Part shown: piece by piece, positions 1-52,539 of the stretch
How the letters are laid out: every line of letters starts with the position of its first letter
Numbering within the stretch: position 1 is the first letter of the stretch
Position numbers and translations under genes: made by a program
Source: a virus
Lineage: Duplodnaviria > Caudoviricetes
Reading direction: 5' to 3' (one strand)
IMG/VR virus record: IMGVR_UViG_3300017700_000625
Coordinates: 1 to 52,539 of that record
Length of the DNA stretch: 52,539 nucleotides
The notes under the pieces: model-generated
Databases searched by the model: none
Seen by the model: the letters and a program-made list of their open reading frames with translations, nothing else
What the model was told of the DNA's origin: nothing

Positions 1-123
1 AACCACCTGCGAGCCTTCCACGCGCGCGGGCGTGTGGGCGACGCCCTGGCGCAGTTCGCCAGACTGCGGCGCAGGGGCCTCGCCTGGCGCGGATGAGGTG
101 TTGGGGTTGCCCTCATGCTTGCG
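1..123 (+). repeat. Terminal direct repeat, copy 1 (assembly circularisation overlap)
   Basis: aaccacctgc...catgcttgcg is identical to 52417-52539. Confidence 0.97.
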
Positions 124-273
124 CCCGGTGCGCTGCGGCGGGATGGACAGAATATCAATAAGCTGGTTTTCGCCCTCAGCTGCGGCGAGCTCCACGCCCG
201 CCACCACTTTGGCCAGCACATAGCTACGCCCCAGCGGAACGCGAATGACCGATTTGACTCGAGACTTAGCCAT
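1..273 (-). CDS. HK97 gp10-like neck/tail-completion protein, 5' part (continues at 52416..52267; 140 aa total; absent from ORF track)
   Basis: Hand translation MAKSRVKSVIR...SSAPGEAPAPQSGELRQG...; SAPGE-x-P and ELG...PRP motifs; position among neck genes. Confidence 0.85.
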   Translation of the reverse strand, partial: MAKSRVKSVIRVPLGRSYVLAKVVAGVELAAAEGENQLIDILSIPPQRTGRKHEGNPNTSSAPGEAPAPQSGELRQGVAHTPARVEGSQVV

Positions 274-610
274 CCACCACCTCGAAAACCCAATGGCTTT
301 CCAGCCCATCCTGGCGCGACTTGCCGAGGGTGTAGGTGGCGCCATCAAGCACGATGGCGTTTCCTTCCTGCGGGGCCGATGCAAGGCCCGTGGATAGAAT
401 GATTATTTCGGTGGTGAAGATGGTCCCGCCGCCCTCACCCTGCGCCTTGCGGATGCTCTTACGCGCCCTGCACGCGACGGCCGCCGGGTTTGTCGGGACG
501 CTGAAACCGCTGCTGTTGATCGTGGTGGTTCCGGCGGCCGTCAGTAGCGCATCGCCAAAAGTGAAGTTCACCCCCGCCAGAAGCGCCGCCTTGATGTTTG
601 CCAGCCCCAC
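266..610 (-). CDS. Putative head-closure/head-tail joining protein
   Basis: 114 aa, beta-rich; lies between the DUF4054 adaptor and the gp10-like gene. Confidence 0.6.
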   Translation of the reverse strand: MGLANIKAALLAGVNFTFGDALLTAAGTTTINSSGFSVPTNPAAVACRARKSIRKAQGEGGGTIFTTEIIILSTGLASAPQEGNAIVLDGATYTLGKSRQDGLESHWVFEVVDG

Positions 611-620
611 AAGCTGCCCC

Positions 621-1004
621 CTAGATTACATAGACGGCGGGGAAGCTGCGCCGGCGCAGGTCGAGGTAGGTTTTTCCGTACTGCGTCGACGCATACGGGG
701 AAATCTCTGAGGCGCTGCCGGATCCCGAACCGCTGCCGCGGCGCAGTTCAAGGTCACCGGATTTGATGTGGCTGAAGTCACCGGCGCCCGCCAGTTGCGC
801 CGCCGTGGAAGTGCCGAGGCCCTGCATCGTGAGGGTGTGCGCCACCCAATACTGCGCGGCCGGCTTATAGTCGTTTTCAATCCATGACTCCGAAACGGCT
901 GACCCGGCTTCCGCGATTACAGCGTCAATCGTGACATCAGCCACTGCTGCAAACTCAGGAAACCGGGCCTTGATTTCGGCCGAAGTGGGAAGCGTATAAG
1001 CCAA
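621..1004 (-). CDS. Head-tail adaptor, DUF4054 family
   Basis: ARFPEF N-terminus, AHxL, STQYGKTYLDLRR C-terminus. Confidence 0.85.
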   Translation of the reverse strand: MAYTLPTSAEIKARFPEFAAVADVTIDAVIAEAGSAVSESWIENDYKPAAQYWVAHTLTMQGLGTSTAAQLAGAGDFSHIKSGDLELRRGSGSGSGSASEISPYASTQYGKTYLDLRRRSFPAVYVI

Positions 1005-1007
1005 TCC

Positions 1008-1400
1008 CTAGACGCCCTTCTCAAAGGCTTTTTTGGCAGCGCCGTGGGCGTTCCACGCCTTGCCGAGTTCGCCTTTAGCCACGCTGATCGCCTTTTTCTT
1101 TTCGGGCGTGTCATCGCCGTTGGCTTCGGCGGCGGCCAAGTTGTCCTTGGCCATCTTCACCACGTTTTCCGCATCGGTCAGAGCGGCCTGCAAGGCCCCG
1201 TTTTCCTCATCGGTGGTGTCGACCTTGTTGCCCTTGCCAACCGAAATGTCGCGGCGCGCGATCAGGCCGGCGTGGAATGTGTCGGATGCGTCGAACCCCT
1301 CCACCTCGCGCGTTTCGCCGGCCGGGATTTTGATGAGCGTATCTTTGCCATCACGAACGGCTGCTGCGCGGTTCTTAAGATTGTTCCGAATTTTAACCAT
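1008..1400 (-). CDS. Hypothetical virion-associated protein
   Basis: 130 aa, SD ggag; directly downstream of the capsid gene. Confidence 0.6.
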   Translation of the reverse strand: MVKIRNNLKNRAAAVRDGKDTLIKIPAGETREVEGFDASDTFHAGLIARRDISVGKGNKVDTTDEENGALQAALTDAENVVKMAKDNLAAAEANGDDTPEKKKAISVAKGELGKAWNAHGAAKKAFEKGV

Positions 1401-1448
1401 CGTTTTAGTCTCCGTTTTGGGCGTCCTGCCCGACCCTTTGGAAATGGT

Positions 1449-1477
1449 CAGGCCCCAGCCTTTTGGGCCGGGGCCTG
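1449..1477 (-). terminator. Hairpin after major capsid gene (terminator/stabiliser)
   Basis: caggcccc...ggggcctg inverted repeat; weak U-tract. Confidence 0.5.
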
Positions 1478-1483
1478 GTCGAA

Positions 1484-2428
1484 CTAGAAGGCGTCTCGGT
1501 AGCGAACGGCGCCCGGGAGGCGGATATCAACGCCGCCGAGGCGCATCACGCCCGGGACGTTGTAATAGAGCCCTTCCTGCTGAACCTCGAGGAAACGATG
1601 ACTCATCGGAATGTGGAGTTTCACCACGTCGGGCGCGCGGCGATAGGCGACCATGCGCTGAGTGGTGGACACGCCGACAGTTTCGAGGCCGCGCACGGCG
1701 CGCACCGTGATCTTTTTCCCGGTCTGCATGGTGTAGAGGTTCGACTTGAGGAAATAGTCAAGAATCGTCATCGCGCTGTCGGCGCTCATCGGAGTCGTCG
1801 CGATGTAGGCAAGGCGATCAGGGGACAGCAACAGCGTGTCGGCCATTTCGATCTGCAGCGAGTCCGACCAGACGTCAGTGATGATTTCGTTCAGGTCTTT
1901 CAGCACTTCCAGAGACGTTTTCGCGGTCCAGAGGCGCGAGGTGGCGCCGGCGTTGTTGGCCACGTTCGCCGGCGTGATTCCGCTGTTATTGATGAAGGGC
2001 TGAAAACCCTTGTCAGCGTCGCCCGTGGACAGCGCGACATAGTCCACGAATTCCTCAGAGATACGGCGCGCGGAGTCGGCGCGGTCGGCAGTCAGGGCGA
2101 TTCCCATCATGCGGGCCAGGCCGATTTCTTCCCATCCGAAGTCATAGCCGATGCCGGCGGTGTGAACGCCGGTGCTGGTTTCGCTGCGGCTGGTGGCGAC
2201 GTTCGGAATGTCTTTGGCGTTGCCGTTGATCCATTTGGCAAGGCCGCGCGCGTCGGTCGATGAGTAGATGACCGACTGCGCAAACTCAGGCGCCGAATAG
2301 TCCACCGGGATCAATTCCGGGTACTGCACGGTTGGGTAGCGGGTGGCATATACGCCCGCCTCGATGTGCGCCGCCTGGCTGCGGATAAAGGCCATGTTGG
2401 CCTGCGCGTCGTGAATGTCGATATTCAT
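1484..2428 (-). CDS. Major capsid protein, DUF2184 family
   Basis: 314 aa; YPELIPV, GYDFGWEEI, RLGGVDIRLPGAVRYRD; follows protease and decoration genes. Confidence 0.92.
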   Translation of the reverse strand: MNIDIHDAQANMAFIRSQAAHIEAGVYATRYPTVQYPELIPVDYSAPEFAQSVIYSSTDARGLAKWINGNAKDIPNVATSRSETSTGVHTAGIGYDFGWEEIGLARMMGIALTADRADSARRISEEFVDYVALSTGDADKGFQPFINNSGITPANVANNAGATSRLWTAKTSLEVLKDLNEIITDVWSDSLQIEMADTLLLSPDRLAYIATTPMSADSAMTILDYFLKSNLYTMQTGKKITVRAVRGLETVGVSTTQRMVAYRRAPDVVKLHIPMSHRFLEVQQEGLYYNVPGVMRLGGVDIRLPGAVRYRDAF

Positions 2429-2499
2429 GGGCTTCCGTCCTTTTTCGGGGCCTTAGAGCGCAGGCCGTTTGGCCGTCCTAAGTCACCGGATTGATGGGG

Positions 2500-2958
2500 C
2501 TAGAGCAAGCGCAGCAGCGCCAGGGCGCCGGAAAGCGCCGTGGTGTCGAACACGCCGTTAAGCGCGGTGATGTTCGCACCCGACGTTTTCTGAATGACGC
2601 CGGTGGCTTCCACGAAATAGGCGCGATCGCCGGCCACCACGTTTTCGCCAACGGTGACGTAAACATGGCCCTTCGTGATGATGCGCGCTTCCGACCCTTC
2701 GACAAAACGGTCAGTGTTCGCGGCCACCAGCAGCTGCGCGCTTTCCTCGCGCGCGACGATGCCGAGAACCTTGTTTTCGCCGTTCAGGTTCGGGTTGATG
2801 GCGTGCGCGTCGCCGGTGCCTTGAACGGCCACGGTGCCGAACGCGAGGCCCGCCGCTTCCTCAACCGTGCGGCTGATAAGCGTGTTCGGGATTTGCGTTC
2901 CGATCTGGCCGACGAACGCCGCAGAGTGGCGCTCACTGTAAGTGGTTTGGTTAGCCAT
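2500..2958 (-). CDS. Head decoration/cement protein
   Basis: 152 aa between protease and capsid; QTTYS, LAFG, KGHVYV motifs. Confidence 0.8.
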   Translation of the reverse strand: MANQTTYSERHSAAFVGQIGTQIPNTLISRTVEEAAGLAFGTVAVQGTGDAHAINPNLNGENKVLGIVAREESAQLLVAANTDRFVEGSEARIITKGHVYVTVGENVVAGDRAYFVEATGVIQKTSGANITALNGVFDTTALSGALALLRLL

Positions 2959-3002
2959 GGTCTGAGCCTTTCAGGCTTCGGGTTGAGGGGTGGAGGCGGC
3001 GC

Positions 3003-4223
3003 CTAGTTTTTCCAAGCGCTGGCGCGTTCCGCTTCTGCCGCCTTGCGGGCCTGGTCGCGGTTCAGCGTCTTCCCGTCGACCACCGGCAGCGCGGGCGTTG
3101 CGTGCTGCAGATGGCTGCGGAGAGGATCCCCGCTGACGCCGGCGTCGCCCACCGACAGCACAAGGCCGTCAAACAGCGCCGCGACGTATTCGGGAACCTT
3201 GTCAGCCAGCGAAAGGGTGGGGTGTTTGGCCATTACGGCCGCTTTGTGGATTTCGGCGGCCGACTTGCCGTCAAAGACGAATTCCGCCGGCAGCAGCTTC
3301 CGGGCGCTGTCCAGAAGCTTCACGCGATCAGCCACCAGCGCGTCGACTTTCGCAGCATCCGGCGCGGCGTCTTTCAGCGCCTTGATTTCCGCATCCTTCG
3401 CGGTGATGGCCGCGGCGTGGGTGAGTTCGGCGGCGGCGGCCTTGCCTTCGGCGGTCTGGCGGGCCGCTTCCGAGTCCGCCAGCTGCTTGACGACTTTGTC
3501 GAACATGACGGCGCCGACGTCGGAAATCTGGAACTGGTGGCCATCATGGACTCGGGCCTGCAGTGCAGGCGTAACGGTGGTGTTCATTGTGTTCCCTTTG
3601 CTGCATCCGCAGTCTTCCACTGACGCCTTTTCCACCGTGCGCGAGGGGGCGCGATCGCCCACCCTGCAAAGCGGCCCGCATCGCCCGGCGTCGACTAGGG
3701 CGATGTGATTTCCAATGATTTTGCGCATGCGGGCGTCATAGCGTTCGCCCTCATACTCCCCGGTTTCGCGGGTGATATCGGCGCGATATCCGGCCGACAG
3801 TTCGCCATCGCCGCGCTGCACCTTGTTGATTGCATCAGCGTGGGTGATGCGCAGGTTACCGGCCACGAAAATTCCGTCACGGGTCAGCGTCTCGCCGCAC
3901 GCGCCTACCTGATGTTCCTTGATGTTGCTGGCGTTGACGTTTTCCCACGGGTGGCCATCGGTCACCGGCTGGCGGGCGAAAGAGGCCATAGAAGCGGGGT
4001 CGAACACATCGTCAGGGTGGCGCAGCACGCGCACAATCGACATGGACTCGCGGTCGCTGAACAGGTCGCCAAGTTCAAAGGCGTTGTATTCATAGACGCC
4101 GCTGCGGGAAATCCGGGCTGAGATATCCAGATAGCCCTCTGCCGTGAGACGGCCTGAGCCTGCGCCTAAGCTGATTTTGTCCTGTAGCTGAAACACCGCC
4201 CCTCGCCCGTTAGAATCATCCAA
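3003..4223 (-). CDS. Prohead protease/scaffold, DUF2213 family
   Basis: EGYL, RSGVYEY, PVTDGHP, ELSAGY, NHIALVDAGRCG; Ala-rich coiled C-terminus; start codon uncertain. Confidence 0.9.
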   Translation of the reverse strand: MDDSNGRGAVFQLQDKISLGAGSGRLTAEGYLDISARISRSGVYEYNAFELGDLFSDRESMSIVRVLRHPDDVFDPASMASFARQPVTDGHPWENVNASNIKEHQVGACGETLTRDGIFVAGNLRITHADAINKVQRGDGELSAGYRADITRETGEYEGERYDARMRKIIGNHIALVDAGRCGPLCRVGDRAPSRTVEKASVEDCGCSKGNTMNTTVTPALQARVHDGHQFQISDVGAVMFDKVVKQLADSEAARQTAEGKAAAAELTHAAAITAKDAEIKALKDAAPDAAKVDALVADRVKLLDSARKLLPAEFVFDGKSAAEIHKAAVMAKHPTLSLADKVPEYVAALFDGLVLSVGDAGVSGDPLRSHLQHATPALPVVDGKTLNRDQARKAAEAERASAWKN

Positions 4224-4270
4224 CGGGCCTACCTATTGCATGTCTAGGGGTTTGTTAACACTACCCATGG

Positions 4271-4309
4271 GAAAGGCCGCCAACTGCTTCCCAACAGCGG
4301 CGGCCTTTC
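4271..4309 (-). terminator. Intrinsic terminator-like hairpin
   Basis: gaaaggccgcc...ggcggcctttc, 11-bp inverted repeat. Confidence 0.6.
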
Positions 4310-4356
4310 GGTAGTGCAGCACGCGAACCCAAGAGGGGTAACTCAGAGAGTCCGCA

Positions 4357-4368
4357 CCAGAATTCTGG
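4357..4368. promoter_or_regulatory. Palindromic operator CCAGAATTCTGG
   Basis: Perfect copy, intergenic, upstream of the head operon. Confidence 0.7.
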
Positions 4369-4386
4369 CGCAGCCCCCCGAGTAAG

Positions 4387-5115
4387 TCAATTGCCGTGGG
4401 CGCTGGCCGTCATTGGGCGCGGGCCTTTGGCGTCATTCTTGGCCATGGCTTCAGCCAGTTGTTCCGGCGTGATTTTCTGCACGCCGTTGGCGCCGGGAAC
4501 CACCTTGGGATCATGGCCGAAGCGCGCCCGGCCTTCGATATTGCGGATCGTCTCGCCCCATCCCCGGTGATTGCGCTCCTGCTTGGCCTTGTAGGTGTTC
4601 GTGCGGTCACGTTCGGCGGCCGCCTCGAGTTCATCCGGGCGAACATTCTTCAGGCCGGTGACGAATGCCCGGCGTGAAAAGAGGTTCATCACGCAGACGC
4701 CCACGGAAGCGGTCATCAGCGCCCAAAAGCCGAAGGTGGGCAGACCGGCGGCGGCGTTCACGCTGTTGAAGCGCTCGAGTCCAAGGTGAACGCCGAACGC
4801 CTCGCCCACGAACGCAAAGGCGGCAATGAGCACCGCCATGCTGGCGACGTCGGCGCGGGTGCGCGCCGCCATGATGACGCGGTGAACGCTGCGGCTGAGG
4901 GTGAGCGAGAGGGCGACGGCTGCGGGCGCGAGGCCCCAGACGAACGCGCCATATTGCGCATAGCCATAGACGCTGATTCCGATGGCGGCCGCGACGGGGA
5001 TATGAACCACCACGTCCATGACCCAATCGTGTTTCAGTTCGTCGGGCGTCTCGCGATCGGCTTGGCGGGCGGCGGCGCGGCGCGCGCGGTTCAGCTGTTG
5101 GATGATATCGGGCAT
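4387..5115 (-). CDS. Multi-pass membrane protein (242 aa), function unknown
   Basis: About 4 hydrophobic segments; start reassigned to ATG 5115 after SD aggacagga. Confidence 0.75.
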   Translation of the reverse strand: MPDIIQQLNRARRAAARQADRETPDELKHDWVMDVVVHIPVAAAIGISVYGYAQYGAFVWGLAPAAVALSLTLSRSVHRVIMAARTRADVASMAVLIAAFAFVGEAFGVHLGLERFNSVNAAAGLPTFGFWALMTASVGVCVMNLFSRRAFVTGLKNVRPDELEAAAERDRTNTYKAKQERNHRGWGETIRNIEGRARFGHDPKVVPGANGVQKITPEQLAEAMAKNDAKGPRPMTASAHGN

Positions 5116-5178
5116 GTTCGTTTTTCCTGTCCTGCAAAGGTGGCCGTGATTGGCCTGGTCGAACCATGCGGGAGGAAG

Positions 5179-5194
5179 GTTAACGGGGTGTTGC
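5179..5194 (-). promoter_or_regulatory. CtrA-box-like promoter element GCAA-N7-TTAAC
   Basis: Followed by N10 and CATGGT; closely similar to the 28074 element. Confidence 0.55.
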
Positions 5195-5220
5195 CTGGCC
5201 ACGATAATTTTTGAGGTCGG

Positions 5221-5695
5221 AAAAGTGGCTTGCGACTCCCGCGCAATCTAACCCATCGCGCGGGAGTCTCATGCGCGGCCAGCCGTCAGCCGTGTTCCCC
5301 AACTGACACCGGGTTAAGCACCGGAAGGGGTAAGCGCATGTGGAGGGCGTTGCACTCATGCCGATACCCTGCAGGGCCTTCGGCTGGTGGCGCGGTGTCC
5401 TCATAAATAGGAAGCGCCGGCGAGGGTTTCCCCTGCCGGCGCTTCCCCCGCTGTGAATGGGGGCGGTGGGTGGCGCGAACTGTTACCGCTCTAGAAACGG
5501 TGAGAGACGGGCCGCCACCGGCCTTATCGCCTCCCGCTATGACCTCACCACGGGCGAACCCGCAAAGCCCCCTCTGTGTATGCTTTGGCGGCGCCGGGTG
5601 GGGCGAACCTGCACCCGGCGCCGCCGTTCCGCATCTGGCTGTTTGAAAACGCCCGGGGTGAGTGTCTGCAAAGCCAGAAGCGAACTCGAATTCAG
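5221..5695 (-). ncRNA. Candidate structured non-coding RNA
   Basis: At least 6 GC-rich hairpins, UUCG and GAAA tetraloops on the minus strand, upstream promoter, no convincing ORF. Confidence 0.5.
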
Positions 5696-5703
5696 TGAAA
5701 ACG

Positions 5704-5732
5704 GTTCAACCAGAATTCTGGCGAGCGGTCAA
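5704..5732 (-). promoter_or_regulatory. Promoter TTGACC-N5-operator (CCAGAATTCTGG at 5710-5721)
   Basis: Same geometry as the 19946, 28055 and 31057 sites; -10 is weak. Confidence 0.6.
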
Positions 5733-5872
5733 GGGCGCGTCGGGTCTGGCTCGCCAGCTTCCAGCTTGCCGATGAATTTTCCAGACAGCCGCTTGCGCCG
5801 CACCCGGTTGAAAAGGATGACGGCAGCAGCGCCCGCCGCCATCCCGGTCAAGAGGAACAGAGTCCCCACCAT
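5729..5872 (-). CDS. Small single-TM protein (47 aa)
   Basis: MVGTLFLLTGMAAGAAAVILFNRVRRK. Confidence 0.5.
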   Translation of the reverse strand: MVGTLFLLTGMAAGAAAVILFNRVRRKRLSGKFIGKLEAGEPDPTRP

Positions 5873-5876
5873 CGCG

Positions 5877-6086
5877 TCAGTCCCCGAAAATGCGGTTTTT
5901 GACAAGCGATTTCCAGAGCCACCAGATGATTGCGGCCGTGCCGAGGATGGCGATAAAGCCGTGGATGGGTTCGAACGGCGGCATTTTGAAAAGCAGCGTC
6001 CAGACGAGATATCCCACGATGAAAGCGGTGAAGATATCCGCCGCGCGCTCGAGGAATCCTTTTTGGTCTTCAGTGATAACAGCCAT
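5877..6086 (-). CDS. Small 2-TM membrane protein
   Basis: SD aagga; two hydrophobic helices. Confidence 0.7.
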   Translation of the reverse strand: MAVITEDQKGFLERAADIFTAFIVGYLVWTLLFKMPPFEPIHGFIAILGTAAIIWWLWKSLVKNRIFGD

Positions 6087-6100
6087 GGCAATCCGTCCTT

Positions 6101-6505
6101 TTACGCCCGCTTGCGAAGTTGAAGGGTTGCCGCGGGCTTGGGCTCCCCGTTCGGTTCGGTGATGTTGAGGGTGCGCGTGCGCTGGTTGAGCGGCTGGCCG
6201 TCTGTTCCGCGTACCGTGACCGTCAGAATGGTGACGCCCGATTCCTCGCAGCGCTGCAGGATGACGCCTGGCGCGACATGGCAGAATGCAATGAAAATGT
6301 CGGTCACTGACCAGCGGGCCTGGTCAATCTCGATTTCCCGGCCATCCATCCAGCGCAGCACTGCGTCAAAGGCGAAATCGAAATCAGCTTGTGACACCCG
6401 GCCGCGCAGCTGCGCTATGACCCGTTCCCGCCAGTGTTCAAAGCTTGTCGGCTTCGGCAGCTTTCCGACGGCCTTGATGTGGACGGGGTCAACCGGGTCA
6501 ACCAT
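6101..6505 (-). CDS. Hypothetical protein
   Basis: Coupled to upstream ORF; start reassigned to ATG 6505. Confidence 0.6.
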   Translation of the reverse strand: MVDPVDPVHIKAVGKLPKPTSFEHWRERVIAQLRGRVSQADFDFAFDAVLRWMDGREIEIDQARWSVTDIFIAFCHVAPGVILQRCEESGVTILTVTVRGTDGQPLNQRTRTLNITEPNGEPKPAATLQLRKRA

Positions 6506-6833
6506 TCCACAGCCCGCGCCGCATAAGTTCGGCCTCAATCTCCCCGTCGCGTTCGGCCGTCGGCAGGTCGAATACCGTCCGGTTCACGTTGCGCATGAAC
6601 ATGCGACGAGCGCGGCGCCGCTCTTTCGTGGTGGGCGTGTCAGCGATTTTGGCGGCATAGACGCGGCCGGCGCAGTCAATCAGGGCGTCCATCGCCTCGG
6701 TCGGATTGGCGCCCATCAGGTTGGCATCATGCAGGAACCTGCCCAGCAGGTTTGCCATAGCGTCCCGACGAATGGCGGCCTTGCTGTCCACGCGCGCCCC
6801 AGCGATTGCGTTTCTGATTCGCGGAGAGTGCAT
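6498..6833 (-). CDS. Hypothetical protein
   Basis: 111 aa, in operon. Confidence 0.6.
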   Translation of the reverse strand: MHSPRIRNAIAGARVDSKAAIRRDAMANLLGRFLHDANLMGANPTEAMDALIDCAGRVYAAKIADTPTTKERRRARRMFMRNVNRTVFDLPTAERDGEIEAELMRRGLWNG

Positions 6834-6860
6834 GGGAGGCGGGCCGGGGGCAACCCGGGG

Positions 6861-7013
6861 CTAGTGGCCGCCATACAGGCGGGCGACTTGCTCCACAAAT
6901 CCCGGCGTTGTCCAAGCGGCTACCCACAAGCCGACATTGAACGCCAGCCAGGCCGTCAGCAGATGACTGCCGAAGCGGTCCAACCATTCGGAGAATCGCC
7001 CGCCGCTAGTCAC
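6861..7013 (-). CDS. Small TM protein (50 aa, absent from ORF track)
   Basis: GTG start overlapping the upstream gene; LLTAWLAFNVGLWVAAW. Confidence 0.5.
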   Translation of the reverse strand: MTSGGRFSEWLDRFGSHLLTAWLAFNVGLWVAAWTTPGFVEQVARLYGGH

Positions 7014-7269
7014 CGCGCTTGCCCGCTTCCTGGCGCCGGAAATCCATGGCGCGCTTGATGTTGCGCCGGCGATTGCGCGCGCGCGAGGCGTTCAGCTTGG
7101 CCAGGCCCGCGTCATCGATAGGGCGCAGGCCCGACGGCTTCGGCGGCGTGGGGATGGTCTGCGGCGGCGCGCGCGTGGCGGATGCTGCCGCGTCCAGCGG
7201 CGTAACGCCCATGCTGCTGACGGCCAGCAGAGCGGCAATCATGTTGGACGAGCGGATAAGGCTAGACAT
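7006..7269 (-). CDS. Hypothetical basic protein
   Basis: SD aagga before ATG 7269. Confidence 0.55.
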   Translation of the reverse strand: MSSLIRSSNMIAALLAVSSMGVTPLDAAASATRAPPQTIPTPPKPSGLRPIDDAGLAKLNASRARNRRRNIKRAMDFRRQEAGKRGD

Positions 7270-7528
7270 TGACGCGGTCCTTTCCATAGGGGGCTTTGAG
7301 AAGTTGCGACATGCCGAACGCATGCCCCGAGTCGCAAACCGGTTGAAGCCTTCCGCGCGCGCCGTGAATGCAGCAAGGCGCTTCGGGATCCTCGCTCATG
7401 CCATTCCAGTGAACGCAGCGGCCGCAGACTGTCGGAACGTCGCGCACGCCAACAGGCTTCGGAACCGGCTTTGGCAGGTCCAATAGGTGCGGCTGGAAAA
7501 GGTCGCGCTGGCTGAGGTCAGGCTGCAT
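7262..7528 (-). CDS. Small Cys-rich (Zn-binding) protein with QRDLF motif
   Basis: CGRCVHW...CC; ATG 7528 overlaps the upstream gene. Confidence 0.55.
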   Translation of the reverse strand: MQPDLSQRDLFQPHLLDLPKPVPKPVGVRDVPTVCGRCVHWNGMSEDPEAPCCIHGARGRLQPVCDSGHAFGMSQLLKAPYGKDRVNV

Positions 7529-8108
7529 CGGGCCGATAAACCGTCTTGTTGAATTGCCGCCAGTTGCGCAGCAGCAGCGTTTCCAGAACGCGCTTGCGGA
7601 TGCTTTCCAGCGGGACGGTTTCAGCGATCCGGCGCCCGATGGCGTCACAGCCGCGGCATCCCATCACGTCGGCCTGCAGCAAGCGCGCGAGTTCGCGAAC
7701 CTCTGCCGCCCACATCATTTCCATCAGGCGATAAGGCGAGGTTGGCAGATATTGGCCGCTGCGGTCACCCATGCGGATGCTGTCACCCTCCGCGATCAGC
7801 ATTGACCAGCCAGGCGGCCGCTTGTTCGCGCAGCGCAGGAACAGGCTTGGCGCAGGCAGCAGGAACATTGACGTGCAGACGGCCGAATAGGCAGGCCCCT
7901 GAATGGCAAGCCGCGTGGGGCTGTCGCCATCGCCCTTGATTTCCACGCCCACCAGCTGCGTTGCCGTGACGGCCACCACGTCAATTTTTGCACCGCCGAA
8001 GTTCGCGGCCGAAAATTCGGGGATGATGAGCGCGTCAGGGTGCTTTTCACGCAGCCAGGCGATGGCCATGGCGAGCAGGCGCGGCGCGGGGTAGGCGTCG
8101 GCCGTCAC
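7518..8108 (-). CDS. PD-(D/E)XK nuclease-fold protein, sce7726-like
   Basis: E...KIDVVAV...GVEIKGDGDSPTRLAIQ..AYS. Confidence 0.7.
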   Translation of the reverse strand: MTADAYPAPRLLAMAIAWLREKHPDALIIPEFSAANFGGAKIDVVAVTATQLVGVEIKGDGDSPTRLAIQGPAYSAVCTSMFLLPAPSLFLRCANKRPPGWSMLIAEGDSIRMGDRSGQYLPTSPYRLMEMMWAAEVRELARLLQADVMGCRGCDAIGRRIAETVPLESIRKRVLETLLLRNWRQFNKTVYRPDAA

Positions 8109-8446
8109 GGCAGCACCTCGAGCGACTCCACGTAGGCGCGGCCGTCGACCATGCGCACGACGGATTTGACAGAGTGGTCGCCACCGGGCTGCGCGTAATC
8201 GATAGCCGTGAACCGGGCGTCAGGGGCTGGCGTCGTATCGGTATAGGTGAATCCCATCGCCTTCATCGTTTCGCTATTGGCAAACCAGTTCCCGCGCAGG
8301 TCTTGCCCGATCAGCCCCAGCTTATGCCAGATGCCGCGCGTGGACTCGTCAATCTTCCCGGTGCGGATGAAACGCAGCATATAGCGCCGCTGATGCCGGT
8401 TCATCGCCGCGATGATCTGCGCGACGGTGTGCTTTGGCGTCATCAT
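8105..8446 (-). CDS. Hypothetical protein
   Basis: 4-nt stop/start overlaps on both sides. Confidence 0.65.
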   Translation of the reverse strand: MMTPKHTVAQIIAAMNRHQRRYMLRFIRTGKIDESTRGIWHKLGLIGQDLRGNWFANSETMKAMGFTYTDTTPAPDARFTAIDYAQPGGDHSVKSVVRMVDGRAYVESLEVLP

Positions 8447-8838
8447 CCTGCGATGACCGCGCGCAACTCCTGCAGCACTGGCGCGCTTTCGCCAATGCCC
8501 TTTCCGGCCGCCTGTTCTTCGAATGATTTGGGCAGCGCCTTGTTCGAATCTTCGATCAGGTCGCGGTGAGCAAAAATCGCCTGCGTCACATATTCGGCCG
8601 TCACCTCGCCGGCGCGGCCCAACTCTTTCAGGCGTGGCCGGTCAATCTGATGGTGCATGAAGATGAGGCCAACCGCGTATTGGTTCGTTTCCATGAACAC
8701 GCGGAATTCATCCGGGCCGAACTTTTCCGAGTCCAGCGCCTGGCGGAATGCGATGGCCGCAGCCAGCCGCGCGCGAAGGTCGGCGCCGGTGATGCGCATG
8801 CAGGCGTCAGCCAGTTGCATTGATGCGGTGTCAGTCAT
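8443..8838 (-). CDS. Hypothetical protein
   Basis: SD aagga; ATGA overlap. Confidence 0.65.
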   Translation of the reverse strand: MTDTASMQLADACMRITGADLRARLAAAIAFRQALDSEKFGPDEFRVFMETNQYAVGLIFMHHQIDRPRLKELGRAGEVTAEYVTQAIFAHRDLIEDSNKALPKSFEEQAAGKGIGESAPVLQELRAVIAG

Positions 8839-9065
8839 GGCGTTTCCTTTTCAGCGGGAGCGGGCGGCGTCGCGAACAGCTTGCGCCAGAACTTTAGCGT
8901 GAGGTCGCCGCAGACGTAGGTGGCGAAAGCGAAGGCGGCGAACTGCGCGCCAACCGGCGCCGATATGCCGGCGAATGCGCCAATCAGGTTCATGGCATGC
9001 AGAATGGCAGCGCCGCCCCAAAAGACGACGGCGGCAATCCACAGCAGCCGCTGAAAATACTTCAT
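8835..9065 (-). CDS. Small 2-TM membrane protein
   Basis: MKYFQRLLWIAAVVFW...; ATGA overlap. Confidence 0.6.
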   Translation of the reverse strand: MKYFQRLLWIAAVVFWGGAAILHAMNLIGAFAGISAPVGAQFAAFAFATYVCGDLTLKFWRKLFATPPAPAEKETP

Positions 9066-9478
9066 CCCGCAGCCCTCACATAAATCCACGTCGGCCACCA
9101 CTGGACGATTATGCCGCTGAATTCCTGCGCCTCATACGTCGCAATGAACCACGCTTCAAGTTCAGCCCAATCCGCGAACCCGTCGCGGTGCGCGAACATA
9201 TCCAGCTTGAACGCCGCCGATTCCCACGCGCATCGATCGCCGCCGATGCGATAGCCGCGCGCAGGCCCGAACCGCATGTCAACCGCGTCGACGCCCTGAC
9301 ACATGGCCTCGCCAATCAGCTTGCAATCAGCGGTCCGCATCCCGGTGTAAAGCTTCACCGGCATCCCGGCCACGGCATTCGCGCGGCCGTCGACACGGCG
9401 CCGCCTGATCGTCTGGCGCTTTTTGCCAGAGGCGATGAGCTCCACGAACTGAGCCTTGAAATTAAGAGTCGGCGCCAT
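9062..9478 (-). CDS. ASCH (PUA-like) domain protein
   Basis: LNF...IASGKKRQTIRR...LYTGMRT...FAHRDGF. Confidence 0.85.
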   Translation of the reverse strand: MAPTLNFKAQFVELIASGKKRQTIRRRRVDGRANAVAGMPVKLYTGMRTADCKLIGEAMCQGVDAVDMRFGPARGYRIGGDRCAWESAAFKLDMFAHRDGFADWAELEAWFIATYEAQEFSGIIVQWWPTWIYVRAAG

Positions 9479-9593
9479 CGTCTTTCCCCTTGAACCAGTC
9501 GCCGGCGCGCGTTTCAGTTTTGCCCCAGCCGCTTAGCCACATAAACGCCAGCACCGCCAGCGCGCCCAATAGAATTGCGAGTCCCCAATTCAT
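9462..9593 (-). CDS. Small single-TM protein (43 aa, absent from ORF track)
   Basis: MNWGLAILLGALAVLAFMWLSGW; ATGA overlap. Confidence 0.5.
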   Translation of the reverse strand: MNWGLAILLGALAVLAFMWLSGWGKTETRAGDWFKGKDDGADS

Positions 9594-10033
9594 CGCCCGC
9601 CACCTTGTGGCCAGTCCTTCCCGGCTTCAATGCTGAAATGCGCGCCGCAGCAATTGGCCGTCGTGCATTTGATTTCCGCGCCGCGATGCCAGCGCGCGTA
9701 ATGCAGCGAACCGCCATCGCAGTTAGGACAGTCAACCGCGCCCGACGTCCGCAGCGGGATCGGCGCAGGCAGCGCCTGAACGGCTTTGGTGAGGCGCTCC
9801 CTGCTTTCCGCCTGCCAAGCCTTCCACGTCGCGCGCTCATCAGTCGTGTAGTCCTGGCGCTTGTCGCAGTAGTCTGCGGCGGCGGGTTCGGGCATGCAGG
9901 GCCGCGACGCTCCCGGCGCCGACAAGTCCACGCCAGCGGCGCAGAGCGGGCCGCGGCCTGTCAGCCCGGTTTCATAGCCGTAATGGCGGCAGTGATGCGT
10001 GGCGCGCTGCGGCCGCTGAAATGTGCGCGTCAT
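9590..10033 (-). CDS. Cys-rich, probable Zn-binding protein
   Basis: HCRHY, CAAG, CPNC, C...NCC. Confidence 0.65.
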   Translation of the reverse strand: MTRTFQRPQRATHHCRHYGYETGLTGRGPLCAAGVDLSAPGASRPCMPEPAAADYCDKRQDYTTDERATWKAWQAESRERLTKAVQALPAPIPLRTSGAVDCPNCDGGSLHYARWHRGAEIKCTTANCCGAHFSIEAGKDWPQGGGR

Positions 10034-10238
10034 GGCTGCTGCCTCCGATAAAACCCAACCTCACCAGTCCAAGTGCGGGCGCGACTGTAAACCCAGATAT
10101 TCCAGCCAACGCGCTGTTTCGTGCCGCCATAATTATCCCAGCGCACAACGCGAATGATGATCGGTTGCCACCACGCGAAGCGTTCGGGCTGATGGGCGCA
10201 TGGGTGGTGCGGAAAGCGCTTAATCGCGCGGAGGTGCA

Positions 10239-11180
10239 TCACGGCTGCGGCCTCCCGTTGTGTTCCACGCCGTCCAGCAGGCGGCCGGCGGATTGCTTGC
10301 CCACGCGGTAAACCGATTGCATTTTCGCCTCCGTCCACCCGTCTGGCTCTTTCGGATTGTAGCGCGAGCCATCGGGGCGGAAGCATTGGCTTTGAATGCC
10401 GCGTGAATAGTTAGGCCCCCACTCGCCCCATTGCTTGAAATGGAACGGAACCCCAGCCGCGGCGCACTGGTCACGCAGAGAGCGCGCCCAATCGGGATGC
10501 ATCGGGCGAGCGTTCGCACCGGACTCGCCGCCGCAGATTACCCAATCAATTTGCGGCGCGATGACGCCGAGAGTGTCGACGCCATGGACGCGCCGGCCAG
10601 TGAGGGAGTCGATATGCGTTAAGTGTTCCGCTGGCCAAAGCATTCGCGTGAGTTCCACCGGCCCCAGCATCGGCTCAACCGATAGGAAGACGCGCGGGAT
10701 CTGCAGCGCAGCCTTCGCGGCCAGCAGCTTCGGAATGTCCCGGTCCGCTTCCTCCTGATTGACGACGGTGGCGCCGAGCCATGCGTTAGGCGGCCAGCGC
10801 AACACCTCGCGCAAGGTCATACCGTCGACGTTCCCGACGCGCTTCGTGAGAACTAGCGCGATGATGTTGGGTGCATTGGCGATGGCGTCGAACAGGGCAG
10901 CGCGCAACGCTGGCGGCGCCTGATTGTCGAACGTGTCAGACATGCTGTTGATGAAGACGAACCGATTACGCCCCTCGCGCCCGGCCTTGCGGTTGATCGC
11001 CTGCAGCGTTTTCGGTGCGCCCTTGATTTCAAGCACCGCGCCATTCCATTCCCAATCCTTCAGCCGCTTGGCCATGCGCTTCGCATAGCAGTTGTCACAG
11101 CCGGGGCTGATCTGCGTGCAGCCCCACCAGAAGCTGACGGAGTCGTCGCACCATTCGATTTCGGTATCAGCGCCCATCAT
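10239..11180 (-). CDS. Phage Gp37/Gp68 (DUF5131) radical-SAM-like protein
   Basis: TEIEW, GCTQISPGCDNCYA, VFINSMSD, LTKR, SVEPML, WVICGGESG, FHFKQWG. Confidence 0.93.
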   Translation of the reverse strand: MMGADTEIEWCDDSVSFWWGCTQISPGCDNCYAKRMAKRLKDWEWNGAVLEIKGAPKTLQAINRKAGREGRNRFVFINSMSDTFDNQAPPALRAALFDAIANAPNIIALVLTKRVGNVDGMTLREVLRWPPNAWLGATVVNQEEADRDIPKLLAAKAALQIPRVFLSVEPMLGPVELTRMLWPAEHLTHIDSLTGRRVHGVDTLGVIAPQIDWVICGGESGANARPMHPDWARSLRDQCAAAGVPFHFKQWGEWGPNYSRGIQSQCFRPDGSRYNPKEPDGWTEAKMQSVYRVGKQSAGRLLDGVEHNGRPQP

Positions 11181-11395
11181 CTTGCCCCGGGGTTAAAAGC
11201 ATTCACGCGCACATAGCCCTTGCGGTCGTGTTCGTCGCGAAAGACGCCAACCACAGAGGTCACGTTGACCGCGTCGGCCTCTGTTTCTTTCCACGCGATT
11301 TTAACCGCGCAGGTCGGATCATGTCGCGCCAGTTCGGCCATGAGGTCGGCCACGGTCACGATTTTCAGCCGGTCACGCTTTGCCATCGTATCCAT
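11177..11395 (-). CDS. Hypothetical protein
   Basis: 72 aa, coupled; TVADLMAEL...P motif common in phage ORFs. Confidence 0.6.
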   Translation of the reverse strand: MDTMAKRDRLKIVTVADLMAELARHDPTCAVKIAWKETEADAVNVTSVVGVFRDEHDRKGYVRVNAFNPGAR

Positions 11396-11759
11396 CCAAC
11401 AGCGCCGCGACCTGTTCCGGCGTCTCGCACGCGAGCAATTCCGGCCAGGGCTGCGACTTCAAAAAATATTGGCCGGTTGATACCTGCCGGGAGGTTAAGG
11501 CATCGATAATGCGGCGGGTTTCTGTGCTGCCGCTGCTGAAATCGATGACATGGCGCACCATCCTGCCGCGCGTTGCGAACACCACTTCGCGCACGTCACG
11601 CCCCAGCACTATGGCCGACGGCGGCCGCAGGTGAGCGGGGAAGTCTCTGGCCGCGTGCTTGTCGAGATTGTCGAACAGAAACACGTCGACCAGCTGGCCG
11701 CCGTTCGGGTGGCGCATCGGCGGCTTGGCCGGGCGCGCGGGCGTGGGTTCAGTTGCCAT
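11373..11759 (-). CDS. Hypothetical protein
   Basis: 128 aa, SD ggggga. Confidence 0.6.
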   Translation of the reverse strand: MATEPTPARPAKPPMRHPNGGQLVDVFLFDNLDKHAARDFPAHLRPPSAIVLGRDVREVVFATRGRMVRHVIDFSSGSTETRRIIDALTSRQVSTGQYFLKSQPWPELLACETPEQVAALLDGYDGKA

Positions 11760-11949
11760 CTAGGTTCCCCCTGACGTTTTCGACGGTTTGCTTTTGGCGT
11801 TCGGCCTCGCGTTCGGCCACCCACGCGCGTAAGTCTATCGTGCGCTGGTGGATGCTGCGCGCGGTCCATCCCATCCACACGCCTTGCACCGCGGCCAAGA
11901 TGATCGCCACCCAATGCCAGCCCGGCCAGTTCATACAATCAGGCGCCAT
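11749..11949 (-). CDS. Small single-TM protein
   Basis: WHWVAIILAAVQGVWMGW. Confidence 0.55.
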   Translation of the reverse strand: MAPDCMNWPGWHWVAIILAAVQGVWMGWTARSIHQRTIDLRAWVAEREAERQKQTVENVRGNLDGN

Positions 11950-12151
11950 CGTCTTCAGGCTCCCCCGCAAGGCCGCAATAACCGATGTTGTCATTCGTCT
12001 TCAGCGTCCACCGCCAAGCCATGCACGCTGACGCCACGCACATGCGCTGAACGCTGTGGCGCCTGTCCTCATCAGCCGGAATTAGCACCCGTCCAGCTGA
12101 GGCCGGGCCGCAGCAAATCATGCTCTGCGCGTCAGACTCACTAACCAGCAT
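11939..12151 (-). CDS. Small Cys-rich protein
   Basis: CVASACMAWRW...GYCGLAG; SD ggaggg. Confidence 0.65.
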   Translation of the reverse strand: MLVSESDAQSMICCGPASAGRVLIPADEDRRHSVQRMCVASACMAWRWTLKTNDNIGYCGLAGEPEDDGA

Positions 12152-12500
12152 CTGCATCCCCTCCCAAATCCGCAAAGGCGTCATCCCACGCCTTGTCCAT
12201 CGCCGCGCCCATGGCCTTGCCATCGGGGAACAGCGCATATGCGCCAGCCCATGCGCGCATCAGGCCGATGAAGCGGGCGCTTGGAATGTTGCCGGGCGCG
12301 GGATCCTCGCCGGGCGCGTAATATTCCAGCGCCTGATGCACCGCCGAATACATGAGCGAGAATGCAGCGGCCTGAATGATCGCCGGCGCCATGCCCGGTT
12401 CAGCCAGCGCCACGACTCGAGACACGGCCAAGTTGGCATCCATCGCAGCCTTGCGGCCGAGGTCATCGCAGATGGCCTGATTTGCTGGGGGCTGGCTCAT
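12141..12500 (-). CDS. Hypothetical protein
   Basis: 119 aa, ATGA overlap. Confidence 0.6.
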   Translation of the reverse strand: MSQPPANQAICDDLGRKAAMDANLAVSRVVALAEPGMAPAIIQAAAFSLMYSAVHQALEYYAPGEDPAPGNIPSARFIGLMRAWAGAYALFPDGKAMGAAMDKAWDDAFADLGGDADAG

Positions 12501-12688
12501 GGCGTCACCACCGTAAACCGCCCGTCATCGAATTCAGCCGCCGGCCGAACCCACACGCGCCCGGCCGCATCGTCATAGACAACGCAGGCGGTGAGGTCGG
12601 CTTCAATCTCCCCGCGCGTGATGACGCGATAGAGGCGGCCAGATTTGACGTGAAGGTGGGTGGCGCGCCATGTTGCTGCAATCTGCAT
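12497..12688 (-). CDS. DUF1653-like small protein
   Basis: HVKSGRLYRVI...VVY...VWVRP..EF..GRF. Confidence 0.7.
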   Translation of the reverse strand: MQIAATWRATHLHVKSGRLYRVITRGEIEADLTACVVYDDAAGRVWVRPAAEFDDGRFTVVTP

Positions 12689-12690
12689 GG

Positions 12691-12945
12691 CTAGAACTCC
12701 ACCTTATCGTCATCCGTCGGCGGCGGGACATACAGCGCCACCGGTTTGGTTGCGAACTTCGGGGCCTGGTCGGTGACGCCGCGCACATAGACCCGCTTTT
12801 TCCGCAGTGACTTGTGGTCCGTCACCTCGCCCACGTCATCGGGTTTCAGCGGGGTGACCCCGTCTTCAATGTCCTGATGGTAGGTGTATGTGCGAATATC
12901 GCCGGGGTCTGGCGAGAACGCGACTGACACATAAACGCGCTTCAT
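12691..12945 (-). CDS. Hypothetical protein with acidic C-terminus
   Basis: ATGA-coupled start; RTYTY...; ends DDDKVEF. Confidence 0.65.
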   Translation of the reverse strand: MKRVYVSVAFSPDPGDIRTYTYHQDIEDGVTPLKPDDVGEVTDHKSLRKKRVYVRGVTDQAPKFATKPVALYVPPPTDDDKVEF

Positions 12946-13157
12946 TTGGGGAACCTTTCTGATTGGACGTCCAGCGCGGTGCGGATATCTGCCCACGCTT
13001 CCGGGTTGTGCTGCTCACAGCGGCCTAGCAGTTCGCGATTATCCACAATCCACTGCCCCCACGCCTCGAGGTCGCGAAGCTGGCGAATGGCCTTGATGGC
13101 CTGGCCAGCCCACGTCTCGAATTCCCCGTGGCGTAGTGATTGGTGCATCAAAATCAT
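12942..13157 (-). CDS. Hypothetical protein, first gene of leftward accessory operon
   Basis: Follows the TGCAGGAC leader; start at 13157 or 13148. Confidence 0.6.
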   Translation of the reverse strand: MILMHQSLRHGEFETWAGQAIKAIRQLRDLEAWGQWIVDNRELLGRCEQHNPEAWADIRTALDVQSERFPK

Positions 13158-13171
13158 GTCCTGCAAGCCGC

Positions 13172-13235
13172 TTGACTAACTATCCAGAATTCTGGATATG
13201 TCAACCTGTCGGTAATGATTGCCAGGCATAGTCGG
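13172..13235. promoter_or_regulatory. Divergent control region 1: 18-bp palindrome TATCCAGAATTCTGGATA between opposed TTGAC hexamers, plus CtrA-like TCAA-N7-GTAAT
   Basis: TTGACT 13172(+), TTGACA 13204-13199(-), palindrome 13181-13198, box 13201-13216. Confidence 0.8.
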
Positions 13236-13257
13236 CTCATTGCAGGGAGCAAACGCC

Positions 13258-13821
13258 ATGACCTACCAAACAGAATTCCCCGATTTCGCCGCCGCCGACA
13301 TGCCGCAGATTCCGGCTGGCTGGCAGGATATCAGCTGGCACAACGACTCATGCCCCGGCTTTTCGGCCACGCCGCAAGCGCTGGCCGGAACCGGCGTCAG
13401 CATATGGGTTGACTACGCCGACGCCTCGCGCCGCGAAGTCCCCGAGTCCCCGCGCTTCACGGTCTACATGACCGACGCTGAGGGCAACCAGATTGCCGAC
13501 TTTTCTACCGACGATTGGGCCGAACTGTTGGCGCAGGCCGAACTGTTCGCGCACCGTTGGGTGCTGATTTCGCTGCTGCAGGGGCAGATTGATGATGAGG
13601 CGCAGGCCGTTGAATTCATCACGGCCCTGCACGTCACCGGCTGCAGCTATCACTTTGAAGACGACGCCACCGAATGCCTCGCTGGTATCGATTGGCTGAC
13701 GGATGCTGACCGCGTGGCGATTAACGATATCGTCGCCTCCATCTATGCGCTGGATTGCTGGACGAAAGAGCACTGCCCTTGTTCGGTCGCGCTTTCGCTT
13801 GACGAAAAAACGGCGGCTTAG
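13258..13821 (+). CDS. Hypothetical acidic protein (WQDISWHND and YHFEDD segments)
   Basis: SD gggag before ATG 13258. Confidence 0.75.
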   Translation: MTYQTEFPDFAAADMPQIPAGWQDISWHNDSCPGFSATPQALAGTGVSIWVDYADASRREVPESPRFTVYMTDAEGNQIADFSTDDWAELLAQAELFAHRWVLISLLQGQIDDEAQAVEFITALHVTGCSYHFEDDATECLAGIDWLTDADRVAINDIVASIYALDCWTKEHCPCSVALSLDEKTAA

Positions 13822-13833
13822 GCCTCCGTTAAC
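13818..13833 (+). promoter_or_regulatory. CtrA-box-like TTAG-N7-TTAAC
   Basis: One mismatch to TTAA-N7-TTAA; followed by N10, TAAGAC and the CTCATTGCAGG leader. Confidence 0.65.
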
Positions 13834-13876
13834 CTCCACCCGCTAAGACAGTCTCATTGCAGGAGAGACAAACACC

Positions 13877-14482
13877 ATGAACAGCACCGAAAAGCTTCAA
13901 GCGCTGACTGCCGAACTGAACGGCCTGACAGGCGCTGAACTGACTGACGCCACCCTTGAGGTTTCATATTGCGTCGCCCTTGAGGTGGCCGGGCGTGACG
14001 TCGACTCAATCAGCGATTGGGAGCGCATCAACCACCTCCCCAGCGATGAGCAAGCCTTTATCACGGCTTGGAATTCGGCCTATGAGCGGATGCACGCCGC
14101 CGCCGACGCTGAGCGCGCGAAGGAAGCGGCATCGGCAACCGCAAACATTCGCAGCCGCGCCAAGATGGTTGAAGACTACGGAACCGACGTTCTGGCGCCG
14201 CATGGCCTCCCGGGCGGCAGCGCTGACGAACTCTGGCATGAAGTGATTGCGGTTCGCGATGGCGAAAAAAGCGAATGGCTTGGCGACGCATGGGCGCCCG
14301 CCAGAACCCGCGAGCAAATCCAAGCCGCTGCCGATGCGCTCGCCAAGTTTTCGCGCGAGTGGGAAGAAATGGAGGAAGCTTGCCGCGACCTCAAAGACAC
14401 GCTGCGCACGGCTGAATCGCGCGGCATCACCGGCGCCCGCGTCGACGCCATCCGCGCCGAACTCGCGCGCATCGATAACTAG
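13877..14482 (+). CDS. Hypothetical helical protein
   Basis: SD aggag; 201 aa. Confidence 0.75.
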   Translation: MNSTEKLQALTAELNGLTGAELTDATLEVSYCVALEVAGRDVDSISDWERINHLPSDEQAFITAWNSAYERMHAAADAERAKEAASATANIRSRAKMVEDYGTDVLAPHGLPGGSADELWHEVIAVRDGEKSEWLGDAWAPARTREQIQAAADALAKFSREWEEMEEACRDLKDTLRTAESRGITGARVDAIRAELARIDN

Positions 14483-14491
14483 GGGGACGCC

Positions 14492-14671
14492 ATGACGGTC
14501 AAATTCCGCGTTCGCGTCACCCGCGCCTACATCACCAAACAGAACCGCAGCCGCACGTCATTTTCTGAGGAATTCGAAAACCGGGAAATGGCGAAAACGT
14601 GGATGATAGACCGCGCCCGGAAAGCCGCGCGCAACGATAACGCCGAGTCCTACATCATTGAAGAATGCTAG
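14492..14671 (+). CDS. Hypothetical protein (59 aa, absent from ORF track)
   Basis: MTVKFRVRVTRAY...IIEEC*; SD ggggga. Confidence 0.65.
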   Translation: MTVKFRVRVTRAYITKQNRSRTSFSEEFENREMAKTWMIDRARKAARNDNAESYIIEEC

Positions 14672-14680
14672 GGGGAACCT

Positions 14681-14938
14681 ATGACCATCCACGAATTTAT
14701 CGCCCGCTATTCTGTCGCGCAGCGCAGCCTGACTGCCCCGTGCGATGGCGTGGTGATGCACCAGCTGCGAGTCCCGTCGGCGCCAGAGGATAGCCGCCAC
14801 TTTGGCGCGGTGGTCGACGGTGACCGCGCGTGGGTTGTCCCGTTCTTCACTGAGGCGATGGCCGCCACCTTCATCTATGGCGCCGCCGGTGCGCTGTATG
14901 AGGCTGCGGCCGATGCACTGCAGGACGTCGCAGCATGA
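14681..14938 (+). CDS. Hypothetical protein
   Basis: SD ggggga. Confidence 0.65.
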   Translation: MTIHEFIARYSVAQRSLTAPCDGVVMHQLRVPSAPEDSRHFGAVVDGDRAWVVPFFTEAMAATFIYGAAGALYEAAADALQDVAA

Positions 14939-15204
14939 TGCACCTTGGCTGGACGTATCGTCAGGACGATGACCCCGACGCCAAGAGCGTGCGCCGCCTG
15001 CTCTATTCGGCGTGGCATGCTGAGGGCCATTCGCGCGTCATCGATCATACCGGCTATGAGGTGATGAGCGCAGAGGCTTTCCGCGCGCACATTGACGCCG
15101 GTTTTCCGCCCCGCCGGCAGCTGCTGGACAAGCACAGCAAGCGCATCAGCATGCCGTGGGATAACGCCTCAATCATTCAGCACGCAAAGGAACTGGTGGA
15201 ATGA
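14935..15204 (+). CDS. Hypothetical protein
   Basis: ATGA overlaps. Confidence 0.65.
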   Translation: MMHLGWTYRQDDDPDAKSVRRLLYSAWHAEGHSRVIDHTGYEVMSAEAFRAHIDAGFPPRRQLLDKHSKRISMPWDNASIIQHAKELVE

Positions 15205-15401
15205 CCGTCACCCCGATTACGCCCGTGGCCAGCACGATGGCCTATGACGAAAAGCGCCGCCGCTTCACGGCCGTGCGCATCACCCTGAGCGATGGAAGCG
15301 TGGTCAGCATCCCGGCCAGGGTTACCGAAATACTAATTGACCACGCGCCACAAGATCCAAGGCCGCGGCCGGCGCTGCGGCTTGTCGACGTGAAGGCCTG
15401 A
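15201..15401 (+). CDS. Hypothetical protein
   Basis: ATGA overlap. Confidence 0.6.
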   Translation: MTVTPITPVASTMAYDEKRRRFTAVRITLSDGSVVSIPARVTEILIDHAPQDPRPRPALRLVDVKA

Positions 15402-15402
15402 C

Positions 15403-15588
15403 ATGCCGAAGGTGCATATGATCGTCGTGCGTGACGATAAGTGGGAAACGATTTGCGGCCGCTGGCTGTCGACCACAAACGCCATTCGCGCTAGCGCCAT
15501 TTCACTGCACGGCCAACCACATCGCGGCCTCACGCCATATCGCAGTCAGGTAACGTGCAAAAAGTGCGTCGCCAAGTTGAAGGGTTAG
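15403..15588 (+). CDS. Small Zn-finger-like protein
   Basis: VH...TICG...VTCKKC. Confidence 0.65.
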   Translation: MPKVHMIVVRDDKWETICGRWLSTTNAIRASAISLHGQPHRGLTPYRSQVTCKKCVAKLKG

Positions 15589-15595
15589 CCCCCTT

Positions 15596-15766
15596 CTAGG
15601 GAACCACCAGCGCCAGCATCAGCAACAGGCCGGCGAGCGAACACAGCGCCCGCTGGCCGATCTGTTCCACCTCATTGGCGATCGGGCGGAACGGCCCGCC
15701 GATGAAGCCCAGCACCCACGCAGCGAACACGCAGATGACGGCGCCGGCGAGGAACCACGGAGTCAC
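15596..15766 (-). CDS. Small 2-TM protein (56 aa, absent from ORF track)
   Basis: GTGA overlap with the MuF stop; PWFLAGAVICVFAAWVLGF. Confidence 0.55.
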   Translation of the reverse strand: MTPWFLAGAVICVFAAWVLGFIGGPFRPIANEVEQIGQRALCSLAGLLLMLALVVP

Positions 15767-16587
15767 AGCGTCAGGCCTTCGGCCGCGAATTCGGCTTCCT
15801 CTGCCTCGCTATAGATTATCGCCTGAGCCTTGCAGCGGCAGCGGATATCTTGGCCGGGTTCACCGGTCGACGGCGGCGGCTTTCCCCACGTAAAAACCTT
15901 GTTGTTGTTCGCGACATGCTTAGGCCTGACGCGGTCATCGCCCACGGTGCGCCACTTGTATCGATCAAGCCCGGCCTGCGTGTGGCGGGCCTTGTCCAGC
16001 GAGCCGGAATATTTCCCCATCTGATCGGATGCGATGAGGCGCGCGCGCTTCGGTGCAAAATCCAAATCCTCGCGCAGTGATTTGGCCAACTGCCTGGCGT
16101 TCGTCCCGTCCTGATATGCTTGGGCAACGCGGGCCTCTATGGCCGTCCTGATATCGTCATCCAATTTGGTGATGTAGGCGACATTCCGCATGGTGGCCGC
16201 CTCCACCTGCTTTCGCACGTCGCCCATGGCCATGATGGGCTCGATATCCAACCGGGTCGCACCCTTCACGACGCCGGCCCAGCGGCGCCGGTGCCAACGC
16301 TCCACGTCGGTTGCCCAATCCTCGAGTTTCGGCCCGATGGTCGCGAGCGTGACCGCGCCTGCCTCGCCTAGCGTGGTCATCATGCCGGTGACAATCTGCT
16401 GCGTGACCTGGCCGCTTGCCCACACGTCTTCAATGTAGCCGATACGCTGCATGTATGCGGCCACCATCGGGCGGATTATCGAATATAGATCATCCTCGAG
16501 CGCTTTCGTGGCCTCGATCATGGCCAGCACTTTGGTGACCTTTACGCCGGCCTCATGCGCCATCTTTGTCAGGTCGAAATCAGCCAC
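15763..16587 (-). CDS. Minor head protein, MuF/SPP1 gp7 family
   Basis: RARLIASDQ, YKWRTVGDDRVRPKH, PGQDIRCRC. Confidence 0.92.
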   Translation of the reverse strand: MADFDLTKMAHEAGVKVTKVLAMIEATKALEDDLYSIIRPMVAAYMQRIGYIEDVWASGQVTQQIVTGMMTTLGEAGAVTLATIGPKLEDWATDVERWHRRRWAGVVKGATRLDIEPIMAMGDVRKQVEAATMRNVAYITKLDDDIRTAIEARVAQAYQDGTNARQLAKSLREDLDFAPKRARLIASDQMGKYSGSLDKARHTQAGLDRYKWRTVGDDRVRPKHVANNNKVFTWGKPPPSTGEPGQDIRCRCKAQAIIYSEAEEAEFAAEGLTL

Positions 16588-18042
16588 CTACTTGGCTTTC
16601 GTGGCGGGTTTCTTTGCGGCCGCCGGCGGCTCATCAGGCGGAAGCTTGTTGGGGTCGACGGGGATGGGCGCAGGCTCTGGCCGCTTCATGTCGAGTTCGT
16701 CGGGCGTGAGTTCGGCCAACGCATCCTCGAGGCCGGGATATTGGCCGCTTTCCACCATCCGATTTTGTATTGTCTTTTCCAGCGCCGCGGTGGGGATCAT
16801 GCCAGAGTTCGCATAGGCCGTGTCGGCCTCAGCGTGCAGCTTGTTGACCTCTGCCGCCTCTTTCGGGCTCATGGTCCAGATGCTCGCCCACTCATACCAA
16901 ATCTTTTTCGGGATGCTGCCGAACGTGTGGCGCAACAGCATGTCATCAAGGCGTGACAGCGATGGGCGCACGACGCGGTTCTGCATCGCCTGAATGGTGC
17001 CGGCATAATTGCGCATATCGGAATCGCCGGTGGAGTTCAGGCCCGCAGGCGACTGGCTGAGGAAGCGGGTTGCCGGGATATCGCACGCGCCAGATACGAT
17101 TTGAAGGAAGGTGTATAGCACCTTATCCACGTTGTTCAGCGCCAGCTGCTTGGACTCGTATGTCTCGCGCCCGCCCATCAGAACAACTTTATGCAGAGTC
17201 TTGCCAAGCCGCATGAGCCGCAGCCGTTCCATCACCCTGGCTGAACCCGCGTCATCGGAAAGCGCGCCCTCGAGTCCCTCCATCGTGACCACGTCAATTT
17301 TTGCTTCCTCCATCAGCGTTGCCGCAGATGAGGAACTGAGGCCGGCGTCTCGCACGGCATTATAGACCGCATCCAAAACGCTATCGCCCCACGGGTCTTG
17401 TTCCATCATGGGGTCAGGATATTCGGCGCCGATGAAGCGATGCACGCGCGACCAGTGAATTTCAATCGCGGGCGTGTTGCCGGTGGATTGCAGCTGGTAG
17501 AATTCAGGCTGCCCGAAATTCTCCGCAGCAGGATCCCAATTCAGTTGATGGCCGTTCGCCTGCAGGCGCTGGCGCGGAACGCTGACCAGATATTTCAGCC
17601 CGTCTTTCTGCACGCCCTCAACAGTCATGGGCGCTTTCAGGTCGCGGCCGCCATCGCCGCTGATGATGGCGCCGCCGCCAAAGAGGCGCGAGTATTTGAG
17701 GGCGCGGTTGACATGGTAGACGTAGCGCAGCTTTTTTTCGGCATTCTCGAGCGCTTCAATCTGCTTGGGGTTCGCCTGCCAGGCGCGCCACTCCTGCGTC
17801 ATGTCATCGGACGGAATGTCGATAATCTTCCGGCTCATCCAGTCGCTGCGGTACATCGCCTGCAGCGTTTCTTCATCGATCGCCGTGTGGCTGTAGACGT
17901 CATATCCGCGCCGGCCGGTCATCAGGTTCATGCCGGTGACCAGATTGGAGAGGCCGCGGTCATTGACCGGCTGCGCCTTGCCGCTGTCGACCACCTTAAG
18001 ATTAGCGCCCTTTGCGGCCGCTGGTTTCTTGCCCGCCATCAC
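16588..18042 (-). CDS. Portal protein, DUF1073 family
   Basis: YRSDWMSRKIIDIP, RLFGGG, WGDSVL, DIPATRF.SQSPAGLNSTGDSD. Confidence 0.92.
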   Translation of the reverse strand: MMAGKKPAAAKGANLKVVDSGKAQPVNDRGLSNLVTGMNLMTGRRGYDVYSHTAIDEETLQAMYRSDWMSRKIIDIPSDDMTQEWRAWQANPKQIEALENAEKKLRYVYHVNRALKYSRLFGGGAIISGDGGRDLKAPMTVEGVQKDGLKYLVSVPRQRLQANGHQLNWDPAAENFGQPEFYQLQSTGNTPAIEIHWSRVHRFIGAEYPDPMMEQDPWGDSVLDAVYNAVRDAGLSSSSAATLMEEAKIDVVTMEGLEGALSDDAGSARVMERLRLMRLGKTLHKVVLMGGRETYESKQLALNNVDKVLYTFLQIVSGACDIPATRFLSQSPAGLNSTGDSDMRNYAGTIQAMQNRVVRPSLSRLDDMLLRHTFGSIPKKIWYEWASIWTMSPKEAAEVNKLHAEADTAYANSGMIPTAALEKTIQNRMVESGQYPGLEDALAELTPDELDMKRPEPAPIPVDPNKLPPDEPPAAAKKPATKAK

Positions 18043-19517
18043 AGCACCCCTAGAATTCCAAGGCCGATTCCGATCATGTCGGAAACAGCGTCCATAGTCG
18101 GGTCGACCTGATCGTCAAACGATGCTGACGGAAAGCCGAGTAGTTCTGATTCGTATTCCGGCAACCATGACGCCCCCTTCGGCAGCAGGACAAGGCCGCT
18201 ATTGAAGGCCGGGGCGACGTCCAGCGCGCGGGTGTATTTGTCCTTTTCCCGCTGGATGGCCTCCACGGGAACGCCTTTCAGCGATTGGATGAGGCCGGTT
18301 CCGCTGACCTTGTCTTCAATTTTCATGCAGCGCAGCGCGCCAGTTCCCACGCCTTTGATGGCCTTGTGCTTTGCCCAGAATGTTTCCGCATTGCGCTGCA
18401 GGTCTGGGGCCTTCCACTTCCCCCGGACCTGATCCAGCAGGTAGGCTTTGCCGTCGACGCCTTTCCCCCAGCATTGGAACACGCTGAAATCGTTCTGCTC
18501 TTTGTCTTTCTGCGCGGTGTCGCCATAGATGATGCGATATTGCAGGTTCGGGAGCTCTGACCAGTAGTTCAGCGGCCGCTTGAACACCTGGCCGCCGGCG
18601 GCCATCGGGTTCTGCATGTATTGGCTGGCAAAGACGTATTCATCCGCCATCAGCAGCTTGATTTGATCCTCATTGAACTTTTCCGGCCACAGCGGGCCAT
18701 CCGGCAGGCCGTGCTCAATCGGGATTCCGTGGGTGTATTCCGCCGGATATTCCGCGCTGTTATCGATGGTCACCGGCAGGTTGAGGTGGTCCCAATAGTA
18801 GCCGCCGCCGCCTTTCAGCAGGAACCCGCAATAGTCATCCTGATGCAGCCTCTGCATGATGACGATGATGGGGACGTCTTCCACCATGATCCGGCTGCGC
18901 ATCGTGGTGTTGAACCGGGTGTTCACCTTGTTCCGCTCTGGCGCGCTGAACTGATCGTCAGGCTTTAGCGGGTCATCGATCAGAATGGCGCCGGTGAACA
19001 CGTCGGCGGCGTTCATGCGGCCGGCGCGAAATCCGGTGATGGTTCCGCGCGCAGACTTAGCCAACATGCCGCCATCTTCTGCCGTGCGCCACAGCCCTTT
19101 CCCTGACACGTCTGGCCGGATCACGCGCGGCCATAGCGCCTGATATTCCGGGCTGTTGACTACGTCCTGCGTCTGGCTCGAGTTGAAGTTAACCAGAGGG
19201 TCGCTGAATGACGTGTGGATGAAGCGCGCGTCAGGGAAGATGGCCAGCGCCCTGGCCACAAACATAATCACGGCCTCCATCGTTTTGGTGAAGCCGGGCG
19301 GAACATTGATGATGACGCGATTTCGGCGGCCCCATAGCACGTCCTCGAGAACGCGCGCGATGACGTAGTGGTGCGGGCCAACGCGGAACCGCTCACCGAA
19401 TACCGCCTTGAAAAAGAACTTGCAGAAATTGAGGTGATCGCCCTCGAGTAGCGCACGCAGCGCCAGCCGTTCATTCGTCGGCGTTGTCGTCAATATACCT
19501 GCGTCTGACAAACTCAA
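18039..19517 (-). CDS. terL: Terminase large subunit
   Basis: INVPPGFTKT Walker A, ILIDDPLK, IMQRLH, YMQNP, IEDKVSG, DDQVD nuclease motif. Confidence 0.95.
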   Translation of the reverse strand: MSLSDAGILTTTPTNERLALRALLEGDHLNFCKFFFKAVFGERFRVGPHHYVIARVLEDVLWGRRNRVIINVPPGFTKTMEAVIMFVARALAIFPDARFIHTSFSDPLVNFNSSQTQDVVNSPEYQALWPRVIRPDVSGKGLWRTAEDGGMLAKSARGTITGFRAGRMNAADVFTGAILIDDPLKPDDQFSAPERNKVNTRFNTTMRSRIMVEDVPIIVIMQRLHQDDYCGFLLKGGGGYYWDHLNLPVTIDNSAEYPAEYTHGIPIEHGLPDGPLWPEKFNEDQIKLLMADEYVFASQYMQNPMAAGGQVFKRPLNYWSELPNLQYRIIYGDTAQKDKEQNDFSVFQCWGKGVDGKAYLLDQVRGKWKAPDLQRNAETFWAKHKAIKGVGTGALRCMKIEDKVSGTGLIQSLKGVPVEAIQREKDKYTRALDVAPAFNSGLVLLPKGASWLPEYESELLGFPSASFDDQVDPTMDAVSDMIGIGLGILGVL

Positions 19518-19917
19518 GAGTTTCCTCGCTGATCGTTACCGTCGTGGTTTGCCTGACGGTGTGTTCGATCGCGCCGCCGGCGCCGTGGCCAGCGTGTTCG
19601 ACCTTGCGGACATAGCCGCGGTCCTTGCCGTGGAGGGTCAGATACCATTTCGAGGTTTCCACATCGCCCTTTTCGATTTTGTCGAACACGTTGGACTCTG
19701 CCAAATCCTTCATCCGTTCGCGGGACGCCGGGATAACGGCCATCAGTTCGGCATCGGCATTGATGCGGACTGCGAGATTGTCGCGCCGGCATCGCAGCTG
19801 CTTGGCGGCCTTGGCTATAACGCCGTTGTTCCTCCGCAGCGCGTCCGCGATTTCCTCTTTGGTGATGCCCTTCGGGCCGGTGGATTTCCCGCCATTGATG
19901 GGCGTCTGGTTTGGCAT
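19471..19917 (-). CDS. terS: Terminase small subunit
   Basis: N-terminal HTH, DLAESN...WYL..HGKDRGY; directly upstream of terL; SD aaggag before ATG 19917. Confidence 0.8.
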   Translation of the reverse strand: MPNQTPINGGKSTGPKGITKEEIADALRRNNGVIAKAAKQLRCRRDNLAVRINADAELMAVIPASRERMKDLAESNVFDKIEKGDVETSKWYLTLHGKDRGYVRKVEHAGHGAGGAIEHTVRQTTTVTISEETLEFVRRRYIDDNADE

Positions 19918-19940
19918 GCTGCGCGACTCCTTCGCGTCGG

Positions 19941-19968
19941 CTATGCCTGAATTCTGGCGGTTCGCCAA
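19941..19968 (-). promoter_or_regulatory. terS promoter TTGGCG-N5-CCAGAATTCAGG
   Basis: Operator variant at 19946-19957 in the promoter spacer. Confidence 0.6.
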
Positions 19969-20054
19969 CTGCGGGAGGAATTCGCGCGGTCAGGTAATCA
20001 TCACCAGTTCGCAGACCAGCACGTGAGTCAGCAGGCGGATGAGCCATATCGGGG

Positions 20055-20141
20055 TCACGGCGCGGGGATCCTGAACAGCATGCAGACTGCCACGAATGCG
20101 ATTGCAGCCAGCGCCAGGCCGATGGTGCGGCGGCTGGTCAT
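20055..20141 (-). CDS. Hydrophobic micropeptide (28 aa)
   Basis: MTSRRTIGLALAAIAFVAVCMLFRIPAP; ATGA coupling. Confidence 0.5.
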   Translation of the reverse strand: MTSRRTIGLALAAIAFVAVCMLFRIPAP

Positions 20142-20425
20142 AGCACGCTGCGGCGCGGGCGGCGCAACTGTTCGGCCCGCATGTGGTCAACCGCGTTGTT
20201 TATCGCCTGATTGATGGTCGCCCGTTGCGAGGGCGTAAAATCGGCGTTGGGCGGCGTCATGTTTTCCGGCGGCGGCGCCTCTGCCAGTTCGACCGTCACC
20301 GGCGGGTTTTCTGTCAGAAGCGCCAGGCGCTCGAGCGCGGCGGCAATGCGCATCAAGGTGGTGAGAACGCCAACGATTCCGCTTGCCGCAATAACCGCGA
20401 GGGTGACGGAAAGCATATCGCTCAT
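20138..20425 (-). CDS. Single-TM protein (95 aa)
   Basis: MSDMLSVTLAVIAASGIVGVLTTL; ATGA coupling. Confidence 0.6.
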   Translation of the reverse strand: MSDMLSVTLAVIAASGIVGVLTTLMRIAAALERLALLTENPPVTVELAEAPPPENMTPPNADFTPSQRATINQAINNAVDHMRAEQLRRPRRSVL

Positions 20426-20526
20426 GCTGCACCGTTCAGGATGGGCGCGACCAGCAGCAGCACGGCAGCGAACGCCAACGCGATCGCCAGCGCGATCATC
20501 AGGGCCTTGATGCTTTCGGGGCTCAT
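20422..20526 (-). CDS. Hydrophobic micropeptide (34 aa)
   Basis: MSPKASRALMIALAIALAFAAVLLLVAPILNGAA; ATGA coupling on both sides. Confidence 0.55.
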   Translation of the reverse strand: MSPESIKALMIALAIALAFAAVLLLVAPILNGAA

Positions 20527-20948
20527 AAGACAGTCGCTCCACAGTCGACGCATTCAAACCGCCGCGGCAAGTCATCCACTTTCGGAATTTCTCGCATACA
20601 GGCGTGGCGGCATGCGGACTGCTTTTCATCGCGCCGCTGCCGGCGCAACTCCGCGAAGTGCGCTTCGCTTTCCGGCGTCGGGCCGAACGTCGCGCGCTTG
20701 GCAGGCATCACGCCAGTGTCGCCAACTGGCGGCGGGCTGGCAGTCGACTGCGTTGGCGGTGGGTTGTGCTGCGTCTCTGGATTCTGATGCAGCCAGACCA
20801 GCGCGTTAAGCGTGGTGCGCAGGCGGCGAACGGCGGCGATCAGCACGAACACCACCAGCAACAGCAACACATAGCCGATGAGGGCGAGCGCCACCCCGGC
20901 CAGAATTATGGCCTGTTCCTGCGTGAACTCGAGCGCGCCGATTTGCAT
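20523..20948 (-). CDS. TM protein with C-terminal Zn-ribbon-like Cys motif
   Basis: Long N-terminal TM; CRHAC...CVDCG. Confidence 0.65.
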   Translation of the reverse strand: MQIGALEFTQEQAIILAGVALALIGYVLLLLVVFVLIAAVRRLRTTLNALVWLHQNPETQHNPPPTQSTASPPPVGDTGVMPAKRATFGPTPESEAHFAELRRQRRDEKQSACRHACMREIPKVDDLPRRFECVDCGATVL

Positions 20949-20950
20949 GG

Positions 20951-21202
20951 CTAGGCCGTCTTGGGCGGGACCGCAGCACGAACGGCCGCATCCTTTGCCT
21001 CAATCAGTTTGTTGAATGCGATGGTGCGCTGAGGGCAGCGCGGCAGCGTGTCGACCATCCGGCGCGCATGCTCTGCGAACGGCCGGGAAATCGCCTGCAG
21101 CCCGGCAGGCAGATGCGCGTAATGGAAAAACCGCAGCACGTCGTCAGCCGCTAATTCGGCGGCCGTGAACTCGATTGGCGGGGGGTGGATTTCGTCGGTC
21201 AT
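20951..21202 (-). CDS. Small helical-hairpin protein, Acb2/Tad1-like candidate
   Basis: FFHYAHLP..LQ..S.PF...LP...RTIA..KL.EAKDAAVRA; SD agga. Confidence 0.5.
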   Translation of the reverse strand: MTDEIHPPPIEFTAAELAADDVLRFFHYAHLPAGLQAISRPFAEHARRMVDTLPRCPQRTIAFNKLIEAKDAAVRAAVPPKTA

Positions 21203-21261
21203 GGTGGCGCGTCCTGCATAGCGCGTCGGCGGCCCCGGGTGAGGCCGCCGCAGTCGGTAGG

Positions 21262-21831
21262 CTAGTCGAAATCGCGGGAGTGGCCGCCGCGATCATCTGC
21301 GAACGCATCGGGTTTGAGTTTGGCGAAAATGCCGCCGGCGTTGGCGGGCTGGACGTTCGATTCCAGCGCGGGCTTGTCGGCGCCGTCGTCCTCGAGGTCC
21401 ACCGTGGCGGTTTCGCCCTCGCGCTGATCGGCGGCCGGTTGTGGCGCAGGCTTCGCGGCCGGATCGACCAAATCCATTTGCCGCGTCACCGTCGCGCGTT
21501 CGGCTTCGGTCAGGCCGCTGGCAGCGGTCACAATCGCGCCCTGCGTGGCGATGCCGGCAGCGGCCGCAACGGGCTTGCCCAGCACTTCGCGGCTCTGGTC
21601 GTGGAACCGGGCAACCGCCACCGTCAGCGAGTTTTCGAGCCGGGCGTATTCGTCGGTCCAGTTCTGCAATTCGGCCTGATTCGCCAACAGCATGGCCTGA
21701 GTTTTGATGACCGCGTCTTGCGCATTCGAGCGCTTGAAAGCCGCATGGGCCTTGTCTTTTTGCAGGTCCGAAAGGGTCGTTTCGGTGACCCTGGCTGCGG
21801 TTGTCGGTTGTTCGGCGCCGTTCGAAATCAT
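21262..21831 (-). CDS. Coiled-coil hypothetical protein
   Basis: Start reassigned to ATG 21831 (gcaggac SD; a terminator lies upstream within the longer ORF call). Confidence 0.65.
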   Translation of the reverse strand: MISNGAEQPTTAARVTETTLSDLQKDKAHAAFKRSNAQDAVIKTQAMLLANQAELQNWTDEYARLENSLTVAVARFHDQSREVLGKPVAAAAGIATQGAIVTAASGLTEAERATVTRQMDLVDPAAKPAPQPAADQREGETATVDLEDDGADKPALESNVQPANAGGIFAKLKPDAFADDRGGHSRDFD

Positions 21832-21903
21832 GGGAATTTGTCCTGCCTGGTTGCCTGCCCGTGGTTCGCACCCATGGCGCAACTCGCGCCGGATTGCAAC
21901 CCT

Positions 21904-21915
21904 CCCGAATTCTGG
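21904..21915. promoter_or_regulatory. Operator variant CCCGAATTCTGG upstream of TTGCAA (-35, minus strand)
   Basis: One mismatch to the palindrome. Confidence 0.55.
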
Positions 21916-21917
21916 CT

Positions 21918-21956
21918 GAAACGAAAACGGCCCCCGGCTTGCGCTCGAGGGCCGTT
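21918..21956 (-). terminator. Intrinsic terminator
   Basis: aacggccc...gggccgtt stem, then TTTTCGTTT on the minus strand. Confidence 0.65.
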
Positions 21957-22067
21957 CGGTTCGGGCGGCTTTGCAGGACTCCCGAACCGTTGCGCGCTTG
22001 GGCAGACCAACCACGACGCCGCCGATTTGGCATAGGCCGACACGCAGCGCAAGCCGGTTCAACCATT

Positions 22068-22079
22068 CCAGAATTCTGG
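22068..22079. promoter_or_regulatory. Operator CCAGAATTCTGG
   Basis: Perfect copy just past the stop of the initiator gene. Confidence 0.6.
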
Positions 22080-22088
22080 CGCGAGCGA

Positions 22089-23009
22089 TCATTGGGCGAG
22101 CGCCACCGCGTAGCCGTGCTGTTTCAAAATCCCGCCGAACCGCTGCGCGATCTGGTCGCGCTGGAATTCTGTTTCCGCGTAGACTTCCGACCCGTTCCAA
22201 ACCGCCCCGCCAAGCCAGTTCGCTGCCGAGGCCTCGCCCTTCGCGGCGATGATCGCGCGGACCACGTCGCCGGCCTGGCCTTCGGGAATTTCCAGCGGCT
22301 TGGGCTTGGCCGTTGGCGGCGGTGGTGGTGCATCGCGTCTGGCCTCGAATTCGGCCCGCAGGGCGCCGATGAGGCGCAGGGGTTCGACCCGCTCGCCTGC
22401 GGTGCGTTCGCGAAGCACTGGCAGCACAACCGTTTCGAGGTCGAATTTATCCATGAGGCTGTCTAGCGTTCGGTCGGTGATGCCGTCCACGAACCCGTCG
22501 ACAACGCCCGGGCCAACTGCCTTCCGAATTGACGCCCTGGCAGCACTGCGCGCGGCTAGCTTGCTAGCCTCTGGCTCTGGTTCTGGCTTTGGCTCTGGCT
22601 TGCTATTGCGGTTTGGCTCTTTTTGGGATGCGTCAGGCATGCGATTGCTAGACGGGTTTTCCTTATCTTTCTGCCATCTAGCGGAGGCACCCGTTTTTGC
22701 GGCCGTTTTTCTGCGCTTGGTTTTGGCGAAAACCTCTCCGTAAACCTCCGAAAGTTTCTCGTTTTCGTACCGGCCGCGCAGCACCTTAAAGAACTCCTGC
22801 AGGATGGGTTTAACCACCCGGTCAAAATCGTCCTGGCTGACCCTCATGTGGCGCCTGACCCACGTGTCATCCGCCGGCATTGTGCCGCCCGGAGTCTCCC
22901 AACAGAGGCGCAGCAAGCGCATGTATGCGCCGTCTTCCTCGAGGTTGAGGTGCTTTGTCCCGTTATTGTATTTCGATATCCATAGGGGGAGGAATGGAAG
23001 GTCACTCAT
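22089..23009 (-). CDS. Replication initiation protein, YdaU/DUF1376 family
   Basis: LPFLPLWI..Y...TKHL..EEDGAYMRLL..CW; GA.ARW; PEPEPE linker. Confidence 0.88.
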   Translation of the reverse strand: MSDLPFLPLWISKYNNGTKHLNLEEDGAYMRLLRLCWETPGGTMPADDTWVRRHMRVSQDDFDRVVKPILQEFFKVLRGRYENEKLSEVYGEVFAKTKRRKTAAKTGASARWQKDKENPSSNRMPDASQKEPNRNSKPEPKPEPEPEASKLAARSAARASIRKAVGPGVVDGFVDGITDRTLDSLMDKFDLETVVLPVLRERTAGERVEPLRLIGALRAEFEARRDAPPPPPTAKPKPLEIPEGQAGDVVRAIIAAKGEASAANWLGGAVWNGSEVYAETEFQRDQIAQRFGGILKQHGYAVALAQ

Positions 23010-24184
23010 GCTGTTTCCCCGGTCAAAAGGTCTGGCTGAAATGATGCTGGCGACGGGCCAGGCCGCTGAACGTCAACCGCTTCGAACAGGCGGCCGCCGT
23101 CGCCATCTATTCGGGCGCGGGCCATTTCCGCATATTCCGGGTTAAGTTCGATCAGCACCGCGTTGCGGCGCATCCTGTCGGCCACCAGACCAGTTGTTCC
23201 GGCGCCCCCAAATGGGTCGAGAACTGTTCCGCCCTCCGGGCATCCGGCGAGTAGGCAGCGCTCCACCAGTTCGGGCGGGAAGGTTGCGAAATGGGCGTCA
23301 CGAAAGCCGAGGATGCCGATTTCCCAAACCTGCATAGGCGCTGGCTCATAGTTGCGGATATTCCGGCCAAGGCCTGCGGCCTGCGCCTCTTTCCAGCCGT
23401 CGTGCCGATCCTTCCACTTTTCGCCGCGGATGAGCTTTTCCCGCTGGTTGCGCAGGGCCTTGCGCTGCGAGCGGTTGCCGGTGCCGGGGTCTTTCGGGCC
23501 GCCCTGTTGGCTGTCAAATGTCGGCTGCATCAGGCGATTGATGCTCACCTGTTTGAAGGGGACGCGCACGGCGTCGATATCGTAAAAATATCGGGCTGAC
23601 TTCGTCAGCATGAAGACTTTCTCATGGGCGGTCCCGGGCCGGTCCTGCGTGCTTTCGGGCATCGGGTTGGGCTTGGCCCAGATTATTTCCGACCTGACCC
23701 ACCACCCATCTTCCTGCAGCGCAATGGCCAGGCGGTTGGGGATCATGCAAAGGTCTTTCGGCTTAAGCGTGGAGTCGCTGGCGTTTCCGCCGCCGCGCCG
23801 GCTGACACCTTCGGGAAACGGCTGGCCAGGCTGGGGCGGATTGATCGGGCCGATGGTGCTGAATGGCTTGTCGCGGAACGTGCGGTCATCGGTGCCGGCC
23901 GCTTTCGTATCGGCGGCGCTGCGGCCGTTCGGGGTGGTGGCGTAGCAATCCCCATAATTGAGCCAGAGCGTGGCGGTGGGTGTCATCACGCGGCGGATTT
24001 CGCGGAACACGTCCACCATTGTGGCGATGTGTTCGCCCAAGGTGGGTTCAAGCCCCAGCTGCCCGGCCACTCCATAGTCACGCAGGCCCCAATATGGCGG
24101 GCTGGTCACGACGCAGTCCATTGAATCGTCAGGGATGCCGCGCAGCATGTCGCGCACGTCGCCCACTAAAATCTGAACTGCCAT
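23006..24184 (-). CDS. DNA N4-C/N6-A methyltransferase (beta class)
   Basis: DCVVTSPPYWGLRDY catalytic motif before VLDPFGGAGTT SAM motif; HFATFP. Confidence 0.93.
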   Translation of the reverse strand: MAVQILVGDVRDMLRGIPDDSMDCVVTSPPYWGLRDYGVAGQLGLEPTLGEHIATMVDVFREIRRVMTPTATLWLNYGDCYATTPNGRSAADTKAAGTDDRTFRDKPFSTIGPINPPQPGQPFPEGVSRRGGGNASDSTLKPKDLCMIPNRLAIALQEDGWWVRSEIIWAKPNPMPESTQDRPGTAHEKVFMLTKSARYFYDIDAVRVPFKQVSINRLMQPTFDSQQGGPKDPGTGNRSQRKALRNQREKLIRGEKWKDRHDGWKEAQAAGLGRNIRNYEPAPMQVWEIGILGFRDAHFATFPPELVERCLLAGCPEGGTVLDPFGGAGTTGLVADRMRRNAVLIELNPEYAEMARARIDGDGGRLFEAVDVQRPGPSPASFQPDLLTGETA

Positions 24185-24408
24185 GATGTGTTTCTGCCTC
24201 TGCCCGAAATCCTGCCGCCTGACGGGTACGCCCGGCGGTTAGTGGTGGTCAACGCGAACGGGTGCGGAACGGGTGTTGAAAGCCGTTGCCTGCCGCTGCG
24301 TTGGGTCTATGTTCTGGCCAATCGACTGGCCACGCGGCCGGCTGATGGACCCTGGCGCGCTGGCTAACCTGCCCCCCAACTGCCCCCCAGCGCGCCAACC
24401 CCTCCCGA

Positions 24409-25770
24409 TCATTTCGCATCGATCGCCGCCAGCTGCTCGCCGGTGCGGCGCATAATCCAATGAATCACGTCCACGCTCATGGCGTTGCCCAGCGTCGAAT
24501 ATCTGCCGGTGAACGGGCTATCCGGCGCCAGCTGCGTGAAGCCGTCTGGAAAGCCTTGCAGGCGCTCGCATTCGGTTGGCGTGAGGCGGCGCACCGCATA
24601 GCCAACGGCGCTGGAAAGCGCCACCGCCGGCGGGACGCCTCCGTTAGCATGCGATTCCGTGAAGTTTCCGGCGCGCAGTGTGGGCGACAGGTCGGCGGTG
24701 GCGTCCTGCCCGAAGTCTTTCGAACTGAACGCTATGGGCTGGCCATATGCGACGAACGGCAGCGATGAGCCGCCGCCATCGGTGCGCAGCGCCGGCGCAA
24801 CGTCGCCCGGCTCTGGCTCTGGCATGTTGCCGCCGTCGCGGCCGCGCATGCTGAATGCTACGGGGATGAGGTGGCCAACTTTCGTATTGCTGTCAGCGCC
24901 CTTGGCGTCACGCTCTTGCAGCGCCCACGCCACGTCAGGAATCAGCGCGCTGATGTGGGCGTCAGCGCCTCCGCGTCCCGCTCTGAGGGTTCCGGCCGCT
25001 GTTGGGAAGCCGTCGACTCCAGCGCCAGCCTCAACATCGTCGGCAAAGTCTTCCCCCGGGTCTGCGCCCGGCGTAAAATCCCCGTCGCGGCCGCGGCGCT
25101 CAAATAGCACTGAGGCGGGATCCGCTCCGTTTCCAAAATCTGCGATAACGAACACTCGGTTCCGTCGTTGGGCCAAGCCGAAGTATTGAGAATTGAGAAC
25201 CCGCCAAGCCGCCCGCCCCCGTGGCCCTTGAACCATGCCTGAACTTGGGAACCCGCACGATTCCCAGCCGGTGGTTCCGGTGTCGGGATCGACTTTGCCC
25301 CAGACGGCGCCGGGCGGACATATGGGAGCGTCTGCGCCAACAAGGCCGGCCAAGAAACAGCCGAATGCGTTGTCAAAGGTGTTGAGACAGCCGGGGACGT
25401 TTTCCCAGATGAGATTGCGGAGAGGGCGAACAGGTCGGGCTGCGAGGCCATGGGCGTACTCTATCAGCTGCAGGGTGAGGTTGCCGCGCGCATCGTCCAG
25501 CGATTTGCGATTGCCTGCGACGGAAAACGCCTGACATGGCGTCCCCGCGACAAGCACGTCAACGGATGGGTAATCGTCCACGGGCGTTGCCGTGAAGTCA
25601 TCGAACAGGCGCGGGCCATTGCCAACACCGGCGCCGAAGCGGGCCGCCAATATCTTGCGCGCATAGGGCGCGATTTCCGAACAGAACAGGGTTTGCCACC
25701 CCAGCCGTTCGGCCGCGACCTCTGGCGCGCCAATGCCACTGCATAGCGTCCCCATGGTTATCTGATGCAT
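24409..25770 (-). CDS. DNA cytosine-C5 methyltransferase
   Basis: LCSGIG (I), GTPCQAFS (IV), WENVPG (VI), QRRNRVF (VIII), RRLTPTECERLQGFP (IX), LGNAM (X). Confidence 0.95.
   Translation of the reverse strand: MHQITMGTLCSGIGAPEVAAERLGWQTLFCSEIAPYARKILAARFGAGVGNGPRLFDDFTATPVDDYPSVDVLVAGTPCQAFSVAGNRKSLDDARGNLTLQLIEYAHGLAARPVRPLRNLIWENVPGCLNTFDNAFGCFLAGLVGADAPICPPGAVWGKVDPDTGTTGWESCGFPSSGMVQGPRGRAAWRVLNSQYFGLAQRRNRVFVIADFGNGADPASVLFERRGRDGDFTPGADPGEDFADDVEAGAGVDGFPTAAGTLRAGRGGADAHISALIPDVAWALQERDAKGADSNTKVGHLIPVAFSMRGRDGGNMPEPEPGDVAPALRTDGGGSSLPFVAYGQPIAFSSKDFGQDATADLSPTLRAGNFTESHANGGVPPAVALSSAVGYAVRRLTPTECERLQGFPDGFTQLAPDSPFTGRYSTLGNAMSVDVIHWIMRRTGEQLAAIDAK
24942..25451 (-). CDS. Overprinted ORF inside the C5-MTase, M.EcoHK31I beta-subunit-like
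   Basis: 169-aa alternative frame: LNTSAWPNDGTECSLSQILET..IP..CYLS....GILRRA..RGKTLP. Confidence 0.75.
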   Translation of the reverse strand: MASQPDLFALSAISSGKTSPAVSTPLTTHSAVSWPALLAQTLPYVRPAPSGAKSIPTPEPPAGNRAGSQVQAWFKGHGGGRLGGFSILNTSAWPNDGTECSLSQILETERIPPQCYLSAAAATGILRRAQTRGKTLPTMLRLALESTASQQRPEPSERDAEALTPTSAR

Positions 25771-25931
25771 TCACGCTGCCTCTTACCGTCAACCGTAAGG
25801 GTTGCGGTCCCGTCGAATAGGTCTGTTTGGATGAGGCCTAGCTGCTCGAGGCTTTCACGCACGCGGCCGTCAACGCGCGAGCCGGTGGCGGCTTGCGTCA
25901 GGCCGATGCGCTGCAGCCGCGATAGCCGCAT
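25758..25931 (-). CDS. Small winged-helix-like protein with QTDLF motif
   Basis: SLEQLGLI...LTVDG; start reassigned to ATG 25931. Confidence 0.55.
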   Translation of the reverse strand: MRLSRLQRIGLTQAATGSRVDGRVRESLEQLGLIQTDLFDGTATLTVDGKRQRECIR

Positions 25932-25938
25932 AGGCGTC

Positions 25939-26217
25939 TCAGGCGAATGCGAGTCCGTCGTCAAACAGGGCCTCTCTGGGGCTGTAGCCAGCCTTAAAAT
26001 ACTTCCACCAGCAGTCATCCCCGGCGCTGGTCACAATGTCATCGTCAGCCACTTCGGTGCGCCAGATATGGCCGATGCGCCGTTTGTAGAATTCGAATGA
26101 CAGCAGCGTGAAGCCGTCCACGATCGCGGGCCAGAGGCAGAGCGCGCAGAACACGCCGGCGGCGATGACGGGAACCAAAACGGTGAGATAGCCGAGCAGC
26201 ATTTTTCCAATCTCCAC
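25939..26217 (-). CDS. Hypothetical TM protein
   Basis: N-terminal TM; coupled to upstream gene. Confidence 0.55.
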   Translation of the reverse strand: MEIGKMLLGYLTVLVPVIAAGVFCALCLWPAIVDGFTLLSFEFYKRRIGHIWRTEVADDDIVTSAGDDCWWKYFKAGYSPREALFDDGLAFA

Positions 26218-26813
26218 TAGAACAGCGTCGGCTCAATTCGAGCAGACTTGCGCTGCCGTGTTTTGCCAGGGGCTGCGCGCTGCCGCTTAATCGGCTTTGC
26301 GATCCTGACCACGATGGGAGATTGGCGCCGAATGGTTAGCCATTTGCTAAAGGCGGCGGGAAATTCTGTTTTGAGGGCGTGGAGATAGACGCCGCATGCG
26401 TCGGCCTCATCCTCATTGCGCGCGGGCATGCCCCATGCGTTGGCATATTCAACCGCGTTGATCGGCTTGCCGCCGCCGTGGTCATAGATGAGCTTTTTGT
26501 GGGTGGACTGGTCGACCTCCACGCAATCGGCCTGCGCGTGATAGGCGAGGAATTCAACGTGAGCGGTGAGCGCGTATAGCTTGCGCTGCGCGCTGAAATT
26601 GGTGTGGCCGTGCGGCTGAATCGGGGCTTCGAAATAGACGTGGCTGCAGCCTTCAATCAGAGGCCACGCCACCTCAGCCCATTCAGCGACAAGGCGGCCA
26701 AGGTTATCCCTGGCCGCCTCGCGCACGCCGAATGAACCGATGCGCACGGCGCCGCCGGGTTCGCCACGAACCCAACCGGTGCGCCGCGTGCTGGTATCAA
26801 ACGCAACTATCAC
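26217..26813 (-). CDS. RuvC-like Holliday junction resolvase
   Basis: IVAFDTS..RTGW, VYFEAP, NEDEADA catalytic acidic set. Confidence 0.8.
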   Translation of the reverse strand: MIVAFDTSTRRTGWVRGEPGGAVRIGSFGVREAARDNLGRLVAEWAEVAWPLIEGCSHVYFEAPIQPHGHTNFSAQRKLYALTAHVEFLAYHAQADCVEVDQSTHKKLIYDHGGGKPINAVEYANAWGMPARNEDEADACGVYLHALKTEFPAAFSKWLTIRRQSPIVVRIAKPIKRQRAAPGKTRQRKSARIEPTLF

Positions 26814-27706
26814 GCGAATTCGTCTTCCTCGTCGGTGTCGAATTCGTCGTCAGCGTCGGCCACCGGCTTTGACTCGAGGCCAACGCCGGGGGTTCCTTTG
26901 TCGCCCGTTTTGTCATCGGCAAAATCAGGATCGACCACCGGCGCCTTTGTTTCCGGGGTCTTGTCGCCCTTTTTGCCCTTCTGTGCGATGCGCTTGATGG
27001 TGGCGGCCGGGTCCTCTTTTTCGGGCTTCATCGCCGGCGGGCCGGGAGGCTTGGACGCTGCAGCCTTGGCGGCTACGGCATCGGCCAAGCTGGTGACGTT
27101 GCCCTCTGGCTTGGAAGGGTCGGCCAGCGCGTCGCGTTCCTCGCCATCCTCGCCGGCGGTGGGATCCTGCGACTCCACCTCGCCGTCATCGTCGGCATCG
27201 TCCGCGAAATAGTCCTTATTCGCGAACATATCCATGCCCAGCTTTTTCTGGCCCTCATGCCAGCCGGCCATCCAATCCTGATGACGGCCGTTCCATTCCG
27301 GCGGCGGCTTCGGATCATCACCGGCTATGCCGGCGCGGAAGCCTGCAGCGGTGGCGGCGTCGGCGTCGCGCTCCACGTCTTTCGGGAACAGGTCGGCCTG
27401 CTTTCCGACGGGGATTTTCAGCCAGCGCATATAACGCAGGCGTTCGGCCAGGTCGGCGGTGACGTCTTTGGGTTCCATGTCGCGCAGCGTGCGCACGGCG
27501 TCGAAAGTTTTCAGCTTCACGCCCCGGGTTTTCAGGTCTTTGCGGAAACGGCCGATTGCCCTGTTCAGCGCCTCACGCTGCGCCTCGAATTTATCCATGC
27601 GGCGATTTGCGGCATGAAAGGTGGCCTCCATGATATCGTCTGGCAGGCCGTCGATATTGTCCCCCGGAACCGCTTCACGCGGCGGGGCCTCTGGTTTTCT
27701 CGCCAT
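26810..27706 (-). CDS. GapR-like plus RMF-like domain protein with acidic tail
   Basis: RKDLKTRGVKLKTFDAVRTLRDM; AGFRAGIAG...P...WMAGWHEG; start reassigned to ATG 27706. Confidence 0.6.
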   Translation of the reverse strand: MARKPEAPPREAVPGDNIDGLPDDIMEATFHAANRRMDKFEAQREALNRAIGRFRKDLKTRGVKLKTFDAVRTLRDMEPKDVTADLAERLRYMRWLKIPVGKQADLFPKDVERDADAATAAGFRAGIAGDDPKPPPEWNGRHQDWMAGWHEGQKKLGMDMFANKDYFADDADDDGEVESQDPTAGEDGEERDALADPSKPEGNVTSLADAVAAKAAASKPPGPPAMKPEKEDPAATIKRIAQKGKKGDKTPETKAPVVDPDFADDKTGDKGTPGVGLESKPVADADDEFDTDEEDEFA

Positions 27707-27773
27707 AGTCGGGTCGCTCCTGTTTGTGTGGTGACGTGGTGGTCCGCTTGCCGCGCCTGCATCGCGTGTGTGG

Positions 27774-28013
27774 TTAGGCCTTTTTAGGCAGGTTCGCCCT
27801 GAACTCTCTGACTGCGTCGCGGATGGCGTCAACAGCGTCGAGAGTTTTGTTAGAATATCCGGGCTGAATCATTGAATTGACTGTGGAGAGCGGGAGGCCG
27901 ATCGCGTCGGCCAGAGCCTGGCCGGTGATGGCTTTGGCCTTCACCATCCGCCTGGCAGCGGCAAGGGGCGAGTAGCAATTGGCTTTCGGTTTTTCGGGGG
28001 CGTTGTTCGTCAA
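27774..28013 (-). CDS. Cro/XRE-like HTH regulator (79 aa)
   Basis: TGQALADAIGLPLSTVNSM HTH; TTG start after SD ggag; first gene after the operator-containing promoter. Confidence 0.75.
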   Translation of the reverse strand: MTNNAPEKPKANCYSPLAAARRMVKAKAITGQALADAIGLPLSTVNSMIQPGYSNKTLDAVDAIRDAVREFRANLPKKA

Positions 28014-28049
28014 GTTCGTTTTCTCCGGTTGCACGCCAGCGCGAAAACC

Positions 28050-28114
28050 AATATACAGAATTCTGGCGAGGCGGCAACACTCGGTTAAGCTTCGCGGTCT
28101 AGGTTGGATGCAGG
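28050..28114. promoter_or_regulatory. Divergent control region 2: leftward TTGCCG-N5-CCAGAATTCTG-TATATT; rightward GCAA-N7-TTAAG-N10-TAGGTT
   Basis: Operator 28055-28066; box 28074-28089; TGCAGG at 28109. Confidence 0.75.
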
Positions 28115-28136
28115 CCCAACCAGAAGGATTGCCCAA

Positions 28137-28376
28137 ATGAACGTCGATTTCATCGCTCGCACCATGCGCCCGCTGTTCAAGCGCGTGGCCGTCAACGCCA
28201 ACGCCGCGGCTGAGGATACGCTCAACATTACGACGGCCAGCACGGCCGTTCGCGCCAAGTACCTGCGCAATGTCATGGCGCGGATTGCCGAGGCCGAGAA
28301 AGCCCACGCCGCGCTGATGGTGAAAAAGGCGTGGGTTGAGGAACTGCTGGATGAAGTCAGGTATGAGCGCGCGTGA
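28137..28376 (+). CDS. Hypothetical protein
   Basis: SD aagga before ATG 28137. Confidence 0.65.
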   Translation: MNVDFIARTMRPLFKRVAVNANAAAEDTLNITTASTAVRAKYLRNVMARIAEAEKAHAALMVKKAWVEELLDEVRYERA

Positions 28377-28672
28377 TGAAAAGCCTTTCCTCCCGCGCCC
28401 GTATGGCAATCCGAACCTTGGCGAGAGGCGGGTCAATTATCGATTGGCTTCCGCGTCTGCGCCGCGTCAATGAGAAGGTGATTGCATTGAAAACACTGGC
28501 GCCGCCTCGCCTGAAAGCGAAAAACGGAACGCGCATTTCCGGCTTTGCGGCGGGGACATTCATTGAACTTGTTGACGCCGGGATGATCGAACGCGCTTGG
28601 GCGGCATCCGCTCAATTTGTCCTGACTGCCAAGGGAAAACAGGAAGCCACAAAACTGATTGAGCGCGCGTGA
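28373..28672 (+). CDS. Basic winged-helix-like protein
   Basis: LVDAGMIE...FVLTAKG. Confidence 0.55.
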   Translation: MMKSLSSRARMAIRTLARGGSIIDWLPRLRRVNEKVIALKTLAPPRLKAKNGTRISGFAAGTFIELVDAGMIERAWAASAQFVLTAKGKQEATKLIERA

Positions 28673-28935
28673 TGGCCAACGACTCCGACTCCTATCTGAT
28701 CTGGTCGAATGAGCATCGCGCTTATTGGAAGCCGCGCAGCAGCGGCTACACCACGTCGATTGACGGCGCCGGGATATACAGCCGCGATGAAGCGCTGTGC
28801 ATCTGCGGTGACGCCAATATGCTGCGCTGTCGCACCTACATGCCCAACGAATTGCCTGTTCGGCTAGAAGACGCGCTCATAGCGTGTTCGACCATGAGCA
28901 AGGCCGCAGGAAAGCGGGAGAGGGGTTCAGGATGA
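28669..28935 (+). CDS. Phage hypothetical protein
   Basis: YLIWSNEHRAYW...GYT...AGIYS..EA. Confidence 0.7.
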   Translation: MMANDSDSYLIWSNEHRAYWKPRSSGYTTSIDGAGIYSRDEALCICGDANMLRCRTYMPNELPVRLEDALIACSTMSKAAGKRERGSG

Positions 28936-29321
28936 GCGATAAGCCGAAGCCAATGCACTACAGCACCGACCCGGCAAAGGTCGCGGCGCTTGTCGCCGCT
29001 GCGCATCGAATAGTTGACGGACTCCCGCGCGTAGTTGTTCGCGATGTAACTGTTTATGGTTCCGCCTTGGCGGCGCTTGCCGATGCGTTGGCTATCCTAG
29101 AGGTGCCGGATGCTGGCGGGACGATTGACGGCCGCTGGCCAGCGCTCGCCACGATGCAGGAGCGTTATAGCTCCATGCTTTCGGCGTTGCGGCCGTTCGC
29201 TCTTTTCAAGCGCGAAAACCCGCACGTAATCTGGCGCATTCTAGGTGAGGGCAAGGCGCAGCTTCACGATAGGGATTTTCAGTTAGCCGCCGACATTTTC
29301 GAAAAGTGCGGCGGCGAATAG
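28932..29321 (+). CDS. Hypothetical protein
   Basis: ATGA-coupled start. Confidence 0.6.
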   Translation: MSDKPKPMHYSTDPAKVAALVAAAHRIVDGLPRVVVRDVTVYGSALAALADALAILEVPDAGGTIDGRWPALATMQERYSSMLSALRPFALFKRENPHVIWRILGEGKAQLHDRDFQLAADIFEKCGGE

Positions 29322-29358
29322 CTCCGTTTGGTTCATCACGTAAAGAGGCAGCAGGACA

Positions 29359-30855
29359 ATGAAAATTATCGAACTGAAGGTCACCGACCTTAAGCGCATC
29401 CATGCGGTGGATATCGTCCCGCGCAGCAATCTGGTGGAGATTGCGGGCAACAATGGCGAGGGCAAAACCTCCATCCTTGACGCCATCTGGTATGCGCTTG
29501 GCGGCAAGGCGAACATTCCGCGCGAGCCGGTGCGCGGCGGCGCCGAGGAAGCCGTCATTGAAATGACCGTGGGTGACTACATCATCACGCGGCGCATTCA
29601 GCGCGACGGGAAAACAACCATCAGCGTTGCAAACGCTGACGGCATGCGCGCGGCCAAGCCGCAGGACGTGCTTGATTCACTGGTGGGTGACCTCACGTTC
29701 GACCCGCTGCTTTTCATCCGCAAGCCGGTTGACCAGCAACTCGAAATGCTGCGCGGCTTTGCCGATGGCGTCGACTTTGACGATATGGACGCGCGCGAAA
29801 AGGAAGCGTTCAACGCTCGCCGCGACCATAACCGCGACGTGAAATCGCTGCAGGCCATCGTGGATGCCGCGCCCAAACAGGCGGCCGACGTCGACGTCAT
29901 CGATATGGCGGCGCTAGAGGATCGGCTGGCAAAGACGCAGACGCGGAACCAGAGAATCCGCGACGCCACCACCAAACGCGCGGCAGAGGATCGCGAACTA
30001 GCCGAGGCGACAGAGCGCCGCGCCAACAATGTGAAGCGCGCCGAGGAACTGCGCGCCGAGGCTGCGGAACTGATCGCGGCCGCCAAAGAGCATGACGATA
30101 GGGCCAATGAACTGACCGTCACCATGGGCGATCTGCAGGCCGTCATCAGCGCGCGCAAACAGGAGATTCCGCCTCTGGTGGATGAGTCCGCAATCCTCAA
30201 GGAAATGCGCGAGGCGCGCGAGCATAACCAAATCATCGCCGGCGCCGCCTTGGCGATGGACCGCGCGAAGGTTGACCGCGAACGGCTGGCCACCGCGCAG
30301 GCCGCTGCCAAGAAAGCTGACGACACACTCGAGTCCATCCGCGAGGAACGGGAAAAGGCGCTGAAGTCCATTCACCTCCCCATCAAGGGGCTGGAAATCA
30401 AGGCCGATGGAATCGACCTGAACGGCCACCCGCTTGAACAGGCGAGCGATGCGCAGCAACTGCGCGTCGGCATCGCCCTGGCCATGAAGGCAAATCCGAA
30501 GCTGCGCGTTATCCGCATCCGCGATGGCTCGCTGTTGGATGACGCGGCAATGGAGGCGCTGCGCGACATGGCCGACACAGAAGACTTTCAGCTGTGGATT
30601 GAGCGTGTCGGCGCCGGTGGTGCTGATGCCATCGTTATCGAGGATGGCCGCGTCAAAGGCGCTGAGGATCCCGCACCGAAGGCGGCCGCGAAGAAACCGC
30701 CCAAGGCCGGGAAGAAAGATGCGCCACCACCTCCCGCCGAAAAACAGCTACCGCTGCAGCCGCCGACTCCCGGCGATCCGCCCGCCGATGAGGTGGACGA
30801 ATTCGCGGACGATCAGGCCGACGCGACCGAAGCTGATGAAGACGAGTTTGATTGA
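29359..30855 (+). CDS. SMC/Rad50(SbcC)-like coiled-coil ATPase
   Basis: GNNGEGKTS Walker A, central coiled coil, ASDAQ signature, IRDGSLLD. Confidence 0.88.
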   Translation: MKIIELKVTDLKRIHAVDIVPRSNLVEIAGNNGEGKTSILDAIWYALGGKANIPREPVRGGAEEAVIEMTVGDYIITRRIQRDGKTTISVANADGMRAAKPQDVLDSLVGDLTFDPLLFIRKPVDQQLEMLRGFADGVDFDDMDAREKEAFNARRDHNRDVKSLQAIVDAAPKQAADVDVIDMAALEDRLAKTQTRNQRIRDATTKRAAEDRELAEATERRANNVKRAEELRAEAAELIAAAKEHDDRANELTVTMGDLQAVISARKQEIPPLVDESAILKEMREAREHNQIIAGAALAMDRAKVDRERLATAQAAAKKADDTLESIREEREKALKSIHLPIKGLEIKADGIDLNGHPLEQASDAQQLRVGIALAMKANPKLRVIRIRDGSLLDDAAMEALRDMADTEDFQLWIERVGAGGADAIVIEDGRVKGAEDPAPKAAAKKPPKAGKKDAPPPPAEKQLPLQPPTPGDPPADEVDEFADDQADATEADEDEFD

Positions 30856-31049
30856 TGAGCAACACCGCCAGCGAACGCGCCGCAGACCGAATTCACGCTG
30901 ACTTAGAGGCGATGATTGCCGATGCAGACCGACATGCTAGAGGCGATGAAAGTGGCCGCTGGCTGTTGGTGCGCAACAAACTGCGCGAGGCGCGCGCTGC
31001 TGTCACGCTCTGCATGTGTGAGCGTGACAGGCGCATAGCTGGCGGTTGA
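30852..31049 (+). CDS. Hypothetical protein
   Basis: Coupled to upstream gene. Confidence 0.55.
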   Translation: MMSNTASERAADRIHADLEAMIADADRHARGDESGRWLLVRNKLREARAAVTLCMCERDRRIAGG

Positions 31050-31073
31050 TCGCGCGCCAGAATTCTGTATATA
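31046..31073 (+). promoter_or_regulatory. Promoter TTGATC-N5-CCAGAATTCTG-TATATA
   Basis: Shares 18 bp (CGCCAGAATTCTGTATAT) with the cro promoter, in inverted orientation. Confidence 0.8.
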
Positions 31074-31105
31074 GCTAACAGAACCTTTGCAGGACAAGGA
31101 ATCCC

Positions 31106-32278
31106 ATGGCCAAGAAACCCAAGCCGTTTCCGATGAAACCGGCGCCCGAACTAGCGGGCCTCAAATGCCGTGAGCCAGGCGTATATGCCGACTGGCCGGC
31201 GCGCGAGTATCATGCAGATGAGGCGCTGAGCTTTTCGCGGGAGCGGAAACTAGCCATCGGGCCTATGGCGTTTTGGCATTCCAGCCCGTGGAACCCTAAC
31301 AAGGTGTTAGATGAAGACAGCACGGCCGCGCAGATTAAGGGCAACGCCTACCATAAGCGCATTCTGGAAGGGTCGGCCGCGTTCGCCGCCGCCTATGCTG
31401 TCCCGCCGACGGCCGCCGACTATCCCAACGCGCTGGACGGCCAGCGGGCGCTTGCTGCTGAACTCGAGGCCAACGGCCTGAAGAAATCGGGGAGCGTTGG
31501 CGAGCTTGTCGCGCGCATCAAAGAAAACAAATTGCCCGTTCAGCTGATGGCCGACGTGATGGCCGAATGGGAAAAGGAACACGGCAAAAAGCAAAAGCTG
31601 AAACCTGAACTGCTGCGTGAAGTGGAGTTCGCGGCCAGCATTTGCGAACAGCACCCCGACATTTCGCCGCTGTTCAAGCGCGGGCGGCCAGAGGTCAGCG
31701 TGTGTTACATCACGCGCGCCGGCGTTCCAATGCGCATGCGGATGGACTGGACGGCGCCCGGCCTCATCGTTGATCTTAAGACGATGGCGAACAGCACGGG
31801 CCAGCCGTTCCCTGTTGCTGTCGCGCGCACCATCACCAGCGAGTTCTATCACGTGCAAGCGCGCATCGCGGCCGAAGCCTATGAGGCCGCCTTGCAGATG
31901 CCTGACGAGTGCTGGCATGGGTTCACGCCCGAGGAAATCGCGGAGTATCGCGCAGCGCCTGAACCGCAGTTCCGGTTTCTGTTTGTCGGATCCCCGGCGC
32001 CGGAAATCTGCCAGCGCATTCTGGGGCCAGAGGTGCCGATTGATTACGCGCATTTCCCCGATGGGACTCCCGTGGTCGGCGGCCCCGCAACTGAGCCGTC
32101 ATCGCTCTGGCGGTCGGCGGAAAATATCCATGAGCAAATGCAGGCGCGGTTTTACTACTTCTGGAAACTGTATGGCCGCAAGCCGTGGTTTGATGCAGCG
32201 CCAGCAATCGGGCTGCGCGATTCATCACCCGGGATTTTCTCCGGCTCACTCACCCGCGAAAACGAATTGGAGGGCTAG
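31106..32278 (+). CDS. RecE/exonuclease VIII-like PD-(D/E)XK nuclease (DUF3799-like)
   Basis: YHAD.ALSFS, GNAYH..ILE, EVS, RMD, IVDLKT, YHVQA. Confidence 0.85.
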   Translation: MAKKPKPFPMKPAPELAGLKCREPGVYADWPAREYHADEALSFSRERKLAIGPMAFWHSSPWNPNKVLDEDSTAAQIKGNAYHKRILEGSAAFAAAYAVPPTAADYPNALDGQRALAAELEANGLKKSGSVGELVARIKENKLPVQLMADVMAEWEKEHGKKQKLKPELLREVEFAASICEQHPDISPLFKRGRPEVSVCYITRAGVPMRMRMDWTAPGLIVDLKTMANSTGQPFPVAVARTITSEFYHVQARIAAEAYEAALQMPDECWHGFTPEEIAEYRAAPEPQFRFLFVGSPAPEICQRILGPEVPIDYAHFPDGTPVVGGPATEPSSLWRSAENIHEQMQARFYYFWKLYGRKPWFDAAPAIGLRDSSPGIFSGSLTRENELEG

Positions 32279-32281
32279 GCC

Positions 32282-33568
32282 ATGGCCGATGACACCAGCG
32301 ACCCGCACGCGAAGCTTGAGTTTCGCGTGGCCAAGGCGGTCAAGAAAGATATTCGCGCTATCGTCATGCTCTATGGCAAAAGCGGCAGCGGAAAAACCTA
32401 TTCGGCGCTGCGCATCGCGCGCGGTCTAGTCGGCCCCAAGGGTGTCATTGGCGTGCTGGATACCGAACACCGGCGCGGCCTCTACTATTCCGATGACTTC
32501 GAATATGTGCATGCGGAAATGAAAGCGCCCTATTCGCCCGCGCGCTATCTGCAGGCGCTGCGCGAGTTCGAACGCCAGGGCGTTGACTGCATGATTGTGG
32601 ACAGCCTCAGCCACATTCAGGAGGGTGAAGGCGGCCTGATCGAAATGGCTGAAAAGCAAGGCGAGTCCATGAAGTCTGACAGCTTCGCGAAGTGGGCAAA
32701 GCCAAAGGCGGAATGGAAGCGCGTTCGCAACGCCTTTCTTCAGTCGCCTATACATCTGGTTTTTTGCGCACGCGCAAAGAACCCGCTCGAGCCGGGCGAG
32801 GGCCGTAAGATGGTCAAGGGCGATCTTGTCCCCATCGTCCCCGCCGACTTTGAATATGAGGTGGTTATCAGTCTGGGGATTGAGGTGGATACGCACCAAA
32901 TCATTCCCACGAAACTGCCCAACCAGCTGGCCGGCGCCTTCCCGCTTGACCAGTTCATCACCGAACAATCCGGCCGCGCGCTCGCCCAATGGCTGGACGG
33001 TCAGAAGATTGTCGACCCCGCTTTTGAGGCGCTGAAAGACGAGGGCCGCGCCGCTGCATCGCAAGGCCCGGCAGCGCTGAAAAACTGGTGGGTGAACCTT
33101 GGCGGAAACAACCAGCGCCGCCTCACCGAATTCAAAGATGACGTGTTGAAGCCGCTTGCGGAAAAGGGTTCAGCCCCGGCCACGCAGGCAGCATCAGGCG
33201 CCGACGCCTCCACCGGAACGCCAGCCCGTGCGGAGTCGTCGGCGCCACCCCCTAAGCGGGATGAGCCGCAAGCGCGCGATGAGCCGCCGACGCCGGCCGC
33301 AGATGATCGCGGCGAGTCGAATGAGTTCGACTTTGACGAACCAGCGAAGCCGGCCGCCACGCGCGAGCCATTCCCTGAAATCAAGGTGGCCAACCCACCC
33401 AACTGGATTCGCACGGCGCTGGCGCTCTGCGACGTCATCGACTCCCGGCCGAATGAGGCGGCCGTGATCGAACAGCACTATGCGGACCTGTTGGCGCAGA
33501 TGGAGAAGAACTCAGCGCGCGCGTTCGAAAGTGTGCAGGACTCGTTTAAGACGGCGCGTGAATCGTGA
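32282..33568 (+). CDS. Sak4-like (AAA_24) ssDNA-annealing ATPase
   Basis: YGKSGSGKTYSAL, LDTE, IVDSLSH, FEYE; follows the exonuclease. Confidence 0.85.
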   Translation: MADDTSDPHAKLEFRVAKAVKKDIRAIVMLYGKSGSGKTYSALRIARGLVGPKGVIGVLDTEHRRGLYYSDDFEYVHAEMKAPYSPARYLQALREFERQGVDCMIVDSLSHIQEGEGGLIEMAEKQGESMKSDSFAKWAKPKAEWKRVRNAFLQSPIHLVFCARAKNPLEPGEGRKMVKGDLVPIVPADFEYEVVISLGIEVDTHQIIPTKLPNQLAGAFPLDQFITEQSGRALAQWLDGQKIVDPAFEALKDEGRAAASQGPAALKNWWVNLGGNNQRRLTEFKDDVLKPLAEKGSAPATQAASGADASTGTPARAESSAPPPKRDEPQARDEPPTPAADDRGESNEFDFDEPAKPAATREPFPEIKVANPPNWIRTALALCDVIDSRPNEAAVIEQHYADLLAQMEKNSARAFESVQDSFKTARES

Positions 33569-35226
33569 GCATCGCGAAAACCCCCATTGCCATCGGGCCT
33601 GACCTCTATCTGCATCCGGTGGCGCTGCATGAGTCCCCGAACGTGCTGGCGTTCGGCGGGCCGGGCGCAGGAAAAACCACGCTGATGCGCGTGCTACTCG
33701 AGCGCGCGCCGCCGCAGTTCCTGCAGATTATCGTGGACACTGAAGACGAGTTGGAAACGCTGCGGGACACCGGCCGCGAATATCTCATTCTTGGCGGTGA
33801 GAATGCAGACGCGCCCGGCCTCGAGGAAATGCCATGGCGCGACCTGGCCGCCATCGTTCTGAAGATGGGCGCGAACGTCATATTTCAGATTAACGACTGG
33901 TCAATTAGGAAACAGCGTGAATTCATCGGCGCTTTTGTTGAGGGGCTGTTGGCGACGCCGCGCGACAAGTGGCGGCCCATCCTGTTCGCGCTGGACGAAA
34001 GTGACCAATATTGTCCGAACGGCCCCACGGTCGACTCGAGTGACGCGCTGGTGATGCTCGCAAAGCGCGGCCGCAAACGCGGCTGGTCTTGCCTGTTCGC
34101 CACTCAGCGCATCGCCATGCTGTCCCCCGATCTGCGCGGCATGTGTCCCAATATCGCAATCGGGATGGCCAACCAGAGCCTAGACGTTCGGGCGGGCGCG
34201 CAGGCCATCGGCGTGGCGCCAGCCAGCAAAGAGGCAAAGGCGCTGCTGTCCCTCATGCCTGGCGAATTCTTCATAGGCGGGCCAGCGTTTGCCGTGCGGC
34301 CGCCGGCGCGCCATCGCGTCGACAAGTCCGTCAGCCGCGCGCCTAAGCCCGGTTCGCAGGCCACCCCAAATAGGGCCGGTTCAAAAGCCATCCTGAAAGC
34401 GCTGGCCGCGCTGCCGAAGCCGAAGCCACCACCGGCGCCGGCCGCGCAGGCGAGCGAAGCGCCCGCCGTCATCACGCGCGAGGTTGTCGACGTCGAGGCC
34501 ACCGCCCGCGCCGCGGCTGAGGCCTCAGAGGCGGCCACCGCGAAGGCCTACGCCGCCGCCGCCAAGGCGCTGCGCAGCCTGGCTGACAAGGTGGAGGCCC
34601 GTTCGCTGAACGGTGACGCGACGCCGGCGGCGCATAAACCGGCCGCCCTGTTGCATAATCCGCCCCCGGTTGCGCATGAAACCCGCCCGATGGTGCATAA
34701 ATCGAACGGCCATCCGGCAGACCGGCCCCCGGTTAATCCGACGGTTTCACCCCCGCCAGAGGGCCTGCAGCCGCGTCACGTGCGGATGCTTGAGGCCGTC
34801 GCCTTTTGGGCAAGCATCGGAATGGCAGCGCCCACGCGCCAACAGGTTGCCGCCGCCGCCGGGACGCATCCGGGGAACCGCAACTTTCAGAACCTGATGG
34901 GCCAGCTGCATGCGGGCGGATGGGTCGAGTTCCCGCAGCCCGGAAGCGTCAGCCTGACGGCCACGGGGCGGGCGGCGGCGCCACCACAGGACAGGGGAAG
35001 CGTGCGGGAGCGCCTGAACGGCCTGCTACAGCCCCGGCATACGCGCCTAGTCGACGCCATGCCGCGCGACGGGCGAGCCGTCACCCGCGATGATCTGGCC
35101 GCAGTCATGGGCGTGACGCCTGCCAACCGCAATTTTCAGAACCTCTGCGGCCAGCTTCACGGCTGGGGCATCACATGCCATCCGAAGCCCGGCCTGGTCG
35201 CCGTTCACCCGTGGGTCTGGAAGTGA
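33565..35226 (+). CDS. HerA/FtsK (DUF87) ATPase with tandem C-terminal winged-helix repeats
   Basis: GGPGAGKT, VDTEDE, FALDES, KRGRKRG, ATQR; two NRNFQNL repeats. Confidence 0.85.
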   Translation: MSIAKTPIAIGPDLYLHPVALHESPNVLAFGGPGAGKTTLMRVLLERAPPQFLQIIVDTEDELETLRDTGREYLILGGENADAPGLEEMPWRDLAAIVLKMGANVIFQINDWSIRKQREFIGAFVEGLLATPRDKWRPILFALDESDQYCPNGPTVDSSDALVMLAKRGRKRGWSCLFATQRIAMLSPDLRGMCPNIAIGMANQSLDVRAGAQAIGVAPASKEAKALLSLMPGEFFIGGPAFAVRPPARHRVDKSVSRAPKPGSQATPNRAGSKAILKALAALPKPKPPPAPAAQASEAPAVITREVVDVEATARAAAEASEAATAKAYAAAAKALRSLADKVEARSLNGDATPAAHKPAALLHNPPPVAHETRPMVHKSNGHPADRPPVNPTVSPPPEGLQPRHVRMLEAVAFWASIGMAAPTRQQVAAAAGTHPGNRNFQNLMGQLHAGGWVEFPQPGSVSLTATGRAAAPPQDRGSVRERLNGLLQPRHTRLVDAMPRDGRAVTRDDLAAVMGVTPANRNFQNLCGQLHGWGITCHPKPGLVAVHPWVWK

Positions 35227-35735
35227 CCGAACCCGCCCACCCGCCACTGCGTAACCCGGAATGCGCCGACTGCGGCGGCAGTTCAATGCTCACGTGGGGA
35301 TCCGCGATCTATCCCCACCGCCCCGATTTGGCGTCTAAACGCTACTGGCGCTGCGTGCAGTGCGCAAACAGTTACGTTGGATGCCATCAGGGCGGCGATG
35401 GGGAGGATGCGCTAGGCCGCCCCGCAGGCCCTGAGACGCGGCGCGCGCGCAACCTGCTGCACGGCCTGCTTGACCCACTCTGGCGCGATGCCCCCGATTT
35501 CGACGGCTATGGAGGTCAGGGCAAGCGGTATCACATACGCCAGAAAGCCCGCGTTCGCGTCTATGCCTGGCTGCAATATCGGTTGGGCATCCCGGCCGCT
35601 GAATGCCACATCTCGCATTTTGACCTGACCCGCTGCCGGCTCGCATGGCGCGCGCTGAACGGCCAGGCCTATGGCAATATCCGCCGCTGGTACAAAGACG
35701 AGGGCGGCGAAACTGAAGTGGAGCGGTTGGGCTGA
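35223..35735 (+). CDS. Zinc-finger protein, DUF3268 family
   Basis: CADCG, IYP, CVQC..YVGCH, LGRPA, DPLW, YAWL, CHI; GTGA-coupled start. Confidence 0.85.
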   Translation: MTEPAHPPLRNPECADCGGSSMLTWGSAIYPHRPDLASKRYWRCVQCANSYVGCHQGGDGEDALGRPAGPETRRARNLLHGLLDPLWRDAPDFDGYGGQGKRYHIRQKARVRVYAWLQYRLGIPAAECHISHFDLTRCRLAWRALNGQAYGNIRRWYKDEGGETEVERLG

Positions 35736-36160
35736 TGAAACACAAGTTGAGGCTGGCGATTTGGGAGGCGCAGGGCCGCGCCTGCATCCTATGTGACAGG
35801 GCGCTGCAGCGGCCGAAGCCCGCAGAGTCGCCGCACGATCCCGAAGGGGCCAGCCGTGAACACATCTGGCCGCGCGCCGCCGGCGGGCCGCTGGTGCTTC
35901 TGGCGCATGCCCGATGCAACCGCGCTAAAGGCGATCGCCCGCCAACCGCCCGCGAACTCACGCGCATTGAAACGACGCTGAAAGAACTGGCGCCGGCGGC
36001 GCTGAGCGAGGTTTTGCGGGGCTGCGCTGATCGGCTGAGGCAGGCAACGGCTGACGTCGACGTCGCCAGGCAGGCAATGATGGTGGTCCTGCGCTATGCG
36101 CCTACTGCGGAAGCCGCTTCACTTCTAGCATCGCTGGCGGCTCCCCAAACCCACCCTTGA
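35735..36160 (+). CDS. HNH endonuclease-like protein
   Basis: QGRACILC...EHIWPRAAGG...LAHARCNRAKG. Confidence 0.8.
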   Translation: MKHKLRLAIWEAQGRACILCDRALQRPKPAESPHDPEGASREHIWPRAAGGPLVLLAHARCNRAKGDRPPTARELTRIETTLKELAPAALSEVLRGCADRLRQATADVDVARQAMMVVLRYAPTAEAASLLASLAAPQTHP

Positions 36161-36518
36161 TGCGTTCCAAGGCGGCGGCCTTGTCGATTTCAATTTGTGC
36201 CTCAAACCGTTTGGTTTCGCGCTCCACCTTGGCGGCATGCTCGAGGGTTTCGCGTTCGCGCTTGGCCGCGACAGTCTCATGGCGGCTGGTGGAAAAGCCC
36301 TGACCCACCTTGATTAGTTGGTAGGCGATGGGGATGGCGATGGACGCCAGCGCGATCTGCGTGGCCGTGAGGCCCTGCGTCATCTGCTTTTCAACGCTGC
36401 CCAGCGCCGCCAGCAGGTTCGGGTCAATCCCGTCGAACTGCGCGTCAAGGTACTGGCTGGCCTGCTGGCCCATTATGGCGAACATGCCGACGGCGCCGCC
36501 CACGATTGCAAATTTCAT
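36102..36518 (-). CDS. Membrane protein (holin/antiholin candidate)
   Basis: Two hydrophobic segments, charged C-terminus, last gene of lysis cluster. Confidence 0.5.
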   Translation of the reverse strand: MKFAIVGGAVGMFAIMGQQASQYLDAQFDGIDPNLLAALGSVEKQMTQGLTATQIALASIAIPIAYQLIKVGQGFSTSRHETVAAKRERETLEHAAKVERETKRFEAQIEIDKAAALERIKGGFGEPPAMLEVKRLPQ

Positions 36519-36805
36519 ACAGCCTGCCCCGTACCCGCGCCCGGCGCGCGCGGCGCAGCGGGCTTGCTCATAATCGCGACGAACCCGAACCCGATGGCCA
36601 GGATGATGGGCCAGCCGCCGCCAATGTTATTCCAGACGGGCGATTTCGTCGCCCCCATCACATAAAACAGATAATAGACCAGCGTTGGGAGGGCAAAAAA
36701 GATTCCCAGCACGCGGAAGATGGGCGCGGCCGTCTTGTCGCCAATTGTATAGAGCCAGCAGAACAGCGCCACACACGTGATGAAAAGAATGAAAGCCGAG
36801 TCCAT
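36515..36805 (-). CDS. 3-TM membrane protein (holin candidate)
   Basis: 96 aa, three TM helices, in lysis cluster. Confidence 0.55.
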   Translation of the reverse strand: MDSAFILFITCVALFCWLYTIGDKTAAPIFRVLGIFFALPTLVYYLFYVMGATKSPVWNNIGGGWPIILAIGFGFVAIMSKPAAPRAPGAGTGQAV

Positions 36806-36807
36806 GG

Positions 36808-37713
36808 TTACGCTCCCGCAGGCCGCTGGCGCCGCTCCATCATGGTATCATTCACGAACGCGGCAATAAACAGGAGGATGGCAGACGCGATCAGGGTGGC
36901 GATGGAGCCCCAGAACTTCCATTTTGTTTCATCACCCATCAGCGCGGCCATTTCCTGCAGATGCTCAACGCCTTCGCTGTCGACTTGATCCACGATTTTC
37001 TCACGCTCCGCATCCAGCCGCGCCTGAATCTCCGCGCGTTTGGCAATGGCCTTTTCGGCTGTTGAGATATCGGACCGCAGGTCGGCCGCCTGGTTGCAGA
37101 GGCTGCGCGGGTAGATTTTCAGGTCAGCGTCACAATCGCCGCCCGGGTTGTTATCCAGCTTCGGCAAATCCCATTGCCGGCCGATGTTTTCCACCTTGCG
37201 AAGCGATTCACGGTCTGCCTCGAGGCCGATATCAATGGTTTCGGGGAGTGCTCGCAAATCGCCCTCAAGGCTGCGAATTTGCTTGATGATGGCGTCACGG
37301 TCGCCCGTGGCCTCGATCTGGTGCGCGCCGCGGCGGATGCTGTCGGCGGCGAGGTTCGACCAGACGCCCAAAAGCACCACGCAGGCGGCGCCAAGCGCCA
37401 GGGCGGCGTTCAGGCATCCCTTGTAAAAATGCCCCGCCCGGAAAGACTCCATCATCAGGCGAGTCAGGAAGATGGCCGCCAGAGAGGTTCCCACGCCGCC
37501 AAGCGCGGCGAGCGGAAGGCCGGGATGCCACAGCTGTTGAAAGCCAAGGGTGGCGTTCCGGCTTTCCCAGATGAAGACGCCTAGCACGGCGGCCCATCCG
37601 ATGACGTCGGTTCCGTAGGTGCGCACGCGCCGCGGCAGCGCTCCCCACCACCGGCGCCACTTCTGGCCGAATGTCCGATATTCGTTCCGGCCGTCAACGC
37701 TAGGATTGGCCAT
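36808..37713 (-). CDS. Multi-pass membrane protein with coiled-coil loop
   Basis: 3 TM, coiled coil with a Cys pair, then 1 TM. Confidence 0.7.
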   Translation of the reverse strand: MANPSVDGRNEYRTFGQKWRRWWGALPRRVRTYGTDVIGWAAVLGVFIWESRNATLGFQQLWHPGLPLAALGGVGTSLAAIFLTRLMMESFRAGHFYKGCLNAALALGAACVVLLGVWSNLAADSIRRGAHQIEATGDRDAIIKQIRSLEGDLRALPETIDIGLEADRESLRKVENIGRQWDLPKLDNNPGGDCDADLKIYPRSLCNQAADLRSDISTAEKAIAKRAEIQARLDAEREKIVDQVDSEGVEHLQEMAALMGDETKWKFWGSIATLIASAILLFIAAFVNDTMMERRQRPAGA

Positions 37714-38053
37714 CCGCTGCCCTCGCCTCTTTTTCGATTTGCACCCACTCGCGCATGCGTTGCTCGCATAGCGCTTTCGCCCCGATGGTTTCGACCAGAG
37801 ACACGCCCAACGCCCCGAAGTTTTCGAGGCAGTAGCCCGCGCGCGACGGGTCAGGCGTGCATTTGACGCTGATGGGCGTGGCGTCGAACAGACACGCCGG
37901 CGGCTGAACCTTGAATCCGCGATCGATGATCGGCTTACTTGCCGGGCAAGGGGTTTCCACCCACCGGGGCGCTTCCGGCTGCTGGAAGGATGGCGTTGAG
38001 CATCCCAACATAGTCAGCAGGATAATTGCTGCGCAGGCATACTTCCACCGCAT
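37700..38053 (-). CDS. o-spanin (Rz1-like lipoprotein)
   Basis: Signal peptide with MLGC lipobox, Pro/Cys-rich, overlaps i-spanin by 119 nt. Confidence 0.8.
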   Translation of the reverse strand: MRWKYACAAIILLTMLGCSTPSFQQPEAPRWVETPCPASKPIIDRGFKVQPPACLFDATPISVKCTPDPSRAGYCLENFGALGVSLVETIGAKALCEQRMREWVQIEKEARAADGQS

Positions 38054-38426
38054 TGCGAATCGCCTCCCGTGCCACGGCGCTGTTTTCGGCGCTTTTCTTG
38101 GCGGCGTCCAGCATCACAGCGTCAGCCCGCCCGTTTTTGGTCGCGGCTTCGGCTTGTCGGACACGGTCGGCGGCCAGGTCATCGGCAATGATTTTCAGCT
38201 GTTCGCCAACGGCCAGATGATAGTTTGTGTTCGCGGCCCTGCATTGCGCGAGTTCGGAATCCCGCGTTGCAATGGTGGTGTTTCGCGTCTGGATGACGGC
38301 GGCCGCCTTCTGCGCCGCCTTTTCGTATCCCGCATCATAGCGCGGTTGCCACAGCAGCGCGCCGGCGGCGATGGCGCCGACGGCAAGGCCCGCAAGCCCG
38401 GTCTGGATGGTGCTGAGTCCGAACAT
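37935..38426 (-). CDS. i-spanin (Rz-like)
   Basis: N-terminal TM plus Ala-rich coiled coil, directly after the endolysin. Confidence 0.8.
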   Translation of the reverse strand: MFGLSTIQTGLAGLAVGAIAAGALLWQPRYDAGYEKAAQKAAAVIQTRNTTIATRDSELAQCRAANTNYHLAVGEQLKIIADDLAADRVRQAEAATKNGRADAVMLDAAKKSAENSAVAREAIRNAVEVCLRSNYPADYVGMLNAILPAAGSAPVGGNPLPGK

Positions 38427-38437
38427 GGGGCCGACTC

Positions 38438-39220
38438 CTATGCGTAGAGGGCGCAGCGTTTGTCATAGAGCTTGCGGCAGCTGGCCTCATAGGCCGCGAT
38501 ATCGCCATGGCCGTTATAGGTGGCGATTACAGGCCAATTCATGCCCTGCAGCGCGTCCACCTTGTCTTCGATTTCGAACCACCGAACGCACAGTTCAAGG
38601 TGGTTCGCCTCGCTTACGTTGGCAAATTCGATCATAGCCGCCGGGCTGGTGAAGCCCATGCGCGACCAGTGGAACACCATGACCTGAAAGCGGCCGACGC
38701 TGAGGCATTGGCAGGCTGCGTCAAAGTTCAGAGCCGCCTGCGCCGCCCACAGCTTCCATCGTGCTTTTTGATCCATGTTCAGCGGGTGCGCGCCCCACTC
38801 TGCCAGGAACTCAGGCGGCAGCTTGTGCGGCTGGCTGACCTTCACCCACTTCGGATATGAAAGGTGAGGGTGGCTGAGGTCATAGGCGCCGAACGTCAGC
38901 TTTGAGAACCACTGCGGCTCATTCGCGATGGTCAGGCGGCCATAGTCGCTAAAGCCGCCATCCGGCCCGGACTCCTTGTCGCCAATGACGTGCAGCACCG
39001 CGCCGGGGATCCTGCGGCCGCGCGCCACCGTCTTGATATCCGAGACAGACAGCGGCGTGATGGTGCGGGGGCGCAACTCGAGAATATACGAAATGTTTGC
39101 GAGATTGACGGCCTGGTCCTGCTTTTCCTTCAGCGACTTGCCGACGGTGACCCGCACCGCCTGCCGGGCGATCGCCGCCGGGTTCACCAGAGACGCCGCG
39201 ACCTTAAGCATTCCGCCCAT
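38438..39220 (-). CDS. Endolysin, N-acetylmuramidase DUF3380 family
   Basis: KES..GGF, EPQWF, SYPKW, SVGRFQVM..HW..MGF, E.NHL, YNG. Confidence 0.85.
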   Translation of the reverse strand: MGGMLKVAASLVNPAAIARQAVRVTVGKSLKEKQDQAVNLANISYILELRPRTITPLSVSDIKTVARGRRIPGAVLHVIGDKESGPDGGFSDYGRLTIANEPQWFSKLTFGAYDLSHPHLSYPKWVKVSQPHKLPPEFLAEWGAHPLNMDQKARWKLWAAQAALNFDAACQCLSVGRFQVMVFHWSRMGFTSPAAMIEFANVSEANHLELCVRWFEIEDKVDALQGMNWPVIATYNGHGDIAAYEASCRKLYDKRCALYA

Positions 39221-39222
39221 GC

Positions 39223-39250
39223 AAAAACCCTCCCGCCTGCGCGAGAGGGT
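39223..39250 (-). terminator. Intrinsic terminator immediately before the endolysin start
   Basis: accctctcgc-GCAG-gcgggagggt followed by TTTT. Confidence 0.75.
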
Positions 39251-39283
39251 CTAGGGCAGAATCACTCTGGCAGCAAACGGGGG

Positions 39284-39550
39284 CTAGTCTTTCGACTGGC
39301 TCCCTGCCGCCTCTTTGACGGCCGCCAGTTCCTTTTGCGCGGTATCCAGTTGAGAGGCGAGGCTTTCGAGCGCGGTTCGCATATACCCGGTTTCCCGAGC
39401 CGAGCCCGTAGCCACTGCCACGGCTTTTGCGGCAGCGGTCTGCGCTTCATTGCGTTGGGCCTCGAGCGCGGCCACCAAATCGTTATGCGACTGCACAAGG
39501 TCGCTCACGAAAACGCCAGAGTAGTTGGCCTGCAGGTCGATTTTCATCAT
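39284..39550 (-). CDS. Hypothetical coiled-coil protein
   Basis: 88 aa, ATGA overlap. Confidence 0.6.
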   Translation of the reverse strand: MMKIDLQANYSGVFVSDLVQSHNDLVAALEAQRNEAQTAAAKAVAVATGSARETGYMRTALESLASQLDTAQKELAAVKEAAGSQSKD

Positions 39551-39831
39551 TTGCCGCCGTCCTCGGTCACAATCGTTTCCGTCGAAATCATCCCGTAAAT
39601 CGGCATGATCTGGTTGACGGTATAGTCGCGCACGTAGGCGCCGACGCTGAGTCCAAGGTCGCGAATGCGCAACGTATGGTCATTGCCCATGACGATGATT
39701 CCGGTGGCTGCGCCCACGATTTCCTCAGCCTGCTTGGCCAGTGCCGCGAACTTCCCGCGCAGGTCTTCTAAAACCTCCGCGTTATGTTTCGCAGCCTTGG
39801 CCTGAATTGCTGAAATTTCCTTGGCGTCCAT
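39547..39831 (-). CDS. Hypothetical protein
   Basis: SD aagga before ATG 39831. Confidence 0.6.
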   Translation of the reverse strand: MDAKEISAIQAKAAKHNAEVLEDLRGKFAALAKQAEEIVGAATGIIVMGNDHTLRIRDLGLSVGAYVRDYTVNQIMPIYGMISTETIVTEDGGK

Positions 39832-39845
39832 CGTAATGATTCCTT

Positions 39846-40343
39846 CTATTCGTTCGGCCAGACAATGCCGGCGGTGGGTTGGCGAGCGAGCGGCCGCCAC
39901 GCATACGGCCACTGTTCGGCCGGATAAAGCTTATCGGGGGTTTTGCTGTCCATCCGCCACTTTCGGCCGTCGAGTTCAACAATCAGGACAGCGTGACCGG
40001 CCAGCGAGCCGTCAGGCTCTGTTACCTCGCCGGTTTCAATCGTCATCTTTTTCGGATCAAGGCCAAGAGCGATCAGCGCGGCGCGCGCGGTCACCACCCG
40101 GTCATCGCAATCCCCGTGACGGTCGACGGGAAACGCCAACCATGGGTCATCCGGCGCCGCATACGTTGTGACGGCCGGGTCAGGCTGGATTACTTCAGTA
40201 ACCAGCATGTTCAAATATGCGAGGTCCAGCGGCGTGATGGTTTCCACCACGCAGCCAGGGTCACGGCTGCGGCCGCAGTATTCCAGCCAGCTATAAGGGA
40301 TCGTGACGGCGGCAACCTGAAAGAGCGCGGCGGCGATAATCAT
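39846..40343 (-). CDS. Transglutaminase-like cysteine peptidase (BTLCP/C93, LapG-like)
   Basis: Hydrophobic N-terminus; DPW...GDCDD, GHAVLIV, WRMD (Cys-His-Asp triad). Confidence 0.8.
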   Translation of the reverse strand: MIIAAALFQVAAVTIPYSWLEYCGRSRDPGCVVETITPLDLAYLNMLVTEVIQPDPAVTTYAAPDDPWLAFPVDRHGDCDDRVVTARAALIALGLDPKKMTIETGEVTEPDGSLAGHAVLIVELDGRKWRMDSKTPDKLYPAEQWPYAWRPLARQPTAGIVWPNE

Positions 40344-40386
40344 GGGGTGTCCTGTCCTGCAAGGCTTCCACATACCCCCGCCGGCC

Positions 40387-40417
40387 GTTAATGCCAAGTT
40401 AAAATCCCGAATTCTGG
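40387..40417 (-). promoter_or_regulatory. Perfect CtrA box TTAA-CTTGGCA-TTAAC with adjacent operator CCAGAATTCGGG
   Basis: Box 40387-40402; operator 40406-40417. Confidence 0.75.
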
Positions 40418-43400
40418 CTAGCTGGTTTTGCTGAAGTTGTAGCTTTGGCTGATGACGGCGGTGTTGCCGAGACTATCGCGAACCACGCACTGAACGCGAC
40501 CGGTCGAATCCTGGCCGGTGCTGAGGGAGGCCGCGACAGTAACGGTTGCAGTCGTGGCGTTTGTTAGGGTCGCTGCAATCCCGGCCTCATACGGCATTTT
40601 CGTCCAGAGGTAGGTATAGCTCCCGCTTCCGCCGGTCGCGGTCACGGTGATATTTCCGGTGAATCCGCTGGACCCCACCACGTTGATTGCCGAGCCGATA
40701 GAAACTTTAACCGGGGAACTCAGTTCGGCGCTGCCGTAGTAAACCTTTCCATCTGTCGCCAGCGCAAACACGCCGTTCGTTTTGGTGGCAGTCGCGCGCG
40801 AAATCGATCCGAGGCCATACCAGAGGACAAGGTCAGATGATGCGCCGAAGCCAGCGCCATGGCGAACCACATAGCTTCCTGATGTGAGGTCGATTGCGCC
40901 GGCGGTGATGTTGCCAAGGTCAGCGCTGATGGCTGAAAGCGTCGACACACTGATTTTTGCGGCCGTGATAGCGCCATCAACAATCAGTTCGCCAGAGGCC
41001 GCGCGGTTGAGTCTGGGGAGGGCCGCGTAACCCGTGCCGGCGTTCGTAAGGCTTCCCGATGCGGCGCCAGACCACGCGCACAGAATAATTATCGATGCGT
41101 AGGCCGCGGTTGATGGGGCGGCAGCAATGCCTGTCACAGAACCATTTGCGGCAGCGACGGCGGCGACATAGCGATAATCAGTACCGGCGGCAACAGGGGT
41201 TATGCCTCCAATCGCAGACCCGGCCTGGTCGTACCACTGCACATAGGCTGCAAAAATTCCGGTGAACCCGGTGCTTACCCGATACGAAAAGGCAAACCGA
41301 TATGACTTTCCAGACTCAACCTTTGCGCGATAGCCCGACGCAGACATTGCGGTTGAGTTCGTCCCCTCCGTCTTGCCTGCGCCAGCCACCGATATGCCAC
41401 GCGACGCCGCAAGTTGTCCGGTTATCTCCGTACTGGTCGACGTTGCAAAATGCACGAATGACCAGCACGTGGAATCCTCTGCAAAGAGGTCATCGCGAAC
41501 ATAGTTTGTTACATCAGCGAGAGTGATTTTTGACGCGACGATTGCGCCGGCTGCAATTTCGTTTGCGGTGATGGTGAGGGCTGCGATTTTCGCAGCGGTG
41601 ATACTCCCGTCAACAATCAGTTCGCCATTAGCCGCCCGGCGCATGGCAGGGAATGCAAACGAGCCCGTTCCGCCCTTGTTGCGGGTCGCATAATCGGTGC
41701 TCCAATCAACAATGAGGCGAACATAGCCTTTCACGGCCGTGGCTGGCGCTGAGGCTATCCCGCTGAATACGCCGGTGACCGTGCTGGCTGCAGCGACGGT
41801 CAAATAATTCGCGAATCCTATAACGCTGGTGCTGATGACGCTTCCGGCGGCGTCCAGCCATTCAATGTCCAAATATATGTATCCATTGAATCCGGTGGTG
41901 ACGCAGTAGGATGCGCTGGCGTGATAGGGCTTGCCCGGAACTACAAGAGACGAGTAGGCGCGCTGATACAGGTAGTTATACCTGGTGGCAGGGTCAGCTA
42001 GTGCTGCGCCAGTGACTCGAAAAACTCTTGCCGCATTCAGGGCGGTTACGTCTGCTCCAGACGTTTCATAGGTTCCATAAATGGCGCCGCCAACTCGCGT
42101 CCAAACGGCGGAATCTGAAAAGTCTGGCGATGCAACTAGGCTGGTGCTGTCAGTGATGGCCAGTTTTGACGCGGTGATGGCCAGCGCTGCGATTTCTGTG
42201 GCCGTGATCGCGGCGGCTGCAATCTTGGCCGTGGTGATCGTATTGGCGGCGATTTCAGCGGCAGTGATGGAGAGCGCGGCGATTTTGCCAGCCGTAACAG
42301 CGCCGGCCGCAAGTTCGTTTGCGGTGATCGTAAGCGCTGCAATTTTGATTGCCGTAATCGAGCCGTCCACAATCAACTCGCCATTGGCCGCGCGGCGAAT
42401 GGTGGGCGAGTGCGCTGTAATTACGGTGTTAGCCGTTGTCGCATTCACCACCATTCTCAGCTTAACGCGCCTGGCATTGCTTGGGCTGGTGAAGGTGTTG
42501 GACAGATAGTGAAGCTGATTTGTAGCGACCACAGAGCCGATAGTTGATGAGCTAATGAACGTCAAAACGCCCACGTTACTCATTGAGTACCAGTCGGCAT
42601 AAACGGTGATAGTTGGGTTATCGGTTGCGCTGTCGCGACCAACGCCAAGCATCAAATAATATGGCTTAGATGGCTCCACGCTTGCGGGCGCGAGGGTGAG
42701 CGTTCCGCCAGTATTCTGAGCGCCGGAAATCCATCTGTTCTTTGATATGGTGGTTAGGCCGGTTCCGCTGAGGGAGCCGCTGAACGTGGTGGCCACAAAG
42801 TTGGCGGCCTCCACCATGTCGGCATCGCCGAAAATGTTGGATGTGTCGCCAATGGCCAATTTCGAGGCGGTAATGGCGAGGGCTGCAATCTCTGTTGCGG
42901 TCACTGCGCCAGCGGCCAGCTTTGCCGTGGTGATGGCGTTGGCGGCAATGTCGCCGGCGGTGATGGATAGCGCAGCAATCTTGCCCGCCGTGATCGCGCC
43001 TGCCGCGATATCTCCCGCGACGATTGAAAGCGCGGCGATCTTACCAGCGATGACGGATCCCGCCGCCAGTTCGGATGAGCCAACGGCGCCGGCCGCGATC
43101 AGGGCGGCGGTGATTGCGTCCGTTGCAATCTGCGCAGTCGCGATGGCGCCGGTGATATCGGCCGCAGCAACCACTGAAGTGAACGCGCCAGAGGCATAGC
43201 GGTACAGCTTGCCATCGCTGGTCAGCATCACCGTGCGGCCGGTGAAGTTGCCAGTAACCGGAAGCGTGGCGACAATCTCAACAGTCGTCAGGCCGCTTGC
43301 GAGCTTTGTGTTATCGATCGCGGCGGCGGCGATCTGCGCGCCCGTGACAGTTCCGGTTAGGTCGACCGTTGGAACTTCGGCAGTCCATGCGCCCGAATGG

Positions 43401-45439
43401 TAGCGGTAAAGCTTCCCATTCGTGGTGAGCATCGCGGTGCGGCCCTCATAGTTCCCGGTTACGGGCAGGGTTGCGACGATTTCAACCGGCGCCAGGCCGG
43501 CGGCAAATGAGGCGATGGTGACGGCGCCGTCAGCGATAGTCGCAGCCGCGCCAGCTGTCGGAACAATGAAGTCCGCGCCGGTGGTTACGCTTTCGGTGCT
43601 GGAATATTCGGACGGCTTGATGAGGCCCTGATAGCGGGCGGTGATGTAATAATCAGTGCTGTTCGTGACGCCCTGGTCAACGGTCAGTTCATTGGCGAGC
43701 CCGTCGCCCGCCTCAATGGTCACCGAAGTGATGGGCGCGCCAATGCCAGACGTAATGAGAATTTGCGCGGTGCGGATGCGCGGGTCTGTCGCATTCGTCA
43801 GCGTGATTTTTATGGCCGGTAGTGTGGCGCCGCCGCCGGTGATGGTATCGGCCGCGCAAGTCAGCGTGGGCGCTTCGAAAAACACAAATTCAGCCTCATC
43901 CGTAGGCGCCGGCGGCCTCGAGATATCGGCGGCCATGTCCTCAGCCCATGCGACGTCTGACGGGTCGACCTCTTTTGAGGTCAACTGCACGAACATGCCG
44001 CGCACGCTGTTAGCCGAATATCCTGGCTTGATGACCTCGAATAGTTTTCCAGAAGGGAAGCGCCAGCTTACCCGCTCAAACCAGTCGCCATCCTCGAGTT
44101 CAGAAGCGGCAGGAACATAGCTTTCAGTGAGTCGCCCTTGGCGGCGCCGATCCTTTGCATGCAGCCAGACGAGGCGCTGGACTCGTTCCTCATCGGTGTC
44201 GACGTCAATATCAACGTCCTCTGGCAGTTCATCGCCGCCATCTGCCGCAAGCCATGCGGAGTCCTCGAGTTTCGGATATTCGATGGGCTGAAATCCTGAC
44301 GACGGGTCAGGGAAGGTGCCGCGGAACTGGTTGTAAAGTTCGCTGATGGAAAGCTTGTCTGAGTACGTCGACTGTTCGCCGCTGATTAGGTCATCATCAT
44401 ACAGCGTCATAACCGGCGTGCGCGCTTGCGGCCCGATGATGGAGATACGGCCGCCGCGATCGACAACGCGGCCAGCTTTCGCCCTGGCGCATTTTTGAAT
44501 GATGTTTTTGTGGGAGTCAGCGCCGCTGAAAATGGCGTTCAGTCGATAGCGGTCCTGATAGGTCACGCCATCCTTTTTCAGAACCTGTTCATCCGAAATA
44601 TCGGCTTCGGATTTGAAAATGTCGAAAGGCACTTGCCACGTTTTCAGGCCCGCGCCCCATGAATACATGGGCGCATCGGGATATGGGACCACGCCTAGAT
44701 TATAGTGATCTGCGAAAACGTCGGGGTTGTTCGAATATGTCCACGTATCGGGATCCGTGTGGCGATGATCGCCAACGCCGCCGGCGGTGTCATCCTCGCG
44801 CCGATCATACCAACGGCCGCCCCTAATGATGAATTCCGGTTCAACCGGAGTCAGCATCACGTCATCATCCCACTGCATTTCAACAATGGCGTAGGACACG
44901 CCGCGGCCGCGATGAAATGACGTCCAGTCAGGCTGATTGACGAGTGAGCGGCTAACTAGGTTTGCGTCTGCGGCCTGATCCCACCGCCCGTCATACCACG
45001 TGACCCACAGCCGCGCCGTGTCGGATCGATATGCCGTGATATCCTGGCGCACCCCATGAACTAGATTGGTGAGCACGCTTATTTTATTGACCAGAAAATT
45101 TAGCGCGCCCTCGCAGCGGTGGTCAGCCAGCGCGATAACGTCAATGAGATTGTTATTGCCGGCGCCGGTGACATAGCGGCCGACGCGCGAACCTGCTGTT
45201 TGACGCTCGCCCACGATGATCTGCCGCGGCGCATCTGACAGAATGGTGGTTTGCAGCAACTGGCCCGGGTTGTCGCGCGATGCAGCATCTGCAGCCAGTG
45301 CGCTGACGCCGTAGCTTATGGCGGCCGTGGCGCCGAGATAGACGGCCCCATAGGCCACCCACCATGCGGCAGTCGACGCATAGGCGCCGAGGGCGCCGAC
45401 GAATGCGTTAGCCGCTAGGACTGCAAGATATTGCGGCAT
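40418..45439 (-). CDS. Tail tip/host-specificity (J-like) protein fused to a modular fibre
   Basis: N-terminal tail-tip domain (PRQIIVG, HRGRGVSYA, YSNNP); repeats and three CBM-like modules. Confidence 0.88.
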   Translation of the reverse strand: MPQYLAVLAANAFVGALGAYASTAAWWVAYGAVYLGATAAISYGVSALAADAASRDNPGQLLQTTILSDAPRQIIVGERQTAGSRVGRYVTGAGNNNLIDVIALADHRCEGALNFLVNKISVLTNLVHGVRQDITAYRSDTARLWVTWYDGRWDQAADANLVSRSLVNQPDWTSFHRGRGVSYAIVEMQWDDDVMLTPVEPEFIIRGGRWYDRREDDTAGGVGDHRHTDPDTWTYSNNPDVFADHYNLGVVPYPDAPMYSWGAGLKTWQVPFDIFKSEADISDEQVLKKDGVTYQDRYRLNAIFSGADSHKNIIQKCARAKAGRVVDRGGRISIIGPQARTPVMTLYDDDLISGEQSTYSDKLSISELYNQFRGTFPDPSSGFQPIEYPKLEDSAWLAADGGDELPEDVDIDVDTDEERVQRLVWLHAKDRRRQGRLTESYVPAASELEDGDWFERVSWRFPSGKLFEVIKPGYSANSVRGMFVQLTSKEVDPSDVAWAEDMAADISRPPAPTDEAEFVFFEAPTLTCAADTITGGGATLPAIKITLTNATDPRIRTAQILITSGIGAPITSVTIEAGDGLANELTVDQGVTNSTDYYITARYQGLIKPSEYSSTESVTTGADFIVPTAGAAATIADGAVTIASFAAGLAPVEIVATLPVTGNYEGRTAMLTTNGKLYRYHSGAWTAEVPTVDLTGTVTGAQIAAAAIDNTKLASGLTTVEIVATLPVTGNFTGRTVMLTSDGKLYRYASGAFTSVVAAADITGAIATAQIATDAITAALIAAGAVGSSELAAGSVIAGKIAALSIVAGDIAAGAITAGKIAALSITAGDIAANAITTAKLAAGAVTATEIAALAITASKLAIGDTSNIFGDADMVEAANFVATTFSGSLSGTGLTTISKNRWISGAQNTGGTLTLAPASVEPSKPYYLMLGVGRDSATDNPTITVYADWYSMSNVGVLTFISSSTIGSVVATNQLHYLSNTFTSPSNARRVKLRMVVNATTANTVITAHSPTIRRAANGELIVDGSITAIKIAALTITANELAAGAVTAGKIAALSITAAEIAANTITTAKIAAAAITATEIAALAITASKLAITDSTSLVASPDFSDSAVWTRVGGAIYGTYETSGADVTALNAARVFRVTGAALADPATRYNYLYQRAYSSLVVPGKPYHASASYCVTTGFNGYIYLDIEWLDAAGSVISTSVIGFANYLTVAAASTVTGVFSGIASAPATAVKGYVRLIVDWSTDYATRNKGGTGSFAFPAMRRAANGELIVDGSITAAKIAALTITANEIAAGAIVASKITLADVTNYVRDDLFAEDSTCWSFVHFATSTSTEITGQLAASRGISVAGAGKTEGTNSTAMSASGYRAKVESGKSYRFAFSYRVSTGFTGIFAAYVQWYDQAGSAIGGITPVAAGTDYRYVAAVAAANGSVTGIAAAPSTAAYASIIILCAWSGAASGSLTNAGTGYAALPRLNRAASGELIVDGAITAAKISVSTLSAISADLGNITAGAIDLTSGSYVVRHGAGFGASSDLVLWYGLGSISRATATKTNGVFALATDGKVYYGSAELSSPVKVSIGSAINVVGSSGFTGNITVTATGGSGSYTYLWTKMPYEAGIAATLTNATTATVTVAASLSTGQDSTGRVQCVVRDSLGNTAVISQSYNFSKTS

Positions 45440-45880
45440 CTAGCCAACCCTCCACGCGGCAATCGCATGGCGCGACCTGATGAGAATTCCGCCCTCTGGC
45501 CCCATCACCATCGAGTCAACGCCAAGGCAAATTCCCAGCGTCAGCCCAAGGTCGCCGCGAAAAAGCAGAATGTCGCCGCGCCGATGAAGCTTCGGATTTA
45601 TGCGCGGCAAAAACGCATCTGCCACCGCGTCGACGTCGGCCCATCCCTGCGCGTCCATATAGGCGCGCGCGCTGACCTCATCGTGATACTTGCCGCGATG
45701 CCTGGCCGCGAAGTCTGCGCCGGTCTGCACCTCAACAGCGCCGGCGGCAGCGAGCACGCAATCGGACGCGCCCCAACTCATGGGCTGATAGCGCAGCAGC
45801 GCACAGAACTTCACTAGTTCCACATCCCAATTTCGGACGCGGACAAGATCAGCGATTTGCGGGATTTCGATTCCAGCCAC
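45440..45880 (-). CDS. Tail assembly NlpC/P60-like protein (DUF6950-like)
   Basis: WG.SDC.L.A...V...TG.D...RG.Y; RRGDI; start uncertain (GTG 45880 chosen). Confidence 0.8.
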   Translation of the reverse strand: MAGIEIPQIADLVRVRNWDVELVKFCALLRYQPMSWGASDCVLAAAGAVEVQTGADFAARHRGKYHDEVSARAYMDAQGWADVDAVADAFLPRINPKLHRRGDILLFRGDLGLTLGICLGVDSMVMGPEGGILIRSRHAIAAWRVG

Positions 45881-46538
45881 TTTGAACACCCCCGCCGGAA
45901 GAACCACCAGCGCCAGAGCTTGCACCCGTCTGAACCCACGTCCGATGCCATGGCAACTCACGGCCTAGCAGGCCCGGCGTATCTTGGAAGAAAGTATCAC
46001 CGGGGAAAAAGCGTTGCTGATTTTCGTCCGTTCGGGTCTGCACGTTCCGCCCTACGTATTGGAACGTCCCCGATTCTATCGTCAGAACAAGCGTGGGCGC
46101 GCTATTCTCTGACTCGGGGTTGTTCCGAAAATCCATGTTGCCCTCGAATGACATGAGGGGCGCGATCGGGGTCACGTGCGATGTTCCGACCACGAATTGC
46201 ACAAAGGTCAGACGCGCGCGCCGGCGATGCCAAACGGCATCAGAAAACCGGCCAACAAAATCGGTATCATCACTGGCGCGGCTGGCATCAAACGTGATGT
46301 TTATGGGTTCCGGCGTCAGGTCGGTTCCCATGGAAAGCGTTTCCTCGCCGGGTGTCCAGCGATCCGCCAACGGCTCATAGTCCCGCGTGACCCCATCGCC
46401 CACGTCATAGCTGATTGGAAAATAGAGGCTGCTGCAGTGCAGACTTTCGGTGTCCACGAACAGGTCAAGAAACGTCGCCAGTTCTATGCGGCCCGCGCGC
46501 AGTGCAGCCCTCTGAGTTGGTGAATAGTCGCGCGCCAC
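45849..46538 (-). CDS. Minor tail/hub protein (gpL-like)
   Basis: RTDENQQRFFPGDTFF; lies between Dit and the NlpC-like gene. Confidence 0.75.
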   Translation of the reverse strand: MARDYSPTQRAALRAGRIELATFLDLFVDTESLHCSSLYFPISYDVGDGVTRDYEPLADRWTPGEETLSMGTDLTPEPINITFDASRASDDTDFVGRFSDAVWHRRRARLTFVQFVVGTSHVTPIAPLMSFEGNMDFRNNPESENSAPTLVLTIESGTFQYVGRNVQTRTDENQQRFFPGDTFFQDTPGLLGRELPWHRTWVQTGASSGAGGSSGGGVQSGWNRNPANR

Positions 46539-46541
46539 GCC

Positions 46542-47156
46542 CTAGCCCCTGATGATCTGGTTTGCCGAAAAACTCACGCGCCGTTCGTCGGCCCGTTCGG
46601 TCGGCATGGCAAGGGGTAGGGTCAACTGGAACTCTGCCAACGCCCTGATGCGGCGCGGGGCCGCAAGGCTAGCATGCGGCTCAAATGGCGGCGGATAGAC
46701 CTTTAGGGCCGTCATGGCAGAGCCGGCGGCCGCTTTCGTTTCCATGGCCTGGCCGCACCAGTATCCACCGGCGGCGGTGTAAAAACTCAGCATGTCGCCT
46801 TTGGTGGCCGTCCAAGCGCCGGTCGACCCAAAGCTGACAGTTCTGGCTGCGCGGTCATATGCCGTGACGGTGAGGCCGACGTCAGACGCGACGGGGACGA
46901 TTCCATAGGGCATTGAATGGCGGCTGGCGAGGAAGGTTGAGGCCGCGCCCTGGCGATCGGTAAGGAACCCGTCAAAGGTCTGAAAATCGGGTCGCTCTAG
47001 CCAAGTGCTTATCACCTCGATTGCCCAGAACGGTTCGGCCATCATCGTGACCTGCGAGAAGCCGGAACGGGACATGCGCACGCCCTGCCGCTCATTCAGC
47101 CGCCACGGCATTTCATAAATATACAGTTCGGGGAGGATATCGCCGTCAGCCATCAC
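46542..47156 (-). CDS. Distal tail protein (Dit-like)
   Basis: Directly after tape measure; S.SG..Q....EPFW pattern. Confidence 0.7.
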   Translation of the reverse strand: MMADGDILPELYIYEMPWRLNERQGVRMSRSGFSQVTMMAEPFWAIEVISTWLERPDFQTFDGFLTDRQGAASTFLASRHSMPYGIVPVASDVGLTVTAYDRAARTVSFGSTGAWTATKGDMLSFYTAAGGYWCGQAMETKAAAGSAMTALKVYPPPFEPHASLAAPRRIRALAEFQLTLPLAMPTERADERRVSFSANQIIRG

Positions 47157-50100
47157 CTGCGCCTTTGCATGTCAGCCACTTTGCCCGCGATCACCTTGGG
47201 CAACATTCGCGCCTGTTCAACCTGCTGTTCCCGAATTTGGTTCAGCTGCTCTTGCGTTCCCACGTCGCCGGCCACGTTGATATCACCCATGCGGATGGTC
47301 GGCGGGGCCTCTGACATTTTTTCACTTCCGCTGATGCCCTTAAGCGCCATTTCGGGGGAGACGCTGCCCTTTTCAATGTAGAGGCCCGAACTGCCTGACC
47401 CCGTAATCGCGCCTAGACCCGTTGTGAGCGCGCCGGCAACGCCGTTGGCCGCCTGCCCACCCGCGACGGCCGCCAGTGATGCCGCCGCCGTCGTGGCCGC
47501 CGCAGCAAGCAGGTTTATGGCAACGGTGGCGGTTGTGGCTGAGGTCGCCTCAGCCGTCGCCGCCAGAGCCGCCTGCGATGCCGCAAGGTTCAGTTGGGTG
47601 ATGCCTGATCCCGTCCCGCTTCCGAACAGGTCACCAGCGAGCGCGCCAAGCGGGCTATTCTCGCCAAACAGCAGGTTCCCGAAGATTTCGCCCACGTCCA
47701 GAAACGCCTGCGAAAGTGCTTCCGCCGCCTTGTTGCGGATTACCTCTTTGAACGCCTCGCCCACGTTGCCGGATTGAACAGCTGCGGTGAGGCCTTCCGC
47801 GAAGGTCTGGCCGAAGAACCGGGCGGCGCCCTCTCTGGCGGCCTGGTCGGAAAGGTCGCTGCGCCCCTCGCGCCCCTGCGCGGCCGCATCTTTGATGCCC
47901 TGTCCAGCCTGCCGCGCTTCCTCTTGCGACAGGCCGGCATCGCGGCGCAACAGCGCCAGTTCTTTCAGCGCATCGCCAGCATAGCCCGCCTGGCGCGCTT
48001 CCTCTGCGAGTAGTTCAATCCGCTTGCGCGCTATGGCGGTGTCGCCCAGCGGCCCCTGCGACGTTCCCGCCTGCAGGCTGGCGAGTTCCTGCAGGCTGTC
48101 GGCCAGACGTTCCGCCGGCGTCATCATTTCATTGATGAGCGCGCCAACCTCGCTGAAATCATCCACCCACTGGCGCAGCGCGTCCCGCTTTTCCTGCTCT
48201 GCGAAGGCAAAGGCCGCCTCGAATGCGGCCGGATCGAATGCGGCGCCCGTGGCGATCAGGGCGCGCATGGTTTCGTTCAGGCCCTTGACCGTCTCGTCAT
48301 AGGTTTTGATTGCCTGCTGCTGTTCGGTGCCGACGCTGCGATATGCCTCGGTTGCGAGGCGCGCCAGTTCCTGCTGCGCCGTCTTCATGTCCTCTGGTTT
48401 GAGGATATCAGACAGCGCCGGAATCGCGTCCATCGCCGCCGGTATGTTTTTAAGTTCGCGGCCATAGTTGATGACCGCATCAAGGGCGGCCTTCGATTTG
48501 TTGCCGTCGATTGGGTCGGCCGCGCGCACGTCGGCAATGGCTTTGGCGAATTGCTCGCCCGCAGTGCGGAACTCATTCAGCGCCGTTCTGGTGATGATGC
48601 TGGCGCTGGCAATTTTCTTGAAATTCTTCTGGACGGCTACAGCGTCAGCATCGTTCAACAGGTCGCGCACTTCGGGGAATTGCGAGCGCGCCGCCGAAAG
48701 GTCAGTTTCTGCCAGGTTGTCCAAAAGGTTTTTGGTGATGGTGGATTTGAACGCGCCCGGCGTATTGGCAGAGCGCTGCGCGGCGATCGCGTCTTTGAAT
48801 TTCGCCAGCGCCTGTTCAGCCTCTGTCAGACCCTCACCGGCCTTTTTCCCACCCTCGCCCATATCGACAAGGCCAGCATTAACCGCCTCGATTCCGCGCT
48901 CGAGGATTGGGATAGTCTTGTCCAGCTGCAGCAGCTGCTGAACTGGCGACATTTCGCCAGCCCGGACGATGCCGCGGCCGGCGCCGAAGGTGAGGCCCCG
49001 CAGTGCGTCGCTTTCGACAATGCCTTGGCCCGGGTACTCAGTTTTCGTGATTTTCTTTTCCAGCTGATCGCGGCGCTTGCGCGCGTCATTCAGCGCCAAC
49101 TGTAGTTCAGTGCGCAGCTGGTCTTTGCGCGCCTCAGCCAGAGCGCTGACGGCCGCCGCCTGGTTTTCGGTCGCCCGCGTCAGCTGGTCGGTTCCGTCGG
49201 CGGCGTCGTGCGCGGCCTTGCTGACGTCGATATTGAGGCCAGCCACCAGTTCAAGGCCGGTCTGAATGCTGCGGGTCGCGCGCGCCGCCTCTATCGCCCT
49301 TGCGGTGAAGATGGCGAACGCCGCCGCCGTGGCGAGTAGCGCAACGCCAAGAGGCCCGCCGAAGAATGACAGAACGGCGCCGCCGGCCGCCGCGACAGTC
49401 GAACCGATGCGCCGCGCACCAGCCTGAATTCCCGTGGCCGATTGAGCATATTGCGCGGCCGTGCGCCCGACGGCCTCACTTAGTTGGCGCTGGCGCCTGA
49501 TGGCTTCATTCTCTGCGGTCCCGGCCTCGCGCAGTGCTTGCCGCGCAATCGCCAGGCTGTTGAGTTTGGTTGCGGTTCCGCCCCTTTCGAGGCCCTGCAC
49601 GACGGCGGCGGCGGCCGCCACCCGCTCCCGTGCGCGAACCGCTTCTAGTCCAGCATTGCGCAAATCCTCCTGAAGACTTTTCAGGCGCTTGTTCAGGCCT
49701 GACGACGGGTTGCCGCGCTCATTGATGCCCTGCACCGCGACCATCAGCGCGGTCATAAACACGCCAAGGCGCTGGATCCCCGCAGCGCCACCGCCCACGA
49801 TGCCAGCGCCAAGCCCGGCGGCGCCCAGAACTAGCAGCGCGTCGCCAAGTTCCTGCACGTTGTCCGCGACTAGCTCGAGGCCCTTTGCAAACCGCGCGCT
49901 GACGCCCAAGGCCTGGTCAGTGTTGCCGATATATTGAAGGATTGCGTTTTCAAGCTTCTGATAGGCCTGACCTACCGTCAGTTCAATTCCGCTGAATTCG
50001 GCTTCAATGGCCGACGCCTGGCCAGAGATTGCATCCGACACAAGCTTAGACGTCAGCGCGCCGGCCTCGCCCAACGCTTTCAGCTGTCCAACGTCGACGC

Positions 50101-50719
50101 CAAGCGCATCCGCCAGCAGGCGCGCGAACCGGGTGTTATTTTCCAAGAGGCTGCGGAGCTCATCGCCCTGCAACCGGCCGCTGCCCATCGCCTGCGCGAA
50201 CTGCAACATGGATGAGGCGGCCTCACTCGCGCTCGCCCCCGACAAAACCAGCGACTTTGAAAACGTGCTGGTGATGGAAAGCGCCTGTTCGTGGTTCAGG
50301 TCGCGCACGCTGTTGCGCAGGCGCAGGTAAAGCTGTGCTGTTTCGGTGATGCCGGCGCGGTTCTGCTGCGCCGTCACATAAAGGTCGCGCTGAACCCGCG
50401 TCAGGCTTTCGCTTTCGGTGATGACGTTGGCAATGCGGCCGCGAAGAAGCGTCATGGCGTCAGCGGCTTCAATCACGCCCTTGGCCACGGCGCCGATGGC
50501 AAATCCGCCACCCAACAGCGAAAGAGCCGAAACACTGCGGCGCAGCGTCGAGTCCAGTCGCTGCGCTGAACGGTCTGCTTTGTCGAACTCGCGCACCATG
50601 ACGCCGCCGGCGTTCCGCGCGCGCTGTTCCGTCTGCACAAGGCTGCGATTGACGCCCGATGTATTGGCGCGGATATCGATTTCAACGCCGCCGATGTTGA
50701 TGGTGTTTCCGTCAGCCAT
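47153..50719 (-). CDS. Tape measure protein
   Basis: 1188 aa Ala-rich; QFAQAMGSGRLQGDELRSLLEN. Confidence 0.95.
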   Translation of the reverse strand: MADGNTINIGGVEIDIRANTSGVNRSLVQTEQRARNAGGVMVREFDKADRSAQRLDSTLRRSVSALSLLGGGFAIGAVAKGVIEAADAMTLLRGRIANVITESESLTRVQRDLYVTAQQNRAGITETAQLYLRLRNSVRDLNHEQALSITSTFSKSLVLSGASASEAASSMLQFAQAMGSGRLQGDELRSLLENNTRFARLLADALGVDVGQLKALGEAGALTSKLVSDAISGQASAIEAEFSGIELTVGQAYQKLENAILQYIGNTDQALGVSARFAKGLELVADNVQELGDALLVLGAAGLGAGIVGGGAAGIQRLGVFMTALMVAVQGINERGNPSSGLNKRLKSLQEDLRNAGLEAVRARERVAAAAAVVQGLERGGTATKLNSLAIARQALREAGTAENEAIRRQRQLSEAVGRTAAQYAQSATGIQAGARRIGSTVAAAGGAVLSFFGGPLGVALLATAAAFAIFTARAIEAARATRSIQTGLELVAGLNIDVSKAAHDAADGTDQLTRATENQAAAVSALAEARKDQLRTELQLALNDARKRRDQLEKKITKTEYPGQGIVESDALRGLTFGAGRGIVRAGEMSPVQQLLQLDKTIPILERGIEAVNAGLVDMGEGGKKAGEGLTEAEQALAKFKDAIAAQRSANTPGAFKSTITKNLLDNLAETDLSAARSQFPEVRDLLNDADAVAVQKNFKKIASASIITRTALNEFRTAGEQFAKAIADVRAADPIDGNKSKAALDAVINYGRELKNIPAAMDAIPALSDILKPEDMKTAQQELARLATEAYRSVGTEQQQAIKTYDETVKGLNETMRALIATGAAFDPAAFEAAFAFAEQEKRDALRQWVDDFSEVGALINEMMTPAERLADSLQELASLQAGTSQGPLGDTAIARKRIELLAEEARQAGYAGDALKELALLRRDAGLSQEEARQAGQGIKDAAAQGREGRSDLSDQAAREGAARFFGQTFAEGLTAAVQSGNVGEAFKEVIRNKAAEALSQAFLDVGEIFGNLLFGENSPLGALAGDLFGSGTGSGITQLNLAASQAALAATAEATSATTATVAINLLAAAATTAAASLAAVAGGQAANGVAGALTTGLGAITGSGSSGLYIEKGSVSPEMALKGISGSEKMSEAPPTIRMGDINVAGDVGTQEQLNQIREQQVEQARMLPKVIAGKVADMQRRR

Positions 50720-51047
50720 CGGGTTTTCCCTTTTTCCGCTTCACGCCCAAGAATGTCATCAGGTTGCCGAAAATCTGGTCACCTGTCTGCGGGATAGTTG
50801 CGGGCTGAACCCGATCATCAGCGATCAGGGCCGCAAGCGTTTTGATTTTCTTCTGATGCGGAAGCCAGGCGGTGTTCCATGCCGTGGTCAGCGCCCACCG
50901 GCGCCGGTCACGCTGCACGCCCTTGATGGTGTGATTCACTTCGGCCGGGGTCATGCCCCAGAATTCGGACTCAGCTATGCCGCTTCCTGCCGCGTCTTCC
51001 AGAGCATAGCGAAGCCTGAGAAGAAACGAGAGAGGGGCGACTTTTTT
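50712..51047 (-). CDS. Tail assembly chaperone, -1 frameshift extension (gpGT-like)
   Basis: -1 frame from A_AAA_AAG reads KVAPL...AAGSGIAESEFWGMTPAE... without a stop to 50712. Confidence 0.85.
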   Translation of the reverse strand, partial: KKVAPLSFLLRLRYALEDAAGSGIAESEFWGMTPAEVNHTIKGVQRDRRRWALTTAWNTAWLPHQKKIKTLAALIADDRVQPATIPQTGDQIFGNLMTFLGVKRKKGKPDG

Positions 51048-51388
51048 CCGGGGGCCTTTGCAGCCTCCGCGCGCTCTTTCGCCAGTTCCTTCTGGAACTT
51101 TTGCGCAGCCTCAAAGCCGAGATATCCCCAGTTCCACGCGACTTCTAGCGCGTCTTTGGTTGGGAAGATGGCGGGGCTGGCCTCTATCACATCGTCGCGC
51201 GCGGGGCCGCCAGCGCACTCCACCATCATCGCGAGGTCGCGCAGGTTGTGCTTTTCAACAGCGATGGCTGCGCGCTTTTCGAAATCCTCGCCCCATGCGT
51301 CATGCAGCTTCAACAGTGACGCCCACGTGAAACGCAGGCGCCACTGTTGGCCGTTGACGGTGAGGTGAACGCCGTCTAGCGCGATCAT
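50975..51388 (-). CDS. Tail assembly chaperone (gpG-like)
   Basis: Between tail tube and tape measure; PGKK slippery site. Confidence 0.85.
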   Translation of the reverse strand: MIALDGVHLTVNGQQWRLRFTWASLLKLHDAWGEDFEKRAAIAVEKHNLRDLAMMVECAGGPARDDVIEASPAIFPTKDALEVAWNWGYLGFEAAQKFQKELAKERAEAAKAPGKKSPLSRFFSGFAMLWKTRQEAA

Positions 51389-51828
51389 TACGGCGTGGTC
51401 GTATAAACAGGAACGCCGGTCAGTTTGATGCTGACAGTGGCTTCCCAGACTTCACCGATCTGAACCGGGCGCGACATGGAGGTAATCAGCGCCTGGAACG
51501 TGCAGATTTCATCATCGCCATCCACCGCCGTGGCCGTGGCCTTGAAGTATTGCGCCACCCCGCCGACAGCATCGCGCAGCGCCTTATGCTGCGTGTCTTC
51601 AATGAGGTAGTTGATAACGAAAGAGCCTTCATCGGCTTCCTTGAACCCGCTTTTGAATTCACGAAAGTTGCCCGACGATGTGAAGGACGTAACGTCCACC
51701 TGATCGCTGGTGATGTTGCCGAGGTCGAACGACTTGACCTCTTTAACGGCGGTGTAGGTCGTTCCGCTATCTGCACTCAGAGCGAGTGCAAATGACGTGG
51801 TCATCATAACGGTTGCTTCAGCAGTCAT
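51388..51828 (-). CDS. Major tail (tube) protein
   Basis: VDVTSF.S...FREFKSG...GSF..NY; IKLTG.P. Confidence 0.9.
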   Translation of the reverse strand: MTAEATVMMTTSFALALSADSGTTYTAVKEVKSFDLGNITSDQVDVTSFTSSGNFREFKSGFKEADEGSFVINYLIEDTQHKALRDAVGGVAQYFKATATAVDGDDEICTFQALITSMSRPVQIGEVWEATVSIKLTGVPVYTTTP

Positions 51829-51832
51829 TAGC

Positions 51833-52270
51833 TCACGCTCCCACGTTTAACCGCAGCTGGATTATTTCCCCCGCCATCAATAAAGGATCATCGACGGGGG
51901 CGGCGATCGGCCCGGTAACGGTCGCCTGATAGTTGATTCCATCGTCATCGGCAAAGCGCGCGCCCCGGAAGCGGTCGCGGATTGCCATGGCAGCGGCGTT
52001 GATGGCGCTGTCATCGTTCGAATTCATTGGCAGGCGCCCATAGATGGACAGGCTGACGAGGGCGTCGCTGCGGCTCCTGCCGCTGAATGGGCTGATATCA
52101 TCCATCATCGTGGCGCGGCGGATGAGAACCGCCGGCAGAGTGCTGTATTCATAGCCCGCCGGTTTCGTGCGCGCGAAGATGGCCGCAGAGGCGCTGAACG
52201 TGTCCAGCAGCGCCGTGATGGGCGCGCCACCGGCGATGATAAAAGCGCGGATTCCCTGCATATAGTTCAT
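51833..52270 (-). CDS. Tail terminator protein
   Basis: 145 aa between the gp10-like gene and tail tube. Confidence 0.65.
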   Translation of the reverse strand: MNYMQGIRAFIIAGGAPITALLDTFSASAAIFARTKPAGYEYSTLPAVLIRRATMMDDISPFSGRSRSDALVSLSIYGRLPMNSNDDSAINAAAMAIRDRFRGARFADDDGINYQATVTGPIAAPVDDPLLMAGEIIQLRLNVGA

Positions 52271-52416
52271 CGCCTGGCCCCGATCTGAAAGGCCTTGATG
52301 AGCCGTTTGCGGCGCACCGGTTCCGTCATCAGGCGGCCAAGCGCGGGCCGCGGCTCAATCTTGTCGCTGCCCAACTCGAGTTCCGCCGCATGGCCGGCGC
52401 GGCTGGCGATCTGCGC
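52267..52416 (-). CDS. HK97 gp10-like neck protein, 3' part
   Basis: AQIASRAGHAAELELGSDKIEPRPALGRL...GARR*; its TGA overlaps the ATG of the next gene (ATGA). Confidence 0.85.
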   Translation of the reverse strand, partial: AQIASRAGHAAELELGSDKIEPRPALGRLMTEPVRRKRLIKAFQIGARR

Positions 52417-52539
52417 AACCACCTGCGAGCCTTCCACGCGCGCGGGCGTGTGGGCGACGCCCTGGCGCAGTTCGCCAGACTGCGGCGCAGGGGCCTCGCC
52501 TGGCGCGGATGAGGTGTTGGGGTTGCCCTCATGCTTGCG
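52417..52539 (+). repeat. Terminal direct repeat, copy 2
   Basis: Identical to 1-123. Confidence 0.97.

Follow-up and report, generated by a model that had tools for sequence, protein, structure and literature searches.

Two divergent junctions in this phage genome, J1 (13.17–13.24 kb) and J2 (28.05–28.11 kb), raise the question of whether a phage operator is interlocked there with a site for the host cell-cycle regulator CtrA. The window, the whole stretch of 52,539 nucleotides analysed, is the complete, circularly assembled genome (~52.4 kb) of an uncultured freshwater tailed phage. It contains two kinds of promoter, one with a palindromic operator of its own and one with a CtrA-like repeat, and the two kinds overlap at both junctions. 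The nearest terminases among species-representative genomes belong to a Methylobacterium MAG (54%) and a Beijerinckia sp. (53%), and this identity, the sole clue to the host, weakly suggests an alphaproteobacterium; the nearest cultured-phage portals are those of Rhizobium phages (38%). Two collinear relatives, G001 and G002, were used for comparison. Searches of the phage genome found neither a CI-type repressor nor an integrase, and six-frame searches of the window, G001 and G002 gave no match to an OmpR-type DNA-binding domain or to sigma70 region 2.

Layout of the two divergent junctions

The layout that the sequence-only reading described is exact at both junctions, every named element lying where it was placed. 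The leftward sigma70-type promoter of J1 (13177–13204, minus strand) has its −35 TTGACA at 13204–13199 and a −10-like ATAGTT/TAGTTA at 13183–13177, with the palindrome CCAGAATTCTGG (13184–13195) inside the 15–16 nt spacer. By position, it putatively serves the gene at 13148/13166..12942 and the genes downstream. A consensus promoter scanner makes no call at J1, where the best −10, TAGTTA or ATAGTT, does not satisfy the scanner's criterion; orthologous promoters are present in G001 and G002. The rightward promoter (13201–13246, plus strand) consists of TCAA-N7-GTAA(T) (13201–13216), N10, CATAGT (13227–13232) and TGCAGG (13241–13246), ahead of the gene 13258–13821 with its ATG at 13258.

The leftward promoter of J2, TTGCCG-16-TATATT (28050–28077, minus strand; −35 at 28077–28072), carries the operator ACAGAATTCTGG (CCAGAATTCTGT on the minus strand; 28055–28066) in its spacer and is called independently by the scanner with 9 of 12 matches. 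It heads an operon of a helix-turn-helix (HTH) gene, a RuvC-like gene, two DNA methyltransferase genes and a DUF1376 gene. The rightward promoter (28074–28114, plus strand) is formed by GCAA-N7-TTAA(G) (28074–28089), N10, TAGGTT (28100–28105) and TGCAGG (28109–28114), and precedes the gene 28137–28376 (ATG at 28137) followed by SMC-like, PDDEXK, AAA_24 and ATPase genes.

The palindromic operator and its promoters

The palindrome is strongly enriched. At up to two mismatches CCAGAATTCTGG has 12 sites in the window (1.6 in shuffles), and CAGAATTCTG at up to one mismatch also has 12 matches (1.31 expected; none of 100 shuffles reaches 12); the palindrome of G001 has 17 sites at up to two mismatches (1.9 in shuffles). 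Several window copies sit 10–13 nt 3′ of a TTG −35, and across the three genomes a TTG lies 10–13 nt upstream of 15 of the 32 palindrome sites, as compared to 11.6% of random positions. Enrichment and placement together provide solid ground for the earlier proposal that the palindrome behaves as a phage operator in the spacer of leftward sigma70-type promoters. That the switch is built twice is an undercount, as there are at least six operator-bearing promoters and five with the box. The proposed division into leftward operator and rightward CtrA promoters describes J1 and J2 but is not strict, since an operator-bearing promoter, TTGATC-gcgcgc-CAGAATTCTG-TATATA (31046–31073, plus strand), faces rightward before the PDDEXK (recE-like) gene 31106–32278; it is conserved in G001 (9745) and G002 (9222). 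TTGGCG-aac-CGCCAGAATTCAGG-CATAG (19946–19968, minus strand) precedes the small-terminase-like gene, and G001 carries the identical −35 at 22188. A promoter-like site, TTGACC-gct-CGCCAGAATTCTGG (5710–5732, minus strand), heads a structured non-coding stretch of ~480 nt.

The relatives keep the palindrome at orthologous promoters: at J1-left, J2-left and before the recE-like gene it is present in all three genomes. In G002 it reads CGCAGA-WW-TCTGCG at all three sites, and this concerted change points to a binder coded by the phage. The 79-aa HTH protein (27774–28013, minus strand) encoded by the first gene of the J2 leftward operon is the strongest candidate for this binder; its structure model is of low confidence (pLDDT 67.5). 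The window and G001 have the operator in common, but their HTH proteins share only 33% identity; the G002 homologue differs at two recognition-helix positions that the window and G001 proteins share.

The palindrome could instead be a host-factor site, a methyltransferase or restriction target around GAATTC, or a spacer element read by the polymerase. We regard this as highly improbable. The phage does encode two DNA methyltransferases, GAATTC is over-represented overall (42 versus 16.1), the operator stays identical while the HTH proteins diverge, and some exact copies lack a TTG at −35 distance, namely 4357–4368, between the gene 5115–4387 and the capsid gene, and 22068–22079, just 3′ of the DUF1376 gene. 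However, 9 or more of the 12 window sites fall outside coding sequence, the G002 palindrome lacks a GAATTC core, and the fixed position between −35 and −10 at orthologous promoters, with the concerted change in G002, fits a sequence-specific dimeric binder evolving with the phage. On the operator reading, these would be ordinary sigma70-type promoters (class O) with a TTGNNN −35, a 15–17 nt spacer holding the palindrome and a TA-rich −10, which a phage-coded dimeric repressor would bind at the palindrome and shut off. Predicted members are the leftward promoters of J1 and J2 and those before the recE-like and small terminase genes; the HTH protein, if it is the repressor, would control its own expression.

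The CtrA-like repeat and its promoters

The second class (class B) is proposed to have no −35 hexamer and in its place a direct repeat with an 11-bp period, (G/T)(C/T)AAC-N6-(G/T)TAA(C), ending 10 nt 5′ of a −10-like hexamer, with a short leader carrying TGCAGG and a Shine-Dalgarno sequence. The five putative members in the window are the rightward promoters of J1 and J2 and three further sites, so the arrangement of box, N10, hexamer and TGCAGG described for the junctions is found there but not only there. The third site (13818–13863, plus strand) has TTAG-N7-TTAA(C) (13818–13833), a single mismatch to consensus, then N10, TAAGAC (13844–13849) and TGCAGG (13858–13863), with the gene 13877–14482 downstream. 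This gene and 14681–14938 are common to G001 and missing in G002. The fourth (5131–5194, minus strand), with no palindrome adjoining, has GCAA-N7-TTAA(C) (5194–5179), N10, CATGGT (5168–5163) and TGCAGG (5136–5131) ahead of the gene 5115–4387, just upstream of the major capsid gene. The fifth (40356–40417, minus strand) has a perfect TTAA-N7-TTAA(C) (40402–40387), N10–12, GGTATGT and TGCAGG (40361–40356), with a palindrome-like CCAGAATTCGGG at 40417–40406; it precedes the gene 40343–39846 (Peptidase_C93), with the endolysin gene 39220–38438 downstream. A −10-like hexamer follows N10 at four of the five; at 40402, N10 gives a poor hexamer.

We scored the box against TTAA-N7-TTAA, the alphaproteobacterial CtrA consensus. 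As had been claimed, both junction boxes have two mismatches. A consensus scan against shuffled sequence gave a divided answer. Genome-wide the box is at chance, with 46 sites at up to two mismatches (46.13 expected; 54 of 100 shuffles reach 46) and 5 at up to one (2.74 expected; 15 of 100 shuffles reach 5). A modest intergenic enrichment varies with the definition of intergenic: 9 boxes against 2.6–2.7 in 2,106 nt (P 0.002–0.004), or against 4.66 in the 3,720 nt of all 19 caller gaps (P 0.048). The right half-site with N10 and hexamer shows no genome-wide enrichment (6–7 versus 6.4–8.9), and the strict box pattern is circular, having been fitted to the sites themselves. The composite of a box at up to two mismatches and TGCAGG 18–45 nt 3′ of it occurs 7 times against 0.90 expected (none of 300 shuffles reaches 7), four of the seven lying outside both junctions and three of these four in promoter positions. 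The composite statistics and the exact coordinates therefore indicate that the layout is real and exists in more than two copies. TGCAGG itself is present at both junctions but is a recurring leader or ribosome-binding module before many genes, so it is not junction-specific.

The junction boxes could be by-products with no activator, the left half being the leftward −35 reversed and the right half a conserved promoter-proximal or leader element; sigma70 polymerase alone would then start rightward, using either the weak −10-like hexamers or a further operator-bearing promoter. TTGACA read backwards yields TCAA automatically; the leftward −35 accounts for the left halves at the junctions anyway, which counts against CtrA, and the genome-wide counts at chance agree. 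Left of the J1 palindrome, each of the three genomes carries a −35-like hexamer (TTGACT at 13172–13177 in the window, TTGCCC in G001, TGGACA in G002), 16–18 nt from a possible −10, and in the window the J1 palindrome may also lie within the spacer of a rightward TTGACT promoter. In G002 the −35 and the right half stand apart, yet both are retained. We nevertheless consider this explanation improbable. In the window, J2 has no −35-like hexamer left of the palindrome, and the box recurs at 5194, 13818 and 40402, where no divergent promoter needs a left half. The composite excess speaks against it, as does the perfect consensus, found once where ~0.1 is expected by chance (our own arithmetic, for 52.5 kb at 62% G+C), and at orthologous promoters all three genomes retain the N10 spacing unchanged.

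The overlap of −35 and half-site, claimed for both junctions, is the same DNA at J1 and J2 in the window and in G001; amid diverged flanks, G001 retains the two half-sites at N7 spacing at each junction. In G002, insertions of 11–12 nt at J2 and 5 nt at J1 split the leftward −35 from the box, so the clade as a whole does not share the overlap. An N7-spaced box is missing in G002 from J1, J2 and the head promoter; what G002 retains is the right half-site alone, with N10 and the −10, at four orthologous promoters, among them TTAAC-N10-CATGGT at that of the 5194 promoter. G001 has no box at the position equivalent to 40402, and its palindrome there sits in a sigma70-type spacer.

In both sequence and placement the repeat is of the type bound by OmpR/PhoB-family activators; if an activator does bind, alphaproteobacterial CtrA~P would be the best match. 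Taking the start site ~7 nt after the −10-like hexamer puts the 5′ base of the box near −38; the published examples of CtrA-activated promoters have it at −39, −39 and −32 (Zhou 2015, PMC4287350), the range given there being about −35 to −39. In sequence type and geometry the rightward elements match CtrA-activated promoters, in line with the sequence-only reading. The left halves of the boxes mostly lack the second T (GCAA in two of the five, TCAA in one; another reads TTAG), a point against CtrA; degenerate left halves occur in accepted CtrA sites such as fliQ and fliL as presented in PMC11264516. At class B promoters CtrA~P would bring in RNA polymerase; at J1 and J2, where the upstream half-site is the DNA of the leftward −35, it would also keep polymerase off the leftward promoter. 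We put forward CtrA control of these putative sites tentatively, as somewhat less than an even chance; the same guarded confidence applies to the two-class explanation as a whole, operator repressor and CtrA-type activator together.

A real activator site could also be bound by an unrecognised phage middle or late activator or by another host response regulator, which we think rather unlikely. A phage activator would resemble lambda CII, with its direct-repeat site straddling the −35, or T4 MotA, with a box in place of the −35. The phage would then time its class B genes itself and the junction overlap would be a purely internal switch. The head, lysis-region, recombination and accessory functions of the class B genes resemble a phage temporal class, the left half-sites consistently depart from TTAA, and the many small early ORFs with no family match could be regulators. 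The full box is present in the window and G001 and absent from G002, which suits a phage-specific factor, and the genes 13877–14482 and 14681–14938 share that distribution. Against this, the searches turned up no activator domain, whether OmpR-type, sigma or other, among the phage proteins, the best sites depart from the CtrA consensus, trailing C included, at one position or none, and the right half-site is kept in all three phages despite the operator change, as suits a shared host factor.

Comparison with known regulatory regions

In lambdoid divergent early control, operators overlap PR and PRM and are bound by Cro and CI. The junctions resemble such regions in that an operon at a divergent junction begins with a small HTH gene and the core promoter contains a palindromic operator, and related phages carry diverged operators, as heteroimmune phages do. 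Unlike lambdoid regions, each junction has one operator rather than three, the operator is reused at promoters genome-wide, structural genes included, the opposing promoter appears activator-dependent through a direct repeat, and CI-type repressor and integrase are lacking among the genes found in the window.

The class B repeat is similar to the pho box and to class II OmpR/PhoB promoters, as summarised in PMC4971064 (citing Makino 1986 and Blanco 2002): a pair of direct-repeat units, repeating every 11 bp, adjoins the −10 and replaces the −35. The half-site sequence differs from that of the pho box, and the window repeat is a predicted site only.

Earlier work has described CtrA sites in alphaproteobacterial phages ('lytic deferment'; Mascolo et al. 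2022, PMC9437464), and by DNA search our phage is unrelated to those phages. The likeness to the account given there lies in TTAA-N7-TTAA-type sites in intergenic promoter regions, including between divergent gene blocks, in one box preceding lysis-region genes, and in the idea of a phage reading the host cell cycle via CtrA. The signature described in that work consists of high-scoring sites clustered densely within a terminal repeat or gap region, with binding shown, whereas the window has five single, spread-out sites, most with one or two mismatches and no genome-wide excess, predicted from their sequence.

In the Caulobacter ctrA promoters covered by PMC4287350, one CtrA site serves two promoters, activating P2 and repressing P3, and P1 is also repressed. 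A site there activates when its 5′ base is at about −39 and represses the promoter that it overlaps; the junctions would follow this logic. The Caulobacter promoters are in tandem on one strand, whereas those of the window are divergent and the one predicted to be repressed carries a phage operator.

Distribution of the operator palindrome and its candidate binder

All the elements that the sequence-only reading had named at the two divergent junctions, J1 (13.17–13.24 kb) and J2 (28.05–28.11 kb), are present where it placed them: each has a leftward σ70-type promoter with a palindrome in its spacer and a rightward CtrA-like box. The arrangement had been described as a switch built twice. The layout is common to both junctions, but its parts are not limited to two copies, as the palindrome has 12 sites and three further promoters carry the box. 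At up to one mismatch, CAGAATTCTG is found 12 times in the window (six of them exact copies) against 1.31 expected, and none of 100 shuffled sequences reaches 12. For CCAGAATTCTGG at up to two mismatches, the counts are 12 in the window (1.6 in shuffles) and 17 in the collinear relative phage G001 (1.9 in shuffles). With contexts read by eye, at least nine of the 12 window sites lie outside coding sequence (4357, 5710, 13184, 19946, 22068, 28055, 31057, 40406 and 50958). Several share a layout in the direction of the downstream gene, consisting of TTGNNN, 3–6 nt, (CG)C-CAGAATTCTG and a TA-rich hexamer. It is seen, for example, on the plus strand at 31057, ahead of the recE-like gene, on the minus strand at 28055, 5710 and 19946 (the last ahead of the small terminase gene), and on both strands at 13184. 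TTG lies 10–13 nt upstream on one strand at 15 of the 32 palindrome sites in the window and the two relatives, compared with 11.6% of random positions. The leftward promoter of J2 is called by a consensus scanner (TTGCCG-16-TATATT, 9/12 matches); the same scanner makes no call for that of J1. The palindrome is over-represented and lies between or over the −35 and −10 elements, as a repressor operator does, and its identification as a genome-wide operator, broader than the two-copy feature first described, is well supported.

At J1, a longer imperfect inverted repeat, from TTGAC to GTCAA (13172–13204), encloses the palindrome, so that a rightward σ70-type promoter (TTGACT, 17 nt, GATATG) could share the operator. 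G001 and G002 have −35-like hexamers at this place too. GAATTC is over-represented in the window as a whole (42 against 16.1 expected, a count that none of 100 shuffles attains), with only 11 of the 42 inside palindrome sites.

The relatives come from a terminase scan of viral contigs, which returned 43 loci; early genes are common to only two of these, G001 (56,123 bp) and G002 (53,710 bp). Both are collinear with the window, with 64–77% nucleotide identity in conserved genes. No further relatives came from scanning viral contigs with the 340-aa protein, a scan with a 187-aa protein gave one provirus match with only that gene in common, and alignment of the J1-left protein gave only G001 and G002, in viral and metagenome contigs alike. 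In both relatives, the palindrome is found at the positions orthologous to the J1 leftward, J2 leftward and recE-like (31046–31073, plus) promoters, and in G002 it reads CGCAGA-WW-TCTGCG at all three. An operator would be expected to behave in this way, being kept at three orthologous promoters in three genomes and changing together within G002; the concerted change is what a phage-coded binder predicts. The candidate binder is a 79-aa protein (27774–28013, minus), encoded by the gene that opens the J2 leftward operon, with a predicted helix-turn-helix (HTH; helices 9–16 and 20–27) in a low-confidence model (mean pLDDT 67.5). Pfam and PDB gave no match to it, and its PHROG match is weak. The recognition helix reads S..N.M in the window and G001 and R..A.M in G002; these differences track the operator change, a suggestive pattern in three sequences only. 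The HTH proteins of the window and G001 are only 33% identical, yet the operators are the same. We judge it very improbable that the palindrome is not a repressor operator.

CtrA-like boxes in the window and its relatives

Scanned genome-wide against shuffled sequence, the CtrA consensus (TTAA-N7-TTAA) is at chance level at up to two mismatches (46 against 46.13 expected) and gives 5 matches against 2.74 expected at up to one. In intergenic DNA, the box is enriched; the effect is modest, and its size varies with the definition of intergenic. A crude caller listed 25 gaps, from which 11 intervals (2,106 nt in total) were kept by hand, gaps covered by long ORFs being dropped and two gaps around 5116–5876 merged. 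These intervals hold 9 boxes at up to two mismatches against 2.6–2.7 expected (P 0.002–0.004) and 2 at up to one mismatch against 0.2 (P 0.02). When all 19 gaps outside 40418–46541 (3,720 nt) are taken, the 9 boxes compare with 4.66 expected (P 0.048).

Seven boxes (up to two mismatches) are followed by TGCAGG 18–45 nt downstream, against 0.90 expected, and none of 300 shuffles reaches seven. Two are the junction rightward promoters, whose boxes each have two mismatches to TTAA-N7-TTAA, and one is the J1 box read leftward; the composite at 879, within a gene, seems a chance match. The remaining three are new and promoter-positioned. The box at 13818 (plus, one mismatch; TTAG-N7-TTAAC, N10, TAAGAC, TGCAGG) precedes the gene at 13877, and that at 5194 (minus, two mismatches; GCAA-N7-TTAAC, N10, CATGGT, TGCAGG) precedes gene 5115–4387, just upstream of the capsid gene. 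The box at 40402 (40388–40402, minus) has no mismatch (TTAA-N7-TTAAC, then GGTATGT and TGCAGG), adjoins a one-mismatch palindrome and stands before the Peptidase_C93 gene, with the endolysin gene downstream. The genome-wide count would be in keeping with there being no activator at the box. At 5194 and 13818, however, the left half-site is not needed by any divergent promoter and so is not merely a −35 read backwards; we consider the absence of an activator distinctly unlikely.

A strict regular expression for the box was written from the sites themselves and, being circular, was given no weight. YAAC-N6-KTAA occurs 6 times in the window (2.18 expected; 0 of 100 shuffles), 5 times in G001 (2.19 expected; 7 of 100 shuffles) and not at all in G002 (1.53 expected). 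Half-site, spacer and −10 as a general promoter class was rejected for want of enrichment; a σ54 reading of the box and σ70 readings with the TAAC element as −35 or −10 were rejected by eye, the spacings being unfit. TGCAGG itself occurs at about twice expectation in the whole window (66 against 33.4). A leader, CCTTGCAGGACA(A)GGA, is common to three genes shortly before ATG (5131–5143, 31085–31100 and 40349–40364), and TGCAGGA or TGCAGGG is also found ahead of the starts at 13157, 13258, 13877, 14936 and 21202. TGCAGG thus belongs to a leader and ribosome-binding module that recurs in the window.

In G001, both half-sites are kept at N7 at J1 and J2 while the flanks have diverged; at J2, it agrees exactly with the window in the blocks GGCAACACTCG, TTAA and CTAGGTTG. 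The box is not conserved in full in G002. There, an 11–12 nt insertion separates the leftward −35 of J2 from the box position, the aligned left half is degenerate, and the spacer of J1 is widened by a 5-nt insertion. What G002 does retain, at the orthologues of four window promoters (J1-right, J2-right, 5194 and 40402), is a right half-site (TTAAC, CTAAC or TTAAG) set exactly 10 nt ahead of a −10-like hexamer. The clade-invariant core is therefore the right half-site, N10 and −10. The N7-spaced left half and its physical overlap with the leftward −35 are confined to the window and G001. At the G001 equivalent of 40402, the palindrome lies in a σ70-type spacer without the N10 geometry.

Neither G001 nor G002 has the first rightward gene at J1 (13258–13821), for which the one relative detected (45% identity over residues 6–96) belongs to a provirus record. 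The J1 box promoter of G001 drives the homologue of the second gene of the window (13877–14482). The window may have gained gene 13258–13821 together with a duplicated box promoter.

Predicted box binder and a possible two-input switch

If transcription starts about 7 nt after the hexamer 10 nt downstream, the box spans about −38 to −24 relative to this predicted start. According to Zhou et al. (2015; PMC4287350), activating full CtrA motifs have their 5′ base near the −35 region (examples −39, −39 and −32), half-motif activators are described as well, and a single CtrA site can activate one promoter and repress another. Sites with one or two mismatches appear in PMC4287350 and in Rijal et al. 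(2024; PMC11264516), the latter including accepted sites at the −35 position with degenerate left halves. PhoB-type boxes are described in PMC4971064 as 11-bp direct-repeat units that take the place of the −35 beside a −10. The geometry, the 11-bp repeat and the published sites together make the box look like an OmpR/PhoB-family activator site, and among candidates for the predicted binder CtrA is the best match by sequence. In Methylosinus, which belongs to the order suggested by the host clue, TTAA-N7-TTAA likewise stands ahead of mapped start sites (PMC12403871). Six-frame searches of the window, G001 and G002 found no OmpR-type DNA-binding domain and no σ70 region 2. Some other activator, phage-coded or host, might act at the box promoters, as the incomplete box of G002 would allow; given the match to CtrA, we judge this rather unlikely. 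That CtrA activates them is plausible, if short of an even chance, and gains from the three additional sites, one of them perfect.

The fullest version of the CtrA reading, in a phage from outside the published groups of CtrA phages, has host CtrA~P activating one promoter class and the HTH repressor governing the σ70 class, with the junction DNA doubly used; we regard this combination as doubtful. The CtrA~P class would cover recombination, accessory, head and lysis-region genes, and the σ70 class would be under the phage's own HTH repressor. At the two divergent junctions, the predicted CtrA site and the leftward −35 would be the same DNA, and cell-cycle state and phage repressor level would jointly set the direction of transcription. 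This would make a compact switch with two inputs and no CI/integrase lysogeny module.

Mascolo et al. (2022; PMC9437464) have already shown CtrA binding and regulation in phages of Alphaproteobacteria. In those phages, sites cluster in one region; here, the predicted boxes are dispersed, one per promoter, and overlap a promoter with a phage operator at two junctions. The window lacks the positional concentration typical of published CtrA phages, a cluster of high-scoring sites in a terminal repeat or gap region: its five promoter-positioned boxes are at 5.2, 13.2, 13.8, 28.1 and 40.4 kb. Were CtrA to drive the box promoters, phages would have a second architecture by which to exploit the host cell cycle: single sites, each at its own promoter, spread over replication-recombination, head and lysis-region genes and physically coupled at two junctions to a phage repressor switch. 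'Lytic deferment' could then be tested promoter by promoter, with DNA targets that are short and well defined. Without CtrA binding, what is left is still of use, namely a clean map of two promoter classes and a defined operator in a clade of uncultured freshwater phages; the map and the operator alone are ordinary phage biology.

Gene blocks, host clues and a structured non-coding stretch

The window spans a virus record of 52,539 bases in full. No RNA data set is listed as containing it, and one DNA run from a freshwater metagenome that does contain it may be its source. Pfam and PHROG labels divide the window into five blocks. Leftward from 13166 to about 266 are small ORFs, DUF5131 and head genes, and rightward from 13258 to 15588 are small ORFs. 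The leftward block 28013–15596 opens with the 79-aa HTH protein, the 340-aa protein, a RuvC-like protein and C5 and N6/N4 DNA methyltransferases, followed by DUF1376, the small terminase with HTH_8, the large terminase and the portal. The rightward block 28137–36160 holds small ORFs, an SMC-like ATPase, PDDEXK (recE-like), AAA_24, ATPase, zinc-finger and HNH proteins, and the leftward block 52437–36102 holds tail genes, a 1,673-aa protein, Peptidase_C93 and the endolysin. No tyrosine integrase was found in six-frame searches of the window, G001 and G002. A 'direct terminal repeat' (1–123 and 52417–52539) has a length of exactly 123 nt in each of the three contigs, which led us to reject a biological terminal repeat and to read it as the assembler overlap of a circular contig.

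In the 340-aa protein (26810–27832, minus; second gene of the J2 leftward operon), residues 155–195 match the ribosome modulation factor domain below threshold (26.2 bits against a cut-off of 27.9). The Peptidase_C93 gene (39846–40343, minus; E 2.1e-11), whose product is a homologue of that transglutaminase-like cysteine protease (BTLCP), sits behind the perfect box and just upstream of the endolysin gene (38438–39220); tblastn found no homologue in G001 or G002.

Four terminase relatives were found among species-representative genomes, and the nearest two are from a Methylobacterium MAG (54%) and Beijerinckia sp. (53%). For the portal, the nearest matches in cultured phages are those of five Rhizobium phages (37–39%), and for the capsid the nearest matches have mixed hosts. 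CcrM was rejected as a host clue, the N6/N4 methyltransferase scoring 90 bits against the 830-bit CcrM equivalog cut-off; its PDB matches are generic.

Between the operator-bearing promoter at 5710–5732 and a terminator-like hairpin near 5230 lies a stretch of about 480 nt (5215–5700, minus) without a convincing ORF. Rfam and ARAGORN gave no Rfam, tRNA or tmRNA match to it. Its predicted fold has an energy of −245.8 kcal/mol (z −6.38; none of 100 shuffles folds as well), and it is partly conserved with G001, the GGTTTCTAGAGC block being common to both. The stretch may be a phage non-coding RNA.

What the first reader, a model, noticed from the sequence alone, without database searches (positions are those of the whole stretch)
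24942..25451. Overprinted subunit-like gene inside an already complete C5-methyltransferase, starting with a beta-clamp motif
Seen: a 169-aa same-strand alternative-frame ORF nested across motifs VI-VIII. It begins MASQPDLF and contains NTSAWPNDGTECSLSQILET...YLS...ILRRA..RGKTLP. Established: M.EcoHK31I is a heterodimer whose beta chain is encoded in an alternative frame inside the alpha gene and supplies motif IX; from memory its core resembles this segment. Unusual here: the main ORF keeps its own motifs IX and X and the nested ORF lacks IX, so it must be retained for another reason. Inference: it completes the small/target-recognition domain in trans and/or tethers the MTase to the host sliding clamp (QxDLF resembles QL[SD]LF) for methylation at the fork. 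Its SD is weak.
Basis: partly seen in the sequence, partly recalled or inferred. Interest (0 to 1): 0.8.

Follow-up and report, generated by a model that had tools for sequence, protein, structure and literature searches.

The report
Conserved hidden gene inside phage methyltransferase
A second protein is encoded in another reading frame inside this phage's DNA cytosine methyltransferase gene; hundreds of related phage genes, including phage P1's, keep it, and it probably supplies a missing part of the enzyme and links it to the replication clamp.

Summary
The 169-aa ORF (24942-25451, minus strand, +1 frame of the 453-aa C5-methyltransferase 24409-25770) is real. In the window alone it is only mildly unusual: 2.7% of synonymous shuffles leave the test region stop-free.

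Comparison settles it. In 81 of 81 analysable homologous genes chosen by the main protein, the +1 frame is open from before motif VI to past motif VIII: 0 stops against 168 expected, with no depletion outside. An ATG sits at a conserved place in 79 of 81. Synonymous codon identity rises from 0.38 to 0.82 exactly over the nested C-terminal domain.

The nested protein has:
- an N-terminal clamp-binding-like motif (QPDLF here; strict motif in 113 of 203 relatives against about 1 expected);
- a low-confidence linker;
- a confident helical element.

That helical element matches the in-frame segment that monomeric relatives carry after motif VIII (M.HhaI about 190-210). The nested-bearing main chains lack it (0 of 81). 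Rare natural fusions join it to TRD and motifs IX-X. A complex model scored 0.81 against 0.00 for controls, with a covariation caveat.

The ORF is annotated as a "beta subunit" only in pneumococcal phage MM1, and is unannotated in phage P1 dmt. Translation, methyltransferase binding and clamp binding are untested. Verdict: a new variant of the M.EcoHK31I-type overprinted methyltransferase subunit.

The parts
24409..25770 (-). Main C5-cytosine DNA methyltransferase ORF (453 aa), complete with motifs I-X
   Evidence: ORF; PF00145, 5.9e-33; phrog_116, 2.9e-65; alignments with invariant motif residues.
24942..25451 (-). Nested +1-frame ORF (169 aa plus stop): the overprinted 'beta-like' gene
   Evidence: The frame is open in 81 of 81 homologues, with 0 stops against 168 expected. 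Its nearest relative, L004, is 67% identical in the nested protein and 66% in the main protein.
25452..25471 (-). Upstream 20 nt of the nested ATG. It has only a weak SD-like GAG, and an in-frame stop lies 3 codons upstream of the ATG
   Evidence: window: no core SD. In relatives a core SD is present in 17 of 46, against a 7.9% background (P about 3.5e-8). An in-frame stop lies 3 codons or fewer upstream of the start in 53 of 81.
25428..25442 (-). Nested residues 4-8, QPDLF: a beta-clamp-binding-motif-like pentapeptide at the N-terminus
   Evidence: sequence; strict motif in 113 of 203 distinct relatives against a shuffle mean of 1.2, and 0 of 203 elsewhere in the proteins; consensus QL[SD]LF, and QPDLF is one of the two CBMs of Mu MuC.
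25188..25427 (-). Nested residues 9-88: low-confidence, probably disordered linker. It is constrained by main-frame motifs VI-VII and holds a window/L004-specific insertion at residues 52-68
   Evidence: pLDDT about 50 over residues 1-100; column conservation 0.43; insertion columns unique to the window lineage.
25002..25187 (-). Nested residues 89-150. This is the conserved C-terminal domain, with helices 102-107, 119-132 and 138-150. It overlaps main motif VIII and the main-frame stretch that follows it
   Evidence: pLDDT up to 96; nested conservation 0.86, 0.72 and 0.74 against main 0.89, 0.75 and 0.51; synonymous codon identity 0.82 against 0.38 outside; homology to the in-frame element of a monomeric relative, which aligns to M.HhaI about 190-210.
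24942..25001 (-). Nested residues 151-169 plus stop: non-conserved tail
   Evidence: conservation 0.11; synonymous identity back to 0.34.
24544..24594 (-). Main-frame motif IX (residues 393-409), outside the nested ORF. The complex model places nested residues 106-107 against main residue 400
   Evidence: invariant residues; contacts 1:400 with 2:106 and 2:107.

Best explanation
The nested ORF is a real, separately initiated gene, overprinted in the +1 frame of a phage orphan C5-cytosine methyltransferase gene. It encodes a small accessory ('beta-like') subunit.

Shown by comparison: the frame, its ATG and its amino-acid sequence are under purifying selection across hundreds of phage and prophage methyltransferase genes.

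Inferred mechanism: the protein has three parts.
1. An N-terminal beta-clamp-binding motif (QPDLF here, QLxLF in most relatives).
2. A roughly 90-residue flexible linker. Its sequence is largely dictated by main-frame motifs VI-VIII, and it may lie along the catalytic domain.
3. A roughly 50-residue helical element. This is the counterpart of the first element of the small (target-recognition) domain, which monomeric C5-MTases carry in cis just after motif VIII and which this main chain has lost.

On this reading the small protein docks on the methyltransferase next to motif IX and completes the small domain in trans. Through its N-terminal motif it recruits the two-chain enzyme to the host sliding clamp. 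Newly replicated phage DNA would then be methylated at the fork, before host restriction enzymes see it.

Likely origin (inference): a pre-existing +1 N-terminal ORF, as in Staphylococcus phage IME-SA4, was joined by an indel to the small-domain element. That gave a split alpha/beta enzyme, the rare 'type B' form. A second frame change restored a full-length main chain, the common 'type A' form seen in the window.
For: Selection on the frame.
- In 81 of 81 analysable loci, retrieved with main-frame patterns only, the +1 frame is open from at least 12 codons before ENV to at least 42 codons after motif VIII. The set was 84 records. L057 and L071 were missed by my regex but are also open. L083 was missed and is also open.
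- +1 stops in that region: 0 observed against 168 expected. Outside it: 949 against 906. In the +2 frame inside it: 294 against 410. Locus GC ranges from 0.40 to 0.69.
- Every one of 239 loci in which motifs VI-VIII could be located had the frame spanning them.
- In bacterial genomes, 72 of 80 loci showed the same arrangement.

Separate initiation.
- An ATG start was chosen in 79 of 81 loci, and in nearly all of them it lies 9-18 codons before ENV.
- An in-frame stop lies 3 codons or fewer upstream in 53 of 81.
- A core SD is present in 17 of 46, against a 7.9% background.

Amino-acid selection.
- Nested residues 119-148 have conservation 0.74, against 0.51 for the overlapping main frame.
- Synonymous codon identity is 0.82 over nested 89-148, against 0.38 outside, and falls to 0.34 in the nested tail.

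Small-domain element.
- Nested ORFs of phages CHPC1175 and MM1 match the MAIN-frame element of IME-SA4: 14 of 21 identities, E 5e-6, and 14 of 26, E 4e-6.
- That element aligns to M.HhaI about 190-210.
- The element pattern is found in 81 of 81 nested and 0 of 81 main proteins.
- In the control phage Matisse the element is in frame and the +1 frame is closed.

Fusions. The nested domain is joined in frame to TRD plus IX-X in database proteins. The same holds in loci L121, L131 and L140 and in 2 of 72 genome loci.

Complex model. ipSAE 0.81 (runs 0.79, 0.83, 0.81), best of 3 controls 0.00. The mark was reached by 58 of 80 solved complexes and 2 of 110 mismatched pairs. The runs agree in at least 71% of contacts, and partner pLDDT is at least 59. 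Contacts include nested 106-107 with main 400 in motif IX.

Clamp motif. The strict motif occurs in 113 of 203, against a shuffle mean of 1.2 (maximum 5), and in 0 of 203 elsewhere in the proteins. It occurs at different registers relative to the main frame in different lineages: QLDLF in Dove, QLSLF in CHPC1175, QMTLF in MM1. QPDLF is one of the two CBMs of phage Mu MuC, and MuC-clamp binding depends on those CBMs.

Precedents. M.EcoHK31I has an overprinted beta chain whose N-terminal deletions weaken its association with alpha. M.AquI is a split enzyme. Fragment complementation works in monomeric C5-MTases (passages).
Against: - There is no evidence of translation: no peptide or ribosome data were found or searched successfully.
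- The window's own SD is weak, and within the window alone the open frame is only a 2.7% event.
- The complex score rests on two alignments of overlapping genes. Row-wise covariation between nested residue j and main residue j+106 therefore exists by construction. Much of the modelled interface lies on that diagonal (nested 68-78 with main 174-183; 87-95 with 190-200; 111-117 with 217-223). The controls do not address this.
- 76 of 203 nested N-termini lack even the relaxed clamp motif, including P1's.
- No clamp gene lies in the window. A clamp-like gene neighbours the MTase in only 2 of the held loci.
- The nested profile finds no solved structure by sequence (0 hits at E up to 10) or by fold (best E 3.6). 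The mapping to the small domain therefore rests on a short (21-26 residue) BLASTP match plus pattern and fusion evidence.
- IME-SA4 keeps a significant +1 ORF without the helical element (1 of 1000 shuffles). Completing the small domain therefore cannot be the only function.
- P1 dmt is non-essential in the laboratory. This neither supports nor refutes the reading.
Confidence: 0.6

Rival explanations
1. It is a chance open frame in GC-rich DNA. Its apparent conservation is only a by-product of main-frame amino-acid conservation, codon bias or an RNA-level constraint.
For: GC is 0.64. The same gene holds many other spurious ORFs of 50-176 aa. In the window alone 2.7% of synonymous shuffles leave the 132-codon test region of the frame free of stops. 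Parts of the nested sequence, such as GKTSP and the segment over motif VIII, are dictated by highly conserved main-frame motifs.
Against: - There are 0 stops against 168 expected in 81 of 81 loci spanning GC 0.40-0.69, with no depletion outside the region.
- The frame is open in AT-rich MM1 and CHPC1175 (0 of 1000 shuffles each).
- The nested sequence is more conserved than the main frame after LFE (0.74 against 0.51).
- The synonymous-site constraint begins and ends with the nested domain.
- The ATG is conserved, an in-frame stop lies just upstream, and SD motifs are enriched.
- The nested element is homologous to an in-frame element of another enzyme.
- An RNA structure would not avoid stops or keep an ATG.
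Confidence: 0.03
2. It is a real protein that acts on the host sliding clamp on its own account, for example to stall or hijack host replication or to time phage functions to replication. It is merely housed in the methyltransferase gene and does not serve the enzyme.
For: The N-terminal clamp-binding-like motif is enriched. Phage proteins that use CBMs for non-replicative purposes exist, such as Mu MuC. IME-SA4 keeps the N-terminal +1 ORF without the small-domain element. Most of the protein is predicted to be disordered.
Against: The best-conserved part is not the motif but the C-terminal element, which is homologous to a methyltransferase small-domain segment that the main chain lacks. Natural in-frame fusions to TRD plus IX-X exist. 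The ORF is found only inside C5-MTase genes in every locus examined. The complex model favours binding to the enzyme (with the caveat).
Confidence: 0.15
3. It is a real protein that regulates rather than completes the enzyme. It could be an inhibitor, a timing or specificity switch, or a translational-coupling device that sets methyltransferase dosage.
For: The main chain has all ten catalytic motifs and could be active alone. The overlap ties the expression of the two products together. The modelled interface covers the catalytic-domain face at main residues 140-227.
Against: Homology to a structural element of monomeric enzymes that is missing from the main chain, and the fused forms, point to a structural part rather than an inhibitor. 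No regulatory domain or DNA-binding family was detected.
Confidence: 0.12
4. The nested frame is coding but is not expressed from its own start in this phage. One version: it is a relic of a split alpha/beta ancestor, kept open only recently. Another version: it is read by ribosomal frameshifting to make an alternative methyltransferase isoform.
For: Fused and split forms exist. P0001 and P0153 read from the main frame into the nested frame. The window's SD is weak.
Against: An in-frame stop lies 3 codons or fewer upstream of the ATG in 53 of 81 loci, which blocks entry from the main frame further upstream. The ATG is kept in 79 of 81. Constraint persists across main-protein divergence down to about 35% identity, so this is not a recent relic. 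No conserved sequence lies at the nested 3' end where a shift back would be needed. Fused forms are rare in contigs: 3 of 239 and 2 of 72.
Confidence: 0.07

Closest known systems
M.EcoHK31I (heterodimeric C5-MTase of E. coli HK31, alpha plus overprinted beta)
   Same: A small polypeptide is encoded entirely in an alternative frame inside the C5-MTase gene. It is needed together with the large chain, and the N-terminal part of beta contributes to association with alpha (passages of PMC2836561 and PMC3404938).
   Different: There, alpha lacks motif IX and beta supplies it. Here, the main chain keeps IX and X. The nested protein shows no likeness to IX-X. It instead carries the post-motif-VIII small-domain element plus an N-terminal clamp-binding-like motif. 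Sequence homology to EcoHK31I beta could not be tested because its sequence is not held.
Streptococcus phage MM1 orf13/orf14, annotated 'C5 methyltransferase alpha subunit / beta subunit' (DQ113772; also AJ302074)
   Same: This is the same architecture and the same family. orf14 is nested in the +1 frame of orf13 (L240 1765..2190 inside 1614..2771). It matches the nested family by tblastn, has an N-terminal QMTLF and has the DILE..YFLS element.
   Different: MM1's nested protein ends right after the element and lacks the following basic helix pair. It is known only as a database annotation. I could not read the MM1 and VO1 papers, so I do not know what evidence they gave. No function, clamp motif or wider conservation is stated in the passages I saw.
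M.AquI and artificially split C5-MTases (M.HhaI, M.BspRI, M.BsuRI, M.SssI fragment complementation)
   Same: C5-MTases tolerate being divided in the variable region, with the small-domain parts supplied on a second chain (PMC3404938 passages). The rare 'type B' relatives resemble M.AquI: alpha holds I-VIII, and beta holds the nested part plus TRD plus IX-X (L121, L140).
   Different: In the window the main chain is full length, and only one small element is supplied in trans. The second chain is overprinted over motifs VI-VIII rather than lying downstream.
Eukaryotic DNMT1-PCNA coupling and phage Mu MuC-clamp coupling
   Same: A short clamp-binding peptide ties a DNA-acting protein to the sliding clamp on newly replicated DNA. 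MuC carries QHDLF and QPDLF CBMs, and MuC-clamp binding depends on them. The DNMT1-PCNA link is recalled, not read here.
   Different: No bacterial or phage DNA methyltransferase is known to me to use the beta clamp, and my search found none. Here the motif sits on an overprinted accessory protein, and binding is untested.

Membership tests
C5-cytosine DNA methyltransferase (PF00145), main ORF | Motifs I, IV (PCQ), VI (ENV), VIII (QxRxR), IX and X in one frame | tested here: met
   PF00145 at 5.9e-33. Invariant residues of all these motifs are present in alignments A1, A3 and A4.
Overprinted accessory gene of phage C5-MTases (the nested family defined here; MM1 orf14 'beta subunit'; phrog_16143) | Same-strand +1-frame ORF spanning motifs VI-VIII of the host gene | tested here: met
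   The window has the same offset as L001-L003, MM1 and P1.
Overprinted accessory gene of phage C5-MTases (the nested family defined here; MM1 orf14 'beta subunit'; phrog_16143) | Own start codon a few codons after an in-frame stop, upstream of the ENV overlap | tested here: met
   In the window the ATG lies 15 codons before ENV, with a stop 3 codons upstream. Across the family: 79 of 81 have an ATG, and 53 of 81 have a stop within 3 codons.
Overprinted accessory gene of phage C5-MTases (the nested family defined here; MM1 orf14 'beta subunit'; phrog_16143) | Conserved C-terminal element (L-x-D/Q-I/V-L-E ... Y/F-Y/F-L-S, followed in most lineages by a basic helix) | tested here: met
   Present in the window and in 81 of 81 nested proteins. 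A profile of 43 members finds 4665 cluster representatives at E up to 1e-3. The window's own nested ORF does not itself reach phrog_16143, although subfamily-2 members do at 4e-12.
Overprinted accessory gene of phage C5-MTases (the nested family defined here; MM1 orf14 'beta subunit'; phrog_16143) | Translated into a stable protein | not testable with these tools
   No proteomic or ribosome-profiling data were reachable. Only selection signatures are available.
M.EcoHK31I-type heterodimeric MTase | Small chain encoded in an alternative frame inside the large-chain gene | tested here: met
   The definition comes from PMC2836561 passages.
M.EcoHK31I-type heterodimeric MTase | Large chain lacks motif IX, which the small chain supplies | tested here: not met
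   The main chain has motif IX. The nested profile against the IX-X profile gives hhalign probability 0.09.
M.EcoHK31I-type heterodimeric MTase | Sequence homology of the small chain to EcoHK31I beta | not testable with these tools
   The sequence is not held, and the papers PMC306636 and Fung 2006 are not held.
Beta-clamp-binding proteins (CBM QL[SD]LF) | Terminal or exposed pentapeptide matching the consensus | tested here: met
   QPDLF lies at residues 4-8 in a low-confidence, probably disordered N-terminus. The identical pentapeptide is one of the two CBMs of Mu MuC. The motif is enriched in the family: 113 of 203 against 1.2 expected.
Beta-clamp-binding proteins (CBM QL[SD]LF) | Physical binding to the DnaN hydrophobic cleft | not tested
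The host and its DnaN are unknown, because the window is a stand-alone virus record.

The most novel reading that the evidence does not exclude
A very large, ancient clade of phage and prophage orphan C5-methyltransferases are in fact two-chain enzymes. The clade reaches Proteobacteria, Firmicutes, Actinobacteria, Cyanobacteria and Verrucomicrobia phages, and includes the model phage P1 (dmt). The second chain is hidden in the +1 frame across catalytic motifs VI-VIII. It completes the DNA-recognition domain and, through an N-terminal QLxLF motif, rides the host beta sliding clamp. This would be a prokaryotic counterpart of DNMT1-PCNA that couples protective methylation to the replication fork. 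It would also be one of the most widespread and deeply conserved overprinted genes known in bacteriophages.
Probability: 0.4. Interest if true: 0.9.

Novelty: new variant of a known kind. Interest (0 to 1): 0.8.

Why it matters
Long same-strand overlapping genes are rarely accepted in prokaryotes and phages, and gene callers suppress them. Here the comparative evidence is clear-cut: no stops against 168 expected, and a sharp, bounded drop in synonymous variation. The gene sits in hundreds of phage and prophage genomes, including phage P1's dmt, where the reference annotation lacks it.

If the mechanism holds, three things follow:
- Many 'orphan' phage methyltransferases have been studied and cloned as incomplete enzymes.
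- Mutations thought to be silent in these genes are not silent.
- Phage anti-restriction methylation would be physically coupled to the replisome, a link not described for bacterial or phage DNA methyltransferases in the literature I could search.

The finding also gives a worked example of how a domain element can move from cis to an overprinted trans subunit, with the intermediates IME-SA4 type, split type B and type A still extant. All of this can be tested directly in E. coli K-12 with P1.

Tried and rejected
Searches and tests that led nowhere:
- A single-protein locus search with the main protein found no relatives. An alignment was needed.
- The window's nested ORF has no Pfam, PHROG or NCBIfam family. 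One NCBIfam line at E 0.097 for another member is chance.
- The nested profile against PDB sequences gave 0 hits at E up to 10. Foldseek of the nested model gave a best E of 3.6, which is meaningless.
- I tested the idea that the nested helix is a diverged motif IX and rejected it (hhalign probability 0.09).
- The ESM Atlas returned only unnamed, mostly viral 'hypothetical protein' clusters.
- Names in the big protein collection are only 'hypothetical' or 'uncharacterised'.
- A clamp gene lies next to the MTase only in L003 and its close relative L036, so there is no general association. The window encodes no clamp N-terminal domain.
- Folding a natural fused form (P0005 with A5) gave mean pLDDT 60.3, with only the helical element and IX-X confident. 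This was too poor to search with, so I ran no fold search on it.

Hypotheses considered and set aside:
- Long fused forms make up about 46 of the 150 best database hits. I first took this to mean that the split 'type B' form is common. In contigs it is rare: 3 of 239 viral loci and 2 of 72 genome loci. The excess in the protein collection is best explained by gene callers reporting the nested frame only when the main ORF is broken or cut. That explanation is an inference.
- Programmed frameshifting was rejected on the upstream stops and the unconserved nested 3' end.

Literature. Searches found no paper describing this nested gene family, a clamp link for a phage or bacterial DNA methyltransferase, or a nested ORF in P1 dmt. 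Subscription papers are not searched. The MM1, VO1, EcoHK31I (1995, 2006) and Murphy 2013 papers could not be read. Supplements were not consulted, and the P1 and Mu papers' supplements might bear on expression.


Full report
**What is in the window**

The window is a complete 52,539-bp virus record with direct terminal repeats. On the minus strand lies a 453-aa ORF, 24409..25770. It is a C5-cytosine DNA methyltransferase: PF00145 at 5.9e-33 and phrog_116 at 2.9e-65. All motifs through IX and X are present.

The nested ORF overlaps main residues 107-276, that is, motifs VI to VIII and the start of the variable region. The region has 64% G+C, and the same gene holds many meaningless ORFs of 50-176 aa. 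In 300 synonymous shuffles of the window's own gene, 2.7% left the 132-codon test region of the nested frame free of stops. Taken alone, the ORF would therefore be only a weak candidate. It has no Pfam, PHROG or NCBIfam family.

**The frame is kept in relatives**

A tblastn of the nested protein against 50,697 phage records hit 122 records. The hits I saw listed lay under methyltransferase or hypothetical genes. In the three I opened, the match was in the +1 frame of the annotated methyltransferase CDS, the same offset as in the window.

To avoid choosing loci by the nested frame, I searched IMG/VR with an alignment of main proteins. The patterns used were two main-frame motifs, and the search returned 80 loci. 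The set held 84 records: 83 loci plus the window.
- 81 records could be analysed with my motif regexes. In 81 of 81 the +1 frame is open from at least 12 codons before ENV to at least 42 codons after motif VIII, giving open stretches of 116-269 codons. The +2 frame always closes within 23 codons after motif VIII.
- The three records my regexes missed (L057, L071, L083) are also open.

Synonymous-codon shuffling gave these counts:

| Frame and region | Observed stops | Expected stops |
|---|---|---|
| +1, inside the region | 0 | 168 |
| +1, outside the region | 949 | 906 |
| +2, inside the region | 294 | 410 |

The loci range from 40 to 69% G+C. Their main proteins are 33-57% identical to the window's.

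Two further locus sets were fetched with queries that contain the nested domain, so they are biased towards it. Across all sets, 239 of 239 loci in which motifs VI-VIII could be located had the frame spanning them. Of 243 loci examined, 4 had no locatable motif context. In one-per-species bacterial genomes the nested profile found at least 468 stretches. These came from Alpha-, Beta- and Gammaproteobacteria, Acidobacteriota, Planctomycetota and others. In 72 of the 80 loci kept, the same nested arrangement was seen. The best matches are Hyphomicrobiales, which suggests an alphaproteobacterial host for this phage (inference).

**It looks like a separately translated, selected protein**

An ATG start was chosen in 79 of 81 loci (TTG in 2), and in nearly all of them it lies 9-18 codons before ENV. 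An in-frame stop lies 3 codons or fewer upstream of that start in 53 of 81. This argues against entry by frameshifting from the main frame. A core Shine-Dalgarno tetramer lies at -17..-5 in 17 of 46 non-redundant loci, against 7.9% at other positions of the same genes (P about 3.5e-8). The window itself has only GAG there, so its SD is indeed weak.

Over 46 representatives with less than 70% main-protein identity, column conservation was as follows:

| Nested segment | Nested protein | Main protein |
|---|---|---|
| Over motif VIII | 0.86 | 0.89 |
| 30 residues after the main frame's LFE motif | 0.74 | 0.51 |

It is clear-cut. Among aligned identical amino acids, codon identity is 0.38 upstream and downstream of the nested ORF and 0.51-0.57 over its N-terminal two-thirds. 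It reaches 0.82 over nested residues 89-148 and falls back to 0.34 in the unconserved nested tail.

A profile of 43 nested proteins finds 4665 cluster representatives at E up to 1e-3 in 1.84 billion proteins. The names the sources give the listed hits are only 'hypothetical' or 'uncharacterised'. Most come from short contigs, where the main ORF is presumably cut off (inference).

**Anatomy**

AlphaFold2 with the 43-row alignment gives low confidence (about 50) for residues 1-100. It gives a confident helical C-terminal part, with helices 102-107, 119-132 and 138-150 and pLDDT up to 96. The protein has three parts.

1. *An N-terminal pentapeptide.* It is QPDLF in the window. Among relatives it is QLTMF, QLTLF, QLTIF, QLDLF and QLSLF. 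A strict Q[LM]x[LMIF]F motif occurs upstream of the ENV overlap in 113 of 203 distinct nested sequences. After shuffling those segments the mean is 1.2 (maximum 5), and the motif occurs in 0 of 203 in the rest of the proteins. The motif sits at different registers relative to the main frame in distant lineages. It is QLDLF in mycobacteriophage Dove, QLSLF in Lactococcus phage CHPC1175 and QMTLF in MM1. It is therefore not a by-product of one main-frame motif. The bacterial clamp-binding consensus is QL(S/D)LF (PMC9690074 passage). QPDLF is one of the two CBMs of phage Mu MuC, and an L-to-A substitution in either CBM abolished MuC-clamp interaction; QPDLF is also the C-terminal consensus of the Mor/C family (PMC12867686 passages).
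2. *A linker.* Its sequence is largely dictated by main-frame motifs VI-VIII. For example, GKTSP is the +1 reading of WENVPG.
3. *The helical element.*

**What the helical element is**

Staphylococcus phage IME-SA4 has a monomeric-type enzyme that carries, in the main frame about 25 residues after motif VIII, a segment of the form L-V-D-I-L-E ... Y-Y-L-S. The nested ORFs of the closely related CHPC1175 and MM1 enzymes match exactly this main-frame segment: 14 of 21 identities at E 5e-6, and 14 of 26 at E 4e-6. IME-SA4 aligns continuously with M.HhaI residues 12-215, and the segment falls at about 190-210. By my recollection of the M.HhaI structure, this is where the small, target-recognition domain begins.

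A pattern for this element is found in 81 of 81 nested proteins and in 0 of 81 of their main proteins. In Klebsiella phage Matisse, the control with a closed +1 frame (36 codons; 821 of 1000 shuffles do as well), the element is again in the main frame. So the nested ORF carries the one piece of the canonical enzyme that the main chain lacks.

**Fusions and intermediates**

In the protein collection, about 46 of the 150 best hits are long forms. In these the nested domain is N-terminal and continues in frame into TRD modules and motifs IX-X. In contigs such 'type B' genes are rare: L121, L131 and L140 among 239 viral loci, and 2 of 72 genome loci. In type B the main frame stops about 100-140 codons after motif VIII. 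This gives a split alpha/beta enzyme like M.AquI (PMC3404938 passage).

IME-SA4 has only the N-terminal part of the +1 ORF: 114 codons at 37% G+C, matched by 1 of 1000 shuffles. It starts with a QMNIF-type motif and ends at motif VIII. These states suggest an order of events: an N-terminal +1 ORF, then a split type B enzyme, then a full-length type A enzyme with a truncated beta. That order is inference. The fusions are Rosetta-stone evidence that the nested protein works with the TRD.

**Complex model**

ESMFold2 was run with my alignments A4 (main) and A2 (nested). It gave ipSAE 0.81 (runs 0.79, 0.83, 0.81), against 0.00 for the best of 3 controls. The mark was reached by 58 of 80 solved complexes and 2 of 110 mismatched pairs. 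The runs agree in at least 71% of contacts, and partner pLDDT is at least 59.

Two caveats apply.
- The calibration did not use user alignments.
- These two alignments are of overlapping genes, so nested residue j and main residue j+106 covary by construction. Much of the interface lies on that diagonal: nested 68-78 with main 174-183, 87-95 with 190-200, and 111-117 with 217-223.

The contacts of nested 102-107 with main 200 and 400 (motif IX) are off the diagonal and fit the small-domain reading. I count the model as weak support only.

**Prior knowledge**

The record of pneumococcal phage MM1-1998 annotates orf13 as 'C5 methyltransferase alpha subunit' and the nested orf14 as 'beta subunit'. 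The nested ORF has therefore been noticed before, presumably by analogy with M.EcoHK31I. In M.EcoHK31I the beta chain lies in another frame of the alpha gene and supplies motif IX (passages). I could not read the MM1, VO1 or EcoHK31I papers.

phrog_16143, labelled 'DNA methyltransferase', matches nested proteins of a second subfamily at 4e-12. Phage P1's dmt gene contains a 162-codon nested ORF of this family in the +1 frame (L239 2249..2737). It does not appear among the annotated features returned for the dmt region of NC_005856. P1 dmt is non-essential in a CRISPRi screen, and Dmt peptides were seen in virion preparations (passages). Neither paper's passages mention a nested product.

Of 754 phage records with a C5-MTase match to the window's enzyme, 122-141 have the nested domain. 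It is therefore a trait of a large subfamily, not of all C5-MTases. Six literature searches found no description of the family, of its selection, or of a clamp link.

**Verdict**

The conservation of the frame is shown. The three-part anatomy rests on sequence patterns and a structure prediction. The homology of the helical element rests on a short BLASTP match together with the pattern and fusion evidence. Translation, binding to the enzyme, completion of the small domain in trans and clamp tethering are all inferred.

I file this as a new variant of the M.EcoHK31I-type overprinted methyltransferase subunit. It fails that family's defining feature, a beta chain that supplies motif IX, but works in a like manner. 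Interest is high because of the strength of the signal, its breadth (P1 included) and the direct testability of a replication-coupled methylation mechanism.

Noticed in passing
L239 2249..2737 (Escherichia phage P1, NC_005856.1 about 66713-67201): The model phage P1 carries a 162-codon member of the nested family in the +1 frame of dmt. It does not appear among the annotated features returned for the dmt region of the reference record. Its N-terminus (QLTTN) lacks the LF of the clamp motif.
   Followed up: partly
L244 (Staphylococcus phage IME-SA4), +1 frame of CDS 1186..2466: A 114-codon +1 ORF in 37% G+C DNA (matched by 1 of 1000 shuffles). It has the N-terminal QMNIF-type start but ends at motif VIII. 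The small-domain element is in the main frame here. This may be the ancestral state, and it suggests that the N-terminal half has a function of its own.
   Followed up: partly
L057 43..2478: An 811-aa methyltransferase ORF has a large insertion inside motif IV, between GTPC and QAFS. The insertion ends in HNC, which looks intein-like (recalled features, no family search run). The nested +1 ORF (1280..1681) is still intact.
   Followed up: no
L241 (Mycobacterium phage Dove) 1464..2582: The methyltransferase is annotated as two genes, gp107 (motifs I-VIII, 249 aa) and gp108. A 159-codon nested ORF beginning with a perfect QLDLF lies inside gp107. This may be a three-piece enzyme.
   Followed up: no
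L003 1..600 (Pseudomonas phage TC7) and L036: A gene annotated 'putative DNA polymerase III beta subunit' lies two genes upstream of the nested-bearing methyltransferase. It was seen only in these two closely related loci among all the loci held.
   Followed up: yes
window 23006..24184 (-): A second DNA methyltransferase-like ORF (392 aa, with an SPPY-type motif suggesting an N6/N4 amino-methyltransferase) lies directly downstream of the C5-MTase. The phage therefore carries two orphan methyltransferases side by side. No family search was run on it.
   Followed up: no
window 25248..25298 (-), nested residues 52-68 / main residues about 158-174: An insertion of about 17 codons, shared only with the nearest relative L004, lengthens both the main protein (between motifs VI and VIII) and the nested linker without breaking either frame.
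   Followed up: no
L245 (Caulobacter phage CcrKarma) CDS 1153..2211: The +1 frame is open for 154 codons across motifs VI-VIII, with a very diverged sequence. It carries a possible remnant of the element ('..LSRVLD..' then '..LYMSPS..'). It is unclear whether this is a distant member or chance at 65% G+C.
   Followed up: no
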